Assembly (NCBI GenBank): GCA_963664305.2
Contig: CAXXLV010000001.1
Coordinates: 256,001-320,000 of the forward strand
Source of the DNA: an uncultured Aliarcobacter sp.
Lineage (GTDB): Bacteria > Campylobacterota > Campylobacteria > Campylobacterales > Arcobacteraceae
Length of the DNA stretch: 64,000 nt
Direction: 5' to 3'
Below the pieces are notes generated by a model. The model did not search any database. It had not been told where the DNA came from and saw only the letters and a program-made list of their open reading frames with translations. The position numbers and the translations under genes were made by a program. This document shows, one piece after another, positions 1 through 64,000 of the stretch. Numbering within the stretch: the first letter of the stretch is position 1; every line of letters starts with the position of its first letter.

Positions 1-581
1 GTTTTTGCACCATCACCACTAAATACAGTCGTTGAATCAGATTTTGCCGTTAAACTATAATCAGTTGACTTTGCTGTAACTGTTTCTACATAAGTACTAT
101 GTCTAATTACTTTTGAACTTAGTAATTTTGTATAATCTGAAGTGAATACACTTGTATTTGGATTTGTACTAGTTACATCTTTTTGACTATCAATTGGACT
201 CATCATCCAACCTTGAACTTCATTACCACCAGCATCTTGAAGGGTTCCATTGTCACCCATTCTAAAGTTTCCTGCTCGTGTATAATAAGTCTCAGCTGTA
301 CCTATAGTATTTTTATTAATAACACTAAAAAATCCATCACCATCTAATGCCATATCATAATTTACACCAGTTAATTTAGTACCACCCTGAGTGTATAGCT
401 TTTCAGAATCAAGTATTAATGATCCTTTTCCTATTCTATCTTGATACATTTGATCCGCAAAAGAAATTCTTGAAGCTTTATATCCAATTGTATTTACGTT
501 TGCAATATTATTAGATTCATTATCTAATGCTTTTTGTTGTGAGGCTAATCCTGAGATCCCTGTCCAAAGTGCACCTATCAT
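1..581 (-). CDS. flgE: Flagellar hook protein FlgE-type, 5' part only (runs off the window start; not in the ORF track)
   Basis: Manual translation from ATG at 581 (AAGGA RBS upstream): MIGALWTGISGLASQQKALDNESNNIANVNTIGYK...DMALDGDGFF...YYTRAGNFRM, typical hook/basal-body N-terminus. Confidence 0.85.
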   Translation of the reverse strand, partial: MIGALWTGISGLASQQKALDNESNNIANVNTIGYKASRISFADQMYQDRIGKGSLILDSEKLYTQGGTKLTGVNYDMALDGDGFFSVINKNTIGTAETYYTRAGNFRMGDNGTLQDAGGNEVQGWMMSPIDSQKDVTSTNPNTSVFTSDYTKLLSSKVIRHSTYVETVTAKSTDYSLTAKSDSTTVFSGDGAK

Positions 582-664
582 GATATATCCTTTATATTAA
601 GGTTTAATGAACTTTATATATGTTCATATATTAATACTTTAATTAAAGTACTAATATAAAAACA

Positions 665-2134
665 CTATCTTATCATATCTATAGCAGTTTTTATAAACTC
701 ATCTGAAGTAGTAATAGATTTTGAATTTGCTTCAAATGCTTTTTGATAAATTAATAATGTACTTAAAGTATTTCCGAAATTAATATTAGCATTTTCTAAA
801 GAATTTGAAACTAGTGTATTCATTTTATCAGCATTATATGGTGTTCCTGATTCTTTAGTTTCTCTAAAATAATTTCCACCCTCTGCGTCTAATCCTTGCA
901 CATTTTTAAAGTTTGCTGTTGATATTTTTCCTACTAAAAAATCATTATCACCTTCAGAAACGTAAACAAATCCATCATTTGAAATTGAAACCTCACCTTT
1001 TGCATCAGGTACTAATCCTAAAGAATTTAATCTAAGATTTATTTCACTATTACCAATCACTGCATTATTACCATATGCCAAAATATTTGTTATTTCCAAA
1101 AATTTTCCATCAGCTTTTTCAATAGCATTTTTTAATGCATTTCTAGATGTCTCCACCATAGCTAAACCTGAACCTAAAGTTGGATTTTGTAATTTAGATA
1201 CAGGTGCATATTCACTATTTACATTTGCATCAATAAGTGTAAACTCTTTTCCTGCAACTAATCCTTCAATAGTCAATATTCCTGTGTTTGTATCTACACT
1301 TGATTTAAATCCCTGACTATTTGAAATTCTGTCTGATAAATTTTTTAATGTTGTTTCTATATTTGTATCAAAATTTTCTCTTATTACACTATTATTAATT
1401 TTCACAGATATATAATCATTTTCATTTGTTAATTGACTTAACAATGAAGAAAAATCAACTTGCGAAATCTGAGGTAAAGAAGGCACTGATACTGCATCAG
1501 GGTTAGATTGGAAAAGTTTTAATTTTTCTATATAATCACTTCGTAATAATTCAGCATCGTTTATTTTTGAACTTGCGGTTTTGTAATTATTACCTTTTTG
1601 TGCATCTAAATCATCTATTGCTGATGAATAAAAATCTGTTGATTTTGCATTTACATTATATACTGTAATATCATTACTAATATCTAAAGAAGTGATATTT
1701 CTTGAAAATTCATTTGAAAAACTACTATCTGCAGCATTTGTTGAAACAACTGTTCTATTTTGAGGTAATAGTCCTAATACCTTCAAATTATTTTGTGATT
1801 CTAAAATTCCATCTTCTGCTTGTTGAAAATTACCTGCTCTTGTATAAAATGTTTCACCTGTCATTCTATCAGTTAAAATAAAAAAACCGTCCCCCTCTAT
1901 TGCAACATCCAAATTCACATTTGTTTGTTTAACATATCCTTGAGTAAATTGTTTATCTATACTTTGAGTTCCAACACCTTTTCCATATCTTGATTTGTAC
2001 ATTAAATCTTCAAATGTTATATCATCAAGTTTATGTCCAACAGTATTTGAATTTGAAGCATTATTTGATTCAACAGAAATCGCTTTGTCGAAGGTAGATA
2101 TACCTGTCATTCCATTCCATAATGCTCCAATCAT
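665..2134 (-). CDS. flgE: Flagellar hook-basal body protein, FlgE-like paralog
   Basis: SNNASNSNTVGHK N-terminus, LDVAIEGDGFF, YTRAGNF, C-terminal LENANIN...QKAFEANSKSITTSDE; downstream of flgD. Confidence 0.8.
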   Translation of the reverse strand: MIGALWNGMTGISTFDKAISVESNNASNSNTVGHKLDDITFEDLMYKSRYGKGVGTQSIDKQFTQGYVKQTNVNLDVAIEGDGFFILTDRMTGETFYTRAGNFQQAEDGILESQNNLKVLGLLPQNRTVVSTNAADSSFSNEFSRNITSLDISNDITVYNVNAKSTDFYSSAIDDLDAQKGNNYKTASSKINDAELLRSDYIEKLKLFQSNPDAVSVPSLPQISQVDFSSLLSQLTNENDYISVKINNSVIRENFDTNIETTLKNLSDRISNSQGFKSSVDTNTGILTIEGLVAGKEFTLIDANVNSEYAPVSKLQNPTLGSGLAMVETSRNALKNAIEKADGKFLEITNILAYGNNAVIGNSEINLRLNSLGLVPDAKGEVSISNDGFVYVSEGDNDFLVGKISTANFKNVQGLDAEGGNYFRETKESGTPYNADKMNTLVSNSLENANINFGNTLSTLLIYQKAFEANSKSITTSDEFIKTAIDMIR

Positions 2135-2143
2135 TCTTTTTCC

Positions 2144-2824
2144 TTAAAAGATTTTTGTTATTGATGAAAATGGTAAGCTAGTTAGCTGATCAGAATAAAC
2201 TGCAGTTGATACTCCTGCTAATACATAATTATGATCAGTAATCGATTCATTATTTTCATCTAAAATTGTTAATTTACCATCACTTACTAATGGTGTACCT
2301 GGAGAAGTTAATACAATTTTTTTACCTGTTTTATTACCATTTTCATCTAATATTTCACCATTAACATTATAATTAACAGTTGTATTTTTTGTTGAATCAG
2401 TTGGATCTTGTAATATAACTTTATCTTCAAGATATAAAATTTGTTGTGCTTTTACTTGAATTTCCCCATCAACATTCTCTATTGATCTAACAGTATATGC
2501 CTTTGTTATACCATCTTCTCCAACATTACCATCTTCAACATTTTTTCCAATAATACCTGTTGCATTAGATAATGCAGTTTGTGAATAAGCTGTTTGCATT
2601 GCTTGCATCGCTTTAATCATTTCTTGATTTGTATTTATTGTAGACATTTGCATCTGAGTTGATAACATCTGTGCAGAATCCATAGGTTTTGTTGGATCTT
2701 GCAATTTTAACTCTTGAATCATTAATTTTAAGAAGTCATTACTTGTCAACTGATCATTACTAATTGCAGTTGTATATGAATTGCCATCAACTCCAACATT
2801 TGAACTTACTGAAACCTCTGCCAT
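2144..2824 (-). CDS. flgD: Flagellar hook capping protein FlgD
   Basis: DFLKLMIQELKLQDPTKPMD motif. Confidence 0.9.
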   Translation of the reverse strand: MAEVSVSSNVGVDGNSYTTAISNDQLTSNDFLKLMIQELKLQDPTKPMDSAQMLSTQMQMSTINTNQEMIKAMQAMQTAYSQTALSNATGIIGKNVEDGNVGEDGITKAYTVRSIENVDGEIQVKAQQILYLEDKVILQDPTDSTKNTTVNYNVNGEILDENGNKTGKKIVLTSPGTPLVSDGKLTILDENNESITDHNYVLAGVSTAVYSDQLTSLPFSSITKIF

Positions 2825-2833
2825 TTTATTCTC

Positions 2834-3121
2834 CTAAATCATATGTTCTTCAAAGAAGTACCTAACTACATTATCAGAATCCATTGAATCTTGAACTCTC
2901 ACAGCCAATTTATCATCAATTACAATGATATCACCTGTACCAATAATTCTTGAATTGACATATATCTCTCCACCTGAACCAGCTGGCTTATGTAAAGAAA
3001 TAATATCTCCATCTCCCAATCTAAGAAACTCGGAAATACTAATATTTGTATTACCTAGCATTACATCAACAACTATTTCGGTATCTACTAATAAATCGTA
3101 TTCTCTTTCACTAATTTCCAT
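2834..3121 (-). CDS. fliN: Flagellar motor switch protein FliN (SpoA domain)
   Basis: SpoA/FliN pattern VDVMLG...LGDGDIISL...IYVNSRIIGTGDIIVID. Confidence 0.85.
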   Translation of the reverse strand: MEISEREYDLLVDTEIVVDVMLGNTNISISEFLRLGDGDIISLHKPAGSGGEIYVNSRIIGTGDIIVIDDKLAVRVQDSMDSDNVVRYFFEEHMI

Positions 3122-3198
3122 ATTAAATACTTTGTCAAATTATTTTACTAAATTATATCATAAGTTTAAGAATTTATAGCCTATAAGATTATTTATAG

Positions 3199-3858
3199 CT
3201 ATATTACTAAATCTAATGATTCTAACATAGAAGCAACTTTTGCTTCTATATTTCCATCAAAATTACCTAAATCACTAGCTATTACAACTCCACCAGCTAC
3301 AACATTTGGATCTTGATGAAGTTCAATAAAAGCTTCCAAATTTAGTTGAGATTTCAAAATTGCATAATCTTTAGGATTTAAATGTATCTGTACTTTTGAT
3401 GCTGTTTTTATTTTTTCAAGAACATGAGAAATCGTTTGTTTTGCAATTTTTGCAGAATTTTCTCCAACTTCAATATTAATAATCTTTTGAGCAATTGCAA
3501 TTGAAGTTTTTAATAATTTAGTTTCCATTTGAAAAGTTGCTTGTTCAAAAAATGCTGCATAATGTTTCAAATCTTTTATTGCTTGAACAACTTGTGCATC
3601 TACATCTTTTCCTTTTATTCCATCATTTTCAATATTAGTCACTTTTTGAGAAATTTCATTTAATTTTTGACTTAAATTTCTTACTTCTATCAATAAAGGA
3701 TCAACTTTTCCATTAATTTCTCTATCATCTAAAATTGCATTTGAATTAGATACAGTATTTGTTTCAACTGGACTATTTATAAAACTACCTAATTCATATT
3801 TTTGAACTTCGTCATTTTTGCTTATAATTTTAGCACTTGAATATACATTATCTGCCAT
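3199..3858 (-). CDS. fliH: Flagellar assembly protein FliH
   Basis: IHLNPKD and GGVVIASDLGNFD motifs; follows fliG. Confidence 0.85.
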   Translation of the reverse strand: MADNVYSSAKIISKNDEVQKYELGSFINSPVETNTVSNSNAILDDREINGKVDPLLIEVRNLSQKLNEISQKVTNIENDGIKGKDVDAQVVQAIKDLKHYAAFFEQATFQMETKLLKTSIAIAQKIINIEVGENSAKIAKQTISHVLEKIKTASKVQIHLNPKDYAILKSQLNLEAFIELHQDPNVVAGGVVIASDLGNFDGNIEAKVASMLESLDLVI

Positions 3859-4865
3859 TAGTTATTCTCTCTATCAATTAATCCATCTTCTATAAGCTTT
3901 TGAGCAACATCAAGCATTTTTCTTTGTGCAGCTTCTATATCTTTAATTTTAACTTTTGTAGTCATTTCAAACTCTTCTTTAAATCTATCTCTAGCTCTTT
4001 GTGACATTGAATTTGTTACTTTTTCCATAGCATCTTCAGTTGCATTTTTCATCGCAATTACAACATCATTTGTTTCAACATTTTGCAAAATTTTCATAAT
4101 ATGTTCTGTTTCTAAATTTAATAAATCTTCAAATACAAACATATTTTCTTTTATTTTTGTTGCTAATGAAGTATCAATACCATTGATATTTTTTAAAATA
4201 TCTTGTGCTTTTGGACCTAATTTATTTAACATATCTGCAACAACTTTTACTCCACCAACATCAACAATAGATGATAGTAAAGATTCTAGTTTTTTCTCTA
4301 AAACTACAGAAATAGTTCTTACAACATCAGGAGAAACATCTTTGATTGTTGCAATCTGAATTGTAACTTTAACTCTTATCTCTTCATCTAATTGCATTAA
4401 AACCTCTGCAGATTTTGCAGGATCCATATGAGATAAAATAACAGCAATTGTATGTGGTGATTCATCTTTAATGAAATCACTTAACTGTTTTGGATTAATT
4501 CCATCAAGATACGAAAATGCTTGCGAAGCAAGTTTCATTTTTGAAAGTTTTGCTAAAACTTCATCAGCTTCTGCTTTTCCTAATGATTTATATAAAATAT
4601 CTCTTGCAAAATCATATCCACCAGAACTAATAAAACCTTTTGTTCTTACATATAAATGGAACTCTTCAAGTATTGCTAAAGATACTTCTTTATTAATCGA
4701 TGATATTTGAGTAATTGCAGTAGAAATATTTTCTACCATATCTTTTTCTAAATGCTGAAAAATTTTAACTGTAGAATCTTCACCTATTAAAACGAAAAAT
4801 CTAGCTACTTTTTCTAGCATTGACATTCCTTTTAGAATGTCATGTTCATTTCTACTTTCTGCCAT
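3858..4865 (-). CDS. fliG: Flagellar motor switch protein FliG
   Basis: ESPHTIAVILSHM, GGVKVVADMLN, MFVFEDL motifs. Confidence 0.95.
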   Translation of the reverse strand: MAESRNEHDILKGMSMLEKVARFFVLIGEDSTVKIFQHLEKDMVENISTAITQISSINKEVSLAILEEFHLYVRTKGFISSGGYDFARDILYKSLGKAEADEVLAKLSKMKLASQAFSYLDGINPKQLSDFIKDESPHTIAVILSHMDPAKSAEVLMQLDEEIRVKVTIQIATIKDVSPDVVRTISVVLEKKLESLLSSIVDVGGVKVVADMLNKLGPKAQDILKNINGIDTSLATKIKENMFVFEDLLNLETEHIMKILQNVETNDVVIAMKNATEDAMEKVTNSMSQRARDRFKEEFEMTTKVKIKDIEAAQRKMLDVAQKLIEDGLIDRENN

Positions 4866-4876
4866 TTATTAGCCTT

Positions 4877-6595
4877 TTATTTGAAATTACTATTTCCTTC
4901 ATTTAATAATAATTCTATCATTCTAGCAATTTCTGCTGGATTATTATTTATGTCTTTGTCTAATTCTTCTATAAATACTTCATATTTTGCAGCAGATTCT
5001 TCATCAAGTCCTTCAATATTATTTAATATTTGACTTTTAACTTTTGATTTTAATCTACCTTGTGCTGTACTTGCATCAAATTCATTTTCATAATCTGTTA
5101 ACATGTCACTAACTAGATTTTCATCATTACCATCAACTTTTTGTTTAGTTCCATCACCTAATATAACAATTTCATTTGAAGCAATGAATTTTTTATAAAA
5201 CACAAAAAGTAATATAGCAGCAATTATATATTGAATATATTCACTAAAATCTTTTAAAAGAGATCTTACCATTGTTACAGTATCAACAGAATCTTCTGTA
5301 ACAACTACAGCATTTCCATTTGCATCAACAGTTTGAGTAATTTGATCTAAAGGTTTAACACCAATAAATTTAAAATCTTTAACTGTAACTTTATCTCCTC
5401 TTGCTTTATCATAACCAATTGTATCTTGAACAATTGACTCTAATGAAGTTATAAATTCATCTTTATTAGGAACATCTTTTAAAACTGAAGAATCAAAAGT
5501 TACAGCAGCGGTTATTCTTTTAATATTCATATAATTATTATCTTTTTGACTAATTACTTTCTTAGATATTTCATAATTTGTAACAGTATTTGTACCTTCA
5601 CTATTTGAAGCAATGTTTGAATTTCCTGTAGCTGTTGATGGAGTTTGAATATTATTATCAACACCGGCAACTCCACCGTTAGTAGAAGGCATACCTTGTG
5701 AATTTGAAGTATTTTCAATAACCTGTTGAGAACGAATACTTCCTTCTGGATTATAAATTTCCTCTTCAATATCTTTTTTAATAAAATCTAAAGACATTGT
5801 AACTTTTGCAACAACTCTACCCACTCCAACAAATGGTTCTAAAAGAGCTACAATTTTTTTAGAGTATTCATCTTCTAAATCAGTTTTATATTTATTTTGT
5901 GTAGTTGATTTTTGGTTATTAATATCATCAGCTGACATTTCTAATAAACTTCCATCTTGATCAATAAGTTGGATATTTTCTTCTTTTAGATTAGGAACTG
6001 CAGAAGCTATAAAATTCTTTATCCCGTCAATTTGTTTTTGAGTTAAAAAAACACCTGGCTTCAAAGATAACATTGCAGAAGCTGTTGTATCAGATTTTTT
6101 TTCAGTAAAAATTGTATCTTTTGGAATTGCAACTTTTACACTTGCTCTTAAAACACCACTTAAAGATTCTAAAGAACGAGATAATTCACCTTCTAAAGCT
6201 CTTAAATATTTAACGTTATTTTCAAAATTTGTAGTACCTAAAGAAGATTTCTCAAAAATCTCCCATCCTACATGTTTACTAGTTGCAGCTTCACTTGTTA
6301 CTAACTTTATTTTAGCAATATTAATAAACTCTTTTGATGTTTTTAATGTAAGATTATTTCCTGAACCAACAACAGAAAATTGAATCCCAGAAGCTTCAAG
6401 CTCATCACTAGCAAGCATTACTTGTGATTTAGTTAAATTTGAAGCAATTGTGTAATTTAGTTTCTTATCTTCTGCTTTGATACTTGAATAAATTAATAAA
6501 CCAACTAATAGTATAAATAGTAAAGAAAATCCCCCTATTATTACTGCTCTTTGAGCTGTGTTTAAATTATTTATAAACTTTAAAAGTTGATCCAT
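4877..6595 (-). CDS. fliF: Flagellar MS-ring protein FliF
   Basis: GWEIFEKSSLGTTNFE...RALEGELSRS; two TM segments; upstream of fliG. Confidence 0.95.
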   Translation of the reverse strand: MDQLLKFINNLNTAQRAVIIGGFSLLFILLVGLLIYSSIKAEDKKLNYTIASNLTKSQVMLASDELEASGIQFSVVGSGNNLTLKTSKEFINIAKIKLVTSEAATSKHVGWEIFEKSSLGTTNFENNVKYLRALEGELSRSLESLSGVLRASVKVAIPKDTIFTEKKSDTTASAMLSLKPGVFLTQKQIDGIKNFIASAVPNLKEENIQLIDQDGSLLEMSADDINNQKSTTQNKYKTDLEDEYSKKIVALLEPFVGVGRVVAKVTMSLDFIKKDIEEEIYNPEGSIRSQQVIENTSNSQGMPSTNGGVAGVDNNIQTPSTATGNSNIASNSEGTNTVTNYEISKKVISQKDNNYMNIKRITAAVTFDSSVLKDVPNKDEFITSLESIVQDTIGYDKARGDKVTVKDFKFIGVKPLDQITQTVDANGNAVVVTEDSVDTVTMVRSLLKDFSEYIQYIIAAILLFVFYKKFIASNEIVILGDGTKQKVDGNDENLVSDMLTDYENEFDASTAQGRLKSKVKSQILNNIEGLDEESAAKYEVFIEELDKDINNNPAEIARMIELLLNEGNSNFK

Positions 6596-6611
6596 AAAAT
6601 GATTATCCTAA

Positions 6612-7019
6612 TTAATTTTTTGCAGAAGATTCAATTACTGATCTAAATAATCTAGAATCTTTTTTTATAGACGATTGTATTGCATCGAAAATAATTTTAT
6701 TTTTTGATTGTTCACTCATTTGACTATCTAAATTTACATTATTACCATCATTTTGTTCTTCTAAACCTTGAACTTGAACTAATCTTGGATTTGAAATATT
6801 TGATAAAGAATTTATATTAGAAAGATGTTTTGAATCTGTTTGTTTTAATTGTAAAGTATTATTTAGAGCTGAATTTTTAAGTTCATCTTCAAAAACTAAA
6901 TCTTGTGTTTTGTAATTCGGTGTGTTTATGTTTGCAATATTGCTTGATATAACTTTTTGTCTTTCACCTCTAAAATTTAATTGTTGAAAAAGTGTACTAG
7001 TTACGCTACTTGCTTCCAT
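6612..7019 (-). CDS. flgB: Flagellar basal-body rod protein FlgB
   Basis: RQKVISSNIANINTPNYK and DGNNVNLD motifs. Confidence 0.95.
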   Translation of the reverse strand: MEASSVTSTLFQQLNFRGERQKVISSNIANINTPNYKTQDLVFEDELKNSALNNTLQLKQTDSKHLSNINSLSNISNPRLVQVQGLEEQNDGNNVNLDSQMSEQSKNKIIFDAIQSSIKKDSRLFRSVIESSAKN

Positions 7020-7738
7020 TATTTAGTATTACTCCCAATTTTCTCAATTAATCCTGCATTAAGTTCATCTATTGATTTAACTGCTCTTTGTGATTGATCA
7101 AATCTTCTATGAGCATCGATTAATTCAACCATTGCAGTAACTGAATTTACATTAGATTTTTCAACAGCACCTTGAACAATCATATTATCATTATTTCCAA
7201 ATATTTCCATTTCATTCTGATTTTTTACAGAATAAGTATTATCACCTATCTTTTCAAGATTTGTATAAGGAATTTTAACTACTCCAATTTGTGATTCAAA
7301 ACCATTTTCAACAACTATTGGTTCATTATCTGAATTTAATACATTATTACCATTTGAATCAACTAAAAAATTATCTAAATTTTTAAATGCCCCATCTCTT
7401 GTGTATACAATATCTCCATTTTGATTTTGTATTTTAAAAAATGTATCAGGAGCATTCATTGCAAAATCTAAATTATTTCCAGTCATTACAACTGGACCAC
7501 TTTCAGGATTAATATATTTTGAATCAATTTTTGGAATATTATTTGTAACGATATTATTAATAGTAGGTGCTTTATTTTCAGACTGCATTCTTTCTAAATA
7601 ATAATTAAAAGTAGTTTCGGTTGTTCCCTCTTGTTTAAATCCAAAAGTATTAACATTTGCTAAATTATTACTAATTTGATCCAATCGATTAATTTGATTA
7701 ACCATTGATGCGGCAAGAGGATAAACACCTTGATTCAT
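7019..7738 (-). CDS. flgF: Flagellar basal-body rod protein, FlgF/FlgG-like
   Basis: SNNLANVNTFGFK, YTRDGAF, EKSNVNSVTAMVELI; a separate canonical flgG lies at 9266. Confidence 0.75.
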   Translation of the reverse strand: MNQGVYPLAASMVNQINRLDQISNNLANVNTFGFKQEGTTETTFNYYLERMQSENKAPTINNIVTNNIPKIDSKYINPESGPVVMTGNNLDFAMNAPDTFFKIQNQNGDIVYTRDGAFKNLDNFLVDSNGNNVLNSDNEPIVVENGFESQIGVVKIPYTNLEKIGDNTYSVKNQNEMEIFGNNDNMIVQGAVEKSNVNSVTAMVELIDAHRRFDQSQRAVKSIDELNAGLIEKIGSNTK

Positions 7739-7755
7739 TACTACTCCTTTAAAAT

Positions 7756-8715
7756 CTATTTATTATTTGAAAATTCAGCTATTAATTTATCTAAATCATC
7801 ACCAATTAAATCATCAGTATTATCACCATGTATATGTTTTGCAACAGCGATATCTTTAGAATTCCCATCATCTTCAAATAAATTATTTAAATATAATGAA
7901 AGTTTTCTTATAACAGCCATTACTCTTTCTATTTTTTGTCTATTAATGTCATTAAATTGCATTAATTCCATTGCTTGGAAAATTTGGTTATCTTCATCAT
8001 TTAAAAGATTTTTTACACTTTTTAAAGATTCATTTGTTGTTTTTGCATTATTTAGATGTTCATCAAAAACTTTTATATTTGGAAATTTATTAGATAACGA
8101 ATTTAATAAATTCATTTGAGAATTAACAAAACTCTCATAATCTTTAAAAACTTTTCTAATTTCATTATTGTTATCCAATGTAAAACTTAAAACATCAAAT
8201 ATTTGAGAAACTTTTTCCTCTGAATCATTTGCAACTTGTGTTAACTGATTAACAACTTTTGTATCTTTTTCTGCAGGTAAAGGAAATACACCTTCGTTTA
8301 TTTTACTTGAAGTCCAATCTTTCACAATATCATCTTCACTTCGTTCTAGCCGTTTTTCTGGATAATCGTTTTTTACTTCTTCAACTTTTATTTCTGGTAT
8401 ATCTAAAGTAACTTCTTCCTCAACTGGTTCAGATGAAGATTCAATATCTTTGAGTAAATCCTCAATTTCGCTGTTTTTAATAAATGCATCATTTTCAGAA
8501 TTGCTCTTAATATCATTTACAGAGACAACAGTATCATCTATATCTTCAGATTTATCATCTATCTCTTCTTTTATATCTTCAGTTTGAGACAATAATTCTT
8601 CTATTTCTTTTGTATTTACTTTTGCAGGTTGAGAGACTTCTTCAGGTTCATTTTCATCATCAACGATATCCAAACCATTCATCAAAGCTTCAATCTCTTC
8701 TTGACTCATACTCAT
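7756..8715 (-). CDS. cheZ: Chemotaxis phosphatase CheZ (Campylobacterota type)
   Basis: MSQEEIEALM N-terminus, MQFNDINRQKIERV (catalytic D/Q), C-terminal DDLDKLIAEF; adjacent to cheY. Confidence 0.75.
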   Translation of the reverse strand: MSMSQEEIEALMNGLDIVDDENEPEEVSQPAKVNTKEIEELLSQTEDIKEEIDDKSEDIDDTVVSVNDIKSNSENDAFIKNSEIEDLLKDIESSSEPVEEEVTLDIPEIKVEEVKNDYPEKRLERSEDDIVKDWTSSKINEGVFPLPAEKDTKVVNQLTQVANDSEEKVSQIFDVLSFTLDNNNEIRKVFKDYESFVNSQMNLLNSLSNKFPNIKVFDEHLNNAKTTNESLKSVKNLLNDEDNQIFQAMELMQFNDINRQKIERVMAVIRKLSLYLNNLFEDDGNSKDIAVAKHIHGDNTDDLIGDDLDKLIAEFSNNK

Positions 8716-8729
8716 GATAAGACCTTATG

Positions 8730-9101
8730 TTATTTTTTTAATACCCCATCAAGTTTTTCTTTCAAAACTTCTGCATTAAATGGTTTAACTATATAATTAT
8801 TAACTCCTGCTTTTAATGCAGTAATTACTTCACCTTTTCCACCTTCTGTTGTAATCATAATGATTGGAGTTTTTTGATGAGTCCCCTCAGATCTAACTTT
8901 TTTAACAAGTTCTAAGCCATTCATATTTGGCATATTCCAATCTGTCAAGATAACATCATAATGAGCTTCACAAAGAAGTTTCCAAGCTTTAACCCCATCT
9001 TCAGCTTCATCAAAATTTTCTTTCGAAAAGCCTAATTGCATAACAACATTTCCAATAATTCTTCTCATTGTTGAGCTATCATCAACTATTAGAATTTTCA
9101 T
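8730..9101 (-). CDS. cheY: Chemotaxis response regulator CheY
   Basis: Single receiver domain VDDSSTMRRI...TDWNMPNMNG...YIVKPF. Confidence 0.95.
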   Translation of the reverse strand: MKILIVDDSSTMRRIIGNVVMQLGFSKENFDEAEDGVKAWKLLCEAHYDVILTDWNMPNMNGLELVKKVRSEGTHQKTPIIMITTEGGKGEVITALKAGVNNYIVKPFNAEVLKEKLDGVLKK

Positions 9102-9265
9102 TAACTATCCCTTGTAATTTAATTAAATATTTTCAGTAAATATGCATTATATATTATTTGTTTTAAATTTACACTTAATATTTATAAAAAATAATTTAAG
9201 TGATTTATCAAATTTTAATTATTCTTAAAATATAATTAAGAATATGTAAAAATAAAGGATTTTCT

Positions 9266-10054
9266 ATGATTAGAGGACTTTACACTGCTGCAACTGGAAT
9301 GAATTCTATGCAACATCAAATTGATGTTACTTCAAATAATATCGCAAACGTTAATACAACTGCTTTTAAACAAGATAGAGCGGAATTTCAAGATTTAATG
9401 TATGAAACATTAAATTATACAGCTGGAAGAACAACTCAAACAACATTAAATCCTACAGGTATAGATGTTGGATTAGGGGTAAGAATATCAAATATCCAAA
9501 AAAATTTCACTGAAGGTGATTTAAAAACAACATCTAATACTTTTGACTTAGCAATTGAAGGAAAAGGATTTTTCCAAATTACACTACCAAGTGGTGAAAC
9601 AGCTTATACTAGAAATGGTAATTTCAAGTTGAATGCTGATGGTTCTATTGTGAATGGGAATGGATATCTATTATCTCCTGAAATTACTGTCCCTGATAAT
9701 GTAACTGACGTAACTATAGGTAAAGATGGAACTGTAACTGCAACAGATGCACAAACAGGTGATACTGTTGATTTAGGACAAATTACTCTTGCAGATTTTA
9801 TTAATCCAGCAGGATTAATTCCTCTTGGAGAATCTTTGTATATGCAAAGTGATGCTTCTGGTGATGTACTAGAAGGTAATCCTACAACTGACCAATTTGG
9901 AAGTGTACAACAAGGTATGATTGAGCTTTCAAATGTAAAATTAGTTAATGAAATGGTTGATTTAATTACAGCACAACGTGCTTATGAAGCGAACTCTAAA
10001 GCAATTACTACAGCTGATAGTATGCTTGATACGGTGAATAGATTAAAAAATTAA
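9266..10054 (+). CDS. flgG: Flagellar distal rod protein FlgG
   Basis: SNNIANVNTTAFK..RAEFQDLMY, ELSNVKLVNEMVDLITAQRAYEANSK. Confidence 0.95.
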   Translation: MIRGLYTAATGMNSMQHQIDVTSNNIANVNTTAFKQDRAEFQDLMYETLNYTAGRTTQTTLNPTGIDVGLGVRISNIQKNFTEGDLKTTSNTFDLAIEGKGFFQITLPSGETAYTRNGNFKLNADGSIVNGNGYLLSPEITVPDNVTDVTIGKDGTVTATDAQTGDTVDLGQITLADFINPAGLIPLGESLYMQSDASGDVLEGNPTTDQFGSVQQGMIELSNVKLVNEMVDLITAQRAYEANSKAITTADSMLDTVNRLKN

Positions 10055-10077
10055 TTTAACTAGTTGATTTTATAAAA

Positions 10078-10461
10078 ATGAATTTAGACGAATTAAAACA
10101 AATTAGAAAAAGAAATTTTTTAGCTCATAAAAAGAAAAAAAAAGAGTATTACTTAAAAAGTAAAATTGCAAAAAAAGAAATTGATTATGAAGCTGAACTT
10201 AGTAGTGAAAATTTTTTTTCCAAAATAAAAACTATTGCCCATGAACAAAAAGTTTATATGGATAATAGAAAAGATGCGATAATATCGAAAATAAATGATT
10301 ATAAAAATACTAAAAAAGAGTATTATGAACAAAATAAAGAAAAAAGATTAGAATATAATAAAGAGTATAGGGAAAAAAAGAAAGAAGAACTTAAAGCATA
10401 TAGAAAAGAGTATTATAAAAAATTAAAAGAAAAACAACTTAATAATTGTGAAGAAGAGTAA
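10078..10461 (+). CDS. Hypothetical highly basic, Lys/Glu/Tyr-rich protein
   Basis: ORF tightly packed between flgG and the next gene; repeated KEYY/KEYR units. Confidence 0.6.
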   Translation: MNLDELKQIRKRNFLAHKKKKKEYYLKSKIAKKEIDYEAELSSENFFSKIKTIAHEQKVYMDNRKDAIISKINDYKNTKKEYYEQNKEKRLEYNKEYREKKKEELKAYRKEYYKKLKEKQLNNCEEE

Positions 10462-10463
10462 AT

Positions 10464-11462
10464 ATGGCAGAAGATACAAAAGTAATAGAAGATGAAGGTT
10501 CAATTATAGTAGAAAATGGTTCTTTAAAAAAAGATAGCTCTGGAGAAATAAATATTCCCCTACAAGAAAATGATAATTCAGACATTAAAGAAATTCAAGA
10601 AGAATTTGTAAAAAAGCCTAAAAATAATCCTCTAAAAAAAGTTTTAATAGGAGTTATTCTTTTACTTGTTTTATTTATAATTATTGGTGCTGTCCTTTAT
10701 TTCTTAGGTTTCTTTAAACCAGAAGAAAAAGAGATTGTTCAAGAACAAACTCCTGTAGCTGTTGTTCAAGAAATGCCTAAAGAGGAATATAAATTTGATA
10801 TCAAAGATATAAACTCAAAAAAATTAAATGAAGAATTATCTTTTCTAACAAATAAAAATCTTAATCAAGAAAAAAATGAAGAGGCTGAAAGAATTGCCAA
10901 TGAAAAGAAACTAATAGAAGAAGAAAAGAAAAAAGAAGAAGAAGCTTTAAAAGCCCAAGAAAATACACTTGAAAAAGAAAGAATAGCATTAGAAGAGAAA
11001 AAAATAGCATTAGAAAAAGAAAAAGCTGAATTAGAAGCTTTAAGAGAAGAAGCTTTAAAAATTAAAGAAGAACTTGTTAATAAACAAAGTCAAAATGAAA
11101 ATAATATTGAACAAGAACAAGCTTCTAATGATAATGTGGAAGTAAAACAAAATGATACGGAAGAAATGATTTCAAGTTCTAAAAAGAATATAAATTTGTC
11201 AGAAGATGGTTTTTTAAAGTTTATCAATGTAGCTAAAATAAAAGGTCCTTTATATAAAAAATATTTAGATAAAGTTACTTCAATTAATCCAAATATACTT
11301 TTATGTAGAGATGATAAAAATAGAATAGAAATCTATTACGGACCATTCAAAGATGAAAATGAAAGAAGAGAACTTCTTGATAAATTATTATCAAATAAAT
11401 TTGACCAAGCTTATGAACTTGAATTTACAAAAGATGAATTTAATAGAAGATGTAATTATTAA
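10464..11462 (+). CDS. Hypothetical single-pass membrane protein with coiled coil and C-terminal globular (possibly SPOR-like) domain
   Basis: One hydrophobic segment (VLIGVILLLVLFIIIGAVLYFLGFF), long E/K coiled coil, C-terminal IEIYYGPFKD..R. Confidence 0.65.
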   Translation: MAEDTKVIEDEGSIIVENGSLKKDSSGEINIPLQENDNSDIKEIQEEFVKKPKNNPLKKVLIGVILLLVLFIIIGAVLYFLGFFKPEEKEIVQEQTPVAVVQEMPKEEYKFDIKDINSKKLNEELSFLTNKNLNQEKNEEAERIANEKKLIEEEKKKEEEALKAQENTLEKERIALEEKKIALEKEKAELEALREEALKIKEELVNKQSQNENNIEQEQASNDNVEVKQNDTEEMISSSKKNINLSEDGFLKFINVAKIKGPLYKKYLDKVTSINPNILLCRDDKNRIEIYYGPFKDENERRELLDKLLSNKFDQAYELEFTKDEFNRRCNY

Positions 11463-11464
11463 AA

Positions 11465-11998
11465 TTAAGAATTTTCTAGAATATCAAAAGAGTTAATTAC
11501 ATTAATTCTTTTATTTTCAATATCTACATTTAGAACAAATTTATCAAAAATATGAGGTATTAAAAAAACTTTTGGATAACCTTTATTTACAAGTTCAATA
11601 TCAGTTGTAATTTCTAAATAGTCATTTAATGGATATCTTTGTAATTCTTTTACTTTACCTAATTTTAAATCATTTTCAAACACTTCACATGAAATTAAAT
11701 CAAACCAAAAAAATTCATTTTTGCCTAATTTACAACTTTCTTTTGTTTGTTCAATTGTTGAATATAACTCTTGATTTGTAAGTTTTTTTGCAGTATCAAC
11801 ATCTTCATAATTCTCAAATTTAACCAATTCTCTTGAAGAGTTGTATTCTAAAACTTTTAGTTGAAGATTTCGATTTGTAGTAAAAACAGCGCCTTTTTTA
11901 AATTGCTCTGGAAAATCAGAGTCTATAAAAAGTCTTAAATGACCTTGTAGACCTACTGCTTTCCCAAGTTTTGCAACATATACATTACTATTATTCAT
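11465..11998 (-). CDS. rimM: Ribosome maturation factor RimM
   Basis: VAKLGKAVGLQG, EFFWFDLISCEV, FLIP; ffh-rpsP-KH-rimM synteny. Confidence 0.95.
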   Translation of the reverse strand: MNNSNVYVAKLGKAVGLQGHLRLFIDSDFPEQFKKGAVFTTNRNLQLKVLEYNSSRELVKFENYEDVDTAKKLTNQELYSTIEQTKESCKLGKNEFFWFDLISCEVFENDLKLGKVKELQRYPLNDYLEITTDIELVNKGYPKVFLIPHIFDKFVLNVDIENKRINVINSFDILENS

Positions 11999-12002
11999 AG
12001 AT

Positions 12003-12242
12003 TTATTTTACTACAACTTGTATTTTATATGAAACACCATCTTTTGCTTTACAACCATTTGCCATAGTTTTTAAAGCATTAATCATATTCCCATTTTTAC
12101 CAATAAGTTTTCCAATATCAACACTATTTACACTTATTGTTATTTCAGCAAAATTATCATCAATTAACTCTTTAGTTACAGTAACATCTTCTGGTACTCC
12201 AACAATCAGTTTTGCATAATTTTCTATGAATTTAGTAATCAT
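12003..12242 (-). CDS. khpA: KH-domain RNA-binding protein
   Basis: DIGKLIGKNG GxxG loop; between rpsP and rimM. Confidence 0.85.
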   Translation of the reverse strand: MITKFIENYAKLIVGVPEDVTVTKELIDDNFAEITISVNSVDIGKLIGKNGNMINALKTMANGCKAKDGVSYKIQVVVK

Positions 12243-12260
12243 TTTATTTTTCTAATCTAA

Positions 12261-12488
12261 TTATTTTGAAGCTAATTTTTTAACTTTTTCAGATGGTTTA
12301 GCACCAACACTTAACCAATAGTTATATCTTTCTTCATCAATTTTTAAAACTTTTGGCTCAACTACTGGGTTGAAATAACCAATTGATTCAATCCATCCTG
12401 AATCTCTTCTTTTTCTTGAATCTGTTACAACGATTCTATAAAATGGTTTTTTGTTTCTTCCCATTCTTGTTAATCTAATTACTGTCAT
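12261..12488 (-). CDS. rpsP: 30S ribosomal protein S16
   Basis: [29 protein letters not shown]; start moved to ATG at 12488 behind AAGGA. Confidence 0.97.
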
Positions 12489-12567
12489 GTTTTCTTTCCT
12501 TTTTTGAATTATAGTATTGAATTCTAAACTCTTTTTGAGTTTACAGCTCAATACTATTTATATTTAT

Positions 12568-13920
12568 TTATCTTGGAATTTTTGGCATTCCACCAGGTCC
12601 CATTTGAGACAACATATTTTGTAAACCTTTCATACCACCTTTAGTAGAAAGTTGTTTAGCCATTTTTGAAGCATTTTTAAATTGCTTCAAAATTTTATTT
12701 ATTTGAACTTCTGATAAACCAGAACCTTTTGCAATTCTTTTCTTTCTACTTGCATTCATAAGTTCAGGGTCTTCTCTCTCTTTTAATGTCATAGAGCTAA
12801 TTAGAGCTTTAATTCTTTTAATTTCAGCAGAGTTCTCAAAATCCATATCTTTTAAAGGTCCAGCCATTTGTGAAAGACCTGGAATCATTCCAATAATAGA
12901 TTTCATAGAACCTAATTTACTCATCATTGAAAGTTGTTCTAAAAAGTCATTGAAATTGAATTGACCTTTTTTAATTTTTTTACTTACTTCTTTTGCTTTT
13001 TTCTCATCTATAATTGCAGAAGTTTTTTCAGCAAGTCCTTCAATATCTCCAAGACCTAAAAGTCTTGAAACAATTCTATCAGGAATAAAAACTTCAAGGT
13101 CTGGCATTTTTTCACCAATACCGATAAATCTTAATGGAACTTCAACTTGGTGAGCAATTGATAAAGCAACTCCACCTTTTGTATCACCATCATATTTTGA
13201 TAAAATAACTCCATCAATTCCAATTTTTTCTTTAAAAGTTGTTGCTGTTTTTGTAGCATCATGTCCTGTTAAAGAATCAGCTACATAAAAAATTTCATTT
13301 GGTTTAACTGCATCTTTTATATTTTTTAATTGAAGCATTAATTCTTCATCAATTGCAAGTCGCCCAGCTGTATCTACTAAAAGTACATCATAATGTTCTT
13401 TTGTAGCTTTCTCTTTTGCTGCAAGTGCAATTTTAATTGGATCTTTTTCAACATCATCAAAATATATATCAACATCAATTTGTGCTGCTATTTGTTTTAA
13501 TTGCTCAACGGCAGCAAGTCTTTGTAAATCACAAGCAGCTACTAAAACTTTTTTCTTTCTTGTTTTTAAATAGTTTGCTAATTTACCTGTTGTTGTAGTT
13601 TTACCTGAACCTTGAAGTCCTGTCATTAAAACTATTGTTGGTGGAGTAGAAGAAAAAACAAAACCTTGATTTCCAGATGTCGTTAATAAATTTGTTAATT
13701 CACTTTTTAAAGCTCTTAAAAAAGAATCTTGTCCAATTCCTGCATTTTTTGTTTGTAATTCAATTGCACTTATAAGTTCTTTTGTAGTTTTATGATGAAC
13801 ATCTGCTTTTAATAAAGCTTTTTTTAATTCAGTTGTAGCTTTAGTTAACGCTGCAACATCATCTTGATGTCTTATTTTATTTACTGCATTTCTTATCGAG
13901 CCTGTTATTGAATCAAACAA
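12568..13920 (-). CDS. ffh: Signal recognition particle protein Ffh
   Basis: GLQGSGKTT, DTAGR, DGDTKGG, M-domain; probable TTG start at 13920 behind GGAG. Confidence 0.97.
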   Translation of the reverse strand: MFDSITGSIRNAVNKIRHQDDVAALTKATTELKKALLKADVHHKTTKELISAIELQTKNAGIGQDSFLRALKSELTNLLTTSGNQGFVFSSTPPTIVLMTGLQGSGKTTTTGKLANYLKTRKKKVLVAACDLQRLAAVEQLKQIAAQIDVDIYFDDVEKDPIKIALAAKEKATKEHYDVLLVDTAGRLAIDEELMLQLKNIKDAVKPNEIFYVADSLTGHDATKTATTFKEKIGIDGVILSKYDGDTKGGVALSIAHQVEVPLRFIGIGEKMPDLEVFIPDRIVSRLLGLGDIEGLAEKTSAIIDEKKAKEVSKKIKKGQFNFNDFLEQLSMMSKLGSMKSIIGMIPGLSQMAGPLKDMDFENSAEIKRIKALISSMTLKEREDPELMNASRKKRIAKGSGLSEVQINKILKQFKNASKMAKQLSTKGGMKGLQNMLSQMGPGGMPKIPR

Positions 13921-14074
13921 AATATATCTCCACATTTATATTTAAAGTTTGGGATTTTACTAAGTTTTTACTTTAAGTTAGTTTAAACTTTTTGTCTATT
14001 TAAGTTTTTTTTTAGTTTTTATTTTTAACAAAATCCCATAATTTGGGAATTTGTATTTTTAGATAGCTTAATTT

Positions 14075-14830
14075 TTAATTAAAATCATACACTCTGAACT
14101 CTTTTGGTTCATTTGCCTCAAATGTATAATCAAAAATTTTTGTTATTTTAGAATGAAGTAAAACCCTATTTACATTAGAACTTACTCTTCCATAAATTGC
14201 ATCACCAATAATTGGTAATCCAACAGAATTAAGATGAACTCTAATTTGATGCGTTCTTCCTGATTCAATTACAATTTTTATTTTAGATTTATTACCTTCA
14301 ACTAAAAGTGGATAAACTGTACTTTTTGCAGGTTTACCTCTTTTTGCATCTATTTTAGATTTAGCCATTCCTCTATCTTTTGTTGTCAAAATTGGTTTAT
14401 CAATCTCAATTTCATCAACAACTTTTCCTTCAACAATAGCAACATATTCTTTGTAAACTCTATTTGCTTGAAACTCTTTGATTGCTTTTTTCTGAAATTC
14501 TTCATTTTTTGCAAACATCATAACACCACTTGTTTCTTTATCAAGTCTGTTTAATAAAATTGCATTTTCAAATTTTTTAGCAACGTCATCTGCAGTTAAA
14601 AATGCAGGTTTATCTACAACTAAAATATCTTTATCTTCAAAAATTACTTTAATTTTATTTATCTCTTTTACTGTAAATTTTGTATCAGTTCTAATTTCTC
14701 CACGAGCAATTAAAACTTTTTTATCTCCAACTTTTACAACACCTCTATCAATTAATTCTTTTGCTTTAGAATTTGATATTTTTTCTTGCTGAGCTAATAA
14801 TTTATACGCTTTATCATATGTTACAGCCAT
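14075..14830 (-). CDS. RluA-family RNA pseudouridine synthase with S4-like N-terminus
   Basis: NRLDKETSG and GRTHQIRVH motifs. Confidence 0.9.
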   Translation of the reverse strand: MAVTYDKAYKLLAQQEKISNSKAKELIDRGVVKVGDKKVLIARGEIRTDTKFTVKEINKIKVIFEDKDILVVDKPAFLTADDVAKKFENAILLNRLDKETSGVMMFAKNEEFQKKAIKEFQANRVYKEYVAIVEGKVVDEIEIDKPILTTKDRGMAKSKIDAKRGKPAKSTVYPLLVEGNKSKIKIVIESGRTHQIRVHLNSVGLPIIGDAIYGRVSSNVNRVLLHSKITKIFDYTFEANEPKEFRVYDFN

Positions 14831-15969
14831 TTATCTATCTCCTTTATTATAGGTTCAATCGAACCTGCTTTTGTTAAAATTGGTTTTTCTAAATCTCCAA
14901 TTTTCCCTAAATAATCACCTATTTCATCATTATCTATTAAATAATAGTTTTTAATACAATCAAAAAGAGATTTTTGATTAAATATATTTTTTCCACTAAT
15001 AATTTTACAACCAAAAAATGCAGGTTCTATTGGATTATGTCCACCAATTTTTTCAAATGCTCCACCCAATACGACAACATCACTTATTGCATAAATATCA
15101 TTTAAAATACCCATTTTATCAACTAATATTATATCAGATTCAAAATCTTCTTTTTCACTAAATTTATGATAAGAAAGGTTTTTCTCTTTTACAAATTCAC
15201 TTAATAGTAAATCTACTTTAGCAAATCGTTCTGGATGTCGTGGAACAATTACTAATTTCCCAAACTCTTTTTTATATGATTTGATAATCAATTCTTCTTC
15301 ATTTTCATGAGTACTTGCAGCCGTTATCAAAATGCCACTTGGCTTTTTCAAATCTATCTTTTTTTGTGGTAATTGTGCTAATTTAATATTTCCAATTACT
15401 TCAATATTTTTAGCACCCAACTCTTCTAATCTAATTCTATCAATTTCACTTTGTGCAAAAACTTTATCAATATTTTCAAATATTTTTTTATAAAAAAAAC
15501 TAAATCTTTTATAAGAATTATATGATTTATCTGAGATTCTTGCATTTATTAAAAAAGTTTTTGCACCTTTATTTTTTGCAATTAAAAAAAGCATATACCA
15601 AAGTTCAGCTTCCATTACAACTAAAACTTTTTGTCTATTTATCCAAAAAGGTAAAAAAATTTCAAAGGGAAGATATCTTACGTTTGATGTAATTGATTTA
15701 GCTTCTTCAAATCCTGTATTTGTAATAACAGAAATATTAGCTTGCTCTTTATACTTTTCAATCAAAGGTTTAATAGCTTTAGTTTCACCCATTGAACATG
15801 AGTGAAACCAAACTCCATTCTCTTTAAATCTTGAATTATCTTTTAAAAAGAACTTTGCTGGAATTGCTTTTTTATATTTAGAATTTTGTGATTTAAATAT
15901 TAAATAAGGAATTGCAAGTATATAAATAACACTTAAAATTAAGTAATAAAATATACTAAAAAGGCTCAA
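14821..15969 (-). CDS. waaA: 3-deoxy-D-manno-octulosonic acid transferase
   Basis: WFHSCSMGE, EAELW, VPRHPERF, GGHNPIEPA. Confidence 0.95.
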   Translation of the reverse strand: MSLFSIFYYLILSVIYILAIPYLIFKSQNSKYKKAIPAKFFLKDNSRFKENGVWFHSCSMGETKAIKPLIEKYKEQANISVITNTGFEEAKSITSNVRYLPFEIFLPFWINRQKVLVVMEAELWYMLFLIAKNKGAKTFLINARISDKSYNSYKRFSFFYKKIFENIDKVFAQSEIDRIRLEELGAKNIEVIGNIKLAQLPQKKIDLKKPSGILITAASTHENEEELIIKSYKKEFGKLVIVPRHPERFAKVDLLLSEFVKEKNLSYHKFSEKEDFESDIILVDKMGILNDIYAISDVVVLGGAFEKIGGHNPIEPAFFGCKIISGKNIFNQKSLFDCIKNYYLIDNDEIGDYLGKIGDLEKPILTKAGSIEPIIKEIDKWL

Positions 15970-15970
15970 A

Positions 15971-16690
15971 TTAAGCCTCTAGTTCTTCAGCTTCTTTATA
16001 AAGAATTCTTCCACAATGTGGACAATTTATAATCTCTTCTGATTTAATTACTTCTGCATATGTTTTATCATTAATTTTCATAAAACAACCATAACAAGCT
16101 TGTTTTTTTACAGGTACAACAGCTGAATCTTTAGCCCATCTTTTAATTTTTTCATAGAAAGTTAAAATTTTATTATCAAATTTTTCTAATAATTCACTTC
16201 TTTCTTGATATACAACATTTCTTTCTTTATTGATTTCTTCAATTGTATTATCTACTGCAACTTGAATCTCTTTTATATCTTCTTCTTCAGTTGCTAATTT
16301 TTCTTGTAACTCTTTTAAAGTTGCTTCTTTATTTTTTGCAAGATTATCTAATCTATCAATCTCTTCATTTGCAAATGCAATTTGTTCTTTTGCTATTTCT
16401 TCTTCTAATTGTAGAGCTTTTAACTCTTTCTCATTATGAACATCTTTATTTTTTTTAGCAATATTTTCTAACTTAGTTTTTAATTCTGCTAAATGAATGT
16501 TGTTTTTTGTTCTTTTTGATTTAACATCATCAACTTCTAAATAAATTGAGTTAATTGATGCTTTGATTGTTGCTGCCGTTTCAACAAATGTTGCTAACTT
16601 AGCTTTTTCATTTTCAATTTTTGGCTCAAACATACTAATTGCTGTATCAAATTTTGATAATTTGATTAAATCCTGTAAATACTTATTCAA
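15971..16690 (-). CDS. Coiled-coil/C4 zinc-ribbon protein (CT398/HP0958 family)
   Basis: Long coiled coil then CYGC...CPHCGRIL; follows Nif3. Confidence 0.9.
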   Translation of the reverse strand: MNKYLQDLIKLSKFDTAISMFEPKIENEKAKLATFVETAATIKASINSIYLEVDDVKSKRTKNNIHLAELKTKLENIAKKNKDVHNEKELKALQLEEEIAKEQIAFANEEIDRLDNLAKNKEATLKELQEKLATEEEDIKEIQVAVDNTIEEINKERNVVYQERSELLEKFDNKILTFYEKIKRWAKDSAVVPVKKQACYGCFMKINDKTYAEVIKSEEIINCPHCGRILYKEAEELEA

Positions 16691-17438
16691 CCGTTTCTCC
16701 TTCTATAAAAAACTCAAATGGATTTTTTGAAGCTGTTATTATAGCTTTTAATTTATTTTTTTTCAAATATTCTTCTAAAAGTCCCTCTAATAAGGTACTA
16801 AAATATCTTTCACTCTCATAGTGTCTTATGTCAATAAGTGATAATCCTCTAGCTTTTGCTTCCATTGCATCATGATATTTTATATCACCTGTAAGAAAAC
16901 AATCTGCATGAACATAATCAATTAATGACATACCTGAACCTGTAACTATTGCAATTGTTTTTATAAAATCATTACACTTTACAGCGTTTATTGTTTTTAA
17001 ACCTAATTTTTTTGATACATATTTTATTAACTCATCAAAATTCATGTTTACATCACATGTAGAAACAAACTCTAATGATTTTTTTATTTTAAAGCCTAAA
17101 ATCTCTTCTACTACATATCTATTTAAATGTGTTTTATCGATGTTTGTATGCATAGAAATCAATGCCACATCTTTTTTTATTAGCTCTTTTAAGATTTTTG
17201 TACTATATGTATCAAAATTTACTCTTTTAATTCCAGAAAAAATCAAAGGATGATGAGTAATAACCAAAGATTTTTCTTTTATATTAGATACTAATTCTTC
17301 ATCCAAATCTATACTAATATAAATATTTTCAATTTCATCATTTTTTGAACCTACAAGTAAACCTGAGTTATCCCATTTTTCTTGTAGTTCAAAAGGAGAA
17401 ATTTCATTTAAAACATCATATATTTCTTGAAGTTTCAA
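16683..17438 (-). CDS. Nif3-like dinuclear metal-centre protein
   Basis: WDNSGLLVG, ITHHPLIF, HTNID, HYESE motifs. Confidence 0.92.
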   Translation of the reverse strand: MKLQEIYDVLNEISPFELQEKWDNSGLLVGSKNDEIENIYISIDLDEELVSNIKEKSLVITHHPLIFSGIKRVNFDTYSTKILKELIKKDVALISMHTNIDKTHLNRYVVEEILGFKIKKSLEFVSTCDVNMNFDELIKYVSKKLGLKTINAVKCNDFIKTIAIVTGSGMSLIDYVHADCFLTGDIKYHDAMEAKARGLSLIDIRHYESERYFSTLLEGLLEEYLKKNKLKAIITASKNPFEFFIEGETVE

Positions 17439-17440
17439 AT

Positions 17441-18322
17441 TTATTTTCCTATTCTTTTAAGTCTTTCAGGTTCTTGTTCTTTATATAAAACTGCACAACC
17501 TTGAGCTAATTCTCTTACTTTTAAAATATAATTTTGTCTTTCAGTTACTGAAATAGCTTTTCTAGCATCTAGTGTATTAAATGCATGAGAAGCAATCATA
17601 CATTGATCATATGCAGGAAGTGGTAATCCAGCTTCTAGACAAGCTTTACACTCATTAAATGCATCATCAAAATGTCTAAATAACATCTCTGTATTTGCAA
17701 CTTCAAAATTATATTTTGAAAACTCATACTCACCCTCTTTATGAACATCAGCATAAGTTGTTTTTCCAAATTCATTTTCGTTCCATACTATATCAAATAC
17801 AGAATCAACACCTTGTAAATACATTGCAAGTCTTTCTGTTCCATATGTAATTTCAACTGCAACAGGATCACATGCAAGTCCTCCAACTTGTTGGAAATAT
17901 GTAAATTGAGTAACTTCCATACCATCAAGCCAAACTTCCCAACCAAGTCCCCAAGCTCCAAGTGTAGGAGATTCCCAGTTATCTTCAACAAATCTAATAT
18001 CATGTCTTGAAACATCTAAACCTAAAAATTCCAAAGACTGTAAATATAAATCTTGAATATTATCTGGACTTGGTTTTATTAAAACTTGAAATTGATAATA
18101 AGCACCTAATCTATTTGGATTTTCTCCATATCTTCCATCAGTTGGTCTTCTACTTGGTGCTACATATGCAGTACTCCAAGGTGTTGAATCTAAACTTCTT
18201 AAAAGTGTAGCTGGATGAAAAGTTCCAGCTCCCGCAGGAATATCATAAGGCTGAACAATATTACAACCTTGTTTTGCCCAAAACTCTTGTAATTTTAATA
18301 GCATTTGTGAAAATGTAATCAT
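17441..18322 (-). CDS. glyQ: Glycine-tRNA ligase alpha subunit
   Basis: [32 protein letters not shown]. Confidence 0.98.
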
Positions 18323-18553
18323 CTATTTAATTCCTAACTCTTTATTTATTTTATTTTTGTCAAAACCACAAATCCATCTATTTCCTATCAAAATTACGGG
18401 AGCACCAGAACAATGTTTTTGACAATTTTTTAATGCTTGTTTATTTTTAGATAAATCTATAAGGTTATATTTTAGTTTTTTGCTTTTGAAATAAAATTTT
18501 GCTTCTTCGCACCATTTACAGTTTGGTACAGTAAATAGTGCGATTGGCTTCAT
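18323..18553 (-). CDS. Glutaredoxin-like (NrdH/YruB-type) protein
   Basis: CKWC active-site motif; PVILIG...GFD. Confidence 0.85.
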   Translation of the reverse strand: MKPIALFTVPNCKWCEEAKFYFKSKKLKYNLIDLSKNKQALKNCQKHCSGAPVILIGNRWICGFDKNKINKELGIK

Positions 18554-19047
18554 TATAAAATTACTTCAACGTCTTTAGAATCACTTTCAACTTTTTTTGC
18601 TTGAACGATTCTATCTTCTTTTAATTTTGTAGATAATTCTTTATCTGTAATAGCTAAAATTTGCATAGCTAAATATGCTGCATTAACTGCACCACTTCTT
18701 CCTAATGCAACAGTACCAACTGGCATACCTGCTGGCATTTGAACAGTAGAAAGCATAGCATCCATACCATCCATTGCTCCACCTTTCATAGGAACTCCAA
18801 TAACTGGTTTAGTTGTACTTGCTGCAACTGCACCAGCTAAGTGTGCTGCCATTCCTGCAGCTGCAATAAATGCTACTGCGCCTTTTTCTTCAGCTTCTTT
18901 AATATAATTTTTTGTTCTTTCTGGACTTCTGTGAGCTGAAGAAACTACTAACTCATACTTTACATTAAATTTTTCAAATGTATCAGCACAATGTTTCATA
19001 ATTTCATAATCTGATTTACTACCCATTAATATTGATATAAAATTCAT
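18553..19047 (-). CDS. purE: N5-carboxyaminoimidazole ribonucleotide mutase
   Basis: MGSKSD, SAHRSP, AGMAAHL, STVQMPAGMPV. Confidence 0.97.
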   Translation of the reverse strand: MNFISILMGSKSDYEIMKHCADTFEKFNVKYELVVSSAHRSPERTKNYIKEAEEKGAVAFIAAAGMAAHLAGAVAASTTKPVIGVPMKGGAMDGMDAMLSTVQMPAGMPVGTVALGRSGAVNAAYLAMQILAITDKELSTKLKEDRIVQAKKVESDSKDVEVIL

Positions 19048-19087
19048 TATTTTTTCCTTTTTATTTTTTTAAAAGTGCAAGATTATA

Positions 19088-20347
19088 TCAAAAATTTTCT
19101 AATAGTTTTATAATCCTATCTATTTTTAGTTTTCGCCATGACTCTGATTTATAAATTGTAAGTTTTTCATTTTCGTAAATAAATTTTGATAAGTTTTTTG
19201 TTTTGTCTTTTACAAATATTGGTTTAACATATTTATAATACTTTATCTTTCTTTCAAAATCTTTATCGGTAAAAAATGCAACTGTAGGAATCATAAAAGC
19301 ATCACTTATATGATAAGTTGAAGTATCAGTTGTAATAACTTTATCCATATTTGAAACTATATAAATAAAATCATTTATAGTTTTTGATTCTTTTGATAAA
19401 TCTATATAATTATCTTCTTTTATTTTAGAATCTATTTGTAAAGTTGTAATTATCATATAATCATCAGCTTTTGCTAATAATTCTTTTAATAAATCTATTG
19501 CAGTAGCTTGAGGAATTGATTTATTTATATTTGCAGAATAAGGATGAAAAAGTAGTAGTTTTCCTTTTCTTTTTGCTTCATCAAGTTTTTGAATTAATGT
19601 ATCTTGAGGTTTATAATTGATTAAATCTAATACATTATATTTATCTTCTTCATTAATTTTTTTATAATTAATTCCAAATTTATATAGCCATGCATCAACA
19701 TTATTTAATTCTTCTAATAATTTATCCATATGCATACTATTATCAATAAAATAATCATATTCACAAAGTTTTTTTGATGTTATACTTAAAGGGAAAATAT
19801 TACTAATATATTTTTGAGTTTTATAAATATCTCTATCTCTTGTATAATAACTGTTATTTGAAGCATTTATATAAATATCAAATTTAATATTTTTATATAA
19901 CTCTTTTAATTTATTATACAAAATTCGTAATGCAGTACAAGATGAAATTATCTCACTAATTGTAGTACCAATTCCACCAATTAAAGCGATAGAAATTTCA
20001 TCTTTTTGAATATTTTTTAATTGCGTAAAAATATCAGTTTCTTCAAAATCAAAAAAATCTATATTTTTTTGTTCTTCTCTTTTTTTAGCTTCATCAGTAT
20101 TTGGAATTCCTAATTCAATTGGGAAATTTGGAAGATTTCTAATATTTTTTTCATTAAGATTCTTTGCAAAATATTTTGTTTTATCTACCCTTGAAAAAAT
20201 CTCTTTTATATCAACAAAATCATCATATGTTGTAATATAAACTGTTTCATTTTCAAGTTCTGATGGAGTTTTTAGTTTATAATAATAAACCATTGTTCCA
20301 TCAGTTGTTTTTATATTAATATTCTGAGTAACCCTAAAAAAAATCAT
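19088..20347 (-). CDS. Glycosyltransferase family 9-like protein
   Basis: C-terminal DKVITTDTSTYHISDAFMIPTVAFF resembles the GT9 (heptosyltransferase) signature. Confidence 0.6.
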   Translation of the reverse strand: MIFFRVTQNINIKTTDGTMVYYYKLKTPSELENETVYITTYDDFVDIKEIFSRVDKTKYFAKNLNEKNIRNLPNFPIELGIPNTDEAKKREEQKNIDFFDFEETDIFTQLKNIQKDEISIALIGGIGTTISEIISSCTALRILYNKLKELYKNIKFDIYINASNNSYYTRDRDIYKTQKYISNIFPLSITSKKLCEYDYFIDNSMHMDKLLEELNNVDAWLYKFGINYKKINEEDKYNVLDLINYKPQDTLIQKLDEAKRKGKLLLFHPYSANINKSIPQATAIDLLKELLAKADDYMIITTLQIDSKIKEDNYIDLSKESKTINDFIYIVSNMDKVITTDTSTYHISDAFMIPTVAFFTDKDFERKIKYYKYVKPIFVKDKTKNLSKFIYENEKLTIYKSESWRKLKIDRIIKLLENF

Positions 20348-20360
20348 TTCTTTTAAAAGC

Positions 20361-21650
20361 TTATTCTACAATATTATCTTCAACGTTCTCAATTCTAAAC
20401 ATTGTTAAATAAGGAAGTTTTCCAGGAAGTTTTATTTTATTTACATTACCACTATGAACAGATTCTAACTCTTTATTTGTTTCTGTTAAAATTTTTTTGA
20501 AATTAATATAATACATTCCATCTTTTTTGAAGATTTTACCAATTTCATTTTCACATTCAACTAACTCTTCACCCATTGGAGTAAAGATTTCAATATCTTC
20601 ATTTGGATAAACTTTATATTTACATAAGAAATGTTCTTCATCTTCAGTTACAAGTCCTGTTACTTCATAAGAACCTTTACTTAATGCATAATCATGATTT
20701 TGAGAATCTGTTTTCTCAAATGGTCTATGAATTAAATAAGCATCAGTAAACCCTCTATTTTTTGTAGTGTGTAACTCTTTTTGATATTTTTCTGGTTCAA
20801 ATTTACCTTCATAATAATCATCAATTGCTTCTCTATAAGCTTTTGCAGTTACTGCTGCATAATATGGAGATTTAGTTCTTCCTTCAATTTTTAAACTATC
20901 AACTGCCCCACTATCTAAAATTTCTTTTATGTGAGAAGCTAAATTCATATCTTTAGAGTTAAAAATATATGTTCCAACACCTGGTTCTTCTTCTAATCTA
21001 AATAATGTATTGTGATCTTCATTTGCTGCATATAATGTATATTGGAATCTACAATCATTTGCACAACTTCCTCTATTTGGAACTCTACCCATTTGAACTG
21101 CACTTACTAAACATCTTCCACTATATGCAAAACACATAGAACCATGAACAAAAATCTCAATTTCCATATCTGGTAAATGTTTTTTAATTTCAATAACATC
21201 TTTTAATGAAATTTCTCTAGCAACTACAATTCTTTTTACGCCCATATCCCAATAAACTTGTGCATCAAGATAATTTAAAACATTTGCTTGTGTTGATAAA
21301 TGAATATCAATCTCAGGTGCGATTTCTCTACATAATTTTACAACACCTGGAGCTGCAACGATAAATCCATCTGGTTTTAATGCAGCCATTGTAGCTATGT
21401 GTTTTTTTAATAAATCAATCTGAGAATTGAATGGAAATCCATTGATTGTTGCATATACTTTTTTTCCTCTAGCATGTGCGTAATCTATTCCCTCTTTAAA
21501 TGTTTCAAATGTGAACTCTTTTCCAGCTCTAATTCTTAAACTAAAGTGACTTACTCCTGCATAAACGGCATCAGCGCCATATTTGATAGCAATTTTTAAT
21601 TTTTCTAAATTTCCAGCAGGTGAAAGTAACTCTACTTTTTCATTATTCAT
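20361..21650 (-). CDS. Peptidase U32 family protein (TrhP/YegQ-like tRNA hydroxylation protein)
   Basis: ELLSPAG, HLSTQAN, FVHGSMCFAYSGRC, NRGSCANDCR, SLKIEGR. Confidence 0.9.
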   Translation of the reverse strand: MNNEKVELLSPAGNLEKLKIAIKYGADAVYAGVSHFSLRIRAGKEFTFETFKEGIDYAHARGKKVYATINGFPFNSQIDLLKKHIATMAALKPDGFIVAAPGVVKLCREIAPEIDIHLSTQANVLNYLDAQVYWDMGVKRIVVAREISLKDVIEIKKHLPDMEIEIFVHGSMCFAYSGRCLVSAVQMGRVPNRGSCANDCRFQYTLYAANEDHNTLFRLEEEPGVGTYIFNSKDMNLASHIKEILDSGAVDSLKIEGRTKSPYYAAVTAKAYREAIDDYYEGKFEPEKYQKELHTTKNRGFTDAYLIHRPFEKTDSQNHDYALSKGSYEVTGLVTEDEEHFLCKYKVYPNEDIEIFTPMGEELVECENEIGKIFKKDGMYYINFKKILTETNKELESVHSGNVNKIKLPGKLPYLTMFRIENVEDNIVE

Positions 21651-21779
21651 AAAATTCCTTTTAATATTCTAATAATATTTTCTTTTTAAAATACAATATT
21701 ATACCTATTTTTAAATAAATATAAATATAAGACTTAATCTATCTGATTTTGTTATGATTTTTGAAGTGTTTGAGAAAGC

Positions 21780-24659
21780 TTAAAAGCTTTCCCATTCGTC
21801 ATCATCTTTTGTTGATGAAGTAATATGTGCAGTATTTTTAGTTTCAATAGTATGTTTAACTTTTGGAGTTTCTATTTTAACTTGTGTTTCTTTTTTTTCT
21901 ACTTTTTCAATTACTTTTGTATCCATTACATTATCTCTTTTTATTTGATCTAAAGATTTAAATACATCCAATGTAGCTTTATCTAATTTTTGAGATAAAG
22001 TATTTAAAACATCTTTATCAGAGTTTGGTTTACAATCTTCATTTACATAATCTTGAACACTATTATGAACAAGGTCATGATTTGTTTTTAAACTTTTCCA
22101 GTTTTCAGTTTTTGTAAATGCTTTGCCACTATTTTCTTGCTCTAACATCCATTTTCCTAAATCACACTCTGATGATTTTGTTACACTCCATGTAACTTTA
22201 GAACTACCAACTTTATCAAAATTTGTTAATTTAAATCTAATATGATCATTTTTTAATTTAGAGATTTTAAATACTAAATCAATATCTTCAATCTCTTTTT
22301 TACTCATTTCTTTAAATTTAGCTCTATCTGCAATTTTTAGTAAATTTTCTGATAAGCTTGCTACTTCATTAGCTAAACCACTAATTATTGTCGCAGAATT
22401 TGCATTTACTTGAGTTGCTTGGTCTAAAGTATTTATCGTATCATTGATTTGAACAATACCTTTTTCTTCTTCTTTACTTCCTTGAGAAACATCTTCTATT
22501 AATGTAATTGTTTCATTAATTTTTGAATTAAGTGTAGAATAACCACCAATCATCTCATTAGCAATTGATTTTCCTTCATTTGCTTTTGCTGTTGCTATTT
22601 GAACAATATTTTTTATCTCTTTTGCAGCTTCAGCACTTCTACTTGCTAGATTTCTTACTTCTTGAGCAACAACAGCAAATCCTTTTCCAGCTTCTCCTGC
22701 AGTTGCAGCTTCAACAGCCGCATTTAAAGAAAGGATATTTGTTTGGAACGCTATTTGGTCAATAACTGTAATAGCATCATTGATTGATTTTACTTGTTCA
22801 TCAATATCATCCATTGCTCTATTTGTTTTAGAAGCTAATACTTCACCCTCTTTTGAAGACAGTTGTAATTCAGCTGCTAAATTTGACATTTGATGTACTT
22901 TTTGTACACTTGATTTTACAATTGATGTAATTTCTTCAACAGCAGCTGCAGTTTCTTCTAATGAAGCTGCTTGTTCATTTGCAGAAGCTGAAAGTTTATT
23001 TGCGGCATTTGATAAAACATTTGTATCTTCATTTAATTTTCTTCCACTTGTTACAATCATAGATAAGAATTCTGATACAGTAACTCCAATTAACTGTGTA
23101 CTTGCAGCTAATGAAGAAATAATACCATTTACTTTAGTTGTATCAATTTTTGAATCACCTATAGAGAAATTTGAATTTCCATATTCAATTAAAATATTAT
23201 TTAAACCTACAAGATTTTCATTTGTTCTATCAATCATAGAATTAATTGAATCTCTTAATTTTTGAATTTGAGGATTTGAAGATGTCTTTTCTATTTTATA
23301 TACATAGAATCCATTTATTACTTTTTCAATAACTTCATCAACATTCTCAATTACTTTTGCATCTTCTTCATATCCAGCTTTTAATTTTCCTATATAACCA
23401 TTAAAGCTATCAACTAATTGTCCAATTTCATCATTTGATTTCTTTTCAATATGGTCTGCATTTGTATTTCCTTCTGAAATATTTACTACAGCTTCATTTA
23501 AATTTTCTAAAGGTTTAATTATTGTTTGTTTGATGAAATAATTATAAATTAAATATATGATAATAATAGCAATTAAAGAGAAAATACTCATACTTACAAT
23601 AATATTATTTATTTGTGTATTTGTATTTTTTTCCATTAATGCAACTTCATTTTCTATGTCATCAACATATGCGCCAGTTCCAATAATCCAATCCCAAGGC
23701 TCAAATCTTTGTACATAAGAGAATTTTTCTTTTGGATCATTCTTTTTCTCTGGCTTATCCCACCAATATTTTACTAAACCACCAGCTTTATTTTCATTTG
23801 AAACTTTTGCCATCTCAACGAAAAGTTTTTTACCTTTTGCATCTGCACTATTTGATAAATCTTGTCCATTTAAAGCAGGTTTAATTGGATGCATAATCAT
23901 CTTTGGTTTTGAATCGTTAATCCAAAAATAATCATTATTTGCATATCTCATTTCAGAAAGTGTTTTTAATGCTTCATCTTGCATTTTAGTAGTTACATCA
24001 TCAACATATTCACCTGTTCCAATTACCCAATTATATGGTTTAAAAAGTTTTACAAATGAAACTTTAGGTTGAGGAGTATTAAATCCTGGCTTTGGCCAAA
24101 CATAATCAACAAAACCTTCTCCATTTTTCTTTGCAACATCTGCAAATTCAAAAAAGATTCTTTTACCTGCTTCATCTTTATAATCAGCCATATTTTTACC
24201 ATTTAATGCTGGCTTAATAGGGTGTGTTACAATAACAGCATCAGTATCATTTACCCAAAAATATCCTGTTTTTCCATATCTAGTTGCATCAATTATATTT
24301 TTTAATCTATACTTTAATGCTTCTTCAGATAATGAACCTTTTAATTTATCATACTCTGATTCTAAAATTGAAAAAAGAAAATTTGTTTGTGTTTTTAAAT
24401 CTTCTTGAACTTCAACTTTAATCTTATCAATTGCAGTTCTACCATAGTAGGCTTCCACTGTTTTGATAGCTAAAGAAACATAATTTTTTAATTCTGCTTC
24501 TTTTTTAACATATGCTTCTTCTTTAAATTTTTCAATGTTTTCTTTCGAAAACTTTTTAATAGAATATATTGAATCAATAGTAATTGCTACTGAAATAACT
24601 ATTATTGAAATTAAAGAAAGGATTAAAATTTTACCTTTTATAGACATGTTAGAAAACAT
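21780..24659 (-). CDS. Methyl-accepting chemotaxis protein: two Cache sensor domains, HAMP, MA domain, C-terminal CZB domain
   Basis: Duplicated YFW.ND...[47 protein letters not shown]...CDLGKWM...HDLVH. Confidence 0.92.
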
Positions 24660-24724
24660 TCAACTCTCCATAGTTTTTATTGTATATATAATATCTATTG
24701 TAGTGCTAATTTGTCAAGTTTTTG

Positions 24725-26254
24725 TTAATTTAATAAGTTTTTTGCAAAATCAATTGCTTCAGAAGTTACATTCTCACCACTTATCATTCTTGCGATTTCA
24801 TTTATTCTTTCTTTATTATTTAATAATTTTACAGTTGATATTCCATTATGTTTATCTACCAAAAAATGTTGATTTGCACTTGAAGTTAATTGAGGCTGAT
24901 GAGAAATTGCAAAAATTTGGTAAGATTTACTTAATCTCGTAAGTACTTTTGATATTGCATCACTCTCTTTTCCACTTAAATTTGCATCAATTTCATCTAA
25001 AAATAATATTCCATTATCAACAATATCAAATTCGCTCATTGATGTAAGAAGAGCTAATCTTAATCTATTATATTCTCCTGAACTGATTGTTTCTAAAGAG
25101 ACTCCATTTAATTCAAAAAAAACTTCATCAATTCCTGTAAAATCAAGATTTTTATTTTTTAATATAATTTTTGCATTACTTAAATACAAAAATTTTAAAT
25201 ATTCATTTATTTTTTCTTCTAAAATTAAAACAGAATCTTTTCTATATTTTGAAATTAAAGATGCCAATTTATCTATTTCATTGTTTAATTCTTCATATTT
25301 TTTTTCTAGTTTTTCTTTTTGAAAGAAAATATTCTCATAAGATTCTAATTCAACTTTTTTTTCTTCTTTATATTTTAAACACTCTTCTATTGAACCAAAT
25401 CTTTTTTGTAAAGATGATAGCTTTTCAATTCTATCCAAAACTTTTTCGATATTTGTATCTTCTAATTCATGTAATGTATCAGAAAACTTTTCAAATATAT
25501 TATTTAATTCATTCATAGCTTCATCAAAAAAATTAGAATCAACTTCCATCAATTCTAAAGCATTTATAACACTATGATTAAATTCAAATATTGGTGATGC
25601 TTTTTTAATCGCAACTTCAATTTTTTCTTTTTTTGCCAATTTCTTTTTTAACGAATTTAACTCTTCATATTCATCAACTGATGGATTAATTTGTTCAATT
25701 TTATCAATCTCAAATTTTGCAAATTCTTTTAAATCTTCAAGTTTTTTTTCATCTTCTTTTATTTTATCTAACTCTTTTTTTGTCTTTTGTAACTCTTTAT
25801 ATAAACTATCAAAATTATCTTTTATCTCTTTAAACTCTTTAGTACTTTTTAGAGTTAATTTATCTAAAAAATCTATCAATTTTGGACTATCAAATTCTGA
25901 TGTATCTTTTAAATTTAAATGTTTTATTAATCTTGTAGAAAAATCAGAAAGATTCTTTTTTGAAATTGTTTGATTATTTAAAAAATATCTTACTTTATCT
26001 TTTTTAATACTTTTTATTACAATTTCATCATCAACTGAAATATCAAAAGTTTCATCACAAATATTTGTTTCACTTAAAATAACTTCACCAATATTTGCTT
26101 TTACTTCTGATAATGCAAATAGTGATAAAATTGATTGCATTAAAATAGATTTACCAGCACCACTTGGTCCTGTAAAAATATTTAAACCTTTATCAAACTC
26201 TAAATCAACTTCATCAAAAGACAAACACTCTTTTAAATAAACTCTAGTAATCAA
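24725..26254 (-). CDS. recN: DNA repair protein RecN
   Basis: TGPSGAGKS, SSGEYNRLRLA, FLDEIDANLSG, ISHQPQL; downstream of the NAD kinase. Confidence 0.93.
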   Translation of the reverse strand: MITRVYLKECLSFDEVDLEFDKGLNIFTGPSGAGKSILMQSILSLFALSEVKANIGEVILSETNICDETFDISVDDEIVIKSIKKDKVRYFLNNQTISKKNLSDFSTRLIKHLNLKDTSEFDSPKLIDFLDKLTLKSTKEFKEIKDNFDSLYKELQKTKKELDKIKEDEKKLEDLKEFAKFEIDKIEQINPSVDEYEELNSLKKKLAKKEKIEVAIKKASPIFEFNHSVINALELMEVDSNFFDEAMNELNNIFEKFSDTLHELEDTNIEKVLDRIEKLSSLQKRFGSIEECLKYKEEKKVELESYENIFFQKEKLEKKYEELNNEIDKLASLISKYRKDSVLILEEKINEYLKFLYLSNAKIILKNKNLDFTGIDEVFFELNGVSLETISSGEYNRLRLALLTSMSEFDIVDNGILFLDEIDANLSGKESDAISKVLTRLSKSYQIFAISHQPQLTSSANQHFLVDKHNGISTVKLLNNKERINEIARMISGENVTSEAIDFAKNLLN

Positions 26255-26257
26255 TTT

Positions 26258-27124
26258 TTAATTTCCCCATCTTAATTTCTCATTTAAAACTTCAAAATAA
26301 TTTCTTTGAATTCGATGTAACATTTTTGCTTTTTTATTTGCTATATTTATTTTAATTGATTGATTTTGTTCTATTTCATAAATATCTTGTCCATCAACAA
26401 TCACAACAGCACCTTGATTGTCCATAATTTTAAACTCTATTTCAAAATATGCAGGCATTACAAGAGGTCTTTGAGTTAGCGAATGAGGAGCAATAGGTGT
26501 AATAATAAATGCCTCTGTTAAAGGATAAACCAAAGGTCCTCCAACAGATAAATTATATGCCGTTGAACCAGTTGGTGTTGAAATAATTACACCATCGCCA
26601 TAATATGTATTAAAAGATTTTCCATCTATTTTACCTTTGATTTTTATCATTGATGAAATAGATTTTCTTGAAATTACAATATCATTAAAAGCAACAAATT
26701 TGTTTAAATTTACGCTTCCTTCAACCATCATTCTATTATCAATTTTATATATATTATTTTTTAAATCTTTAATAAATTCTGGTAATTGCTCCATTGAAAT
26801 ATCTGTTAAAAATCCTAATGTACCAAGATTTATTCCTAAAACTGGTTTATCATATTTAAATGATTTTCTAACTACTGAAAGTAAAGTTCCATCTCCACCA
26901 ACAGAGATTAGAAAATCTACTTTATTACATAATTCTTCTAATGAATAACCTTCTAATCCAATCATTGCAGCAGAATTATTTTCAAGTAAAATTTCTATAT
27001 TTGAATCTTCAAATAATTTTTTTATTTCATAAAAAGTATTTTTTAATTCAGGACTTGATGGCCTTAGAATAACACCTGCAGTTTTAATAGTTGGCAATAG
27101 TTCATGATTATTTTCTATTCTCAA
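26258..27124 (-). CDS. nadK: NAD(+) kinase
   Basis: GGDGT, NDIVI, DGVIISTPTGSTAYNLS. Confidence 0.96.
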   Translation of the reverse strand: MRIENNHELLPTIKTAGVILRPSSPELKNTFYEIKKLFEDSNIEILLENNSAAMIGLEGYSLEELCNKVDFLISVGGDGTLLSVVRKSFKYDKPVLGINLGTLGFLTDISMEQLPEFIKDLKNNIYKIDNRMMVEGSVNLNKFVAFNDIVISRKSISSMIKIKGKIDGKSFNTYYGDGVIISTPTGSTAYNLSVGGPLVYPLTEAFIITPIAPHSLTQRPLVMPAYFEIEFKIMDNQGAVVIVDGQDIYEIEQNQSIKINIANKKAKMLHRIQRNYFEVLNEKLRWGN

Positions 27125-27210
27125 GTTTTATCCATTTTTTAAATTTATTTAAAATATTTTGATTTATTCTATCTAATTAATATATAAAATAATTTAAATA
27201 AATTTAATTC

Positions 27211-27246
27211 AAAAAAAAAGGGATATGCAAATGCACATCCCTTTTT
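27211..27246 (-). terminator. Intrinsic terminator after fusA
   Basis: Minus strand reads AAAAAGGGATGTGCA-TT-TGCATATCCC followed by a T-run. Confidence 0.8.
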
Positions 27247-27266
27247 AATTTTAAGAAAAGTTAAAA

Positions 27267-29372
27267 TTAACCATTTCTCTTTTTCATAATTTCTTCTGAA
27301 ACATTTTTTGGAACTTCAGAATAGTTATCAAAAATCATTGAGTATGTAGCTCTACCTTGAGACATAGATCTTAAGTCTGTAGAGTATCCGAACATTTCTG
27401 ATAATGGAATCATTGCAGTAACTAATTTGATACCAGCTCTGTCATCCATAGATTGAACTTGTCCTCTTCTTTTATTACAATCCCCAATAACATCTCCCAT
27501 ATAATCTTCAGGAGTTTCAATTTCAACTTTCATGATTGGCTCAAGAATAACTGCACCAGCAGCTGCACTTCTACAAGCTTGTTTGAATCCCATTGAAGCA
27601 GCTAATTTAAATGCCATCTCAGATGAGTCAACGTCGTGGTAAGAACCGTCATAAACAGTAACTTCGATATCAACCATTGGATATCCAGCTAAAATACCAC
27701 CTTGCATTGCTTCCGCACAACCTTTTTCAACTGCAGGAATATATTCTTTTGGAATTACCCCACCTTTAATATCATTGTTGAATTTAAAGTTTTCTTCGCT
27801 TCCAACTAATGGTTTAATTTCTAAGAATACGTGACCGTATTGACCTTTACCACCAGATTGTTTTGCATATTTATATTCTTGTTTAACAGCATTTCTGATA
27901 GTTTCTCTATAAGCAACTTGTGGTGCTCCAACTTCAGCTTCTACTTTAAACTCTCTTTTCATCCTGTCAACAATAATTTCTAAGTGTAATTCACCCATTC
28001 CAGAAATAATTGTTTGACCAGTTTCTTCATCAGTATTTACTCTGAATGAAGGATCTTCTTCAGCTAATTTTCCTAAAGCAATACCCATTTTCTCTTGGTC
28101 AGCTTTTGTTTTTGGCTCAACTGCAACAGAGATAACTGGTTCTGGGAATTCCATTCTTTCTAAGATAACAGGATCTTTTTCAGAAGCTAATGTATCTCCA
28201 GTAATTGTATATTTTAATCCAACAACAGCTCCAATTTCTCCAGCATAAAGCTCTTTAATCTCTTCTCTGTTATTAGCATGCATTTTAAGTAATCTTCCGA
28301 TTCTTTCTTTTTTCATTTTTGTTGAATTTAATACATATGTTCCAGATTCTAAGATTCCTCTATAAACCCTTGCAAATGTTAATTGTCCAACGAATGGGTC
28401 AGTCATAATTTTAAATGCTAATGCTGCAACTTCACCATTATCACTTGAAGGAACGATAACTGCTTCACCATCTTGAGTTTCACCATTAATATCAGCAACT
28501 TCTGTTGGAGCTGGTAAATACATAGCAACTGCATCTAGTAAAGTTTGAACCCCTTTATTTTTGAAAGCTGTTCCACAAGTCATTGGAGTAATTTCCATTG
28601 CTAAACATCTTTTTTTAAGTCCTGCAACGATTTCTTCTTCAGTTAATTCAATACCTTCTAAGTATTTTTCCATTAATTCTTCAGAAGATTCAGCAGCAGC
28701 TTCAACCATTTTTTCTCTATATTCATTAGCTTGATCAACTAAATCAGCTGGAATTTCTTCAACATGGTAGTTTGAACCCATTGCCGCATCATCATCCCAA
28801 ACGATTGCTTTCATTTGAACTAAATCTACAATACCTTTGTAGTTTTCTTCTGCACCAATTGGAATTTGAATTGGAACTGGATTTGCTTTTAATCTTTCAG
28901 AAACTTGTCTTTCAACGCTAAAGAAATCTGCACCAGTTCTATCCATTTTATTAACGAATATCATTCTTGGTACTCTATATTTATTAGCTTGTCTCCAAAC
29001 TGTTTCAGATTGTGGTTGAACCCCACCAACAGAACAGAATACTGCAACAGCACCATCAAGAACCCTCATAGATCTCTCAACTTCAATTGTAAAGTCAACG
29101 TGACCCGGAGTGTCAATGATGTTTATTTGTAATTGTTCTTTAGTTTTTGGGTGTGTCCAATGACAAGTTGTAGCAGCAGAAGTAATTGTAATACCTCTTT
29201 CTTGCTCTTGCTCCATCCAGTCCATTGTTGCAGCACCTTCGTGAACCTCACCAATTTTGTGTGAAACACCTGTATAGAATAAAATTCTTTCAGTAGTTGT
29301 TGTTTTTCCTGCATCAATGTGAGCAGCAATACCGATATTTCTAACTCTGTTAAGTGGTGTTTTTCTTGCCAT
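27267..29372 (-). CDS. fusA: Elongation factor G
   Basis: [23 protein letters not shown]. Confidence 0.99.
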
Positions 29373-29381
29373 ATTATAATC

Positions 29382-29861
<480 letters not shown>

Positions 29862-29865
29862 CTAC

Positions 29866-30249
29866 TTATTTTTTACCGGCTTTTGGTCTTTTAGTACCAT
29901 ATTTAGATCTTGCAACAGTTCTGTTTGCAACACCAGCAGTATCTAACGCACCTCTAACGATGTGGTATTTAACCCCAGGTAAATCCTTAACTCTTCCCCC
30001 TCTTACTAACACAATTGAGTGTTCTTGTAAGTTGTGACCTTCTCCACCGATATATGAAATAACTTCAAATCCTGTTGTTAATCTAACTTTTGCAACTTTT
30101 CTTAAAGCCGAGTTAGGTTTTTTAGGTGTAGTTGTATATACTCTTGTACATACTCCTCTTCTTTGTGGACACTCTTTAAGTGCTGGTGATTTAGATTTTT
30201 TAATCACCTTTTTTCGCTCATTTCTTACAAGCTGATTGATTGTAGGCAT
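29866..30249 (-). CDS. rpsL: 30S ribosomal protein S12
   Basis: [20 protein letters not shown]. Confidence 0.99.
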
Positions 30250-30378
30250 TTCTTTCCTTTATATAAATTGGTTTGAGTAATTATAAGCTTTACTCAAGCT
30301 TCTCGTGCAAATCAACATTAAGTTGAAACGATACTCCGATTCTAGGAAACTTGGTAGAGTTTTCTAAAAAAGTTCAGG

Positions 30379-30390
30379 ATTATACTTAAA
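30379..30390 (-). promoter_or_regulatory. Probable sigma70 promoter of the rpsL-rpsG-fusA operon
   Basis: Minus strand TTTAAG-TATAAT, about 130 nt upstream of the rpsL start. Confidence 0.6.
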
Positions 30391-30489
30391 ATAATATTAA
30401 AAATATCTTATGCTAAATTATTTGTTATATTAAGTTTGAAGTTATCTTTTTTTACTAAAATTCGAAAAAATAAAAAAGGTAAAAAATAT

Positions 30490-31641
30490 ATGACTAAACA
30501 ATTATTCCCTTTAGCGTTGGGAGGTTTAGCAATAGGAACTACTGAATTTATAATTATGGGATTACTTCCTGATGTTGCAAATTCAATAGATGTTTCTATT
30601 CCTGTTGCTGGACACCTCATCTCTGCTTATGCATTTGGAGTTGTTATTGGAGCTCCAACATTAGTTGCACTTAGTGCAAAATTTCCTCCAAAATATATAC
30701 TAATTACATTAATGATTTTATTTACAATATTCAACGCTTTCTCAATTATTGCACCTGATTACAATACACTTTTAATATCACGATTTTTTGCAGGCCTTCC
30801 CCATGGAGCATTTTTTGGAGTTGGAACTGTAGTTGCAACAAAATTAGCTCAAAAAGGCAAAGAAGCACAAGCTATTTCATCCATGTTTACAGGACTTACT
30901 ATTGCAATTTTACTTATGGTTCCATTTGTTACTTTTATTGGGCATAGTCTTCATTGGAGATATGCTTTTGCAATAGTTTCATTACTTGGATTATTAACAA
31001 TTTTATCTTTATATCTTTGGTTGCCAAAATTAAAACCTTTAAAAACTGTAACTTTCAAAGAAGAGTTAGAATTTTTCAAAACAATTAAAGCTTGGCATAT
31101 TTTAACTATTGTTGCGATTGGTTTTGGAGGACTGTTTACTTGGTTTAGTTATATTGCTCCTCTTTTAATTCATGTATCACAATTTGATGCTTCAAGTGTT
31201 TCATATTTAATGATTGTTGCTGGTGCTGGTATGGTTGTTGGTAATATTTTAGGTGGTTATTTAGCTGATAAAAAAGACCCTGCAATCGCAACTATAATGC
31301 TTTTATCATTTATGGTTATTTCACTTATTTTAGTATTCTTTTTTTCAGAGAATAAAATCATTTCTGTTCTTCTTACTTTTATTTGTGGAGCTTTAGCTAT
31401 GTCAATTGGTACACCAATTAATATGGTAATGTTAAAAAGTGCAAAACACTCAGAAATGTTAGCTGCTGCATTTATGCAAGCTGCATTTAATGTTGCAAAT
31501 TCGTTGGGAGCATTTTTTGGAGGAATACCTCTATTTTTTGGTTTGTCTTATAATTATCCTTCACTTGTAGGTGCAATTATGGCTGGAACTGGTGCTTTAT
31601 TATGTGTAATGTTTTATAAAAAATATCAACAAAGTTTTTAA
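30490..31641 (+). CDS. MFS transporter, DHA1/AraJ-like
   Basis: LALGGLAIGTTEFIIMGLLP, SRFFAGLPHGAFFG; start moved to ATG at 30490. Confidence 0.88.
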   Translation: MTKQLFPLALGGLAIGTTEFIIMGLLPDVANSIDVSIPVAGHLISAYAFGVVIGAPTLVALSAKFPPKYILITLMILFTIFNAFSIIAPDYNTLLISRFFAGLPHGAFFGVGTVVATKLAQKGKEAQAISSMFTGLTIAILLMVPFVTFIGHSLHWRYAFAIVSLLGLLTILSLYLWLPKLKPLKTVTFKEELEFFKTIKAWHILTIVAIGFGGLFTWFSYIAPLLIHVSQFDASSVSYLMIVAGAGMVVGNILGGYLADKKDPAIATIMLLSFMVISLILVFFFSENKIISVLLTFICGALAMSIGTPINMVMLKSAKHSEMLAAAFMQAAFNVANSLGAFFGGIPLFFGLSYNYPSLVGAIMAGTGALLCVMFYKKYQQSF

Positions 31642-31642
31642 A

Positions 31643-32458
31643 TCATCTATATGATGATTTTGAACTTTTTATTTTTACGTTATAAAAACCATTATTAGCT
31701 AAAAATATTCTTATTTCTTGGTCTATAAACTTATTTTTTGGTCCTTTTATTATCTCTAATATTGGTTCATTTTCTTCATTAAAGTTATCAAATTTTAGTT
31801 CAAAATATGGTATCAAATTTCCACAAACTGCACGAAATAGCATCGTTGAAATATTCTTTTTAAAAATAAATCTTTTAGTTTCTTTATCTTCAATAATTAA
31901 AGGTGTATGAATAAGTCTAATTTCTTGTTCTTCCATAAAAAGTTCATTTTTTGATTTAGCTGATAAATAATTTATTTCATTTATAATATTTTCACAAAAC
32001 TCTTCAAATTCAAAAGCTGAAAAATCAAATTTATCTTCAAATTTAAAAAGAGGTTCTAATATCTCTTCAATCTCTTTTTTTTGTTGTTCTTCATCATACA
32101 AAACTTTTGATGTTTTTATTAGTTTATTCTCTTTAAAATATTCAGTATTAAATCCAATAGCAACACCATATCCATCATTTGCATAGGCTCTCCATTGACT
32201 TAATAAATCTTCACCTTTTGAAAAAGAAGCGATATAAACATTTGGTTGTTTTTTTTCATATAATTTTAAAAATGTATTAAACTTTTCATAATTATTTTTT
32301 GTTGTTAATTCTTGAATTCTTTTTAAAACTTTTTCTTTAATCCAATGAATTTCTTTATAGTCATTTAAATTATAAACTGAACTAAGCCATAAAGTTTTAT
32401 TTTGTATTATTGCTTTAAAAGCATCAACATTACAATAATGATACATGATGTTTCCCAT
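31643..32458 (-). CDS. DUF2971 domain protein
   Basis: YHYC...LWLS...LNDYKE...SFS..DLLSQWRAYANDGYGVAIGF...EQEIRL; start at 32458 behind AGGAG. Confidence 0.75.
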   Translation of the reverse strand: MGNIMYHYCNVDAFKAIIQNKTLWLSSVYNLNDYKEIHWIKEKVLKRIQELTTKNNYEKFNTFLKLYEKKQPNVYIASFSKGEDLLSQWRAYANDGYGVAIGFNTEYFKENKLIKTSKVLYDEEQQKKEIEEILEPLFKFEDKFDFSAFEFEEFCENIINEINYLSAKSKNELFMEEQEIRLIHTPLIIEDKETKRFIFKKNISTMLFRAVCGNLIPYFELKFDNFNEENEPILEIIKGPKNKFIDQEIRIFLANNGFYNVKIKSSKSSYR

Positions 32459-32483
32459 GATAATCTCCTGTAATTTTAATAAC

Positions 32484-32930
32484 TTATTTCTCTTTATAAA
32501 TCCCTGCACCTATTAGTTGATTTTCGCCAATACCAATAACAAAAGATGTCTTTAATGTTTGTTCATCTTTTGTAGGATGATCCCAAACATAATCAACCCA
32601 ACCTGAACCATCAGATTTTACTTTATCTATGAAATTTTTAAATAATTGATTTCCAGCTTTATCTTTATATTTGTAAAGATTTTTTCCTTTTAAAGGTTTT
32701 TTAGGATGAGCAGTAATAACTCCATCAAAATCATTTGCCCAAATGTATAAATCACCATTTACAAATTCACTTTCAGGTTTATTAAATTCTTCAACACAAG
32801 CTGTTACACCAACTTTTTTGCAAAATTCTAAACCTTTCATAACAAGTGCTTTTGCTTCATCTTGTGTACTTGCATTTGCAAATGAAGAACATAATATAAT
32901 TAAAGTGGCTAATTTAAATATTTTATTCAT
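32484..32930 (-). CDS. Stand-alone secreted/periplasmic Cache-domain protein
   Basis: Signal peptide (…SSFANA), LYIWAND.DG...HP...LKGKN...D..G...GSGWVDYVW.HP. Confidence 0.8.
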   Translation of the reverse strand: MNKIFKLATLIILCSSFANASTQDEAKALVMKGLEFCKKVGVTACVEEFNKPESEFVNGDLYIWANDFDGVITAHPKKPLKGKNLYKYKDKAGNQLFKNFIDKVKSDGSGWVDYVWDHPTKDEQTLKTSFVIGIGENQLIGAGIYKEK

Positions 32931-33003
32931 AACTTTTCCTTAGTTATTTTATAAATCTTTACGATTAATTAATAAATTCTATTCTACCTTAAAATCTAAA
33001 AAA

Positions 33004-33657
33004 CTATATGTTTATTTCTAATTTTTTAGATTCTAACTTATAAATTGTGGGAGTTAATTGTTGAATAAATGATTTATGATGAGAGATTATTACCATAGAT
33101 TTTTTTATTGAATTTAAAATATTTATAATTCTTTTTTCAGAATTTTCATCTAAGGCATTTGTTGGTTCATCTAAAAGTAAAATTTTTGGTTTAGTTATCA
33201 AAATACCAGCAAGTGCAACAATTTTTTGTTCACCACCACTTAATTCATAAATTATTCTATCTTTTAAGTGTGATATTTCTAACTCTTCTAGCATTTCTAA
33301 AGCTTTTAGATAAGCCTCTTCTTTTTTTGTTCCTGTAGTTCTTAAACTAAACATTACATCTTCAATAACAGTTGCAGATAAAAAGAAACTGCTAATATCT
33401 TGAGGTAAATATCCAACTTCAAAACGAAAATTTCTATAATCTTTTTTATTTTTAATCAAATTATGAAAAAGATATAACTCCCCAGAATAAGACTCGTCAA
33501 GTCCTGCGATTATTCTAAGAAGTGAACTTTTACCAACACCATTTGAGCCAATAATTGCAACTTTTTCTTCATGTCCTACACTTAGATTTATATTTTCAAA
33601 TAAAAGATTACTTCCATTTGAATATGAAACATTTTTTAATGTTATAGAACAACTCAT
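33004..33657 (-). CDS. ECF Ni/Co transporter ATPase (CbiO/NikO)
   Basis: GSNGVGKS, LSGGEQK, LLLDEPT; last gene of the cbiM/nikM operon. Confidence 0.85.
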   Translation of the reverse strand: MSCSITLKNVSYSNGSNLLFENINLSVGHEEKVAIIGSNGVGKSSLLRIIAGLDESYSGELYLFHNLIKNKKDYRNFRFEVGYLPQDISSFFLSATVIEDVMFSLRTTGTKKEEAYLKALEMLEELEISHLKDRIIYELSGGEQKIVALAGILITKPKILLLDEPTNALDENSEKRIINILNSIKKSMVIISHHKSFIQQLTPTIYKLESKKLEINI

Positions 33658-34301
33658 GCAAAAACCTTCAAAATAAATGTTATTAAAACTGTAATTATTA
33701 GATAAAAATCAAATTTATTTAGATTAAAACTATCACTTAAATAAATCTCTCCATTAAAACCTCTTAATTCAAAACTATCTTTTAAATTTTGTGCTTTTTG
33801 GATTGATTTTACAAATAATAAACCTAAAATATTACCATAGGTTTGATAGATTAAAAGATTTGTTTTACTATGAAAACTTCTTGTTACTAGTGTAGTTTTT
33901 ATATTTTTAAAATCATCTTGCAACTCAACTATCATTTTCCAAGTAAAATAAAACGTTGAAACAAATCTACTTGAGAATTTTAATAGATAAAATCCTCTTA
34001 CAATATCCAAACCTTTTGAATTAAAAAAAAGCAACAGATTAAAAAATATAATCATATTAGTTCTTACATAGATATTTAAAGCTTCAACTAAACTATTTTG
34101 AATCCAAACAAATACAAATATTGCAAATATAAAAAGGTTTAGAAATAGTAGTTTTTTTAATACTTTAAGAAGATTATCAAAATTCACAATAATCAAAAAA
34201 ATTAAAGGAATTAAAAAATAAAACTCAAAAGTAGAAAAACTCAAAATCAAACTATAAACAAATGCACAAATAAGTGAAATTGCAGGATTAAAACTTATCA
34301 A
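33654..34301 (-). CDS. ECF transmembrane T component (CbiQ/NikQ)
   Basis: Hydrophobic protein with LRGFNG motif; operon context. Confidence 0.8.
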   Translation of the reverse strand: MISFNPAISLICAFVYSLILSFSTFEFYFLIPLIFLIIVNFDNLLKVLKKLLFLNLFIFAIFVFVWIQNSLVEALNIYVRTNMIIFFNLLLFFNSKGLDIVRGFYLLKFSSRFVSTFYFTWKMIVELQDDFKNIKTTLVTRSFHSKTNLLIYQTYGNILGLLFVKSIQKAQNLKDSFELRGFNGEIYLSDSFNLNKFDFYLIITVLITFILKVFA

Positions 34302-34786
34302 TTTTTCACTCTTTTTAGAACCATAAAAATCAAAGCAATGATAATTAATCCAAATATAACTTTAAATATTTCAAAATAATCAAGCTGTTCTTCTAAAACT
34401 TTTATTTTATTCTCTAAATCTCTATTTTTTTCTTTAAGTTTTTTTAGTTCTTCACTTTCACTACTTTTATCTTCAGTAATTTCATTTTTTGCTACTATAG
34501 TTTCTTTTATCTCTTTTGTAACTATATGACCTGCGCCTGCATCAACCAATACAATTAACTCTTTTTGATTTGTTTTAAAATTATATTCACCATTTGAATC
34601 TAAACTATCACTTAATAAAATATTGTTTTTTTTATCTTTTATTTCAACTTTACAATTCATACATGGTTTTGCATTTGCAAAATATGAACTTATAAAAAGA
34701 TTTTCATTTTCAAAATCCGTAAAAAGATTTATTTTGTGTGCAAATAAAAATATTGGTAAAATTAAAAAAATCAAATATCTCAACAT
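34298..34786 (-). CDS. NikL/CbiL-like accessory component
   Basis: Signal peptide then AHKINLF, DAGAGH, C-terminal TM; between cbiM and cbiQ. Confidence 0.65.
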   Translation of the reverse strand: MLRYLIFLILPIFLFAHKINLFTDFENENLFISSYFANAKPCMNCKVEIKDKKNNILLSDSLDSNGEYNFKTNQKELIVLVDAGAGHIVTKEIKETIVAKNEITEDKSSESEELKKLKEKNRDLENKIKVLEEQLDYFEIFKVIFGLIIIALIFMVLKRVKN

Positions 34787-35385
34787 AAACTAGTATCCTT
34801 TAAAAGAGTAGGCATTACTTTTTTTATATAAAGTAATAAGAAAAGAGTTATTATACCTTCTAAAATCATTGTTGGAATATTTACAGCGATTACAGAATAT
34901 CCAACTGCTAAATATTCTTCTTTTGATAAAACTAAAATTATAAATAAAAAAACTGATGAAATAAAAACACCAATAAATCCAACTAAAAAAAATCTAATTT
35001 TTTCATTTATCTTTTTCATAATATTTAATTTAAAGATTAAATATACCATATATGCTGGCATTGCCATAATTATTATATTTGCACCAAGTGAAGTTAGCCC
35101 ACCAAAACCTAAAAGTAAAGCTTGTAATATTAAAGCAATTGATATAGATAAAAAAGCTAAATTTCCTAAAAAAATTCCTATAAATCCAAGTAACATCAAA
35201 TGAATTTGTGTAGGACCAAAAGGTATATGAATAAATGAAGTTACAAAAAATAGAGCACTCAAAGCTGCTACTAAAGCTATTTTTTCATTTGATAATTTTT
35301 TTAATGCATAAGCACAAAATAAAGTAGCTACAACACCTGTTGTTATAGCTACTTCAACACTAATTATTCCATCTGAAATATGCAT
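34780..35385 (-). CDS. cbiM: ECF Ni/Co substrate-binding S component (CbiM/NikM)
   Basis: Diagnostic MHISDG N-terminus, GGLTSLGAN. Confidence 0.9.
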   Translation of the reverse strand: MHISDGIISVEVAITTGVVATLFCAYALKKLSNEKIALVAALSALFFVTSFIHIPFGPTQIHLMLLGFIGIFLGNLAFLSISIALILQALLLGFGGLTSLGANIIIMAMPAYMVYLIFKLNIMKKINEKIRFFLVGFIGVFISSVFLFIILVLSKEEYLAVGYSVIAVNIPTMILEGIITLFLLLYIKKVMPTLLKDTSLC

Positions 35386-35393
35386 AAATTATC

Positions 35394-36116
35394 CTAATAA
35401 GCTTTTATCCAAAGTAAAGCACCATTTTCAATAGGATATTTTTTACCTTCAAACTCTTTTTCACCCTCTTCTATTAAAGCTGCAAATCCCCACCAACCTT
35501 TGTGATTCATTACAAAAGAAAAAACTCCATTGTCATCAGTTTTTACTACTTGTGTAATATGTGCATCTGTTGGAGCTTTTAAACCAAATTCATTATAAAG
35601 TTCAACTTCAACTTCTACATTTGAAGCAGGTTTTCCATTATGTAAAACTTTCCCTTGAAAAATATTTCCAGAATATAAACCAAAAGGTTTTACCATTGGT
35701 ATAATCTCATATTTTAATCCAAGAGGCGTATCCCAACCATCTTCTATTCCAAAAGCACTTACAATTAATTTTGGTACATGAGAAATAAATTTTTCTTCAG
35801 CTGGTTCAAAATATGGTTGTGGCTCTGTAAAAAATTTATAAATACCAGGTTTTTTGATTTGATAATTTGTACTCCAAGCTTTATGCTCTAATTTTTTTGT
35901 TTCAACTAAAGGTAAAACATTTTCTTTTGATTCTAAAAATATACCAATTGGTTTTTCCATTGTCATTCCAGTTTGTTCAAATGGATGAATAAACATAACA
36001 TCAATTTTTAAATTTGAATCTTTTTTTTCATTAATATAATCACTGCTAGGAATTGATGTTAAAAAATGTGCATTTGCAAATATTCCCATAATTAAAATCA
36101 TAAAACTTTTTTTCAT
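35394..36116 (-). CDS. DUF4198 (NikK-like) periplasmic protein
   Basis: Signal peptide + AHF, F.HPFE, P.PYFEPAE, TQVVKTD.NGVF, GWWGFAAL. Confidence 0.8.
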   Translation of the reverse strand: MKKSFMILIMGIFANAHFLTSIPSSDYINEKKDSNLKIDVMFIHPFEQTGMTMEKPIGIFLESKENVLPLVETKKLEHKAWSTNYQIKKPGIYKFFTEPQPYFEPAEEKFISHVPKLIVSAFGIEDGWDTPLGLKYEIIPMVKPFGLYSGNIFQGKVLHNGKPASNVEVEVELYNEFGLKAPTDAHITQVVKTDDNGVFSFVMNHKGWWGFAALIEEGEKEFEGKKYPIENGALLWIKAY

Positions 36117-36210
36117 TAAATTTCCTTGTCTAAAATTCTAGTAGGATTATATTTATATGCTAGTTACATAAAAATAAATTACTATAATTCTTATATACTT
36201 TTAGAACAAA

Positions 36211-36327
36211 ATATATTTATATATAGAACTATATATTATTTTTATATAAGTTATATATTTTATATAAATAAATATTTTGTTATAATTTCAATCTATAAAA
36301 TATAATATTATATATTTATATATAGAA
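36211..36327. repeat. 18-bp direct repeat ATATATTTATATATAGAA (36211-36228 and 36310-36327) in a TATATA-rich tract upstream of parA
   Basis: Two exact copies read from the sequence, with degenerate TATATA boxes between them. Confidence 0.6.
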
Positions 36328-36343
36328 ATAATTAAGGAAATGC

Positions 36344-36940
36344 ATGTCTTACGTTGTTTATAGTATTAAAGGTGGTGTTGGAAAAACAACATTATCTGTT
36401 CAAATCTCTCAAATGTTAGAATTTACATATGTAACAAATGACTCCCACTCATCAGCTCACAACCTAATGCCTGAAGAAAAAGGGTTTTTAGTTTCAAGTG
36501 AAGAGTATGAAGAAATCCCATTTGATGAAAATGTAGTTTATGATTTTGGTGGATTTAAAGATAAAAGAATAAATGAAGTAATAAAACAAGTTAATAAAGT
36601 AATCATTCCTACATTAACATCAATTGTTGATGTACAAGCAACACTTGCAACACTAAAAGATGTTATGGAAATAAATAAAAATATCATTATTGTAGTTAAT
36701 AGAACAAAAAACAATAACAAAGCCACTGAACTAAAAGAGTATTTAGAAGAAGAACTAAAAAAACTTTATGGAAAAGTTGAAATTCCTATAATATTTGTAA
36801 GGGAATCATCTATTTTAGAAGACTCTTTATTTGATTGTGAATATGTAGAAAACAAAGCTGGAAATAATAGATTTAAAAGACATATTTATAGAAATGCAAT
36901 AGAAGATATGATTAATCTAAAAAACGTTTTAAAGGCTTAA
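36344..36940 (+). CDS. ParA/MinD-family ATPase (short, no N-terminal HTH)
   Basis: Deviant Walker A KGGVGKTT, VVYDFGG (Walker B region), VIIPT, VVNR. Confidence 0.85.
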   Translation: MSYVVYSIKGGVGKTTLSVQISQMLEFTYVTNDSHSSAHNLMPEEKGFLVSSEEYEEIPFDENVVYDFGGFKDKRINEVIKQVNKVIIPTLTSIVDVQATLATLKDVMEINKNIIIVVNRTKNNNKATELKEYLEEELKKLYGKVEIPIIFVRESSILEDSLFDCEYVENKAGNNRFKRHIYRNAIEDMINLKNVLKA

Positions 36941-36941
36941 A

Positions 36942-37214
36942 ATGGGATATGCAGATAAATTAAAACTAAATTCATCTAAAATCAAAACTGATGAAAAAGT
37001 TTTAGAAGAAAAAATCTCAAAAAAGAAAATAGCAGGACGACCTAAAAAAGCTGTTGAGGAAGTAAGAAATACAGCTATTCCTGTTGCACTTAATCAAAAA
37101 GAAAAAGATTGGATTGAAGAACAAGCTTTAAAAATGTCAAAAGAAGTAGGAGTAAAAATCACTACTTCTGCTTGGATGAGAATGACTTTGTTAAAAGATA
37201 TGCCAGATAATTAA
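36942..37214 (+). CDS. Small ParA partner, possible ribbon-helix-helix DNA-binding protein
   Basis: Starts 1 nt after the parA stop; flexible basic N-terminus with GRPKK; C-terminal strand-helix-helix-like pattern. Confidence 0.55.
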   Translation: MGYADKLKLNSSKIKTDEKVLEEKISKKKIAGRPKKAVEEVRNTAIPVALNQKEKDWIEEQALKMSKEVGVKITTSAWMRMTLLKDMPDN

Positions 37215-37597
37215 ACTTCAATATAATTTGATAGTTCAATTAGGTTCATATCAGGGTCACGTAGATAAATGGATTCAATTTTTCCATTTGCACCTGTTCT
37301 ATTAACAATTCCTTTTTCTATTTTTATACCTATTGATTCTAAATATTTTTTTACTTCACTAAGTTTTGAATCAATAATAAAACATAAATCTGCACTCCCC
37401 TCTTTTACATTAAAAGCTTTAGGCTCAAATTCATTTCCTAATTTATGTAAATTTATTTTTTGATTTCCAAATTTTAAAGCAACTCTATTTTCACCAAAAA
37501 TCTCTTTTTTCATTCCAAGTTTTTCATAAAATTCAACAGTTTTATTTATATCTTTTACAGTCAAAACCAAATGGTCAATATTTGTTATTTTAAACAT
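37211..37597 (-). CDS. VOC/glyoxalase family protein
   Basis: IDHLVLTVKD, GSADLCFI, SIYLRDPDMNLIEL. Confidence 0.9.
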   Translation of the reverse strand: MFKITNIDHLVLTVKDINKTVEFYEKLGMKKEIFGENRVALKFGNQKINLHKLGNEFEPKAFNVKEGSADLCFIIDSKLSEVKKYLESIGIKIEKGIVNRTGANGKIESIYLRDPDMNLIELSNYIEV

Positions 37598-37607
37598 CTT
37601 ATTCCTT

Positions 37608-38744
37608 TTAAAAAATTCTTCTTCTTTTTACAATTAAAAGCATAATCATAAATAAAATAGCACAAAACATATATATAACAACATTCCATCCAAATTTTTC
37701 ATATATAATTGAAGGAATATAAGAACCCATTGCTCCACCTAAATAATAAAAAGTAAGATACATTCCTGATGTTAAAGATTTTTGTGAAGATTTCATAGAA
37801 TTAGCTAATCCTGTACTTACAGTATGAACAGTAAACATTCCTAAACAAAATAAAAATAACAACATAAACATTGTAATAATATTTGGAACAGTTAAAAATA
37901 TAGTTATAAATAAAAAGAATATCAAACCAACTAAAATAGTGTTTATTTCATTTCTAAAATATTTGATAATCTTTTTTGAATTTAAAGAGACTAAAATTCC
38001 CATTCCATATCCCAAATAAAGTAAAGATATTTGAAACTCTGAAGTCTCTGAAGAGATATCTTTTACCCTAAATGGTAATACATTTAAAACTCCTGCAAAA
38101 ACGAAAAATACACAAAACATCAATAAATATATAGTTGAAAATCTTTTATCTTTTAAAATTGATAATACATCACTTATTTTAGGTTTTACAATTGTAGCTT
38201 CACCCTCATAAGATAATTTATTTACAAAATAAATTGAGATTAAAATAGCAAGAGATAAAGAATAAAATACATATTGATAAGAAAAATTAGTTGCTATAAA
38301 TCCTGAAAAAATTCTTCCTACTAAACCACCAAAAACTGTAGCTGCAACATAAATCGACATATTAAATTTAACATTCTCTTTATCGATATTTGCCAAAATA
38401 CTCATAAGTGAAGTAAGAATTGCTGGAACAACTAAGGCTTCAATTGTTCTAAAAAATAAAAACCATTCATAATTAGTAGATAATCCTAAAAAGATATTCG
38501 TAACAAATAAAACTATTGAAGAGTTTATTAACATCTTTTTAGCATTTACTTTTTCTAATAAATATCCATAAATTATTGGTGAGATTGCTAAAAATAGCAT
38601 GATAATTGCCGTAAATTGCGAAGCTTTTGTAATAGAGACATTAAATTGACGAGCAAGAAGTGGTTGTAATGGTTGAGTTGCATACATCACAGATAAAACA
38701 ATGATAATACAATAAACAATAATAAATAAATCAAATTTTTTCAT
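37608..38744 (-). CDS. MFS transporter, YnfM-like
   Basis: MYATQPLQP, GGLVGR, YLTFYYLGG. Confidence 0.85.
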   Translation of the reverse strand: MKKFDLFIIVYCIIIVLSVMYATQPLQPLLARQFNVSITKASQFTAIIMLFLAISPIIYGYLLEKVNAKKMLINSSIVLFVTNIFLGLSTNYEWFLFFRTIEALVVPAILTSLMSILANIDKENVKFNMSIYVAATVFGGLVGRIFSGFIATNFSYQYVFYSLSLAILISIYFVNKLSYEGEATIVKPKISDVLSILKDKRFSTIYLLMFCVFFVFAGVLNVLPFRVKDISSETSEFQISLLYLGYGMGILVSLNSKKIIKYFRNEINTILVGLIFFLFITIFLTVPNIITMFMLLFLFCLGMFTVHTVSTGLANSMKSSQKSLTSGMYLTFYYLGGAMGSYIPSIIYEKFGWNVVIYMFCAILFMIMLLIVKRRRIF

Positions 38745-38754
38745 TTTTTCTCTT

Positions 38755-39582
38755 TTAAATTTTTATATTAATTAAATAATCACTAATTTCAGGGATATTA
38801 TCTTTTTTACAAATCAAACATGTAGAAAAATTTGTATTAGTTGAATCAACTTTTGTCATTTTCAATTTATTTTCATATCCATATTTTTTTATTAGATTAA
38901 GTGGAAGTATTGATTTTCCCATTCCTAATTCAACACAAGCTAAAATTGTTTCATAATTTTCAATAATCACTGTTTCAAAACTGTTATTTCCAGTACTTCT
39001 TAGAAAAGCAGCTAAATATTTATAATAAACACAAGAATTTATATATGTAAACACACAATTTTGACTATTATCATCAAGTGACTCAACAATATAAAGTTCT
39101 TCTTCATACTCTTTTAATATCAATATATCTTTATGTTCAGGCTTACCACAAACAAAAGCTATATCAATTTCATAATTAATAATTGCATCAATGATTGATA
39201 ATGAAGTATTTGTGTAGAGTTCAACTTTCATATTTGGAAAATCTTTTTTTAGATTTGAAATAAAAGGTACCAATCTAATTGGAGCATTTGCTTGGGTTGA
39301 AGATATTTTTATTATTTCTTTTTTATTTGAGTCATTCATTTTAAGAAGAGTTTTCTCAATCTTATGAATAATTTCTAGAGCATTTGGATAAAGTTTTTCA
39401 CCCTCATAAGTAAGTTTAACTCCTTTTGAGAGCCTATAAAACAGAGGATAACCTAAATTTTTTTCTAATTGTTTTATTCTTGATGTCACATTTGACTGAG
39501 CACAATCAAGTTCAATTGCAGCTTGAGAAAAACTATTATTTTTAACAACAGAAACAAAAACTTTTAATAAATTTGAATCCAT
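38755..39582 (-). CDS. LysR-family transcriptional regulator
   Basis: SFSQAAIEL..AQSNVTSRIKQLEKNLG..LF.R HTH. Confidence 0.93.
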   Translation of the reverse strand: MDSNLLKVFVSVVKNNSFSQAAIELDCAQSNVTSRIKQLEKNLGYPLFYRLSKGVKLTYEGEKLYPNALEIIHKIEKTLLKMNDSNKKEIIKISSTQANAPIRLVPFISNLKKDFPNMKVELYTNTSLSIIDAIINYEIDIAFVCGKPEHKDILILKEYEEELYIVESLDDNSQNCVFTYINSCVYYKYLAAFLRSTGNNSFETVIIENYETILACVELGMGKSILPLNLIKKYGYENKLKMTKVDSTNTNFSTCLICKKDNIPEISDYLINIKI

Positions 39583-39769
39583 GATATTTCCTATTATAAT
39601 TAATAGTTATTAGTTATCAATTTTTAATAACTATAAGTGATAATTTATAACAATAAAAATAACAAAATGGTTAAATGTTTTTTAATGAAGTATTGTTTTT
39701 TTGATATATTGATTTTTAGTAACAAGATATTAAATATATCAATAATATTATGTTCTATTTTAATAAAAT

Positions 39770-39799
39770 ACGATTTTTATGCGATTATTTTTTTATATT
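39770..39799 (+). promoter_or_regulatory. Direct-repeat box ACGAT-N6-GCGAT plus -10 (TATATT) upstream of pheA
   Basis: ACGAT 39770-74, GCGAT 39781-85, 8-nt spacer, TATATT 39794-99. Confidence 0.65.
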
Positions 39800-39834
39800 A
39801 TAGTTAATAACTAGAATGTAAAAAGGATTAATTT

Positions 39835-40845
39835 ATGAATAACAAAGAAATAAACAAAATTAAAGAAATTGAAGAAATCGATAAAACAATATTAAAACTT
39901 TTTACGAAAAGAAATAAAATAATAAAAAACTCTTCTGATTTAAATTTTTCATCTTATGATAAAAAACTCATAGAGAAAATTAGAGATGATAATTTTCTTA
40001 AATTATTAGAAATATCACCAAAACCTTTAGATGAAGAAAATGAAAAAATAGTTTATTTAGGGCCAGAAGGAAGTTATACTCAAGAAGCAGCTATTAATAA
40101 ATTTGGGATAGATAATAATTATTATTCTGTAAATTCTATAAAAAATATTTTTTATGAAGTAAGTGAAAATAGAGCTAAATATGGAATTGTTCCTATTGAA
40201 AATAGTTCAAATGGAATGGTTGGAGATACAATAAATTCATTTAATACTTATAATTTAAATATCATAGGTGAAACTGTTATTGATATTCATCATACACTTG
40301 TTAGCAATTGCAAAAAAATTGAAGATATTAAAATAATTTATTCAAAAGATATTGCTTTTGACCAATGTTCAATTTTTTTAGAGAACTATCATCTAAATGA
40401 AGTACAATATGAATATGTTGATTCAACAACAAAAGCAGCAAAATTAGCTTCTCAAACACCTAATAGCGCAGCAATATGTTCTAATCTTGCAGCAAAAACA
40501 AATAATATTCCTATTTTATTTAGTAATATTGAAGATAATAAAGATAACAAAACTAGATTTTTTGTCATAAGTAAACAAATTACAAAAAAAACAGAAAATG
40601 ATAAAACTTCTATAATAGTTCAATTACCAAATAAATACGGATGTTTAATTGACTTTTTAAATGATTTTAAAGAACATAAAATAAATCTAAATAAAATAAA
40701 ATCCCACATCGTAAAAGGTATTTCAACTTTTTTTATAGAATTTGATGGGCATAAAAATGATTCAAATATAAAAAAAGTTTTAAATAAACACAAAAAGAAC
40801 ATAAAAGTTTTAGGTTCTTATAAAAAAGAAATTGAAGATATTTAA
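39835..40845 (+). CDS. pheA: Prephenate dehydratase (PheA-like) with shortened/degenerate chorismate mutase N-terminus
   Basis: YLGPEGSYT, GIVPIENSSNG, NKTRFFVI (TRF motif), C-terminal ACT domain. Confidence 0.85.
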   Translation: MNNKEINKIKEIEEIDKTILKLFTKRNKIIKNSSDLNFSSYDKKLIEKIRDDNFLKLLEISPKPLDEENEKIVYLGPEGSYTQEAAINKFGIDNNYYSVNSIKNIFYEVSENRAKYGIVPIENSSNGMVGDTINSFNTYNLNIIGETVIDIHHTLVSNCKKIEDIKIIYSKDIAFDQCSIFLENYHLNEVQYEYVDSTTKAAKLASQTPNSAAICSNLAAKTNNIPILFSNIEDNKDNKTRFFVISKQITKKTENDKTSIIVQLPNKYGCLIDFLNDFKEHKINLNKIKSHIVKGISTFFIEFDGHKNDSNIKKVLNKHKKNIKVLGSYKKEIEDI

Positions 40846-40849
40846 GCCT

Positions 40850-40879
40850 GCGATAAATTTGCGATTGAATTTCTATAAT
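40850..40879 (+). promoter_or_regulatory. Direct-repeat box GCGAT-N6-GCGAT plus consensus -10 (TATAAT) upstream of the porin gene
   Basis: GCGAT 40850-54 and 40861-65, 8-nt spacer, TATAAT 40874-79. Confidence 0.75.
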
Positions 40880-40943
40880 CTTCTCCTTCATAGTTCTAAT
40901 TTTTTAGAATTATATTACTGTAAGGAATAAGGAGAGAATAAGT

Positions 40944-42137
40944 ATGAAAAGAATTACAAGATTAAGTACAGTTGCTATATTAAGTTTATCTTCTATGGTA
41001 ACTTTTGCAAATGCTAGTGAAAATTTAGCAGATGCATTTACAAATGGTAAAATTAAGGGTCAAATAAAATCTGTTTACTCTAATTCAAATTTCTTAGGAA
41101 ATGTTAAATCAGATGACATAACAACTATTGGTGGTAGTCTAGGTTTTATAACAGATGATTTTTATGGATTTAATGCTGGTGCTACATTCCAAACTTCTCA
41201 TGTGTTAAATCAAGATAATAATAACAATGTTTTTAGTTCTGATTTAGATGCTCAAGGTTCAGTTTTATCAGAAGCTTATGTTAGTTATAAATTAGCAAAT
41301 ACAAGTGCTAAAATGGGTAGACAGTTTATTTATACACCTCTTGTAAGCAGTGCTATAGATGGAAAAGCATCTGAAAGTTTAATAAAAGATTCTTTTGAAG
41401 CTTATGTACTTACAAATACAGATATTCCAGATACAACATTAATGGGAAGTTATATTGATAAATATCAAGCAAAAGCTACATCTGGAGATATTAGAAGCTT
41501 TGAACAATTTGAAGATGGGGCTTATACTTTTTATGCAAAAAACACATCAATAAAAGATTTAACATTACAAGCACAATATCTTAAAGTAAATGCAATTGCA
41601 ACTGATTCGGATATACAAAATTTATATTTCCAAGCTGATTATATGTTAGCTGGGCATACATTATCAGCTCAATATTTATCATCAACAGATGAATCAAAAG
41701 CTTCAAATTTAGAAGATGCAGAATTATTTGGACTTAAAGCAACTGGACCAGTAGGTTTAGGAAAATTAGGTTATGTAGTTGCATATAATTCAAGTACAAA
41801 AGATGGAGAAGTAAATTTAGGAAAAGGTAGTGGAACTACAGATACACCTTTTACAGCTATGCCAGTTAATGGTGGAGGTGTTCCTTCAAGAGCGGATACT
41901 GATACTATTGTAGGAGGATTAATTGTACCTGTATATGATGTTACTTTTGTAGGATATGCTGGTAAATCATTCTCAAAAACTCATGTTCTTGGTGATGTAA
42001 CAGCTACAGGAGCAATGGCAATTTATCCATTCTATAAAAACTTTTTATTAAAAGCTAATTATGAACATGTTGAAGTTGAGAAAGTAATTACTGAAAATAC
42101 TGATGTATCTAGAATTTATTTATCTTACTCATTTTAA
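40944..42137 (+). CDS. Outer-membrane porin (OprD/Campylobacterota MOMP-like)
   Basis: Signal peptide, LADAFTNGKIKG, LSEAYVSY...K.GRQ...TPL, C-terminal RIYLSYSF. Confidence 0.8.
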   Translation: MKRITRLSTVAILSLSSMVTFANASENLADAFTNGKIKGQIKSVYSNSNFLGNVKSDDITTIGGSLGFITDDFYGFNAGATFQTSHVLNQDNNNNVFSSDLDAQGSVLSEAYVSYKLANTSAKMGRQFIYTPLVSSAIDGKASESLIKDSFEAYVLTNTDIPDTTLMGSYIDKYQAKATSGDIRSFEQFEDGAYTFYAKNTSIKDLTLQAQYLKVNAIATDSDIQNLYFQADYMLAGHTLSAQYLSSTDESKASNLEDAELFGLKATGPVGLGKLGYVVAYNSSTKDGEVNLGKGSGTTDTPFTAMPVNGGGVPSRADTDTIVGGLIVPVYDVTFVGYAGKSFSKTHVLGDVTATGAMAIYPFYKNFLLKANYEHVEVEKVITENTDVSRIYLSYSF

Positions 42138-42153
42138 TGTAAGGATTTAATAA

Positions 42154-43200
42154 ATGATATCTATAAAACAACCAATACTTGGTATTTTATCTACTATTTT
42201 AATAGTTGCTTTTTCATTAATAATTAGTACAAGCTTTGAATTATCAACATTTGGTTCATGGATTACTTTAATTATTATGGTGATGGTACCAGTACAAATA
42301 ATAATGACTTTATTTATGGGAAATTCTGTTTGTCAATTTATAGATGTTTTATCTCAACCCAAAAAAGCTTTAATAAACTCAGTTATTATGATTAATTTTG
42401 GGGTAATTGTATTTGTAATTATTCAATTATTATTTGAAGGTTTAGGTTCAAAACCAACACCATTTTCTATAATGTATTGTATTAATACAGTTATCATAAC
42501 TTTTTGGTTGGTTGTAGTATTTGCTGGTTGGCCTATTAGATTAATCTCAGATAAAGTAATAGCAGGAATTGTTCTCTTAGTTAGTGCAATGGTAATTAGT
42601 TATATAACTTTTAAATTACTGTATGATTTTTCAGATTTTGAACCTGCTCCATTTTATAATGTAATGCTAGATCCAAAAGGTTTATTTGGAGCATGGGATA
42701 TATTATCATTTATGGTAACAACATTAGCAGTAATTTTAGCTTGGGTTATATTAGATTTTTTCCCAATCGGACCAAAACCTGAGAATCCAATATTAAGAAT
42801 TTTAACTGTTACTTTTCCAGTATTAATAGTTACTTATATTTTTTGGAAATTAGGTATAAATTATATTGGCGATCCAGTTAAATTTATGGTGGATGTTACT
42901 ATTTCTTTTATTTTTGGAGAGTTTATTGTTTTACTTATGATGGAAACAGCACCCGTTCAAGCAGTAAAACAACCAATAAAAGGAATAATTTTAATTATTC
43001 TTGCAATTATTCTTGCATTTATTTGTAATTTTATTTATACACATGTAATAACAAGTATATATCCTCAAATAAGTTCGGGCGCGCCGACTTATGATATAGA
43101 AATGTGGAAAGCATCAGCAATGTTAGCAATAACATTTCCAATATTTGTTCTATTTAGTCAGATATTCAACTTCTGGCCATTAAGAGATAGTTCAAAATAA
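42154..43200 (+). CDS. Uncharacterised polytopic inner-membrane protein (~10 TM)
   Basis: Alternating hydrophobic segments; co-oriented 16 nt after the porin with AAGGA RBS. Confidence 0.75.
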   Translation: MISIKQPILGILSTILIVAFSLIISTSFELSTFGSWITLIIMVMVPVQIIMTLFMGNSVCQFIDVLSQPKKALINSVIMINFGVIVFVIIQLLFEGLGSKPTPFSIMYCINTVIITFWLVVVFAGWPIRLISDKVIAGIVLLVSAMVISYITFKLLYDFSDFEPAPFYNVMLDPKGLFGAWDILSFMVTTLAVILAWVILDFFPIGPKPENPILRILTVTFPVLIVTYIFWKLGINYIGDPVKFMVDVTISFIFGEFIVLLMMETAPVQAVKQPIKGIILIILAIILAFICNFIYTHVITSIYPQISSGAPTYDIEMWKASAMLAITFPIFVLFSQIFNFWPLRDSSK

Positions 43201-43228
43201 ATTAGTGTATATCTAATTTTTTATTTGA

Positions 43229-43267
43229 TTGTACCCTTTTAGTTCTCCTTAAATAAAAAAGGTACAA
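43229..43267. terminator. Possible bidirectional hairpin between convergent operons
   Basis: TTGTACC(C)TTTT ... AAAAAAGGTACAA inverted repeat. Confidence 0.5.
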
Positions 43268-43297
43268 ACTTAATAAATATATAAAGAGTTATTTTCT

Positions 43298-44583
43298 TTA
43301 TATATTTATATATGAAAATATATATAAAACTACAATACTAATAAAATACATCTTAAAACTATAAAATATATTTAATTTAAATATCTCTCTTGCATCAAAA
43401 TTATATCTTGAAACTATAGTCAGATTAGAACCACTAAAAGGTGAAGTAGCAACTGTAGTAGCCCAAGCCATCAAAAAAACTAATGCCAATAAAGTATGAT
43501 TTACTTGATTTAATAAATCTCCAACTATTGCAATTGTAATAAGAGGATGAATTCCTATAAATCCTAAAAAAATAAAAATTGCTAATAAAATAGAAGCAAT
43601 AATCCAATCAAATTGTTCAAATGGAAGTTCTAAATTCAATCCTAAAAGAAATGAGCTCATTATAACACCAAACATTCCAGCAACTAAGAAAAGTGAAATT
43701 TCCCCTTTCATTTTGGAAGTTCATAAAAAATATGAGTTTTTATCTCAATTATTGCTTTTTTCATATTTATTTTAATTGGTAAAATTACAAATACCAATAA
43801 AAATGAGAATAGAGATATCAAAATAATAACTTTAACATTAGGGAAAAAGTAATTTGTCATTAATACTAAAAAAGCCAAAGACAAAGGTAAATATAAACTA
43901 CTTAAAGAAATAGGATAACCTTCAAATTCATTTATTAAATTTTTTTTATCATTTTTCACTTCAATATAAGTAATTAAAAATCCAATTATAGACAAGATTA
44001 ATCCATTTATTAAAATTATTGAAGTATTTAATTTTGGCATATAAACAACAGCTGCTGCAAATGCAACAAAAAAAGGTGACCAATATGCATCATTTGCAAA
44101 AGAACGGCTAAGCAATATGATTTGAGTATTTGTTAAAATGTTTTTCTTATACATCTTATCTGCAATTAAAATAAGAGCTGAAAGATTTATAACTGATGCA
44201 AATAAATGAACTCCTAAATAAGTTTTTATAAATGAATTTATACCTTTTGGTGGAATTTCATTTATATCTGTTTTATTTGGAATTGCTATTAACCTCAAAA
44301 AACCAACTCCAATTAATAATGTAATTAAATATTGATTTACCGTAAAAATATTATAAAAATTTATTGTAAAAGAATTAAATAAGCATATTAATAAAAAAAT
44401 AAAACTCAACGATAATAAAATCAACAAAAGTTTTTTCTTTTGTAAAGTTTTAAAAAATATAAAAAAAGAAATCCAAGCACATAAACCTGAAATTATCAAT
44501 AAATCTTTATAAAAAAAGTATGCACAAATACTTAATATAAAAGACAAAAATATTAAGATACCTATTAAATATGAACTATTCAT
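43298..44583 (-). pseudogene. Membrane transporter-like gene split into two ORFs (43708-44583 and 43298-43711) by an apparent 1-nt frameshift
   Basis: Junction reads CTT CCA AAA TGA AAG; one extra A gives the continuous ...ELPK-MKGEISLF...; both halves are hydrophobic. Confidence 0.6.
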
Positions 44584-44585
44584 AA

Positions 44586-45461
44586 TTAAATAAATAAAAA
44601 ATAAAGAACAATTGGAATTATAAATAAACTAGCTATATTTCCAATTGCAACTATAGAAGCAACTGCTCCTGAATCATGACCATATTTTTCAGCCATAAGT
44701 GAATTTACTACAGCAGGTGGCATTGCACCAAAAAGTATCAATAAACTCTTTTGCAAAGGTGTGTATTCAAAAAAATATATTGCAATTAATGCCATAATTA
44801 TTCCAGAAAGAGGACAAAGAATTGCCCCAAGTATTCCTATTTTTAAATGAGAAAAATTAATATTAGATAACCTAACTCCCAATGAAAACAAAATCAATGG
44901 AATAGAAATTTGAGATAACATAATCAATGGTTCATTAAATAATTGTGGTAAATGAAATCCAAAATAGTTAAATAACAAACCAATAATTGTTGCTAAAATC
45001 ACAGGATTTTTAAATAGATTTATTAGTTTTACTTCTCCACCATACATTACTATCGCTATTGTGAATTGCCCAATAATTTGAATTATAGATAAGGCTATAA
45101 ATAAAGCCATTGCTTCATGACCAAAAGCAAATAAAGCCAAAGGTAAACCCAAATTTATAGAATTATTAAACATCATAGAAGGTAAAAAAGTTCGTGGATT
45201 GATTTTTAAAATTTTTGTTAATGGATATAAGATTAAACCTGAACCTAAAACCACTATAACTGCACCAAATGAAAAACTTGTTAATGTTGTAATGGAAGGT
45301 AATTTTTCACTTATTGCATAAAAAACCAATATTGGTATAAAAACATCAAGATTTATTTTATTTGGTATTTCCATACTAACTTTTTCTTTTTTAGCATAAA
45401 AATATCCTATAAGTGCAATCAATATTACAGGGAATATAATTTCAAAAATTTTAAGTACCAT
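44586..45461 (-). CDS. AEC (auxin efflux carrier/malate permease) family transporter
   Basis: FNNSINLGLPL..FAFG, KNPVILA, IPLILFSLG, AMPPAV. Confidence 0.88.
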   Translation of the reverse strand: MVLKIFEIIFPVILIALIGYFYAKKEKVSMEIPNKINLDVFIPILVFYAISEKLPSITTLTSFSFGAVIVVLGSGLILYPLTKILKINPRTFLPSMMFNNSINLGLPLALFAFGHEAMALFIALSIIQIIGQFTIAIVMYGGEVKLINLFKNPVILATIIGLLFNYFGFHLPQLFNEPLIMLSQISIPLILFSLGVRLSNINFSHLKIGILGAILCPLSGIIMALIAIYFFEYTPLQKSLLILFGAMPPAVVNSLMAEKYGHDSGAVASIVAIGNIASLFIIPIVLYFLFI

Positions 45462-45478
45462 TTTTAAAATTCTTCAAA

Positions 45479-46417
45479 TTATTTTTTATAATAAATAAAT
45501 TCTAACAATGTAGAAATTGTTCTTGTATAGGGAGCATCTAAACCTAAAGCTTCACAATTTTTTATTACTACATTACAAATTTCATCTAATTCTAATTCTC
45601 TATTATTTTCAACATCTACTAACATTGATGGTTTTATTGAATCAAATTTTGTAATTAATTCAAACATTTCATCTACTTCTTCTTTTGGAATTTTTATTCC
45701 TTTATTTAAAGCTGCTTGAGCTGTTTCATTCATCAATCCATAAACAATTTTTGATAACTTTTCATGTTGCATAATAACACCAGTTTTTTCTCTTAAAAGT
45801 GCACAAATTGCATTTACACCATTATTGATTATCAATTTTTTCCAAAGTTCAAGATTTATATTTTGAGATATTTGTGTTGGAATTTTTGCTTCGTTAAATA
45901 CCTTTTCTAATTTTTGTAAAAATATTTGATTTTCTTCAGTTTTTTCAATAGCACCTAAAATTGTTTCAGCTGTTCCAGTAGCACTAATAAATGCAGGACT
46001 TACAATATGAGCGCCTATTTTTCTCGTAAGTCCTGCAATTATATGTGTTTTAATCAAATTAGTAGAAAGGATCTCTTCGTTATCTACACCATTTTGAAGT
46101 GAGATAACGTAGGGAATGTTTTTTTCATTACCAAACCAACTCTGCAAATGTTTTGATAATGATATAGTTGAAGTCGATTTAGTGGCAATTAGAACAGCAT
46201 CAAAAGAAAAAATGTTCATCTCTTTAACTTGGGAGAGTGAATGTGAGATAACTTTTTTTTGAAAATGAAATTCTGGGTGATGCAACTTCAACTCATTTTG
46301 CTGTAAAGCTTCTAACTGCTTTCCTCTTGCAACAAAGACTACATCATGTGCTGCCTCGATTAATCTTGCGCCAAAATAAGAGCCTATACCACCAGTACCC
46401 AGAATTAAAAATTTCAT
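45479..46417 (-). CDS. panE: 2-dehydropantoate 2-reductase (ketopantoate reductase family)
   Basis: GTGGIG, SLQNGV, LWKKLIIN, KPSMLVD...ELE. Confidence 0.85.
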   Translation of the reverse strand: MKFLILGTGGIGSYFGARLIEAAHDVVFVARGKQLEALQQNELKLHHPEFHFQKKVISHSLSQVKEMNIFSFDAVLIATKSTSTISLSKHLQSWFGNEKNIPYVISLQNGVDNEEILSTNLIKTHIIAGLTRKIGAHIVSPAFISATGTAETILGAIEKTEENQIFLQKLEKVFNEAKIPTQISQNINLELWKKLIINNGVNAICALLREKTGVIMQHEKLSKIVYGLMNETAQAALNKGIKIPKEEVDEMFELITKFDSIKPSMLVDVENNRELELDEICNVVIKNCEALGLDAPYTRTISTLLEFIYYKK

Positions 46418-46431
46418 TTTATACCTTTTGA

Positions 46432-47253
46432 TTATTTCTCAGAAAAGAAGTTTAATAATAGATTATTAAATCTGTCTTTATGTTCAATTTGCGTCCAATG
46501 TCCACATTGTCCAAAAACATGTAATTGAGATTTTAATATAAGTTGATTTAATCTAATTGAATTTTGTAAAGGAATAACTTTATCTTCTCTTCCATGTATA
46601 ATTAAAACTTCTTTATCAATTTTTTTGATGTCATTTTCACAACTCATCATAGAATCAACACCATTTTGTCTAGGAGCTGGGAACATTGAACCAAATGATT
46701 CTTGGAATCCTGGTCTAATACTTGCTTCATATCTCATCTTTGCTAAGTCATCAGTTACAATACTTCTATCATAAGCAAAAATATCAAGTAATTCTTTCAT
46801 ATTTTCAATACTTGGAGTATATCCCCATGCTTTATCTAAACCATAAGTCAAATCAAAATAAACCCCAACGGCACCCATTAAAACAACTTTATTAAATCTA
46901 TTTGGATATTTAATAGTTAAAGCTAAAGCTAAAGCTCCACCAAAAGAGTTACCAACTAAATTTGTTTTTTCAATACCTAATGCATCCATTAAATCAATAG
47001 TTTGTTGAACCCATGTATCCATATTATATGTAATACCTTCTGGTCTATCTGAGTATCCAAACCCAACCATATCAGGAGCAATAACTCTGAATTTTTCAGC
47101 TAAAACTGGCATAGTACCTCTCCAATTAGCATAAGCTGAAACACCTGGTCCTGAACCATGAATAAACATAATTGGTTCACCACTACCTAAATCATGATAA
47201 TTTGTATTAAAACTTCCTGTTTTAATATTATTTGCAATTTCTGGATTTGACAT
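46432..47253 (-). CDS. dmpD: 2-hydroxymuconate semialdehyde hydrolase (DmpD/XylF)
   Basis: HGSGPGVSAYANW, GNSFGG nucleophile elbow, HGREDKVIP, CGHWTQIEH. Confidence 0.93.
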   Translation of the reverse strand: MSNPEIANNIKTGSFNTNYHDLGSGEPIMFIHGSGPGVSAYANWRGTMPVLAEKFRVIAPDMVGFGYSDRPEGITYNMDTWVQQTIDLMDALGIEKTNLVGNSFGGALALALTIKYPNRFNKVVLMGAVGVYFDLTYGLDKAWGYTPSIENMKELLDIFAYDRSIVTDDLAKMRYEASIRPGFQESFGSMFPAPRQNGVDSMMSCENDIKKIDKEVLIIHGREDKVIPLQNSIRLNQLILKSQLHVFGQCGHWTQIEHKDRFNNLLLNFFSEK

Positions 47254-47271
47254 ATTTTCTCCTTAATAATT

Positions 47272-48276
47272 TTATAAATTGAACTCTTTTGCTAAGAGTT
47301 CATAAGATTTCATTCTATCTTCAAATGAGTAAGTTACATTTACAATCATAACTTCCTCTACACCATACTCTAAAGCTAATTTTTCTATTTTTTCTTTGCA
47401 CTCTTTTGGAGTTCCTAAAATCATAGAATCTAACGTTTCTTTATAATAAGCTTTATCTTCAAAACTTAATTCTTCATACAATTTTTCAACATCACTTGGG
47501 CTATGTAATCCATCACGAGTAGGATGTCTAAATGCCTGAACTTTCCAATATGTATGCGAACATGCTATCTCTTGCGCTTTTTCTTTTGAATCAGAACAAA
47601 TACAAGCAACAGCAATCATTGCTTTTGGTTTTTTAAAATTTTTAGATGCTTTAAAATTTTTTTTGTAACTATCTATAATTTGTATTGGTCTATCATGAGT
47701 TCCAATAAATAGTGCTAAACAAAAACCAGCACCTAATTTTCCAGCTAAAATACTACTTCCATCACTAGAACCAAGTAAATAAACAGGTGTAGAATTAACA
47801 TTTTTAGGAGATAGATTTACTCCATAAAAATAATCATTTTTAGGAACTTTATCATCCAAATAATTTATAAGATCATAGGCTTTTTTAGTATAATCTCCAC
47901 TATTTGAATTATGTAAGGCACGAGCAGCTAAAAAATTAGCGCCATTTGCTCTTCCAATTCCTAAATCAATTCTATTATTATGTAAAGCACTTAGTGTATT
48001 AAAAGTTTCAGCAACTTTAAATGCACTATAATGATTTAACATAACACCACCACTTCCAACTCTAATAGTTTTAGTTGCATCTGCAATTGTACTTACCATT
48101 ATTTCTGGACATGCACTTGCATATCCAGGAGTGTCATGATGTTCTGCACACCAATATCTGTAATAACCTAATTCTTCACATCTAGTTGCTAGTTTTATAG
48201 TGTCAAATAAGGCTTCTTTATCTTCTTTTCCATCATGTATTGGTGATTGATCAAGTACACTTAATTTTAAATTCAT
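47272..48276 (-). CDS. Luciferase-like (LLM class) flavin-dependent oxidoreductase
   Basis: LSVLDQSP, RYWCAEHH, IRVGSGGVML.HYS..KVAE.F, RIDLGIGRA. Confidence 0.9.
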   Translation of the reverse strand: MNLKLSVLDQSPIHDGKEDKEALFDTIKLATRCEELGYYRYWCAEHHDTPGYASACPEIMVSTIADATKTIRVGSGGVMLNHYSAFKVAETFNTLSALHNNRIDLGIGRANGANFLAARALHNSNSGDYTKKAYDLINYLDDKVPKNDYFYGVNLSPKNVNSTPVYLLGSSDGSSILAGKLGAGFCLALFIGTHDRPIQIIDSYKKNFKASKNFKKPKAMIAVACICSDSKEKAQEIACSHTYWKVQAFRHPTRDGLHSPSDVEKLYEELSFEDKAYYKETLDSMILGTPKECKEKIEKLALEYGVEEVMIVNVTYSFEDRMKSYELLAKEFNL

Positions 48277-48284
48277 AATAAATT

Positions 48285-48476
48285 TTATTTACCTAACTTT
48301 TTGGCACTTTTCCCACCAATACCAAAGTGTTGTTTAGGCATTTCATTTATAATTACCCTAACACTTTCAATTGGTGTATCAAGAGATTCAGCAATCGCAA
48401 TACTTACTTTCTCAATCAATGCCTCTTTTTTTTCGTCACTTCTACCTTCAATAATATTTATTGTTGCAATTGGCAC
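48285..48476 (-). CDS. dmpI: 4-oxalocrotonate tautomerase
   Basis: GTG start, catalytic Pro-1 (MPIA), [14 protein letters not shown]. Confidence 0.95.
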
Positions 48477-48485
48477 GAGTTTTCC

Positions 48486-49274
48486 TTATACAAATTTCAT
48501 TGATAAAGTTCCTAAATCTTGGAACTTAACAGTTACATTATCGCCTTTTTTTACACTCATTGCAGCTGTAATTGCACCTGAAAGGATATACGTTCCAGCT
48601 TTTAGGATTTCACCTCGTTCACTTAACATATTTGCTAACATTGCAATTGCAGTTGCAGGATGTCCTAAAACAGCAGCACCAGCTCCAAGTTGAACAACTT
48701 CTCCATTGATTTCCATTACAACACCTAGAGTTTTTAGGTCTAAGTCTTTAATATCTCTCATTCTTCCACCAGTTACATATCTTGAAGATGAAGAGTTATC
48801 AGCAATTACAGATTTTAAATCAAATTTAAAATCTTTATATCTTGAATCTATAATTTCAACAGCTGGCATAACAAAATCAGTGGCAGCTAATACATCACCA
48901 ATATGACAACCTGGACCTTGTAAATCATCTTTTAAAATGAAAGCTATTTCAGCTTCTACTTTTGGATGAATTAACTCATCAATTTTAATTTCAGCTCCAT
49001 CACCATATGCAAAATAATCAGCTAAATAACCATAACAAGGATTTGGAACACCCATTTGTTTCATTTTAGCTTGAGAAGTAAGACCCATTTTCATACCAAC
49101 AATTTTATGCCCTCTTGCTTCTTTTGCTTTTCGTGCTGTCCATTGAATATCATATGCATCTTCATATGTCATTTCTGGATAATCATCTGTAATTTTAGTA
49201 ATTTCATGTGCATTTAGCTCAGCATCTTCACAATGCTTTGCTAATTTTTCTATTGTTGCTTTATCTAATGCCAT
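48486..49274 (-). CDS. dmpH: 4-oxalocrotonate decarboxylase
   Basis: KMGLTSQAKMKQMGV, HPKVEAEIAF, FDLKSVIADNSSS. Confidence 0.93.
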   Translation of the reverse strand: MALDKATIEKLAKHCEDAELNAHEITKITDDYPEMTYEDAYDIQWTARKAKEARGHKIVGMKMGLTSQAKMKQMGVPNPCYGYLADYFAYGDGAEIKIDELIHPKVEAEIAFILKDDLQGPGCHIGDVLAATDFVMPAVEIIDSRYKDFKFDLKSVIADNSSSSRYVTGGRMRDIKDLDLKTLGVVMEINGEVVQLGAGAAVLGHPATAIAMLANMLSERGEILKAGTYILSGAITAAMSVKKGDNVTVKFQDLGTLSMKFV

Positions 49275-50302
49275 TATATTAATCCTCTCTCTCTTGCCAT
49301 ATCTAATGCTAAGTCTTCAATCATATCTTCTTGACCACCTACCATTCCTCTTCTTCCTAGTTCTAGTAAAAGTGTTCTTGCATCAATTCCATATTTTTCT
49401 TCTGCACGTCTTGCAAATAATAAAAATGATGAATAAACTCCAGCATATCCTAAAGTGATAGAATCCCTTGAAATTCTTGTAGGTTTTCCCATAATTGGTA
49501 ATGCAATATCTTCAGCAGCATCTTCAATTTTATGTAAATCAATTCCAGTTTCAACACCCATTCTATTTAATACTGCAACTAAAACTTCAGTTGCTGTATT
49601 TCCAGAACCTGCTCCAAATCCAGCAAGTGATGCATCAATTCTTGTTGCTCCTGCTTCGATAGCTGCAAGTGAGTTTGCTACACCCATTGACATATTATTA
49701 TGCCCATGGAAACCTAACTCAATATCATCACCAAACTCTTTTTTAAGAATTGCTATTCTTGCACTTACATCATCAGGAAGTAAATATCCAGCTGAATCCG
49801 TTGCATAAATAGTTTTTGCTCCATAAGAAACCATTTTTGCTGCTTCTTGAAGTAATTTTTCAGGAGTTACCATATGAGCCATCATTAAAAAACCAACAGT
49901 ATCTAATCCCATAGAAACCGCTGCTTTTATATGTTGAGCAGAACAATCTGCTTCTGTACAATGAGTTGCAACTCTAACAGTTGAAATTCCTTTTTTAACA
50001 GCTCTTTCTAAATCTTTTACAATTCCAATTCCAGGAAGTAAAAGAGCAGAAATTTTTGCATTTTTTACATTTGATACTGCACACTCAATCCACTCTTCAT
50101 CAGTATGTAAACCATATCCATAATTAAGTGAACTTCCACCTAAACCATCACCATGAGTTACTTCAATCATAGGAACACCAGCTTCATCCATAGCTTTTGA
50201 CATTGCAGCCATTTGGTCTAATGTAAATTGATGTCTAATAGAGTGCATTCCATCTCTTAAAGACATATCATGAATTGTTACTTTTTTACCTTTTAAATTC
50301 AT
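49274..50302 (-). CDS. dmpG: 4-hydroxy-2-oxovalerate aldolase
   Basis: [39 protein letters not shown]; start moved to ATG at 50302. Confidence 0.96.
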
Positions 50303-50303
50303 G

Positions 50304-51188
50304 TTATTCTCCTTTGATTTTTTCAGCCATTTTTTCTGCAATGTTTGTTGCAGCAGCTGTGATAATGTCTAAGTTACCTGCATATTTTGGTAAATAATCT
50401 CCTAATCCTTCAACTTCTAAATAAATAGAAACTTTTTTACCATCAAAAACTGGTCCATTTTTTAATTTATATCCAGGTACAAATTGTTGTACTTTTTTTA
50501 CCATTTCATGAACTGATTTAGTAATTGCTTCTTTGTTTGGTTCAGCAACTGTTTGACAATGAACAGTATCTCTCATCATAAGTGGTGGCTCTGCTGGATT
50601 TAAAATAATAATAGCTTTACCTTTTTTTACATTTCCAACTCTTTCTATTCCAAGTTTTGTTGTTTCTGTAAACTCATCAATGTTTGCACGAGTACCTGGA
50701 CCTGCTGATTTAGAAGCAACTGTTGCAATAATCTCTGCATAATCAACTGCTTGCACAGAAGAAACAGCTGCAACCATAGGAATAGTTGCCTGTCCACCAC
50801 AAGTTACCATGTTTACATTTTGTGTATTTTGTGCTAATAATTCATCAATATTTACTGAAGGTACACAAAATGGACCAATAGCTGCAGGCGTTAAATCAAT
50901 TACCATAACTCCAAGTTCAGCTAATTTCCTATTATTTTCACCATGAACATATGCAGATGTTGCATCAAAAGCAATTTTCACCCCATCTTCTTTGATAAAA
51001 GGAAGTAATCCGTCAACACCTTCATGTGTTGTTTTCATTCCAGCATCTTTTGCTTTTTTTAATCCATCTGAATCTGGGTCAATTCCAACCATCCATAGTG
51101 GATTTAAGATTTCACTTCTTTGAAGTTTATACATTAAATCTGTACCAATATTTCCAGATCCAATTAATGCGCAATTTATTTTCATCAT
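50304..51188 (-). CDS. dmpF: Acetaldehyde dehydrogenase (acylating)
   Basis: [39 protein letters not shown]. Confidence 0.96.
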
Positions 51189-51203
51189 TATTCCTTAAAA
51201 ATT

Positions 51204-51312
51204 GTCCCAATTTTGAAGGGACCTTTTCACTTAACGACTTCTTTTAACACAATGGCAAAGCCATTGTTAAAGAAGCAAACTCTAAAGAGAACAACGAGTT
51301 GTTCTTATCTTT
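51204..51312. repeat. Multi-hairpin intergenic element between dmpE and dmpF
   Basis: Three adjacent inverted repeats: GTCCC/GGGAC, ACAATGGC-AAA-GCCATTGT (extended by CTTCTTT/AAAGAAG), AGAACAAC-GA-GTTGTTCT. Confidence 0.6.
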
Positions 51313-52105
51313 ATACAAATCTACAAGAGGCAGAACCAATTCCACCAATGTTTATAGTCATATTATCACCTGGTTTAATTGTTACCATTGCACATAATGC
51401 ACCAGATAAAATAACCTCTCCAGCTTTTAAACCAACACCAAAAGAACCTAGTGTATTTGCAAGCCATGCTACAGCATTAACAGGACTTCCTAGTGCTGCT
51501 GCACCAGCTCCTGTGTGTAATAATTCTCCATTTCTTTCAAGTGTAATACCACAAGTTGTTAAATCAACATCTCTTGGGTCAACACCTTTTCCACCAAATA
51601 CGATATATCCACAAGAAGCATTATCTGCAACTGTATCTTGAATTTTTATTTTCCAATCTTTAATTCTTGAATCAACGATTTCAAAACATGGCATTACAAA
51701 TTTTGTAGCTCTTAACACATCAGCTGTTGTAACACCTGGTCCCATTAAATCTTCTTTTAAAACGAAAGCTATTTCACCTTCAGCTTTTGGTTGAATCATT
51801 CCTTTTGTTACATTGATTTCATCACCATCAGAATAAATCATATCAGATAATAGGTATCCAAAATCTGGCTGATGAACACCTAACATGTCCATAACAACCT
51901 TTGAAGTTACACCAATTTTTTTACCAATAATTCTTGATTTATCATCTTCCATTCTTCTTTTTAAAAAGTAATGTTGAATAGCATAAGCATCTTCAATTGT
52001 TGCATCAGCTTCTCTTGAAGAAATTGGTTCAATTGTATAATTACCTTTTAAAGCATCATATAGCTCATTTCCATATTTTTCTATTTTTTCATTTGTCATT
52101 GCCAT
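51311..52105 (-). CDS. dmpE: 2-oxopent-4-enoate hydratase
   Basis: GKKIGVTSK.V..MLGV.QPDFG, IQPKAEGEIAF, WKIKIQDTVADNASCG. Confidence 0.94.
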   Translation of the reverse strand: MAMTNEKIEKYGNELYDALKGNYTIEPISSREADATIEDAYAIQHYFLKRRMEDDKSRIIGKKIGVTSKVVMDMLGVHQPDFGYLLSDMIYSDGDEINVTKGMIQPKAEGEIAFVLKEDLMGPGVTTADVLRATKFVMPCFEIVDSRIKDWKIKIQDTVADNASCGYIVFGGKGVDPRDVDLTTCGITLERNGELLHTGAGAAALGSPVNAVAWLANTLGSFGVGLKAGEVILSGALCAMVTIKPGDNMTINIGGIGSASCRFV

Positions 52106-52115
52106 AATCAGCCCC

Positions 52116-53573
52116 TTACATTTTGATACAAATATTTTTTAATTCTGTATAGAATTCTAAAGAGTGATGACCACCTTCTCTTCCAATTCCAGAACCTTTC
52201 ATTCCACCAAATGGTGTTCTTAAATCTCTTAAGAACCATGAATTTACCCATACAATTCCTGAATCAATTTTTGAAGCAACTCTATGAGCTTTATCCAAGT
52301 CTTTTGTAAAAATTGTAGAAGCTAATCCATATTTCGTATCATTTGCCATTCTAATTGCTTCTTCTTCCGTATCAAATGGTTGAACATGACAACAAGGTCC
52401 AAATACTTCCTCTTTTACTACAGTTGCAGTTTCTGCTAAACCTGTCCAAATAGTTGGTTCTACCCAGAAACCATCTTTTAAATCACCTTCCATTTTAGGA
52501 GCACCACCACCTAAAACAACATTTGCACCCTCTTTTCTTGCAATTTCATAATATTCTAATACTTTATCTCTATGTGCAGCACTTACAACTGGTCCCATAT
52601 CAACTGACTCATCATGTTGAACACCTACTTTTAATTTTGAAGCAGATTCTTTTAATTTTGCTAAAAATTCATCAAAAATTGGTCTTTGAACATAAACTCT
52701 TTCTGTTCCTAAACAAACTTGACCTGAGTTAGCAAAACAAGATCTTGTAGTTTCATGAACAGCTTTTTCCATGTCACAATCAGCAAAAATAATAGCTGGG
52801 TTTTTTCCACCAAGTTCTAAAGATACATCTCTTACACCTTTTGAACATGCTTGCATAATCATTTCACCAGTTTTTGTTTCACCAGTAAATGTTATTGCAT
52901 CAATATCTGGATGAGAAGTAATTAAATTACCAGTAATTGAACCTTTTCCTTGAACAACATTATAAGCACCAGCTGGAACTCCAACTTTACTCATAACTTC
53001 ACCTAAAAGTGATGTTGTTGTAGGAGTAACTTGAGAAGGTTTAACAACAACTGTATTACCACAAGCCATTGCTGGACCTACTTTCCAAGTCATTAATAAT
53101 AAAGGTAAATTCCATGGAGAGATTACACCAATAACACCTTTTGGTTTTCTCATAGAATAATTAAATGCAGTTTTTCCATCTGGAGTGTCCATTCTATAAG
53201 CTTCATCTGCAACAGCCTTCATTGTGTCAGCAAATACTTTGAAGTTTGCAGCTCCTCTTGGAATATCAATATGTCTTGCGATTGAGTAAGGTTTTCCTGT
53301 ATCTAAACATTCTGCCTCTAAAAAATCATTAAATCGTCTATCAATCTCATTTGCAATTTCATACATCATAGCAATTCTGTCATTTAATTTCATTTGCCCC
53401 CATTCTCCTGTAAGTGCTGCTTTAGCAGCAGCAATTGCAGCGTTTACTTCAGGCTCTCTTCCAAGTGCTACTTTTGAAATTATTTCAGCAGTTGCAGGGT
53501 TATAATTATCAAAAAATTCTCCACATTGAGAATCCATAAATTGTCCATTAATATAGTGTTGTACTTTTTTCAT
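52116..53573 (-). CDS. dmpC: 2-hydroxymuconate semialdehyde dehydrogenase
   Basis: HIDIPRGAANF, PWNLPLLLMTWK, LELGGKN, GQVCLGTER, WVNSWFLRDLRT. Confidence 0.95.
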   Translation of the reverse strand: MKKVQHYINGQFMDSQCGEFFDNYNPATAEIISKVALGREPEVNAAIAAAKAALTGEWGQMKLNDRIAMMYEIANEIDRRFNDFLEAECLDTGKPYSIARHIDIPRGAANFKVFADTMKAVADEAYRMDTPDGKTAFNYSMRKPKGVIGVISPWNLPLLLMTWKVGPAMACGNTVVVKPSQVTPTTTSLLGEVMSKVGVPAGAYNVVQGKGSITGNLITSHPDIDAITFTGETKTGEMIMQACSKGVRDVSLELGGKNPAIIFADCDMEKAVHETTRSCFANSGQVCLGTERVYVQRPIFDEFLAKLKESASKLKVGVQHDESVDMGPVVSAAHRDKVLEYYEIARKEGANVVLGGGAPKMEGDLKDGFWVEPTIWTGLAETATVVKEEVFGPCCHVQPFDTEEEAIRMANDTKYGLASTIFTKDLDKAHRVASKIDSGIVWVNSWFLRDLRTPFGGMKGSGIGREGGHHSLEFYTELKNICIKM

Positions 53574-53998
53574 TATTTTAATCCTATCTTTTCAATTGCA
53601 TATTTTGCACATATAATATCTTCTTCTTCAGTTCCACCAGAAACACCAATTGCCCCAACTTTTACGTTTTCATCATCAAAAATTGGTAAACCACCACCAA
53701 AAGGAATTAATCTTTCTCTGTTTGAAAAACCTTGTTCCAAATGAGGCATTTGTTTAAAAATCTCTGTCCATTGTGCAGTTGGAAAACCAAAACTTGCACT
53801 CGTAAAAGCTTTGTTTTTTGCTATATCTATCGAATGGATAAATGAATTTTCCATTCTTAAAAAAGCCATTTCTAAACCTTTATTATCAACTACGCTCACA
53901 TTTATTGATATGTTTAATTCTTCAGCCTTTTTAACTGCAAAAAGACAAGCTTCCATAGAAGCCTGTCTTGATATAGATTTTTCTGTAATTATCTTCAT
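53573..53998 (-). CDS. GlcG/HbpS-like heme-binding protein (the NahX-type ORF of meta operons)
   Basis: VSVVD..G...FLRM, A.NKAFT, FGGGLP, GAIGVSGGTEEED. Confidence 0.88.
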   Translation of the reverse strand: MKIITEKSISRQASMEACLFAVKKAEELNISINVSVVDNKGLEMAFLRMENSFIHSIDIAKNKAFTSASFGFPTAQWTEIFKQMPHLEQGFSNRERLIPFGGGLPIFDDENVKVGAIGVSGGTEEEDIICAKYAIEKIGLK

Positions 53999-54000
53999 TC

Positions 54001-54948
54001 TTATTTATATGCCGATAATGTATACGCCGTTGTGAACGCACCATTTTCTTGACCTGTATGATAGAAAATCCCTCTCCATAATTCATCTTCAGTCCAAGTA
54101 ACAGTTGGCATATCTGGTTGCATTAAATATCCAAGTCCAGCAAATGTTTCAAGTCTATGTCCAGATGGGTCAAAGAAATAAATTGTTTCACCTCTTGTAA
54201 TTCCATGTCTTTGTGGAGTAACATCAATTTTTACATTATGCATTGCCATAACATCTGCTGCTCTTAAAATATCATTCCATCCATCTAAGAAAAATGCAAA
54301 GTGATGCATTCCAGTTTCAGGACCAGCAACAAATGCTAAATCATGAGGAGTTGAAGTTCTTGCCAACCAAGTTGCAGCTTGAAGTGAACCTTCTGGTCCT
54401 ACACAAACTTGTTCCGCTAAATTAAATTCTAAAACTTCTTGGAAGAATTTTGTTCCAGCCATAACTTTTTCTGGTCCTTCACACATTAATAAAATATGGT
54501 CTATCCAGTGTGCTTTGATACCTTTTCCATTAAATGGCCAAGGTCTTGGATTTGTATCTCCAACTTCTTTACCTACAAAAGTTTTTTGGGCATATAAATT
54601 AAATTCATGTCCACTTGGAGCAATAAATTTTAAAATTCTTCCACATTCAGCAACACTTCCAGCTGGTAAAATTTCAGTTGAAACACCATATGCTTCAATT
54701 TTTACTTTTAAATCATCTATATCAGAATCTTTTTCAACTTTATAAGCAACTCTGTTAAATGTAGCCTCTTCGCTTGGTCTTAAAACTAAGCTATATTTAT
54801 CCCATTCATCCCAACATTTTAAATATAATGTACCATCCGCATCTTCTCTAGTAACATCCATACCCATAATTTCTACATAATATTTTCTTGATTCGTTGAT
54901 ATCTAATACATTTAAATCAACATGTCCAATTCTCATAACTCCACTCAT
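54001..54948 (-). CDS. dmpB: Catechol 2,3-dioxygenase
   Basis: GVMRIGH, YLKCWDEWDKYS, WIDHILL, HHFAF, HGITRGETIYFFDPSGHRLETF. Confidence 0.96.
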   Translation of the reverse strand: MSGVMRIGHVDLNVLDINESRKYYVEIMGMDVTREDADGTLYLKCWDEWDKYSLVLRPSEEATFNRVAYKVEKDSDIDDLKVKIEAYGVSTEILPAGSVAECGRILKFIAPSGHEFNLYAQKTFVGKEVGDTNPRPWPFNGKGIKAHWIDHILLMCEGPEKVMAGTKFFQEVLEFNLAEQVCVGPEGSLQAATWLARTSTPHDLAFVAGPETGMHHFAFFLDGWNDILRAADVMAMHNVKIDVTPQRHGITRGETIYFFDPSGHRLETFAGLGYLMQPDMPTVTWTEDELWRGIFYHTGQENGAFTTAYTLSAYK

Positions 54949-54964
54949 TTTCTCTCCTTAGTTT

Positions 54965-55282
54965 TTAAGATCCAAATCTATACATTTGTTTACTTTTGTT
55001 TTTTGCTCTTGATATGAATTCTATTTCCATATCATCTCTTGGAAAAACTTTACAAGCTAACACAATATTGTCATTTTCTTCTTCTTCTGATATATGTTTT
55101 CGGTTCATTTTTTCTTTACTATATTCACCATGATAAACTTTTATTTTACATACACCACAAGCTCCATTATGACAACCACTTGGCACTAAATCTGAATGTA
55201 CATATAAGCCATCCATTAAGTTTTTATTCTCAAGGCATTGTTGACTTCTGTCTTTGTCTTTAACAAATACATTATGTTTCAA
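54965..55282 (-). CDS. dmpQ: XylT/DmpQ-type [2Fe-2S] ferredoxin (C23O reactivase)
   Basis: GCHNGACGVCK, MNRKHIS, LACKVFP; directly upstream of C23O. Confidence 0.9.
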   Translation of the reverse strand: MKHNVFVKDKDRSQQCLENKNLMDGLYVHSDLVPSGCHNGACGVCKIKVYHGEYSKEKMNRKHISEEEENDNIVLACKVFPRDDMEIEFISRAKNKSKQMYRFGS

Positions 55283-55334
55283 ATCTTATCCTTAGTAATA
55301 AATTTAAAAAGCTTTTGACTTTTTAACTATGGGA

Positions 55335-55366
55335 ACTTTACTTTAAATAATTCGCATAAAAATCGC
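55335..55366 (-). promoter_or_regulatory. Direct-repeat box GCGAT-N6-GCGAA plus possible -10 (TAAAGT) upstream of the meta operon
   Basis: Plus strand ATCGC 55362-66 and TTCGC 55351-55; ACTTTA 55335-40 (10-nt spacer). Confidence 0.65.
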
Positions 55367-55380
55367 AATTATCTCTTTTT

Positions 55381-56328
55381 TCAAATTTTTTTGTTTTTTT
55401 CTTCAAGAACTTCAATAAGTTCCTTAACAGCGTTAATTGATTCACTAAATTGTGACTGTTGTTCTTTAGTTAAATCCAGTTCAATTATCTTCTCAACACC
55501 ATCTTTGCCTAAAATTACAGGAATTCCTGCAACAACATTTTCATATCCATACTCACCATTTAACATCACAGAACATGGATAAATTTCTTTTTTATCATTT
55601 AATATTGCATCTATCATTACGGCTGTTGAATTAGCAGGTGCAAAGTAAGCAGAACCTGTTTTTAGTAAATTTACTATTTGTGCTCCACCATTTTTTGTTT
55701 GATTGATAATTTCATCTATATCCTCTTTAGATAAAACCTCATCCAAAAATTTATTTGATACTTTTGAGTAAGAAACTAAAGGAACCATTTCATTCCCATG
55801 TCCACCCATCACAGAAGCAGCTATCTCATTTTTTTTAGAATTTAATTTTTCATATATAAAATGGCTCATTCTTGCACTATCTAAAATTCCAGCCATTCCA
55901 AAAATTTTATTTCTTGGCCATTTTGAAACTTCAAGTGCTTTATAAACCATTGCATCTAAAGGATTTGATACAATGATAATTATTGCATTTGGGTTATATT
56001 TAATAACATCACTTATCAATGATTCAATAATCCCTGCATTTATATGTAATAAATCATCTCTACTCATTCCAGGTTTTCTAGCAATTCCAGCAGTAATAAC
56101 AACAACATCACAATCATAAAAATCTTCACTTTTAGATATTGCAAATATTTTTGCTTTATCATTTGTTGCAAAAGTAGCTTGTGAGATATCTAACATCATT
56201 GCAGTAGTTAAATCTTCACGAATATCTTTTAGTAATATTTCTGAACAAATATTTTTTAAAGCTAATGTATAAGCTAAAGTTGCACCAACATTCCCAACAC
56301 CAATTATTCCAACTCTTTTACTCTCCAC
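55381..56328 (-). CDS. mdh: Malate dehydrogenase (LDH-like)
   Basis: GVGNVG, TAGIARKPGMSRDDL, VSNPLD, LDSAR, GGHG, GSAYFAPA. Confidence 0.92.
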   Translation of the reverse strand: MESKRVGIIGVGNVGATLAYTLALKNICSEILLKDIREDLTTAMMLDISQATFATNDKAKIFAISKSEDFYDCDVVVITAGIARKPGMSRDDLLHINAGIIESLISDVIKYNPNAIIIIVSNPLDAMVYKALEVSKWPRNKIFGMAGILDSARMSHFIYEKLNSKKNEIAASVMGGHGNEMVPLVSYSKVSNKFLDEVLSKEDIDEIINQTKNGGAQIVNLLKTGSAYFAPANSTAVMIDAILNDKKEIYPCSVMLNGEYGYENVVAGIPVILGKDGVEKIIELDLTKEQQSQFSESINAVKELIEVLEEKNKKI

Positions 56329-56354
56329 ATTTCTCCTTTTTATTTTTTAGAAAT

Positions 56355-56384
56355 GTTATATAAATCCAATCGCTTTCTAATCGC
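56355..56384 (-). promoter_or_regulatory. Direct-repeat box GCGAT-N6-GCGAT plus -10 (TATAAC) upstream of mdh
   Basis: Plus strand ATCGC 56380-84 and 56369-73; GTTATA 56355-60 (8-nt spacer). Confidence 0.75.
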
Positions 56385-56397
56385 TTAATTTTTGTTA

Positions 56398-56435
56398 AAT
56401 TTCGATTTATGTTATACTTCAAATAAATCGAAATT
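56398..56435 (+). promoter_or_regulatory. 13-bp perfect inverted repeat enclosing an extended -10 (TGnTATACT) upstream of the histidine kinase
   Basis: AATTTCGATTTAT (56398-410) / ATAAATCGAAATT (56423-435); TATACT 56413-18. Confidence 0.65.
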
Positions 56436-56444
56436 AGAGTATAT

Positions 56445-57698
56445 ATGGCAAAAAAATTTTCACTTACTTTTATAATAATAGGAATAATTGGAGTAATTTC
56501 TCTGGATAAATTAATAGAGATATTTTCTAAAAACAATGAATTGTCTCAAGAAGGTCCATTTTCAATTGCAATCTTTTTTATGATTACAACAGGAATTATT
56601 TTATACTTCATAATACATCATATGGAAAAAGTAATTGAAAAAATAGATAAATCATATAATGAATTAAAAAGAAAAGATAAAAGTAGAATTGCACCTTATG
56701 AATTTTCCCTTGATAATTCTGTTGATTCTATTCACTGGTTAAATTTAGATGGAAAATTTTTATATGTAAATGAATCAACATGTAGAATGGAAGGTTATAC
56801 TAAAGAAGAATTTAAAGATATGTATTTGGAAGATATTGACCCATCATTTGATAGAGAAGGTGCTAAAAAATGTATGCAAGATATAAAAAATACTGAAAAT
56901 TGGAGATTAGAATCTACTCATAAAAGAAAAGATGGAAGTATATATCCTGTAGAAGTATCTGGACATGCATTTATTTTTGAAGGACAAGAATATATTTGTG
57001 CTTTTGCAAGAGATATCACTCAAAGATTAGAAGATAAAAACAATATAACAAAAATAAATCAAGAACTACAAAAATCTTTAGCAGAAAAAGAGATGTTATT
57101 AAAAGAGATTCATCATAGAGTAAAAAATAATATGGAAATCATTTCTTCTTTATTAAATATGCAAGCAAGAAGAAGTGATGATATAAATTTCAAAAATGCA
57201 ATGAAACAAAGTAGAAGTAGAATTCTTACAATGGCTCTTGTTCATGAATTTTTATATTTAGGTGAAAATTTAGCCTACATAAATATTCAAGAATATATAA
57301 AAAAATTAGTTCAAGATATAAAAGAATTGTACATTTCTCAAAATACAAATTTAGAAGTTGATTTACATATTGATAATTTAATATTTTCAGCAAATAGATG
57401 TATTCAAGTAGGAATGATTTTACACGAATTATGCGTAAATTCTTTAAAATATGCTTTTGAAGAAAATAGAAAAAATCTTTTATGTATTCATATAAATAAA
57501 ATCAATGATGATATTAATATAAAAATTAGAGACAATGGAGATAAAGAAATTGATATAACTAATTTACAAAAAAGGGACTCTATTGGATTACAATTAATTT
57601 ATTCAATAGTTGATTTTCAATTGCATGGAAAATTAGAATTTAAAATAAATAGAGGATTGGAATGTAATATCACATTCCCAGAAAAGGAAGAGATATGA
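56445..57698 (+). CDS. Sensor histidine kinase: 2 TM, PAS, HisKA_2, HATPase
   Basis: PAS (DGKFLYVN...GYTKEEF...KRKDGSIYPVEV...ARDIT), LLKEIHHRVKNN H-box, ELCVNSLKYAF N-box. Confidence 0.9.
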   Translation: MAKKFSLTFIIIGIIGVISLDKLIEIFSKNNELSQEGPFSIAIFFMITTGIILYFIIHHMEKVIEKIDKSYNELKRKDKSRIAPYEFSLDNSVDSIHWLNLDGKFLYVNESTCRMEGYTKEEFKDMYLEDIDPSFDREGAKKCMQDIKNTENWRLESTHKRKDGSIYPVEVSGHAFIFEGQEYICAFARDITQRLEDKNNITKINQELQKSLAEKEMLLKEIHHRVKNNMEIISSLLNMQARRSDDINFKNAMKQSRSRILTMALVHEFLYLGENLAYINIQEYIKKLVQDIKELYISQNTNLEVDLHIDNLIFSANRCIQVGMILHELCVNSLKYAFEENRKNLLCIHINKINDDINIKIRDNGDKEIDITNLQKRDSIGLQLIYSIVDFQLHGKLEFKINRGLECNITFPEKEEI

Positions 57699-58453
57699 TA
57701 AAAACAAAAATACTTATTGTAGAAGATGAACCAATAATTGCTTTAAATTTACAAGAAACTCTAGAAGAATTAGGTTATGAAACTTTTGGTATTACTAATA
57801 ATAGATGTAGAACTTTAGAATTACTAAAAAGTGAAGAAATACCTGATTTAATATTAATGGATATTTATTTACAAGGCCCTACAACTGGAATACAATTAGC
57901 TAAAGAATTAAAAAATTCATTACCAAATGTTCCTATAATCTTTTTAACAGCAAATTCTGAATATGCAACAATCAAAGAAGCTTCAGAAACTTTTGCTTAT
58001 GGATATTTAGTAAAACCTTATAAAAAAAATACTCTGTTTGCGACTATTGAATTAGCATTAAAAAAAGCAAAAGAAGAACTTACTCAGAAATTAGATTTTG
58101 AGTCATTAAAAAATATAAACAAAACTTTAGAGCATAAATTAACACTGAATCAAGAATCAAAGTCAAGAACAATTAAACTCAAATATGGTTATTTATTTGA
58201 TAAAGAAAAAGAAATTTTGTATTATGGAGATGAAGTAGTAAAACTAACAAATAAAGAAACAGATATCATCAAAGCTTTATGTAAAACTCCTGGTCAAAAG
58301 ATTTCTCAAGAACAATTAGAATATGCAATTTGGCAAAATGAACCAGCTGGTTATGCTGCTTTTAGGTCTGTATTATTCAGACTTAGAAATAAAATACATA
58401 AAGATTTAATAACTAATCAAAATAACACAGGATATAGAATAGAACTTTTATAA
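57695..58453 (+). CDS. Response regulator, receiver + OmpR/PhoB-type winged helix
   Basis: IVEDE, LMDI, FLTA, YLVKP; C-terminal LTNKE...EQLEYAIW...RSVLFRLRNKI...GYRI; overlaps kinase stop (ATGA). Confidence 0.9.
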   Translation: MIKTKILIVEDEPIIALNLQETLEELGYETFGITNNRCRTLELLKSEEIPDLILMDIYLQGPTTGIQLAKELKNSLPNVPIIFLTANSEYATIKEASETFAYGYLVKPYKKNTLFATIELALKKAKEELTQKLDFESLKNINKTLEHKLTLNQESKSRTIKLKYGYLFDKEKEILYYGDEVVKLTNKETDIIKALCKTPGQKISQEQLEYAIWQNEPAGYAAFRSVLFRLRNKIHKDLITNQNNTGYRIELL

Positions 58454-58460
58454 TTCTATT

Positions 58461-59267
58461 TTATATCAATGAATAAATCATTTTTATACTAAGAGCTAAA
58501 GGTATTAAAGAGAATAATTTTTTCATCAAATCTACATTTATTTTATGAACTAACATAACTCCAACTGGAGCAGTTAAATAACTTGCAAAGGCAACACAAA
58601 TAAGTGCAGGGATTGAAACAAAACCTAAAGTATAAGTCTCCATTGAAGTATGACTCCAACCGTTTATTATATATCCTATAGTTCCAGAAATTGCAATTGG
58701 TAAACCAATAGCTGAAGATGTAGCAATTGCTTTTTTGATATCAATATTTTGAATTAATAAATATGGAACACTCATTATTCCTCCACCAATAGAAACAAGT
58801 GAAGATAAAGCTCCAATTGCACTACCTGATAAAATATGTGTTTTTGCTGTGAAAATTTTATTTTCTGGTTTTGGTTTTTTACCAATAAACATCATAACGG
58901 CTGAATAAAACATAAAACAAGCAAAGATTATAGATAAATAAAATGAGTCTAATTTTGAAGCTATAAATGTGGCTAAAAAAGTTCCTATAATAATACCTGG
59001 AACCATCATTTTAACAACATCCCAAACTATTGCTTTTTTCTTTTGTTGAGCTTTGATACTTGAAATTGAAGTAATAATTATAATAGCCATTGAAGTTCCT
59101 AAAGCTAAGTGAACAACGCTATTTTCAGCTATTGTATTATTTGCTAAAAACATAGCTGTTAAAACAGGAACAATAATTCCTCCACCACCTATTCCAAAAA
59201 GTCCAGAAACTACTCCAACAAATGAACCTAAGGCTAAAAAATAAATAATTGTTTGAATATCTAACAT
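58461..59267 (-). CDS. TauE/SafE (TSUP) family membrane exporter
   Basis: GLFGIGGGGIIVP, ALGTS, SIGGG...VP, AIATS. Confidence 0.9.
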   Translation of the reverse strand: MLDIQTIIYFLALGSFVGVVSGLFGIGGGGIIVPVLTAMFLANNTIAENSVVHLALGTSMAIIIITSISSIKAQQKKKAIVWDVVKMMVPGIIIGTFLATFIASKLDSFYLSIIFACFMFYSAVMMFIGKKPKPENKIFTAKTHILSGSAIGALSSLVSIGGGIMSVPYLLIQNIDIKKAIATSSAIGLPIAISGTIGYIINGWSHTSMETYTLGFVSIPALICVAFASYLTAPVGVMLVHKINVDLMKKLFSLIPLALSIKMIYSLI

Positions 59268-59283
59268 GATAATCCTTTAAAAT

Positions 59284-59316
59284 AAAAAAAGATACAACTT
59301 TATAGTTGTATCTTTT
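59284..59316 (-). terminator. Intrinsic terminator after dmpP
   Basis: AAAAGATACAACT-N4-AGTTGTATCTTTT perfect stem followed by a T-run on the minus strand. Confidence 0.8.
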
Positions 59317-60373
59317 AGATAGATTTAAAAAGTGGACTTTTTATTTTATCGCTGTGCAGGTCAGCTTTTGAGAAGAATTTTTCAGTATGTATATCTTTTT
59401 CAAATAATCTTCCTTGCATAAGTGCAGTAATACAAGCTTCACTCATCATTGGAGGTCCGCATAAATATGCTTTATTTCCTGCAAATTGATTATTATAAAG
59501 TTTTTTAGCTACATCATTTGTAAATCCAATTTCACCAGCCCATGATGGATTTTCATTATTTGATAAAACTGGAACATACCTAAAATTATCATATTTCTTT
59601 TCTAAATCTCTGAACATATCAGCATAATAAAGTTCTTCTTCATTTCTTGCACCATGAAACAAAGTAATTGGTTGAGTACAACCATTTTCTAACTCATCTA
59701 AAATCATAGATTTTGGACTTGAAAGTCCCGAACCACCTGCAAAAAATATCATTGGTTTTTGTGCTGATTTTTTTACAAAAAATCTTCCAAAAGGACCAGT
59801 GATTTTTCTTCTATCTCCAACTTTTACATTTTGATGAATCCAAGGTGTTGCTTCACCATCAGGAATAAGTCCAATATTTAATTCAATTACTTTTCCAGTA
59901 CTTGGTTGATTCGCTAGTGAAAATGCTCTTGGTTCATCAAATCCTGGAACATGATAATTTATATATTGACCAGCTTGAAAATCTAACTCTTCATCAAGTT
60001 CAATCCAAAGTCCTAAGATTCTTGGAGTTAACATCTCTCTTTTGATAACTGTTCCCCAAACATCTTTAACTTTTATACTTCTAGCATCAACATCCACATC
60101 AATATCAGCTTCAATAACAACATCATTAATTGCTGTTGCTGTACAAGCCAAACAAAAACCATCTTCTCTTTCACTCTCCATCAAAGCAAAATATGAAGCA
60201 TCACCTAAATCAACCTCTCCTTCTAAAACCTCAACTTTACAAGTTCCGCAAAGTCCGTGATTACAAGCATGAGGAAGATAAACCCCTTGTCGTAGAGCTG
60301 CATCAAGAAGGGTTTGCCCTTCTTGAACTTCTACTATATCACCTGTTGGTTCTATTTCTAATTTACAAGCCAA
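59315..60373 (-). CDS. dmpP: Phenol hydroxylase reductase P5
   Basis: CNHGLCGTC [2Fe-2S], FQAGQY, RAFSLAN, GGSGLSSPKSM, YLCGPP. Confidence 0.95.
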   Translation of the reverse strand: MACKLEIEPTGDIVEVQEGQTLLDAALRQGVYLPHACNHGLCGTCKVEVLEGEVDLGDASYFALMESEREDGFCLACTATAINDVVIEADIDVDVDARSIKVKDVWGTVIKREMLTPRILGLWIELDEELDFQAGQYINYHVPGFDEPRAFSLANQPSTGKVIELNIGLIPDGEATPWIHQNVKVGDRRKITGPFGRFFVKKSAQKPMIFFAGGSGLSSPKSMILDELENGCTQPITLFHGARNEEELYYADMFRDLEKKYDNFRYVPVLSNNENPSWAGEIGFTNDVAKKLYNNQFAGNKAYLCGPPMMSEACITALMQGRLFEKDIHTEKFFSKADLHSDKIKSPLFKSI

Positions 60374-60374
60374 T

Positions 60375-60734
60375 TTATGCTCCTACTTTACCTATCAAAT
60401 CTGGTGTTTTAAAAGTGATAAATGATTTATGTCCAACACCATTTTCTTTTAAACTTTTTGAAAAATCAGGTGTTATAACTTTTCCATCAACTTCCCAAAT
60501 AACTTCTGTTTTATCAAAATCTAAATCTTTAAAATCTAGTTCAATTTTATATGTTACTGGAATTAAATCAGAAATTATCGCACCAAAAGGCATTTCAGGA
60601 GGTAATGGAAATGCTCTTGGAGAGCTAACTACTCTATGTCCATACCAATATAGATACACTAATTGATTTCCATGAAATTTATCTACACTATCTTTCATTA
60701 TGATTGGATATTCTCCAATTGATTGAATTGCCAT
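60375..60734 (-). CDS. dmpO: Phenol hydroxylase gamma subunit P4
   Basis: FHGNQLVYLYW..H, PPEMPFG, PDFSKSLKENGVGHKS. Confidence 0.93.
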   Translation of the reverse strand: MAIQSIGEYPIIMKDSVDKFHGNQLVYLYWYGHRVVSSPRAFPLPPEMPFGAIISDLIPVTYKIELDFKDLDFDKTEVIWEVDGKVITPDFSKSLKENGVGHKSFITFKTPDLIGKVGA

Positions 60735-60745
60735 TTTTTCTCCTT

Positions 60746-62260
60746 TTATTTATTTCTTAATTTGTTCCACATAGCTTCATCAGGAGAACCTATATAATCC
60801 ATATTATCTACACCATGTTCTATTTTGTACCATTTTAAAACTTCTGGAATAGTAGCTCCACCACAGTTTCCTTGGAATATTTGATGTGGAGGTAACCAAG
60901 CTTGAACATATTTTTCAGGCTGTGCATCAAATATATCTTTACATCCATCAGAACAAGTATGGAAAATTTCTCCATTATATTCAGATGTTTTATGTGTATA
61001 AACATGTGGATTTCCACCTTCGATATCTGTAAATCCTAATGGAATTTGACAAGTTTGACAAATCAAAGGTAAAGTTTCAGAATAATATCTTTCCCCTTTT
61101 TCTTGTAAAGCTATATATCTTTCAAACATTGGTCTATAATATTTATCAAAAGTATCTGGATATTTTTGACTTAACCAATTCATTTTTTCTTCGTCTGGCA
61201 TCCAAATATGAATATTTGCAGCATTTGTATGATTATAGAAAATATTCCATACTTGATGAGATAAATGCCCTTTTTCAGCAATAATTGTATTTACTAATTT
61301 TTCAGGAATTTTAATTCCATATTTTTCTAAATCTTTATATAAGGCCATACAGTTTTGTTCGATATATAATTCAACTGCTTCTGCCCAAGATGTTGGAGAG
61401 TTAGGTAGCATATAATCCATCATCATAGCTACAAGACCTAACATTCTGTAACCTCTCCATAACCATTTATCCATCCATTTTTGAACAATTGGAACATTAT
61501 CTGCATCTTGTTCTAACATGAATTTAATAGCTGATAATCCTAAAGTCATATGTCTTGATTCATCACTTTGTGCAGAAAAACCAAATGTAACTGTTGCCAT
61601 ATCTCCATTATAAGCAGCTCCACTCATAAATGGAACAAATAATAAACTTGTTAATACAAATTCAAAAGAGAATGAAATAGCTGTTAAATATTCAAAAGGT
61701 CCTGCTGTACTTGCATCATCTCCAAATGATTTTGGAACTGATAAATACCAAACTCTATCATGCATTGTTCTAAAATTATGAAAACCATTAAAATATTTAT
61801 TATAATGACTCATTGTATGTACTTGAGTTTGGAAATGTCTTAACTCATCAATAGCTTGCATTTGGCATGCAATTGAAGCACCCTCACCTTTAAAAGCACG
61901 TGCTGCGTGAGAAAAACCTTGAACAACTTTATATTCAAGTGGTGTTACACCTGTTAAAAATAGTTTTAGTGCATTTACATATCTTGCATCTGAAATATTT
62001 TTTTGTGCATTGTTTTGAGCAAAAGCATCAATAATTGAATAAAGTTTTTTATCTTTTTCAGCTTGTAATTTCCAATAAGAATCCATTGTCATTCTAAATG
62101 GATCTTCCCATGCTTCCCAATCATGAATTTTCAATCCTTCCATTTTTAAAAAAGGAAAAACATCTTCTTCTTTTTGGTAAGTTGGATCCCAACCAAGTCT
62201 AGTCATATATTTATATGCATCTTTTTTATTTAATCTTTTTTTTCTAGGTTCTACACTCAT
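60746..62260 (-). CDS. dmpN: Phenol hydroxylase alpha (diiron) subunit P3
   Basis: WEDPFR, two ExxH motifs (DELRH, DESRH), HDRVWYLSVPKSF, YHS-like CSDGC. Confidence 0.97.
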   Translation of the reverse strand: MSVEPRKKRLNKKDAYKYMTRLGWDPTYQKEEDVFPFLKMEGLKIHDWEAWEDPFRMTMDSYWKLQAEKDKKLYSIIDAFAQNNAQKNISDARYVNALKLFLTGVTPLEYKVVQGFSHAARAFKGEGASIACQMQAIDELRHFQTQVHTMSHYNKYFNGFHNFRTMHDRVWYLSVPKSFGDDASTAGPFEYLTAISFSFEFVLTSLLFVPFMSGAAYNGDMATVTFGFSAQSDESRHMTLGLSAIKFMLEQDADNVPIVQKWMDKWLWRGYRMLGLVAMMMDYMLPNSPTSWAEAVELYIEQNCMALYKDLEKYGIKIPEKLVNTIIAEKGHLSHQVWNIFYNHTNAANIHIWMPDEEKMNWLSQKYPDTFDKYYRPMFERYIALQEKGERYYSETLPLICQTCQIPLGFTDIEGGNPHVYTHKTSEYNGEIFHTCSDGCKDIFDAQPEKYVQAWLPPHQIFQGNCGGATIPEVLKWYKIEHGVDNMDYIGSPDEAMWNKLRNK

Positions 62261-62281
62261 AATATCTCCCTTATTTTTGTA

Positions 62282-62557
62282 TTAGTTATTCCAATAAACG
62301 ATGAATTCATCATCTGTTTCTTCTACTTGTCCACCTAAAGAAATAAGTACTAATTGTAATTCTTCAGGATCCCAATCTCTTCCTAAAGCTTCTGATACTG
62401 TAGAAGCTTTTACAGTAATTTTTTCTGGTCTCTCAATTTGAATCATTGCTGGTTTATTAGTAATTATTACACCTTCATTATCTTCTTTGATTGCTTCTGC
62501 TATTGTTCTTCCATCTTCTGTAGATTGAAGACATAATAATGCTATACTTGATGACAT
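62282..62557 (-). CDS. dmpM: Phenol hydroxylase effector/coupling protein P2 (MmoB/DmpM)
   Basis: I.EAI..DN, PAMI.I, LGRDWD..ELQ..LISLGGQVEETDD. Confidence 0.93.
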   Translation of the reverse strand: MSSSIALLCLQSTEDGRTIAEAIKEDNEGVIITNKPAMIQIERPEKITVKASTVSEALGRDWDPEELQLVLISLGGQVEETDDEFIVYWNN

Positions 62558-62581
62558 ACGTTTCCCTTTTATTATTAATTT

Positions 62582-63574
62582 TTATAAATTTATTTCACAG
62601 TTTTTTAATCTAACTATTAACTCTGTTTTAACATTAGATATAAGTTCTTTAGGATTGTTTGAAAATGAAGCTAAAGGTTCCATCGCATTTTCCATAATCT
62701 CTATGTCTTCTTTTACCCAACTAGTTAATAAATCTCTATTTTCAGTTGATTCTTTTGCCATAACTTTTATAACACTATCTAACCATTTAACTGTTTCTTC
62801 ATACCATGAAACGATAAATTCATTTAACATAGAAATAGTCATTTCATCATTTTGCGCTAACTCTTTTGAGAATTCATTAATCATTAAAGGAATTACAAAA
62901 CCATCAAAAACAACATTTTGTTTAACAAATAATCTAATTGGATCTTTTTCAACAAAAGAATCTTCAACTGCTTTTCTTAAACCTTGCCAATTAGGACAAT
63001 TTAACCAAGCATCTTTTCCAGCTTCTAATTTTGAAACATCATTATCAGAAAGAAGTAGAATTATTTTTGTTATGTGTTGAGCCATTCCAAGTCTATCTTC
63101 AGCTTGAAATAAACAAGCACTCATCATAGCCGTCCCATAAACTCTATCTACAATACAAAGATTATTCATATTTGCACCATACTCATAATGTCTTAATGGA
63201 GTTAAAAAATCATATACCTTTTGTAAATTATCTTTTTTTATAAAATTAACTAAACCTCTTTTTTCAACAAATTCAAAACTTTGTTCATTTGCAGCATTTT
63301 GAGAAGCTCTTGTTGATACATAAGACATATAATGAAATTTTCTTGGATCCAATAAGTCATACCAATCATTCATTTTGATTTTTGTTCTATTTTTATCATA
63401 TATTTCAAATTCAGGTTCCCATTGTGGCCTATAATGAAAATTCTCAGTTGGTTGTGCATCATACATAGCTTCTTCATATCTTGAAGCTGGTCTATCTTCA
63501 CCTAATCTTTGTGCAACATGACCAAAAGTATGTCTTATTGGTTCTATTTCAACACTAGCTATATTTAATTCCAT
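62582..63574 (-). CDS. dmpL: Phenol hydroxylase beta subunit P1
   Basis: P.RHTF.HVA.R.G..PASRYEE..YD.Q...NFHYRP.W.P; PLRHYEYGANMNN; WQGLR. Confidence 0.95.
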   Translation of the reverse strand: MELNIASVEIEPIRHTFGHVAQRLGEDRPASRYEEAMYDAQPTENFHYRPQWEPEFEIYDKNRTKIKMNDWYDLLDPRKFHYMSYVSTRASQNAANEQSFEFVEKRGLVNFIKKDNLQKVYDFLTPLRHYEYGANMNNLCIVDRVYGTAMMSACLFQAEDRLGMAQHITKIILLLSDNDVSKLEAGKDAWLNCPNWQGLRKAVEDSFVEKDPIRLFVKQNVVFDGFVIPLMINEFSKELAQNDEMTISMLNEFIVSWYEETVKWLDSVIKVMAKESTENRDLLTSWVKEDIEIMENAMEPLASFSNNPKELISNVKTELIVRLKNCEINL

Positions 63575-63588
63575 ATTTTCTCCTTAGT

Positions 63589-63822
63589 TTAATTTAACCC
63601 ATATTTCCAATTTTCATTGTCAATTAATAATTCATCTTCTTGTTCTTTTGTAAAAAACGATACTCTATTATTTTGACAAAATTCAATGAAAGCTTTGTAT
63701 GGTAAAAGTAATTCAACATTCATTACAGCTTCACCTACTGCAAAATTAAATTCAACAAATCCATTATCTTTTATATTTATGATTTGTACAAATTTTTTTT
63801 CATTTGGCATAAGTTCATACAT
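63589..63822 (-). CDS. dmpK: Phenol hydroxylase assembly protein P0
   Basis: FVEFNFAVG...VELLLP..AF.EFC..NRV...WKYG. Confidence 0.9.
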   Translation of the reverse strand: MYELMPNEKKFVQIINIKDNGFVEFNFAVGEAVMNVELLLPYKAFIEFCQNNRVSFFTKEQEDELLIDNENWKYGLN

Positions 63823-63870
63823 AAAAAACTCCTAATTAAATTACTCTTTTAGTTTCAAGAACAAGTGAAT

Positions 63871-63900
63871 ACTATGTAAATTAAATCGCAAATTATTCGC
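63871..63900 (-). promoter_or_regulatory. Direct-repeat box GCGAA-N6-GCGAT plus -10 (CATAGT) upstream of dmpK
   Basis: Plus strand TTCGC 63896-900 and ATCGC 63885-89; ACTATG 63871-76 (8-nt spacer). Confidence 0.7.
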
Positions 63901-63957
63901 AAAAAAAAACAAAAAAAATAAAATTGGATAAAATACATACAAATAAAAGGATAGAAT

Positions 63958-64000
63958 ATGAGTTCAATGAAAAGGCGCATTTTTGATAATAAAAATATTC
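63958..64000 (+). CDS. Start of a divergently transcribed gene (MSSMKRRIFDNKNI...), truncated by the window end
   Basis: AAAAGGA RBS upstream of ATG at 63958; open to the end of the window. Confidence 0.5.
   Translation, partial: MSSMKRRIFDNKNI

Follow-up and report, generated by a model that had tools for sequence, protein, structure and literature searches.

What switches on the phenol genes of this uncultured Aliarcobacter, and do their promoters answer to a common regulator? In Pseudomonas, dmpKLMNOP and the meta pathway are controlled by sigma-54 activators of the DmpR/XylR type, which respond to phenolics. The original prediction, made from the window (the whole 64,000-nt stretch of DNA analysed), was that five promoters of the phenol region share a direct repeat of GCGAT-like half-sites, read by an OmpR/PhoB-type activator. 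All five repeats are real, with the sequences and strands described and at the coordinates below. The total is however seven, as a motif scan of the genome adds two sites some 4 kb past the end of the window, preceding a chemoreceptor (MCP) gene and an SDR/leuB-like operon.

39770..39785, + strand: operator before the pheA paralogue, ACGAT-N6-GCGAT, -10 TATTAT at 39796-39801, PWM score 25.5
40850..40865, + strand: operator before the porin-like operon, GCGAT-N6-GCGAT, -10 TAATCT at 40876-40881, PWM score 33.3
55351..55366, - strand: operator before the dmpQ/meta-cleavage operon, GCGAT-N6-GCGAA, -10 TAAAGT at 55335-55340, PWM score 36.7
56369..56384, - strand: operator before the mdh paralogue, GCGAT-N6-GCGAT, -10 TAACAT at 56353-56358, PWM score 24.8
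63885..63900, - strand: operator before dmpKLMNOP-tauE, GCGAA-N6-GCGAT, -10 TAGTAT at 63869-63874, PWM score 32.3
C1:323953-323968, - strand, and C1:323988-324003, + strand: the two additional operators

The predicted targets inside the window are the following.

39835..40845, + strand: second copy of prephenate dehydratase (pheA paralogue; Pfam PDT)
40944..43200, + strand: porin-like operon, an Opr-like porin and a 348-aa protein of unknown family (weak NCBIfam match)
43298..55282, - strand: dmpQ unit(s), one or several transcripts (Pfam)
55381..56328, - strand: second copy of malate/lactate dehydrogenase (mdh paralogue; profile searches)
58461..63822, - strand: dmpK-L-M-N-O-P multicomponent phenol hydroxylase and a TauE-like permease (Pfam)

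The other PDT gene of the genome is at C1:488269-488796. The porin call is weak, as the match to the NCBIfam Opr family porin scores 48.5 bits, under the 150-bit cut-off, and a Pfam search of the operon gave no match. The dmpQ unit(s) encode the dmpQ ferredoxin, C23O, an HbpS-like protein, ALDH, hydratase, dmpF, dmpG and decarboxylase, followed by LLM oxidoreductase, HMS hydrolase, ApbA-like and Mem_trans proteins and two unknown genes; a PWM scan of the internal gaps of 43298..55282 found no further operator.

The repeat is far more frequent in this region than expected. Strict GCGAWN6GCGAW occurs four times in the 64-kb window, where 0.02 are expected, and none of 100 shuffles contained four or more; the composite RCGAW-N6-RCGAW-N10-WANNNT occurs five times (0.00 expected), a count that none of the 100 shuffles reached. 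The whole 2.78-Mb genome holds six strict GCGAW-N6-GCGAW matches, all inside 27 kb (C1:296850-323988). The looser RCGAW-N6-GCGAW matches 13 times, four of these being one identical multi-copy sequence, presumably rRNA, while seven of the remaining nine lie inside C1:295770-323988. GCGAW alone is found 198 times in crude intergenic sequence (~218.7 kb), which predicts about 0.09 chance pairs. A PWM trained on 94 sites, all from other genomes and none from this one, retrieves exactly seven sites here, at 24.8-36.7 bits; the next match, at 14.2 bits, is in coding sequence. The genome-wide scan proposed with the original prediction thus places the motif above background and essentially confined to the island, by the strict count, the looser count and the PWM alike.

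Alignment of 101 sites reveals a rigid geometry. In each of them GCGAW begins at positions 1 and 12, i.e., with an 11-bp period, and the extended half-site reads tGCGAWt. Across 12 or more promoter classes the -10 stays in register, with A(-11) and T(-7) each present in 100/101 sites, and TAnnnT follows the proximal half-site at N10 in 91/101 sites and at N8 in 6/101. The distance to the -10, described as nearly fixed, is in fact uniform, but the N8 assigned to dmpK, mdh, porin and pheA is 2 bp off; the true spacing is N10, and the corrected hexamers are TAGTAT, TAACAT, TAATCT and TATTAT, respectively. The orientation toward the downstream gene also holds, with 82 of 84 distinct strict sites directed at an ORF start at most 200 nt away. 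Outside the half-sites, a TT at -18/-17 and the -10, information content is close to zero, and there is no conserved extended -10 TG (28/101 sites have G at position 26). Read directly from the sites, the -35 window overlaps the distal half-site and the spacer and contains no -35 consensus. The predicted operator occupies about -38 to -23, where the -35 would otherwise be. It has the layout of a pho-box-like (class II) site: direct repeats of ~11 bp in a fixed slot abutting the -10, over the -35 region. The E. coli pho box is also 10 bp upstream of the -10.

Conservation follows the half-sites and not the spacers. The half-sites persist at orthologous promoters of 8 congeneric genomes, and 27 of 32 Arcobacteraceae loci from several genera also have them, while the spacers differ (19 distinct N6 spacers among 23 SDR sites, 9 among 20 dmpK sites), so the proposed check of orthologous loci in other species came out in favour of the motif. 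The dmpK operator is kept in 7/7 other genomes with a dmpK locus examined, with 20 distinct sites overall. There are 21 distinct orthologous sites for the dmpQ operator, with TAnnnT at N10 in 21/21, and 7 for the mdh operator. Orthologues of the pheA-paralogue site are found in G032, G028, G005, G027 and G019, and those of the porin operator precede a porA-like gene in G032, G028, G019, G005, G010 and G002. Five of the 32 loci with a related regulator (62-76% identity) contain no strict site (L030, L039, L041, L042 and L048). Because the genomes compared are related to one another and seem to have shared the island horizontally, their sites do not count as independent observations.

At the level of whole genomes, regulator orthologues (at least 69% identity) are present in 9 of 60 other genomes, and dmpN in 8 of those 9. 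Most strict sites lie near the regulator gene: 3/4 in G032, 3/4 in G028, 6/7 in G019, 8/9 in G005, 4/5 in G021 and 3/3 in G027, as well as 3/3 in G010 and 4/4 in G002 when multi-copy sequence is left out. Five genomes of the genus that are devoid of the regulator have 0, 0, 1, 1 and 0 strict sites, and a search of these five for motif clusters found none. A reversed-pattern control is above zero in some genomes (6 in G005, 6 in G002, 7 in G050, 2 in G009), so raw counts are weak and it is the clustering that carries the argument. Motif clusters, regulator orthologues and phenol hydroxylase co-occur, a pattern that cannot separate the regulator from the other island genes.

Two paralogous kinase/regulator pairs are encoded next to these promoters.

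56445..57698, + strand: HK1 sensor kinase, with two N-terminal hydrophobic segments, PAS, HisKA_2 and an ATPase domain (Pfam)
57695..58453, + strand: RR1 response regulator, with receiver, 46-residue helix and OmpR-type winged helix (Pfam; model and fold matches)
63958..64000, + strand: 5' end of HK2; HK2 (L001 958-2259) and RR2 (L001 2256-3014) run past the window

HK1 and HK2 are 61% identical, RR1 and RR2 71%, and the recognition helix is the same in both regulators. RR1, which the original prediction had singled out, does carry an OmpR/PhoB-type winged helix; the pair that all related loci and genomes retain is however HK2/RR2, adjoining dmpK. RR1 and RR2 both match the receiver family PF00072 (80.9 and 72.6 bits), with D56, T85 and K107 invariant in 23 orthologues, and the Trans_reg_C winged helix PF00486 (37.5 and 41.2 bits against a 26.2-bit cut-off). 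The recognition-helix region is nearly invariant across the 23 orthologues of both paralogue clades. An AF2 model of the regulator (pLDDT 82.4) shows a winged helix with beta-sheet, three helices and wing hairpin, and the full-length Foldseek matches include VanR, DrrB, KdpE, MtrA, PmrA and CosR (E about 1e-13). In the same model a single helix spans residues 111-156, so the protein departs from the textbook OmpR type, in which the receiver is OmpR-like and the linker short and flexible. By sequence, its receiver is best matched by those of EutV, PdtaR-like proteins and PhyR. As modelled, the regulator thus appears to have the domain composition of the OmpR/PhoB family but to be an atypical sub-type.

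From this evidence, we consider it probable that GCGAW-N6-GCGAW is the operator of the island's own RR2 and of its paralogue RR1, driving activation of the phenol-island promoters. A shared operator for the phenol region is supported by the rarity of the motif, its conservation, its co-occurrence and co-localisation with regulator orthologues, and the winged helix. We infer the binding itself, a head-to-tail dimer, activation and an aromatic or phenol inducer.

The same operator and regulator could also act in repression, with polymerase occluded from -38 to -23 until an aromatic signal releases it. We regard this as unlikely, although a site in that position overlaps the core promoter and could equally block polymerase. 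OmpR-family members activate or repress, according to the part of PMC4415409 on which we draw. The excerpted text of PMC7755780 states that Campylobacterota generally have poorly conserved -35 boxes, so that replacement of the -35 argues less for activation here than in E. coli, and decent -10s in a lineage with no strong -35 (PMC7755780) could support unassisted transcription (TAnnnT in 91/101). The rigid single register in about 12 unrelated promoter classes fits, on the other hand, a face-of-helix contact with polymerase, whereas occlusion tolerates variable placement; the poorly conserved extended -10 suggests weak core promoters; and the analogue of the same layout that has been studied experimentally is interpreted as an activator in the same excerpt (PMC7755780).

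It is still less probable that another factor reads the repeat, be it the product of the LysR gene (38755-39582), an alternative sigma factor or a transcription factor not linked to the island, and that the kinase/regulator pairs do something else. The tie between motif and RR1/RR2 is drawn from sequence, and co-occurrence is with the whole island. However, the LysR gene adjoins the locus in G000 only, and the kinase/regulator pairs are the sole conserved source of a DNA-binding domain in these loci, since Pfam and locus comparison found no other conserved DNA-binding protein there. As the five regulator-less genomes contain no motif clusters, a factor of the core genome would be left without further targets, and G027 retains three sites alongside a truncated RR2 remnant. 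The -10 also resembles that of sigma-70 promoters, and winged-helix regulators typically use tandem 11-bp repeats, according to the consulted part of PMC4415409. To chance, an AT-rich by-product or a copied promoter cassette we give almost no weight. Short sequences in very AT-rich intergenic regions would favour it, but the strict genome count, the PWM scan and the shuffles refute this reading, as does the near-zero information outside the conserved elements, which is not that of copied cassettes; orthologous conservation across genera also speaks against it.

How does the proposed activation by RR1 and RR2 compare with known systems? DmpR/XylR-type control does not describe this island, as it has neither an adjacent NtrC-family activator nor a -24/-12 promoter. 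No Sigma54_activat (NtrC-type activator) match was found in the island locus, the only strong match of the genome being at C1:732658-733158; matches to the -24/-12 pattern are no more frequent than background (21 against 20.5 expected) and absent from the five promoter regions. In place of DmpR, a two-component phosphorelay is predicted to act at sigma-70-type promoters. In TodS/TodT and StyS/StyR, a PAS-containing kinase senses the aromatic and the response regulator activates catabolic promoters. These kinases are large double-sensor hybrids, and TodT and StyR are NarL/FixJ-type helix-turn-helix proteins using upstream boxes, whereas here an OmpR-type winged helix is predicted to bind at -38 to -23.

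The pho box is described in the excerpt of PMC4415409 as two 11-nt direct repeats bound head-to-tail. As far as that description goes, E. coli PhoB shares with the present system a winged helix and two 11-bp direct-repeat units in the -35 place, for a class-II activation that is predicted here, but the half-site here is a 5-7 bp GCGAW against the 7-bp pho unit. PhoB further differs in serving a global nutrient regulon and not a local catabolic island, and in having an alpha4-beta5-alpha5 type receiver with a short linker. With a EutV-like receiver and a 46-residue helix, the dimer geometry derived from PhoB may not apply. Receiver and long C-terminal helix superpose on EutV (6wsh, 6ww6) with an rmsd of 3.1-3.4 over ~155 columns and a TM of 0.65-0.66 by target, in the manner of EutV/PdtaR-type ANTAR regulators, although the output is a DNA-binding winged helix and not an RNA-binding ANTAR. 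Homologues of the island regulator are auto-named PdtaR in some databases.

By analogy, and as far as the excerpted text of PMC7755780 describes it, the closest known system is PceS/PceP of Sulfurospirillum, in which the OmpR-family PceP binds 5-bp direct repeats overlapping the -35 at several island promoters. Both systems are from Campylobacterota and consist of an island-encoded kinase and OmpR-family regulator serving, here by prediction, several units of a xenobiotic-metabolism island, and CTATA repeated at six-nucleotide gaps gives the same 11-bp period (PMC7755780). The half-site there is however CTATW against GCGAW here, and the functional pair is spaced N17 against N6. PceS has seven transmembrane helices and a periplasmic domain, whereas the kinases here have two hydrophobic segments, PAS and HisKA_2; the two systems also differ in pathway and presumed signal, and the regulator here has a 46-residue helix between its domains. 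With GCGAW-N6-GCGAW as the element in place of CTATW-N17-CTATW, and the kinase distinct from that paper's description, the island is a functional analogue and not a member of a PceS/PceP-type regulon, within what the excerpt covers.

We suggest the following mechanism. The signal, phenol or a related aromatic, would be perceived by the PAS-containing HisKA_2 kinases, which would then phosphorylate the regulator; two of its winged-helix domains would bind the half-sites head-to-tail and recruit RNA polymerase in a class-II, pho-box-like manner. Seven transcription units within 28 kb would then be switched on together, inducing phenol hydroxylase, meta-cleavage, the porin-like operon, the chemoreceptor, the SDR/leuB-like operon and the extra mdh and pheA. 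Tentatively, and with somewhat more doubt than belief, it can be speculated that an undescribed regulator sub-family, joining a EutV/PdtaR-like receiver, a long helix and an OmpR winged helix, defines with its PAS-HisKA_2 kinases a self-contained "sense, swim, import, degrade" module that the Arcobacteraceae share horizontally and that replaces sigma-54/DmpR. GCGAW-N6-GCGAW-N10-TAnnnT would there serve two paralogous systems on which two aromatic signals converge, and the module would include the chemoreceptor, the porin and stress-proof spare pheA, mdh and leuB.

With seven sites only in the genome, a fixed geometry and conservation across genera, the prediction is clean and directly testable, and the compact set of sensor, regulator and operator could find use in AT-rich hosts as a part of a phenol biosensor. 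Phenolics are of importance in wastewater, a habitat in which Arcobacteraceae are abundant. The regulon content suggests that chemotaxis, uptake and degradation are coordinated, and prompts one to ask what purpose the induction of spare pheA, mdh and leuB copies alongside phenol degradation would serve. If true, phenol catabolism in Campylobacterota would be under two-component, OmpR-type, sigma-70 control, in contrast to the textbook sigma-54/DmpR system.

The tandem repeat GCGAW-N6-GCGAW, with its 11-bp period, is a real feature of this DNA and lies well above chance level. The strict pattern, GCGAWNNNNNNGCGAW, occurs four times in the 64-kb window against 0.02 expected, and at least four occurrences were seen in 0 of 100 dinucleotide shuffles. 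The composite RCGAW-N6-RCGAW-N10-WANNNT is found five times against 0.00 expected. All five sequences that the original prediction had quoted as operators of a phenol regulon are present at the positions and on the strands it gave:

63885-63900, minus, site before dmpK
56369-56384, minus, site before mdh
55351-55366, minus, site before dmpQ
40850-40865, plus, site before the porin gene
39770-39785, plus, site before pheA

The source genome, G000 (2.78 Mb, 27% G+C), in which the window is C1:256001-320000, was scanned outside C1:80001-88000, where 8000 bases read N. The form of the motif proposed originally, RCGAW-N6-GCGAW, is concentrated at this locus: of its 13 matches, four are a single identical multi-copy sequence, presumably the rRNA operons, and seven of the other nine fall in C1:295770-323988. 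The strict pattern has six matches genome-wide, every one of them in C1:296850-323988. Intergenic GCGAW occurs 198 times in ~218.7 kb (the gene maps in our scripts are crude ORF maps), which predicts ~0.09 chance pairs.

A position matrix (PWM) trained on 94 aligned sites from other genomes, with G000 excluded, was then run over the whole G000 genome. It returned seven matches at 24.8-36.7 bits, i.e., the five reported sites and two new ones, while the eighth-ranked match, the best outside the island, scores 14.2 bits and lies within a coding region. The two extra sites are located ~4 kb past the window, in a back-to-back arrangement within a single divergent intergenic region:

C1:323953-323968, minus, motif match before the gene of a 627-aa methyl-accepting chemotaxis protein (MCP)
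C1:323988-324003, plus, motif match before a short-chain dehydrogenase (SDR) gene, followed by a leuB-like Iso_dh gene

From these scans, the G000 regulon is predicted to comprise exactly seven promoters, all inside 28 kb. Two one-mismatch intergenic candidates for members beyond the island, C1:714593 and C2:1085198, were rejected as they are under the PWM threshold.

Predicted members of the G000 regulon (L001 is the G000 stretch that runs past the window end)
Phenol hydroxylase dmpKLMNOP and a TauE-like permease
Meta-cleavage genes, dmpQ onward
55381-56328, mdh gene
39835-40845, pheA gene
Opr-like porin (weakly matched: 48.5 bits, cut-off 150 bits) and a 348-aa unknown protein
C1:322027-323910 (L001 3027-4910), minus, chemoreceptor of 627 aa with a 4HB_MCP sensor
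SDR with a leuB-like dehydrogenase, the latter at L001 5854-6921

The original prediction has mdh and pheA recruited to the regulon. The pheA, mdh and leuB-like genes are each second copies, with the other copies at C1:488269-488796, C2:761995-762411 and C2:378615-379649, respectively. Thus, mdh and pheA are island-specific paralogues and not housekeeping genes.

The geometry of the sites was derived from an alignment of 101 distinct sites from G000 and related loci. In both half-sites CGA is invariant, preceded by G or A and followed by T or A, and with the flanking T residues the unit reads tGCGAWt; the N6 spacer between them shows a weak bias. A TT upstream of the -10 element, at aligned positions 21-22 (-18/-17) and after the proximal half-site, is present in 94 and 97 of the sites; it could belong to the regulator footprint or to a T-rich -16 region typical of the lineage. 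Exactly 10 bp past the proximal half-site begins a hexamer whose first T is kept in 92 of the 101 sites, and whose A and final T are each kept in 100. TAnnnT is found at N10 in 91 sites and at N8 in only six; nine of the ten exceptions to N10 have AATAAT, preceded by TGT or GG. Since the conserved hexamer starts at N10 across the aligned sites, the N8 hexamers originally assigned at four of the promoters are each shifted by 2 bp. In the conserved register these promoters read TAGTAT (dmpK), TAACAT (mdh), TAATCT (porin) and TATTAT (pheA), and the spacing is equal at all promoters. If the hexamer is taken as -12 to -7, the half-sites fall at approximately -38 to -34 and -27 to -23, i.e., the -35 region, and by direct reading no -35 consensus is visible there. 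A same-strand ORF starts at most 200 nt ahead of 82 of the 84 distinct strict sites.

Orthologues of the regulator RR1 (57695-58453) with 69-86% identity were found in nine of 60 other genomes searched, all from the same genus (9 of its 36 genomes), and the remaining matches are at most 46% identical. The phenol hydroxylase large subunit is found in eight of the same 60 genomes, which are the regulator-positive set minus G027. In these genomes the strict sites cluster around the regulator gene.

Strict sites near the regulator, out of all strict sites in each compared genome
G032: 3 of 4
G028: 3 of 4
G019: 6 of 7
G005: 8 of 9
G021: 4 of 5
G010: 3 of 3, not counting the multi-copy sequence
G002: 4 of 4, again not counting the multi-copy sequence
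G027: 3 of 3

The fragmented assembly G009 has three sites, each on its own small contig; one of these sites adjoins the regulator gene. Five regulator-less genomes of the genus contain 0, 0, 1, 1 and 0 sites, and a genome from another family, whose best regulator is 35% identical, has nine scattered sites against seven for the reversed-pattern control. It is the clustering and not the raw count that constitutes the evidence, as this control is sometimes nonzero (six in G005, six in G002, two in G009 and one each in G032, G016 and G029).

Conservation at orthologous promoters supports the original prediction: all seven other genomes with a fetched dmpK locus have a site before dmpK, and all seven also before dmpQ. 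Orthologous sites precede the porin-like gene in six genomes, pheA in five (mainly as GCGAT-N6-ACGAT), the SDR gene in six, the MCP gene in three and mdh in three. In G010, mdh is without its own site and is found directly downstream of tauE inside the dmpK operon, so it would remain a regulon member by operon fusion. A wider scan, using one genome per species and including some of the same stretches, gave 32 loci whose regulators show 62-94% identity, their records titled Aliarcobacter, Arcobacter, Halarcobacter, Poseidonibacter and, once, a Sulfurospirillum MAG. At least one strict site is found in 27 of these loci (64 sites in 574 kb), with the same promoter classes, and none in the other five (L030, L039, L041, L042 and L048). 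The 23 SDR sites have 19 different spacers and the 20 dmpK sites have nine, and as the half-sites are kept while the spacers vary, this is a phylogenetic footprint. The dmpN proteins are 94-95% identical across species, and the island looks horizontally shared; since the genomes are also kin, the sites are non-independent samples.

Some loci differ in content. G027, whose flanking genes are closest to those of G000 (96-99% protein identity), is without the phenol genes (L014, G027:C1:2364001-2384000, ~7190-13750). Its pheA site and porin-promoter site are followed directly by a fragment of RR2, the paralogue of RR1, that starts at about residue 54, while both the MCP site and the SDR site are intact. 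A ~25-kb deletion reaching from just past the porin promoter into RR2 seems to have left orphan operators here. In G002 (concatenated loci L012/L013, 18608-22144) and locus L039 (~9631) another multicomponent monooxygenase operon is present, distantly related to the first (19-26% identity to dmpL and dmpN). It carries its own site, GCGAT-N6-GCGAT or GCGAT-N6-ACGAT (one-mismatch in L039), and thus the operator has been recruited to another oxygenase. In genomes bearing RR1 and its kinase HK1, a site also precedes an ABC transporter operon (L038 10822-15573; also G021, L033, L035, L036 and L040) whose products are a binding protein (Peripla_BP_6), two ATPases and a pair of branched-chain-type permeases. 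The -10 element there reads TGT-AATAAT, resembling an extended -10, and the operon is not in the G000 island.

The island encodes two kinase/regulator pairs. HK1/RR1 (window 56445-58453) is found with the mdh module in G000, G019, G005, G021 and several more loci. HK2/RR2 is located between dmpK and the outer two sites (L001 958-2259 and 2256-3014; HK2 starts at window 63958), and is 61% (kinase) and 71% (regulator) identical to the first pair. The original prediction named RR1 as the regulator; its winged-helix type was correct, but HK2/RR2 is the sole pair present in every related locus. No correctly oriented site, as autoregulation would require, was found before HK1 or HK2. At the N-terminus, both kinases have two hydrophobic segments on either side of a ~18-residue loop, followed by PAS, HisKA_2 and ATPase domains. 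Both regulators consist of REC and Trans_reg_C, and are OmpR/PhoB-type winged-helix proteins as originally proposed. The best sequence matches of their receivers are, however, EutV, PdtaR-like and PhyR receivers and not OmpR-type ones. In an AlphaFold2 model built on 23 aligned sequences (pLDDT 82.4), the last helix of the receiver runs on as a single 46-residue helix (residues 111-156), and the C-terminal part is a canonical winged helix made up of a sheet of four strands, three helices and the wing. Foldseek matches the full length to VanR, DrrB, KdpE, MtrA, PrrA, PmrA and CosR (E ~1e-13), and superposes the receiver and helix best on EutV (rmsd 3.1-3.4). Speculatively, the long helix may form a coiled coil that dimerises under the control of phosphorylation, as in EutV. 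The recognition-helix region, EPAGYAAFRS-LFRLR-K-HKDLI, has hardly changed in either paralogue clade, so RR1 and RR2 should read one common operator. In metagenomes, 909 regulator homologues (E <=1e-10) carry generic names only.

The dmp operons are known under sigma-54/DmpR-type activators; such control is not used here, as the island contains neither a sigma-54 activator nor a -24/-12 promoter. A LysR-family gene (38755-39582, minus) is divergent from pheA, with MFS and glyoxalase genes behind it. It was rejected as the regulator because it adjoins the locus in G000 alone among the compared loci; it may add a second control layer, acting either on pheA or on these MFS and glyoxalase genes. 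Apart from the response regulators, the compared loci share no conserved DNA-binding protein. The repeat, unique, conserved and rigid in geometry, takes the -35 position in seven promoters, and is always found with the island-encoded kinase and winged-helix regulator. We suggest that the kinase would sense phenol or a related aromatic, most plausibly via its cytoplasmic PAS domain, the inducer being deduced from the regulated genes alone, and would phosphorylate the response regulator. Two winged helices would then bind head-to-tail, one per half-site, and recruit RNA polymerase. This is modelled on PhoB, which binds head-to-tail on two 11-nt units of the pho box (PMC4415409). The single fixed register to the -10 element favours activation by polymerase contact over simple occlusion, and the regulator is probably an activator and not a repressor.

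The predicted system is a two-component regulon with a direct-repeat operator, a known kind of control. Its closest functional analogue is PceS/PceP of Sulfurospirillum (PMC7755780). The half-site sequence, the kinase architecture, the EutV-like receiver and linker of the regulator and the controlled pathway all differ, and the functional pair is adjacent (N6) here while it is spaced by N17 in PceS/PceP. As for PceP in the same source, the dmpK and mdh sites, which lie in divergent intergenic regions, could act both ways. Catechol meta-cleavage has been documented in Arcobacter sp. CAB, in the accessible part of PMC3656443 without regulatory analysis. Full-text literature searches, which do not cover subscription journals, turned up nothing that describes the regulator, its motif or the regulon.

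The only RNA-labelled runs with part of positions 55100-64000 are sets of contigs, with small shares (0.06-0.16). In four of them (X3, X12, X13 and X14, from two studies), short contigs at >=90% likeness cover phenol-hydroxylase, mdh and regulator genes, and one contig spans the dmpK promoter; these contigs are from relatives and cannot give starts, strand or induction. The libraries are from wastewater and compost, and with contigs 90-99% like the phenol hydroxylase, mdh and regulator genes, close relatives of the island occur in them. For the organism itself, the membership of the chemoreceptor in the predicted regulon suggests inducible chemotaxis toward or away from phenolics.

Follow-up and report, generated by a model that had tools for sequence, protein, structure and literature searches.

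A phenol hydroxylase and meta-cleavage block of Arcobacteraceae with putative two-component control through a short direct repeat

We consider it probable that the DNA analyzed here carries a working phenol and methylphenol block that has its own two-component control via a short direct repeat and is old, and mobile, within the Arcobacteraceae. On its minus strand, the window (the whole 64,000-nucleotide stretch of DNA analyzed) holds, at 46432-63822, intact copies of dmpKLMNOP and of all nine genes of the lower meta pathway, whose catalytic residues are kept. The whole catabolic block spans ∼28 kb and, judged from its genes, would be an aerobic one for phenol and methylphenols. Its regulators, which an earlier note on this DNA had missed, are the unusual part of the locus.

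Results

As listed in Table 1, the ORFs named previously all lie on the minus strand where they had been placed and match the expected families (Pfam, NCBIfam). Family matches, equivalog cut-offs, and coordinates bore out the claim that the six hydroxylase components and nine lower-pathway genes are intact, and inspection of residues located every catalytic motif that had been named (the two ExxH motifs, Pro-1 of DmpI, and GNSFGG); 22 of 22 ORFs of the cluster are intact with catalytic residues. The cluster is not continuous, a point absent from the earlier note: a permease, a two-component system, a malate-dehydrogenase-family (MDH) paralogue, an HbpS/GlcG-like gene, and a luciferase-like gene are interposed.

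Table 1. Features of the block and its flanks. Positions are those of the window or, where marked, of L003 (= G000:C1:319001-335000); bits are followed by the model cut-off in parentheses
Feature	Position	Strand	Match or remark
LysR gene	38755-39582
Operator-like site, one mismatch, between LysR and PDT-paralogue genes, 46 bp upstream of the latter	39765..39789	-	sixth-best matrix match, 20.0 bits
PDT (prephenate-dehydratase) paralogue	39835..40845	+	Pfam PDT; NCBIfam 208.9 bits, below cut-off (219)
Putative operator, 80 bp upstream of porin gene	40850..40864	-
Outer-membrane porin, weak Opr-family match	40944..42137	+	NF033923 (NCBIfam) 48.5 bits, below cut-off (150)
Multi-pass membrane protein	42154..43200	+	no Pfam match
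Two overlapping membrane-protein genes (137 and 291 aa), tail of long meta operon	43298..44583	-	no family match
AEC-family (Mem_trans) transporter	44586..45461	-	PF03547; conserved in relatives
ApbA/PanE-family oxidoreductase	45479..46417	-	Pfam; TIGR00745 216.1 bits (141.35)
Meta-cleavage-product hydrolase (DmpD role, CumD-like)	46432..47253	-	GNSFGG at residue 101
MsnO8-family luciferase-like oxidoreductase	47272..48276	-	TIGR03558 335.1 bits (166.95)
dmpI, 4-oxalocrotonate tautomerase	48285..48476	-	GTG start; PF01361; TIGR00013 87.4 bits (56.9)
dmpH, 4-oxalocrotonate (2-oxo-3-hexenedioate) decarboxylase	48486..49274	-	TIGR03218 460.2 bits (350.55)
dmpG, 4-hydroxy-2-oxovalerate aldolase	49274..50341	-	TIGR03217 522 bits (286)
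dmpF, acetaldehyde dehydrogenase (acylating)	50304..51188	-	TIGR03215 459.3 bits (282.25)
dmpE, 2-oxopent-4-enoate hydratase	51311..52105	-	TIGR03220 411.5 bits (408.8)
dmpC, 2-hydroxymuconic semialdehyde dehydrogenase	52116..53573	-	TIGR03216 801.6 bits (693.25)
HbpS/GlcG-like protein	53573..53998	-	PF03928
dmpB, catechol 2,3-dioxygenase	54001..54948	-	TIGR03211 408.8 bits (320.2)
Plant-type 2Fe-2S ferredoxin (DmpQ/XylT role)	54965..55282	-	Pfam Fer2; Cys37, Cys42, Cys45, Cys77
Putative operator, 70 bp upstream of ferredoxin/dmpB operon	55352..55366	+	25.7 bits; conserved in relatives
MDH paralogue	55381..56328	-	NF004863 388.8 bits
Putative operator, MDH<>HK1 divergent region	56370..56384	+	conserved in G010, G084, L016, L018
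Sensor kinase HK1	56445..57698	+	two TM helices, one PAS, HisKA_2, ATPase domain (Pfam)
Response regulator RR1	57695..58453	+	receiver, OmpR/PhoB-type winged helix (Pfam)
TauE/SafE (TSUP) family permease, downstream of dmpP	58461..59267	-	PF01925
Terminator-like hairpin directly after dmpP	59287..59316	-	13-bp stem, then T run
dmpP, reductase (2Fe-2S, FAD, NAD)	59315..60373	-	Pfam Fer2, FAD, and NAD domains
dmpO, hydroxylase gamma subunit	60375..60734	-	PF04663
dmpN, hydroxylase alpha subunit with diiron center	60746..62260	-	PF02332, YHS
dmpM, effector protein	62282..62557	-	PF02406
dmpL, hydroxylase beta subunit	62582..63574	-	PF02332
dmpK, assembly protein	63589..63822	-	PF06099
Putative operator, dmpK<>HK2 divergent region, 64 bp from dmpK start	63886..63900	+	best genome-wide match, 27.4 bits
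Sensor kinase HK2	starts 63958 (cut by window end at 64000); L003 958-2259	+
Response regulator RR2	L003 2256-3014
Chemoreceptor	L003 3027-4910	-
Two putative operators, between chemoreceptor and SDR gene	L003 4954 and 4988
SDR gene	L003 4997-5839
Second leuB copy	L003 5854-6921
rpoC	L003 7736-12262	-	preceded, after leuB copy, by YCII and a 127-aa ORF

The diiron ligands of DmpN (E139-x-x-H142, E234-x-x-H237, Glu109, and Glu200) align with those of the phenol hydroxylase PHN of PDB 2INN, and DmpP keeps Cys37, Cys42, Cys45, and Cys77. DmpN resembles its counterpart in PHK-P, the phenol hydroxylase from Pseudomonas sp. OX1 (PDB 2INN, 2INP, 3U52), with conserved ligands, but host and regulation differ; DmpK, DmpL, DmpM, and DmpO are only 26-52% identical to their proteobacterial counterparts, much less conserved than DmpN. 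The six-component group also includes toluene-2-monooxygenases, and the hydroxylase could instead serve mainly benzene or toluene (as a toluene/benzene-2-monooxygenase-like enzyme) or another aromatic, phenol being merely an intermediate. We judge this rather improbable. In G005, L020, L027, and L036, the cluster does have a further diiron monooxygenase beside it (24-26% identity to DmpN), in G005 with a putative operator 53 bp upstream. Near-identical DNA, which also speaks for presence of the block in the field, occurs in a tar-pit metagenome (all 9.9 kb compared covered, at ∼97-99% identity) and an oil metagenome (54000-59626 covered at high depth). However, among enzymes of solved structure the best match is to the PDB 2INN phenol hydroxylase (753 bits, residues 6-502 aligned), far above the toluene monooxygenases (∼120-137 bits), and only DmpN and DmpL match PF02332 in this genome, so it has no second monooxygenase.

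We retain phenol and methylphenols as the likely substrates. Among the lower-pathway products, DmpB scores 422.8 bits to PDB 5ZNH and 267.9 to 1MPY. DmpI begins with Met-Pro (Pro1) and keeps Arg11, Arg39, and Phe50, residues that have roles in this enzyme. In DmpG, the TIGR03217 alignment starts at residue 19; because the listed TTG overlaps dmpF, translation probably begins downstream of it. The hydrolase matched no NCBIfam equivalog model above its cut-off. Among proteins of solved structure it is most similar to CumD (2-hydroxy-6-oxo-7-methylocta-2,4-dienoate hydrolase; PDB 2D0D, 1IUN), with which it aligns full-length (residues 1-272, 405.7 bits to 2D0D) and shares the nucleophile motif GNSFGG. 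CumD acts in the cumene pathway, whereas the hydrolase here would occupy the place of DmpD/XylF.

The PDT paralogue, 51% identical to a second prephenate-dehydratase copy elsewhere in the genome, adjoins the cluster in relatives too; the porin gene is likewise kept there, and its product, with a signal-peptide-like N terminus, is a candidate uptake channel. The 291-aa membrane protein has a paralogue (63% identity) encoded elsewhere in the genome, and the second MDH copy, on contig 2 (64% identical), is likely the housekeeping one. The MsnO8-family gene was found in 5 of 19 related loci, and the HbpS/GlcG-like gene is common in proteobacterial meta operons too, many outgroup loci having a homologue in the corresponding place. 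Of 19 related Arcobacteraceae loci, 9 contain the TauE/SafE permease gene, and none of 68 outgroup loci does; because of the hairpin after dmpP, its co-transcription with the dmp genes is uncertain.

No DmpR/XylR-type sigma-54 activator was found for the phenol block, and a -24/-12 promoter (GG-N10-GC) was seen in 0 of 8 intergenic regions; the genome encodes a single true sigma-54 activator, which is of the GAF type and lies 415 kb away. XylR_N was not found in the genome search, for which 14 control genomes gave no positive control, although its Pfam model did match 12 outgroup regulators. In contrast to the Arcobacteraceae block, an XylR_N/sigma-54 activator is encoded upstream of dmpK in 12 of 22 proteobacterial loci.

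The operons are flanked by two paralogous PAS-HisKA_2 kinase/OmpR-type regulator pairs (HK1 versus HK2, 61% identity; RR1 versus RR2, 71%), in which the DNA-binding domains of the regulators are nearly identical and the kinases diverge most in the PAS domain. HK2/RR2 is divergent from and adjoins dmpK in 7 of 7 related regions and 10 of 12 Arcobacteraceae loci (in L020 and L023, neither kinase nor regulator was found in the upstream DNA examined) and stands beside dmpK in 0 of 68 non-Campylobacterota loci. HK2 orthologues (at least 57% identity) are present in 36/36 DmpN-positive and 0/148 DmpN-negative genomes of the family, a co-occurrence that overstates independence because genomes of one family are kin.

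The putative operator is a direct repeat, TCGC-N7-TCGC, with 11-bp spacing (consensus AATCGCAnAtTAATCGCA). It occurs four times in the window compared with 0.03 in shuffles and six times in the whole genome (2.78 Mb), each copy being intergenic in a promoter region of the phenol block. With a weight matrix trained on 49 sites from relatives alone, seven block sites (19.1-27.4 bits) outrank all other genome positions, the next match scoring 14.9. The sites are antisense to gene starts and 42-80 bp upstream, except for that of the SDR gene, whose listed start is probably too early. Sites are kept at the same promoters in 19/19 related loci, other genera included, with the dmpK-upstream site 43-118 bp from dmpK in all 19; the site at 40850..40864 recurs where the PDT and porin genes meet in G006, G010, G002, G005, and G084, and a porin-upstream site is also present in G012 and G054.

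DmpN was found in 36 of 184 species genomes of Arcobacteraceae (9 of 22 genera); 377 genomes sampled from other Campylobacterota families yielded none. The earlier note had thus overstated the rarity of such pathways in Campylobacterota, the more so as the lower pathway is demonstrated in Arcobacter sp. CAB (PMC3656443). GC3 ranges from 0.087 to 0.188 in the cluster genes and averages 0.116 over the genome (sd 0.026, 2110 ORFs), in keeping with the claim of A/T-ending codons like those of core genes; the raised cluster G+C sits at codon positions 1 and 2, likewise in rpoC and fusA. The claim that no IS or integrase is present holds for the ORFs scanned, no tRNA, integrase, or transposase family having been found among what was scanned. 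Family sequences form one clade each for DmpN (99), DmpC (100), and DmpB (98), which, together with the GC3 match, argues for long residence in the family. Long residence, as first proposed, stands at that level but fails for this chromosomal position: the block sits in a variable rpsL-rpoC gap (40.5 kb here, 5.7 kb in G002), other genomes of the genus carry it at a different location, and in the near-identical relative G011 it is deleted, leaving a fragment of a regulator gene as the scar. Gene-by-gene identities among relatives are mosaic. Overall, these patterns suggest that the block is old in Arcobacteraceae and that, within the family, gain, loss, relocation, and recombination have affected it as a unit.

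Recent import into this genome from Pseudomonadota would agree with the variable location, the presence of the block in only 8 of 43 genomes of the genus, and the nearest non-family DmpN, from marine Pseudomonadota MAGs (66-70% identity), but we regard it as highly improbable given the equal GC3, the family monophyly of three enzymes, and regulators and an operator that are family-specific and found in other genera. We give equally little credence to a silent or decaying cluster. The deletion in the near relative, whose island leuB copy is a pseudogene, and in-frame TAA codons in DmpN and HK2 of G048 would agree with it; here, however, every ORF is intact, conservation among relatives is high, and contigs of two metatranscriptome libraries match parts of dmpP/O/N, dmpK/L, and tauE. 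These contigs derive from relatives as well as this strain and may stem from carried-over DNA.

Discussion

Because of strong homology and experiments in a relative, the enzyme steps can be inferred. DmpKLMNOP, a soluble diiron multicomponent phenol hydroxylase, would convert phenol and cresols to catechol and methylcatechols, and DmpB would open the ring, kept active by the small ferredoxin. The cleavage product would then enter either the 4-oxalocrotonate route via DmpC, DmpI, and DmpH or, for ketone-type products of 3-methylcatechol, the branch of the CumD-like hydrolase, and DmpE, DmpG, and DmpF would lead to pyruvate and acetyl-CoA. That relative, Arcobacter sp. CAB, grows on catechol with formation of 2-hydroxymuconic semialdehyde (A375, LC-MS), and catechol induces the same lower-pathway genes (Carlstrom et al. 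2013, PMC3656443). CAB belongs to the same family, and its locus-tag order fits the gene order of the window; in the available part of that paper, phenol hydroxylase, regulator, and operator go unmentioned, phenol is not among the donors tried, and oxygen is taken from chlorite dismutation.

The plasmid-borne dmp operon (dmpKLMNOPQBCDEFGHI plus dmpR; Pseudomonas sp. CF600, pVI150) has the same enzyme set, from the six hydroxylase components through ferredoxin and catechol 2,3-dioxygenase to both lower branches. Here, however, the hydroxylase and meta genes form two units split by the permease, two-component system, and MDH paralogue; the hydrolase gene comes last rather than after dmpC; DmpR and the -24/-12 promoter are lacking; and the block is chromosomal in an AT-rich host. 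TodS/TodT and TmoS/TmoT of Pseudomonas likewise set a PAS kinase and a response regulator over an aromatic oxygenase operon in place of a one-component activator. TodS, however, is soluble and large, a double kinase that has two PAS domains as well as HisKA domains, and its partner TodT belongs to the NarL/FixJ type, whereas the kinases here have only 417-433 aa, are anchored in the membrane, and carry a single PAS domain and HisKA_2, with a regulator of the OmpR/PhoB type.

We propose that, instead of sigma-54 DmpR-type control, the membrane-anchored kinase HK2 and its extra paralogue HK1 would sense a phenolic substrate or catechol, most likely through their PAS domain in the cytoplasm or through their membrane helices, and phosphorylate RR2 and RR1. 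These would bind the direct repeat, which overlaps the -35 region in seven transcription units, namely, those of the PDT paralogue; the porin; ferredoxin-dmpB through hydrolase and transporters; the MDH paralogue; dmpK-P; the chemoreceptor; and SDR-leuB. The link between regulator and repeat is suggested by their co-location and co-occurrence and by what OmpR-family proteins usually do, but another DNA-binding protein could use the repeat.

It is unlikely, but deserves some weight, that the two-component systems sense oxygen, redox, or membrane stress, or that another protein binds the repeat, with substrate induction coming from elsewhere. The pathway is oxygen-dependent, its hosts live at oxic-anoxic interfaces, and the PAS domains weakly match models of oxygen, redox, and light sensors (FixL, NifL, DosP, and LOV kinases); the LOV motif is nevertheless absent from the kinase sequence, and a pair of kinases differing in PAS is more readily explained by two chemical signals than by a single physical one. 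Kinase and regulator, moreover, track DmpN throughout the family. The LysR gene adjoins one site, but no homologue lies near the cluster in 7 related regions or 12 loci, and LysR sites are usually dyads rather than direct repeats with 11-bp spacing. We favor chemical sensing by HK1 and HK2. The gene set itself is common in the family; what is new here is its putative own control by sensor kinase and regulator via a short DNA repeat.

Results

Complete and ordinary predicted enzymes for phenol hydroxylation and meta-cleavage

The uncultured Aliarcobacter sp. genome (2.78 Mb, two contigs) holds, all on the minus strand, intact open reading frames for six hydroxylase components (dmpK, L, M, N, O, and P) and for nine lower-pathway genes, namely the ferredoxin, dmpB, C, E, F, G, H, and I, and the meta-cleavage-product hydrolase. 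The hydroxylase genes run K-L-M-N-O-P, with the small DmpK and the MmoB/DmpM effector among them, which is the arrangement of a DmpKLMNOP-type soluble diiron monooxygenase, and their Pfam series follows in order (PF06099, PF02332 twice, PF02406, PF04663, and Fer2 with FAD_binding_6 and NAD_binding_1). A Rieske ferredoxin component marks the four-component toluene monooxygenases and separates them from phenol hydroxylases; no Rieske family was found by Pfam among the 22 ORFs scanned. Alignment of DmpN with PDB 2INN located the diiron ligands (E109, E139-x-x-H142, E200, and E234-x-x-H237), and the match to the phenol hydroxylase alpha subunit of that structure reached 753 bits over nearly the whole length, compared with at most 136.5 bits for toluene monooxygenases.

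In the lower pathway, NCBIfam equivalog cut-offs were exceeded by dmpB (TIGR03211), dmpC (TIGR03216), dmpE (TIGR03220), dmpG (TIGR03217), dmpF (TIGR03215), and dmpH (TIGR03218); catechol 2,3-dioxygenase scored 422.8 bits to PDB 5ZNH and 267.9 bits to 1MPY. DmpI passed TIGR00013 (87.4 bits; cut-off 56.9) and NF002571 (66.5 bits; cut-off 55) and fell under the cut-off of the DmpI-specific model NF041920 (50 versus 70). It begins Met-Pro-Ile, with an N-terminal proline that we take to be catalytic, and keeps Arg11, Arg39, and Phe50, which presumably have their usual roles. The hydrolase most resembles CumD (405.7 bits) and contains the serine motif GNSFGG; it lies below every NCBIfam equivalog cut-off in a library that perhaps holds no DmpD model. 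Because the reading frames, the concordant Pfam and NCBIfam assignments, the structure alignments, and the residue checks agree, the earlier note's observation of a complete, intact hydroxylase and lower pathway stands. None of the enzymes is unusual within its well-known family, and, judged from their sequences, they very probably have the functions stated.

The genes are widespread in one family

DmpN was found in 36 of 184 Arcobacteraceae species genomes, spread over nine of 22 genera (8 of 43 genomes in the genus of the window), and in none of 377 genomes from 13 other families of a phylum-wide sample (401 genomes). The named relatives belong to Aliarcobacter, Arcobacter, Halarcobacter, and Poseidonibacter. 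By this survey, about one-fifth of the family's species genomes carry the full route from phenol to acetyl-CoA. The closest DmpN proteins outside the family come from marine Pseudomonadota metagenome-assembled genomes (66–70% identity). In quick maximum-likelihood trees, the 20 family rows of DmpN formed one clade (support 99), with one long-branched Sphingobacterium row nested inside, and for DmpC and for DmpB the 13 family rows were set apart from all others by a single branch (support 100 and 98, respectively). Replacement of the hydroxylase genes from outside the family had been considered for a second Arcobacteraceae group, in which DmpN is 70–72% and DmpK/L/M/O are 44–54% identical; the single clade of all 20 family DmpN rows leaves this idea unsupported.

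The Sphingobacterium sp. record (L028, Bacteroidota) holds dmpKLMNOP with no kinase or regulator beside it, and its DmpN nests in one Arcobacteraceae subclade; the cluster may have left the family by transfer, or its contig may be a contaminant. In another relative (G048:C9), DmpN and the HK2 orthologue each contain one in-frame TAA, which could reflect gene decay, read-through, or an error in sequencing. G005 and loci L020, L027, and L036 have a second soluble diiron monooxygenase next to the phenol cluster, its alpha and beta subunits being 24–26% and 20–21% identical to DmpN and DmpL.

An interrupted cluster with two paralogous two-component systems

The genes do not form a single continuous operon; the cluster is interrupted (see the table). 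On the other flank, the prephenate-dehydratase (PDT) paralogue and an Opr-like porin are members of the same conserved block of ∼28 kb in the rpsL-rpoC gap. A sigma-70 promoter scan of this AT-rich DNA was uninformative (105 sites versus 107 in shuffles). The PDT paralogue is 51% identical to the other copy in the genome and appears to belong to the phenol regulon. The malate-dehydrogenase (MDH) paralogue shares 64% identity with its contig 2 counterpart; it occurs together with the second two-component system, here HK1/RR1, in 4 of 5 related loci having that system and is only 59–79% identical among relatives, far below its neighbors in the fetched genome regions. The content of the rpsL-rpoC gap differs among relatives.

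Features of the phenol block and of related loci (the window is G000:C1:256001-320000; L003, G000:C1:319001-335000, runs past the window end; G000 is the genome studied)
Feature	Position	Strand	Remarks
Rest of the rpsL-rpoC gap	30250-39600		MFS transporter, DUF2971 protein, Cache-domain fragment, glyoxalase, CbiMNQO-type transporter with DUF4198, ParA-like ATPase and 90-aa partner, second MFS transporter, LysR regulator
PDT paralogue	39835-40845		Operator-like site upstream
Hydroxylase and lower-pathway genes	46432-63822	-	
ApbA-type reductase, AEC transporter, two membrane proteins of no known family		-	Ferredoxin-dmpB unit, past the hydrolase
HbpS/GlcG-like gene, MsnO8-type luciferase-like oxidoreductase		-	Inside the ferredoxin-dmpB unit
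MDH paralogue	55381-56328	-	Beyond HK1/RR1; followed by the ferredoxin-dmpB unit
HK1, RR1	56445-58453	+	Beyond the TauE/TSUP permease
Terminator-like hairpin, then TauE/TSUP permease			After dmpP
HK2, RR2	63958 into L003	+	Just beyond the window end; divergent from dmpK
Chemoreceptor, SDR gene, leuB copy, two small genes, rpoC	L003		Beyond HK2/RR2
leuB, block edge	L003 5854-6921		
leuB, second copy	G000:C2:378603-379667		
Gap contents in G011	L131 10954-19364		PDT paralogue, RR2 fragment (93%), chemoreceptor, SDR gene, leuB pseudogene
Sphingobacterium sp. record with dmpKLMNOP	L028 8207-9700		
Second diiron monooxygenase in G005	L108-L110, joined coordinates 33611-37077		

In both kinases, two transmembrane helices separated by a loop of ∼16 residues are combined with a single cytoplasmic PAS domain, a HisKA_2 domain, and an ATPase domain. 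Both regulators combine a receiver (PF00072) with a C-terminal winged helix (Trans_reg_C, PF00486), which places them in the OmpR/PhoB type. HK1 and HK2 share 61% identity and diverge most in PAS; RR1 and RR2 share 71% identity and hardly differ in their DNA-binding domains. Homologues of HK2/RR2 adjoin dmpK in all 7 fetched regions and in 10 of 12 Arcobacteraceae loci, compared with none of 68 non-Campylobacterota loci. Further, kinase orthologues (at least 57% identity) occur in 36/36 DmpN-positive and 0/148 DmpN-negative family genomes, three of the latter having only 37% kinase paralogues, and thirteen DmpN-positive genomes have two copies, as here. Among the best 120 database relatives, the named ones are all Arcobacteraceae except one metagenome-assembled genome labelled Erysipelotrichia, and none bears a specific functional name.

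No sigma-54/DmpR-type activator or promoter found in the block

Control of the DmpR/XylR type consists of an activator beside the operon and a -24/-12 promoter, and neither was found for the block. No gene for an XylR_N/V4R sigma-54 activator was found in the block and no XylR_N in the genome, and the -24/-12 motif (GG-N10-GC) was absent from both strands of the block's 8 intergenic regions. As a positive control, an XylR_N/sigma-54 protein was detected within 8 kb upstream of dmpK in 12 of 22 proteobacterial outgroup loci, in a scan covering 32 of the 37 candidate ORFs. Another Arcobacter reportedly lacks sigma-54, and a host of that kind, in which DmpR would be unable to work, was considered here. 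This explanation is ruled out because the genome encodes rpoN and one true sigma-54 activator, the only one, which is of the GAF type and lies ∼415 kb away. The systems also differ from TodS/TodT: TodS is a double kinase with two PAS domains, two HisKA/ATPase modules, and an internal receiver, paired with a NarL-type regulator, whereas the kinases here, of 417–433 amino acids, have one PAS and one ATPase domain along with HisKA_2, and the regulators carry Trans_reg_C.

A putative direct-repeat operator confined to the block

Reading of the divergent intergenic regions first revealed a direct repeat, TCGC-N7-TCGC, with an 11-bp period. The window contains 4 copies compared with 0.03 in shuffles, and the whole genome contains 6, all in intergenic regions of the block, where they precede the porin, the ferredoxin-dmpB unit, the MDH paralogue, dmpK, the chemoreceptor, and the SDR gene. 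Neighboring spacings gave 0–2 matches genome-wide, N11 excepted with 7. When the genome was scored with a weight matrix derived exclusively from relatives (49 distinct sites), seven block positions ranked at the top (19.1–27.4 bits; next match, 14.9), including an additional site with one mismatch upstream of the PDT paralogue. Each repeat is antisense to the gene downstream and lies 42–80 bp from the start codon, except that the SDR repeat overlaps the listed ORF start. A site was present 43–118 bp upstream of dmpK in 19 of 19 related loci, with more sites at the same other promoters. The count in GC-rich outgroup loci (70 in 1.26 Mb) is not comparable and was left out.

OmpR/PhoB-type regulators usually bind 11-bp direct repeats near -35, and the repeats described here, as placed by reading of the sequence, lie near the -35 of their target promoters. 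We infer that RR1 and RR2 would both bind the TCGC repeat, and it is probable that the two-component systems act through it. In G005, a site lies 53 bp upstream of the second, toluene monooxygenase-like enzyme, which suggests that benzene or toluene could serve some relatives as starting compounds under the same control.

Probable long residence in the family of a variable, probably recombining block

The GC3 of the cluster genes (0.087–0.188) lies inside the distribution for the 2110 genome ORFs that reach 150 amino acids (mean 0.116, sd 0.026), and their higher overall G+C sits in codon positions 1 and 2, a pattern shared with rpoC and fusA. Codon composition, trees, and family-specific regulators jointly support the long residence proposed earlier, at the level of the family. 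For this chromosome position the proposal is unsupported: the block varies in position and has been deleted in G011. The rpsL-rpoC position is common to G010 only; neither rpoC nor rpsL was found within the stretches fetched around the cluster in G002, G006, G012, and G005, and the rpsL-rpoC gap spans 40.5 kb here versus 5.7 kb in G002. The flanking proteins of G011 are 95–99% identical to those studied here, yet G011 lacks DmpN, and all from porin to HK2 is missing from its gap, a deletion scar in a near-identical relative. Three in-frame stops interrupt the block-side leuB copy of G011, a pseudogene.

Gene-by-gene identities are mosaic. Identity to G005 reaches 98% for dmpF and dmpG and 75% for dmpN, and identity to G006 is 95–97% for dmpN, dmpP, and dmpD and 81–87% for dmpB, dmpF, and dmpG; this pattern points to recombination of the block among family members. 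Consistent with the earlier description, the ORFs scanned from rpsL to rpoC gave no integrase or transposase family, and the window gave no tRNA. The two leuB copies are 97.7% identical, and we considered whether the block sits at, and was copied from, a native leuB locus. This was unsupported: the G002 flank beyond leuB maps to another part of the genome studied here than the second leuB copy does, and genomes without the cluster have leuB with no SDR or regulator neighbors.

Discussion

Sewage, oil-field waters, and marine oxic-anoxic interfaces harbor abundant Arcobacter relatives, which are commonly regarded as users of acetate, sulfide, or other intermediates. The earlier note had linked such pathways chiefly to groups other than Campylobacterota; the finding is less surprising than proposed, the genes being widespread in the family and the lower pathway already proven there. 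In passages of the report on Arcobacter sp. CAB, the organism oxidizes catechol with transient 2-hydroxymuconic semialdehyde and induces dioxygenase, dehydrogenase, hydratase, aldolase, decarboxylase, and tautomerase genes; in those passages, phenol is not among the donors tested and a hydroxylase is unmentioned (PMC3656443). The locus tags given there (PMC3656443), ending in 5480, 5500, 5510, 5530, 5540, 5550, and 5570, fit the gene order of the window, and the gaps between them would correspond to the HbpS-like gene, dmpF, and the luciferase-like gene. In a phenol-fed reactor, enriched Arcobacter was taken, in passages of the study, as a consumer of intermediates (PMC10432169).

The words aromatic, catechol, and phenol are absent from the main text of two family-wide genome comparisons. 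Full-text searches, with subscription journals and supplements outside their scope, returned no title or abstract on a phenol hydroxylase of Arcobacter or relatives and, within the same scope, no paper combining "multicomponent phenol hydroxylase," "histidine kinase," and "response regulator."

Sequence nearly identical to positions 54000-63900 is present in public runs. A tar-pit metagenome covered all 30 bins of this stretch, with pieces including 1216 bases with 9 differences, and an oil metagenome covered 54000-59626 at a depth of ∼500–1300; where runs X4, X19, and X21 leave the 9.9-kb stretch uncovered, absence does not follow, and a further 19 listed runs play no part in these habitat statements. 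Two metatranscriptome libraries (compost and wastewater) yielded contigs that are 90–100% identical to parts of dmpP, O, N, K, L, and tauE; these are RNA libraries, possibly with DNA carry-over.

What is new is the regulatory architecture, a new variant in which paired PAS-HisKA_2/OmpR-type systems and a private direct-repeat operator would replace sigma-54/DmpR and tie oxygenases, porin, transporters, and chemoreceptor into one regulon. We tentatively envisage a self-contained Arcobacteraceae phenol module. A small membrane-anchored PAS-HisKA_2 kinase would sense phenolics or catechol directly, an OmpR-type regulator acting at the private 11-bp direct-repeat operator would switch on the oxygenases with the porin, transporters, and chemoreceptor, and the second kinase/regulator pair would bring a separate signal to the ring-cleavage operon. 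That the signal is a phenolic substrate or catechol is a reading to which we give somewhat less than even confidence. With one kinase, one regulator, and a 15-bp operator, the predicted switch is compact, and its clean genome-wide footprint makes it readily testable; should phenols be what it senses, it would offer a biosensor part independent of sigma-54. If true, the proposal would define a sigma-54-independent class of aromatic sensor and would make these abundant interface bacteria unrecognized primary degraders of phenols in oil, tar, and wastewater habitats.

Follow-up and report, generated by a model that had tools for sequence, protein, structure and literature searches.

Two paralogous PAS/HisKA_2 two-component systems predicted to control phenol degradation through an 11-bp direct repeat in an Aliarcobacter genome

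Genes and two-component pairs of the phenol cluster

The window, a 64,000-nucleotide stretch of DNA from an uncultured Aliarcobacter sp., carries a phenol-degradation cluster in which a histidine kinase gene and a response regulator gene (HK1/RR1; Table 1) lie between dmpKLMNOP and a TauE-family gene on one side and an Mdh-like gene and the meta-cleavage pathway on the other, as annotated with Pfam. This is the position between hydroxylase and meta operons that an earlier note, made from the sequence alone, had given for the pair. The meta pathway includes a ferredoxin, catechol 2,3-dioxygenase (C23O), an HbpS-like protein, an aldehyde dehydrogenase and a hydratase/decarboxylase, together with an acetaldehyde dehydrogenase, an aldolase, an LLM oxidoreductase and a hydrolase (Pfam, NCBIfam). 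A putative Opr-type porin gene lies at 40944-42137 and has a weak NCBIfam match (48.5 bits against a cut-off of 150).

Table 1. Genes and predicted operators of the cluster (window positions unless another sequence is named)
Feature	Position	Strand	Details
HK1, kinase, 417 aa	56445..57698	+	Pfam; two membrane helices, cytoplasmic PAS, HisKA_2, putative catalytic domain
RR1, OmpR/PhoB-type response regulator, 252 aa	57695..58453	+	Pfam; receiver, ~40-aa helical linker, winged helix
HK2, 433 aa	starts 63958; window part 63958..64000, on to G000:C1:321259 (= L010 958-2259)	+	paralogue of HK1
RR2	L010 2256-3014		after HK2; conserved pair, divergent from dmpK
dmpKLMNOP, multicomponent phenol hydroxylase	63822..59315	-	Pfam; predicted target operon
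TauE-family gene, after dmpKLMNOP	58461-59267	-	Pfam
Mdh-like gene and meta-cleavage pathway	56328..46432	-	Pfam, NCBIfam; predicted target operons
Operator upstream of dmpK	63879..63900	-	GCGAATaatttGCGATTtaatt, 4 nt, TAGTAT (-10)
Operator upstream of Mdh-like gene, divergent from HK1	56363..56384	-	GCGATTagaaaGCGATTggatt, 4 nt, TAACAT
Operator upstream of ferredoxin/catechol 2,3-dioxygenase meta operon	55345..55366	-	GCGATTtttatGCGAATtattt, 4 nt, TAAAGT
Operator upstream of putative Opr-type porin gene	40850..40871	+	GCGATAaatttGCGATTgaatt

The architecture first read from the translations, a HisKA_2 kinase with a PAS domain and a pair of membrane helices alongside a winged-helix regulator, is borne out by Pfam, hydropathy and an AlphaFold2 model, which agree. 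HK1 scored 90.4 bits for HisKA_2 (PF07568; cut-off 22.3) and 49.1 bits for PAS_9; its hydropathy profile peaks twice, around residues 15-18 and around residue 48, with no further hydrophobic maximum after that; and the model (pLDDT 84) places helices at residues 2-30 and 38-90 ahead of a PAS fold. The HisKA_2 domain and the conserved H-box histidine place HK1 in the HisKA_2/HWE class, with H223, H224, R225, V226, K227, N228 and N229 invariant in 30-33 kinase homologues. A Pfam HATPase_c match is absent from HK1 at E <= 0.001, and HK2 reaches 25.3 bits for this domain against a cut-off of 26.4; in the alignment of homologues, N332, D363-N364-G365 and G381 are invariant. RR1 belongs to the OmpR/PhoB family, having a receiver (Response_reg, 80.9 bits) and a C-terminal Trans_reg_C domain (37.5 bits), each above its cut-off, with D11, D56 and K107 invariant.

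When the HK1 model was used in a fold search, the best PDB matches were the PAS/LOV histidine kinases 4gcz and 4r3a, and the model aligned with the EL346 kinase domain (4r39); the search returned generic PAS/LOV kinases only, with no ligand-bound analogue. A protein cluster search with the kinase gave generic HisKA_2/PAS clusters only and no lead on ligand or taxonomy. The least conserved part of the kinase is the loop between the helices (0.30 identity within the HK2 type), and the PAS domain (about residues 86-195 in HK1) is conserved, at 0.68-0.75.

The gene starting at 63958, which the earlier note had offered as a possible different regulator, turned out to encode a paralogue of the flagged kinase, HK2 (61% identity between HK1 and HK2, 71% between RR1 and RR2). 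HK2/RR2 adjoins dmpK, divergently, in all 20 of the fetched 20-kb loci and in 13 of 15 further genomes. Of the 36 dmp-carrying genomes of the family, 13 have HK1/RR1 as a linked second copy, and HK1-type kinases form a single derived clade (support 100/99). By these comparisons, HK2/RR2 is to all appearances the ancestral and universally conserved pair, and HK1/RR1 a derived, accessory later duplicate. The core of the original proposal, that such a pair controls the dmp genes, is strongly backed by comparative genomics, with the conserved role shifted from the flagged pair to HK2/RR2.

Sigma-54 elements and the 11-bp direct repeat

The spacer between dmpK and the divergent open reading frame is 135 nt long (63823-63957). 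As had been noted, it contains no -24/-12 element: TGGC-N7-TTGC is absent from the 40-64 kb part of the window, the dmpK spacer having also been read directly, and all relaxed TGG-N9-TGCW matches in that part fall within coding regions. Lack of rpoN, cited before for several Arcobacter genomes, applies to part of the group only. Searches gave no rpoN match in 23 of the 36 dmp-carrying genomes, among them six assemblies of 1-2 contigs with 99-100% completeness. The genome of the window does have the gene, and lack of rpoN therefore does not explain the arrangement there.

A search of the genome for proteins with XylR_N or V4R domains, the alternative that the earlier note had pointed to, found none. 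The V4R search was positive in three control genomes; the XylR_N search is weak alone, as no control genome matched either, and so the case rests on the V4R and Sigma54_activat searches. The only strong Sigma54_activat protein in the genome is a GAF-AAA+-HTH_8 protein encoded ~410 kb from the cluster. No enhancer-binding-protein ATPase domain was detected in 24 related loci, where the positive control was detected, and Pfam finds neither XylR_N, V4R nor AAA+ activator domains in HK1 and RR1.

A direct repeat with an 11-bp period occurs at 63884-63900 and 56368-56384, far above chance. The repeat reported earlier is real: TCGC-N7-TCGC has six matches on both strands of the 2,780,884-bp genome, all within the 27-kb cluster (C1:296850-324004), all intergenic and all in the same orientation relative to a downstream gene. 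With half-sites spaced one base closer or one base further apart, the genome has one and zero matches, respectively. This background was measured in a single genome, that of the window. Besides the operators of Table 1, of which that upstream of dmpK is written in the direction of the gene, the predicted operator-bearing promoters are those of a chemoreceptor and a short-chain dehydrogenase. The predicted TAnnnT boxes of the Mdh-like and porin genes lie at 56353-56358 (minus strand) and 40876-40881 (plus strand).

When the search pattern derived from this genome was applied to relatives, the dmpK-upstream site was found in all 36 DmpN-carrying genomes, with a TAnnnT -10 box at a fixed distance. 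In two genomes the kinase/regulator pair is on another contig than dmpK and no regulator lies beside dmpK; the site is still present. The meta-operon site occurs in all 17 fetched loci that cover the beginning of that operon, and the Mdh-upstream site in 7 of 8 fetched loci with an Mdh-like gene, the exception also being without HK1. A porin homologue with an equivalent upstream site is found in one relative (L048). Over 65 sites from 21 genomes, positions outside the search pattern are near-invariant (T27 in 58/65, A28 in 64/65, T32 in 65/65) and form a -10 box whose spacing to the repeat is constant. The predicted promoters were not called in a generic scan for sigma-70 promoters, which gave about as many matches as chance would (4, with 3.6 expected); such a result is expected if the -35 box is absent and is not positive support.

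Regulators of the OmpR/PhoB family recognise direct repeats that recur every 10-11 bp. From a repeat that is unique to the cluster in this genome and that co-occurs with the regulator, we infer that the response regulators bind these sites.

Co-occurrence among relatives and alternative explanations

The association of the pair with dmp clusters, also raised in the earlier note, is complete in the family: DmpN is encoded in 36 of 184 genomes, and kinase homologues of at least 55% identity are found in precisely these genomes, the other 148 having none. The 36 genomes represent nine genera and are related, not independent, samples. In 34 of them dmpN and the kinase gene lie within ~3 kb of each other on one contig, and the kinase/regulator pair is the sole regulator common to all fetched loci.

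More distant kinase paralogues (37-46% identity) lie beside genes for a flavocytochrome like p-cresol methylhydroxylase in 8 of 8 loci. Each of these cresol-associated loci has a direct repeat with an 11-bp period, of the GCGATT type in three and of the GAGAKT type in five. Co-variation of regulator and operator (AGYAAxRS with GCGATT, VGEGALRG with GAGAKT) was considered and was weakened by further loci, in that the regulators of L052 and L155 have a VGEGALRS helix, of the GAGA-group type, yet GCGATT repeats. As judged from these sequences, phylogeny confounds the co-variation, and the pattern is not a clean one.

In a sample of 401 genomes of the phylum, the kinase search yielded nothing full-length beyond the family with more than 44% identity. 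In a wider contig search with the kinase alignment, the matches listed were generic PAS-HisKA_2 kinases, spread over many phyla and no more than 41% identical; the search apparently left out near relatives and is uninformative on co-occurrence beyond the phylum. Bacteria of this family are common in wastewater. Logan contigs of RNA-type libraries from wastewater and compost held 0.06-0.16 of the sampled words at 90-99% likeness; these contigs cannot show transcript start, strand or level, and nothing is drawn from them on transcription or promoters.

Other explanations have to be weighed against control of the whole cluster by both pairs. HK2/RR2 alone may control the dmp and meta genes, HK1/RR1 being a separate module for the Mdh-like gene (in relatives, for Liv-type ABC uptake) with little role in dmp expression. 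The restriction of HK1/RR1 to 13 genomes and one derived clade fits this division, as do the presence of HK1 in 7 of 8 fetched loci with an Mdh-like gene, the operator-bearing operon for a substrate-binding protein and ABC ATPases (Liv-type uptake) that follows HK1/RR1 in L036, L038 and L050, and the meta-operon operator kept in genomes without HK1. We nevertheless consider it unlikely, given that the winged-helix consensus is essentially identical in RR1-type and RR2-type proteins and that operators upstream of the Mdh-like gene are no different from those upstream of dmpK. The paralogue types are separated by only six residues in the kinases (four of them in PAS, at positions 97, 103, 112 and 159) and two in the regulators, which makes cross-regulation hard to avoid.

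It is less probable again that the kinases sense a general cue (oxygen, redox state or membrane perturbation) with phenolic specificity coming from elsewhere. PAS domains often sense redox or oxygen, the best structural matches are light/redox-type PAS kinases, oxygenase pathways require O2, and the membrane helices could report solvent stress. The PAS region, however, has no invariant histidine in the alignment of kinase homologues. LOV photosensors carry a flavin-binding GxNCRFLQ motif with an adduct-forming cysteine; direct reading of the HK1 translation finds no NCRFLQ, and KDMYLEDIDPS comes after GYTKEEF. The paralogues accompany two chemically different enzymes, a diiron hydroxylase that depends on O2 and a flavocytochrome methylhydroxylase that does not; what the two have in common is a phenolic substrate, and the loci hold no other conserved candidate specificity factor. 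In addition, one report on an Arcobacter strain describes meta-pathway genes as induced on catechol relative to acetate (PMC3656443), which by analogy may point to a response to aromatic compounds. Binding of the repeat by an unlinked regulator, or repression by the two-component pairs (a plus-strand promoter-like match for HK2, TTCGCA-17-TAAAAT at 63896-63924, from a scan at chance frequency, overlaps the distal repeat, so that occupancy could repress), is very improbable, because the repeat tracks the pair over 36 genomes and into the cresol-associated loci and, at constant spacing from the -10 box, takes the place of the -35 region, the geometry of an activator site.

Proposed mechanism and known systems

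Control of the phenol island by a two-component family and not by a DmpR/XylR-type activator, through the 11-bp repeat at non-sigma-54 promoters, is the reading we prefer and hold to be probable. The regulatory link between the pairs and the phenol genes is well supported in silico, and the pairs most likely switch on phenol-degradation genes here and in relatives, in place of a sigma-54 activator. In this reading the pairs would activate rather than repress, and the PAS domain would sense a phenolic ligand.

In the proposed mechanism, a lineage-specific HisKA_2 kinase, anchored by two membrane helices and carrying its PAS domain in the cytoplasm, would phosphorylate an OmpR/PhoB-type regulator of ~252 aa, and a dimer of the phosphorylated regulator would bind two 11-bp direct repeats, GCGAWT-N5-GCGAWT. 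The promoter-proximal hexamer would end 9 bp upstream of the TAnnnT -10 box, so that the site fills the -35 region, where these promoters lack a consensus element, and polymerase with the housekeeping sigma factor would be recruited to class-II activation in the style of a pho box. Six promoters would be driven in this way: those of dmpKLMNOP-tauE, the meta-cleavage operon, the Mdh-like gene, the putative porin gene, the chemoreceptor gene and the short-chain dehydrogenase gene. HK1/RR1, as a later duplicate of HK2/RR2, would share its DNA-binding surface, and both pairs would therefore converge on one operator; roles would be split at the level of the signal, the diverged PAS domains of HK1 and HK2 probably answering different phenolic compounds.

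More tentatively, the PAS domains of these small HisKA_2 kinases might form an unrecognised class of direct phenol, cresol or catechol receptors, with no relation to the V4R pocket found in DmpR, MopR and PcrS. A family of phenolic regulons (phenol hydroxylase, meta pathway, cresol methylhydroxylase, porin, ABC uptake and chemotaxis) might then have been built around them by Campylobacterota whose catabolism lost sigma-54 or never relied on it. Clusters with two paralogous sensors would feed two phenolic signals into one shared operator.

The regulon is unusually clean in silico, combining a genome-unique operator, fixed promoter geometry, full co-occurrence with DmpN over 184 genomes and paralogues on a second phenolic pathway. 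If the reading is true, it would provide a new ligand-sensing PAS domain, a potential compact sigma-54-independent phenolic biosensor (kinase, regulator and 22-bp operator), a case of one operator serving two paralogous pairs with almost no insulation between them, and an explanation of how aromatic catabolism is regulated in family members lacking rpoN. No published dmp-type cluster under two-component control is known to us, nor did a full-text literature search find one.

The textbook regulation of multicomponent phenol hydroxylases is sigma-54/XylR-family control. With DmpR, XylR, MopR and PoxR, the system described here would share substrate-responsive activation of a dmp-type hydroxylase and meta pathway from a divergent regulator gene; those regulators are one-component proteins with a XylR_N/V4R sensor and an AAA+ domain acting at -24/-12 promoters, none of which was found in the cluster or, for the proteins, in the genome. 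In TodS/TodT and StyS/StyR, the aromatic effector is presumed to be bound by a PAS domain in the cytoplasm, and the catabolic operon is activated through a two-component relay. TodS and StyS are double-sensor hybrids of nearly 1,000 aa with two PAS domains, two kinase modules, an internal receiver and HisKA, and their partners are NarL/FixJ-type regulators, whereas the kinases here have 417-433 aa, are membrane-anchored, and combine one PAS domain and one HisKA_2 core with an OmpR-type regulator.

HWE/HisKA_2 kinase cores are also found in EL346, LovK and Brucella LOV-HK, and the fold matches include EL346 (4r3a, 4r39) and Brucella LOV-HK (6ph4, 5epv). These proteins are soluble blue-light sensors that feed general stress pathways via non-DNA-binding regulators; HK1 is membrane-anchored, lacks the LOV motif and has a DNA-binding OmpR-type partner. 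In the pho box of PhoR/PhoB, two 11-bp direct repeats replace the -35 box, ~10 bp upstream of the -10 box, and are bound by a head-to-tail winged-helix dimer. The operator layout here is the same; the half-site (GCGAWT), the kinase class and the signal differ, and the ~40-aa linker is longer than that of PhoB. A parallel to the cresol-associated paralogues is PcrSR of Aromatoleum aromaticum EbN1, likewise a two-component system for a phenolic substrate inside a catabolic cluster. PcrSR is reported to depend on sigma-54: its sensor contains a V4R domain, and cmh is preceded by a sigma-54 consensus promoter (PMC10715001). Compared with PcrSR as described there, the Aliarcobacter pairs combine PAS/HisKA_2 kinases with OmpR-type regulators and predicted promoters that have a sigma-70-type -10 box.

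Probable control of phenol catabolism by a kinase/regulator pair

In the genome under study (G000) and in 35 related genomes, phenol catabolism is very probably regulated by a PAS/HisKA_2 histidine kinase paired with an OmpR-type regulator that works through a pho-box-like operator. In these 36 genomes, this control very probably takes the place of a DmpR-type activator. The earlier note had proposed such a replacement and ascribed it to the kinase/regulator pair inside the window (HK1/RR1). Comparative genomics makes the two-component control very probable, but HK1/RR1 is an accessory copy.

The architecture of HK1/RR1 and its position between the hydroxylase (dmp) and meta operons are as the earlier note described (see table). 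The HisKA_2 domain of HK1 scored 90.4 bits (cut-off 22.3), and hydropathy gave two membrane-helix peaks, centered near residues 15-18 and 48, with no further peak beyond residue 80. The HK1 and RR1 reading frames overlap by 4 nt. An AlphaFold2 model of HK1 (alignment of 30 homologues, mean pLDDT 84) has helices 2-30 and 38-90 ahead of a PAS fold, after which come a long DHp hairpin and an alpha/beta catalytic domain; its top PDB matches are the PAS/LOV histidine kinases 4gcz, EL346 (4r3a/4r39) and Brucella LOV-HK.

Features of the cluster and of related loci (window coordinates, the window being G000:C1:256001-320000, unless a locus is named; L010 is the G000 stretch running past the window end, other L numbers are loci of relatives)
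Feature	Position	Strand	Basis	Operator upstream
HK1, 417 aa: PAS (residues 86-195) + HisKA_2 phosphoacceptor domain	56445-57698	+	domain search	
RR1, 252 aa: receiver domain + Trans_reg_C winged helix	57695-58453	+	domain search	
dmpKLMNOP + TauE-family gene (one flank of HK1/RR1)	63822..58461	-	domain search	dmpK
Mdh-like gene, then ferredoxin, catechol 2,3-dioxygenase (C23O), full meta-cleavage pathway (other flank)	56328..46432	-		ferredoxin/C23O operon
Mdh-like gene, malate-dehydrogenase-subfamily paralogue	55381-56328	-		own
Putative Opr-type porin	40944		weak NCBIfam match	yes
LysR-type regulator	38755-39582	-		
Chemoreceptor with 4HB_MCP_1 sensor	L010 3027-4910 (region G000:C1:322027-324004)	-		yes
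Divergent stretch on the short-chain dehydrogenase side, leuB after that gene	L010 4952-5004 (region G000:C1:322027-324004)			yes
Liv-type operon	L036 12757-15550	-		yes
Liv-type operon	L038 4168-7004	+		yes
Liv-type operon	L050 6540-9317	+		yes
Liv-type operon	L042 14820-17564	-		yes

The Mdh-like gene (388.8 bits, subfamily cut-off 283; 340 bits, equivalog cut-off 351.85) accompanies HK1/RR1 in relatives and is a puzzling member of an aromatic-catabolism cluster. The catabolic genes (window 46000-56000) have a G+C of 0.30-0.335, versus 0.244 for the pair (56001-58000) and mostly 0.23-0.29 elsewhere in the window, with a single 2-kb bin at 0.35. This contrast would fit enzymes that were acquired and joined to native-like regulators, but also plain coding constraint. 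The LysR-type regulator gene has MFS transporter and glyoxalase-fold protein genes as neighbours and lies ~1 kb upstream of a gene for prephenate dehydratase; in the loci examined, it is not conserved together with the dmp cluster.

The reading frame that starts at 63958 and continues beyond the window end had been raised as a possible different regulator. It instead encodes a paralogous kinase (HK2, 433 aa) of HK1-like architecture and 61% identity to HK1, directly followed by a 252-aa regulator (RR2) 71% identical to RR1. A genome search found only two close copies of the kinase gene in G000, and likewise of the regulator gene. A maximum-likelihood tree of 33 kinases places all 29 dmp-associated kinases in one clade (100/99); inside it, the nine HK1-type kinases group together as one clade (100/99) that branches from among the HK2-type kinases. 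This topology argues that HK1/RR1 arose once, by duplication of the ancestral dmp regulator.

The winged-helix consensus is essentially alike in the RR1 and RR2 types, and just two residues separate them at the 90% level, both in the receiver domain (13 and 60). Between the kinase types there are six consistent differences: four in the PAS domain (97, 103, 112 and 159), one in DHp and one in the catalytic domain. PAS identity is 0.68-0.75 within each type versus 0.58 between types; conservation is lowest in the loop joining the membrane helices (0.30 identity within the HK2 type). We infer that both regulators would read the same operator, that divergence of the two sensors was probably in their PAS domains, and that the pairs may be only thinly insulated from each other.

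A direct-repeat operator at fixed distance from the -10 box

The 11-bp direct repeat already reported for this cluster occurs in both divergent spacers (HK1/Mdh-like and HK2/dmpK) as AATCGC-N5-AWTCGC. The loose pattern TCGC-N7-TCGC occurs six times on both strands of the whole 2.78-Mb G000 genome, and all six sites are intergenic and inside the cluster (C1:296850-324004). With the half-site gap one base shorter, there was one match; with the gap one base longer, or with the pattern reversed, there were none. Read toward the downstream gene, all six sites conform to GCGAWTnnnnnGCGAWTnnnnn + 4 nt + TAnnnT. The proximal hexamer ends 9 bp short of the -10 box, which puts the repeats at about -38 to -17. 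At the operator sites, no -35/-10 promoter was called by a generic sigma-70 scan. Repeats over the -35 region are the geometry of an activator-dependent class-II promoter, and we liken the G000 operators in this respect to the pho box as generally known. When 65 aligned sites were scored at positions beyond the search pattern, several were near-invariant (T21 58/65, T22 63/65, T27 58/65, A28 64/65 and T32 65/65). This near-invariance independently supports the view that the sites are promoters of fixed geometry.

The spacer between the chemoreceptor and short-chain dehydrogenase genes holds two inverted operator copies, one facing each divergent gene. The copy facing the chemoreceptor gene suggests that chemotaxis may be co-regulated with phenol catabolism. 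A promoter-like match for HK2 (TTCGCA-17-TAAAAT, window 63896-63924, + strand), from a scan that found such matches at chance frequency, has a -35-like hexamer that shares bases with the distal operator repeat; such an overlap would allow HK2 autoregulation.

Conservation in relatives and the case against sigma-54

DmpN is present in 36 of 184 genomes of the family; the same 36, and no others, have a kinase homologue with an identity of 55% or more (E <= 1e-150). The remaining kinase matches at E <= 1e-40 fall in only three other genomes, each a 37-39% paralogue. In 34/36 genomes, dmpN and a kinase gene share a contig and lie no more than ~3 kb apart, and 13/36 carry a second linked copy.

In all of 20 fetched 20-kb loci, each from a different species, HK2/RR2 is divergent from dmpK; in one (L038, genome G048), a stop codon interrupts the HK2-type frame. 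That genome has in-frame stops in dmpN (TAA), the HK2-type kinase (TAA) and rpoN (TAG), which could be gene decay or assembly error. HK1/RR1 is present in 8/20 loci and adjoins the Mdh-like gene in seven of those eight. GCGA-N7-GCGA lies upstream of dmpK in the 20 loci, in 15/15 further genomes and in G000 (36/36), upstream of the meta operon in all 17 loci whose stretch reaches the operon start, and upstream of the Mdh-like gene in 7/8 loci that carry this gene, the exception also being without HK1. None of 59 sites in 388 kb falls inside an annotated gene (annotation by homology to the G000 cluster only). In two genomes of one genus (G064 and G065), the pair and dmpK are on different contigs; the pair sits behind ABC/HlyD genes in G065, where the 4 kb upstream of dmpK contain no regulator gene (the equivalent G064 stretch lacked annotation). 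Both keep the operator upstream of dmpK, which matches the prediction for a trans-acting regulator.

Two further gene sets in relatives carry the operator. The Liv-type operon, encoding a substrate-binding protein (~430 aa, signal sequence) and two Liv-type ABC ATPases, follows RR1 in L036, L038 and L050 and is absent from the G000 cluster. In genome G005, a second diiron monooxygenase set (L032 ~1000-8131; 19-26% identity to DmpL/DmpN) is inserted in the order TauE gene, this set, ferredoxin gene, with its own upstream site, GCGATT-N5-GCGATA.

Sigma-54-dependent control by a DmpR-type activator is the alternative. G000 itself has rpoN and a single strong Sigma54_activat protein (GAF-AAA+-HTH_8), ~410 kb from the cluster. 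Neither V4R nor XylR_N matched in G000, the latter carrying little weight since control genomes gave none either. The enhancer-binding-protein ATPase domain was found in 0/24 related loci, with the positive control detected, and TGGC-N7-TTGC is missing throughout window 40-64 kb, in agreement with the earlier reading of the dmpK spacer. In the family as a whole, rpoN (PF04552) matched in 67/184 genomes, and in only 13/36 dmp-carrying genomes, leaving 23/36 with no match. Six of these 23 are assemblies of one or two contigs at 99-100% completeness, and sigma-54 dependence is therefore excluded there: the dmp operon cannot be sigma-54-dependent in those genomes without rpoN. Two linked kinase copies occur in 13 dmp-carrying genomes and rpoN likewise in 13; 11 genomes have both, an overlap that probably reflects shared ancestry.

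Paralogous systems and known regulators

Full-length kinase paralogues (37-46% identity) turned up in this family and in two more of the same order. In 8/8 loci they adjoin a flavoprotein and cytochrome c gene pair; the flavoprotein has p-cresol methylhydroxylase as its best solved relative (9h40, E 1.6e-169), with 1dii and vanillyl-alcohol oxidases also matching. That the kinase family responds to phenolic compounds, not to O2 or redox state, is argued mainly from what both enzyme systems have in common: a phenolic substrate, but not oxygen chemistry. An 11-bp-period direct repeat lies beside the paralogue kinase gene in 8/8 loci, of type GCGATT in L051, L052 and L155 and GAGAKT in L053, L054 and L152-L154. 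Regulators of the GAGA group have an altered winged helix, for example at positions aligned to RR1 W213 and S225. This co-variation is consistent with co-evolution of winged helix and repeat, not proof of it, because it is unclean and coincides with a single phylogenetic split.

The full-text literature searched (subscription journals outside its scope) contained no description of such a system. Arcobacter sp. CAB oxidizes catechol via the meta pathway, whose genes were on by RT-PCR with catechol and little or not at all with acetate; the passages concerned name no regulator (PMC3656443). In Aromatoleum, the phenolic sensors treated in the corresponding passages, PheR, EtpR and the two-component PcrSR, are all V4R-containing and sigma-54-dependent (PMC10715001). 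Two-component control of aromatic catabolism is already known as a kind; new here are the sensor/regulator architecture, the operator and the association with a dmp-type hydroxylase.
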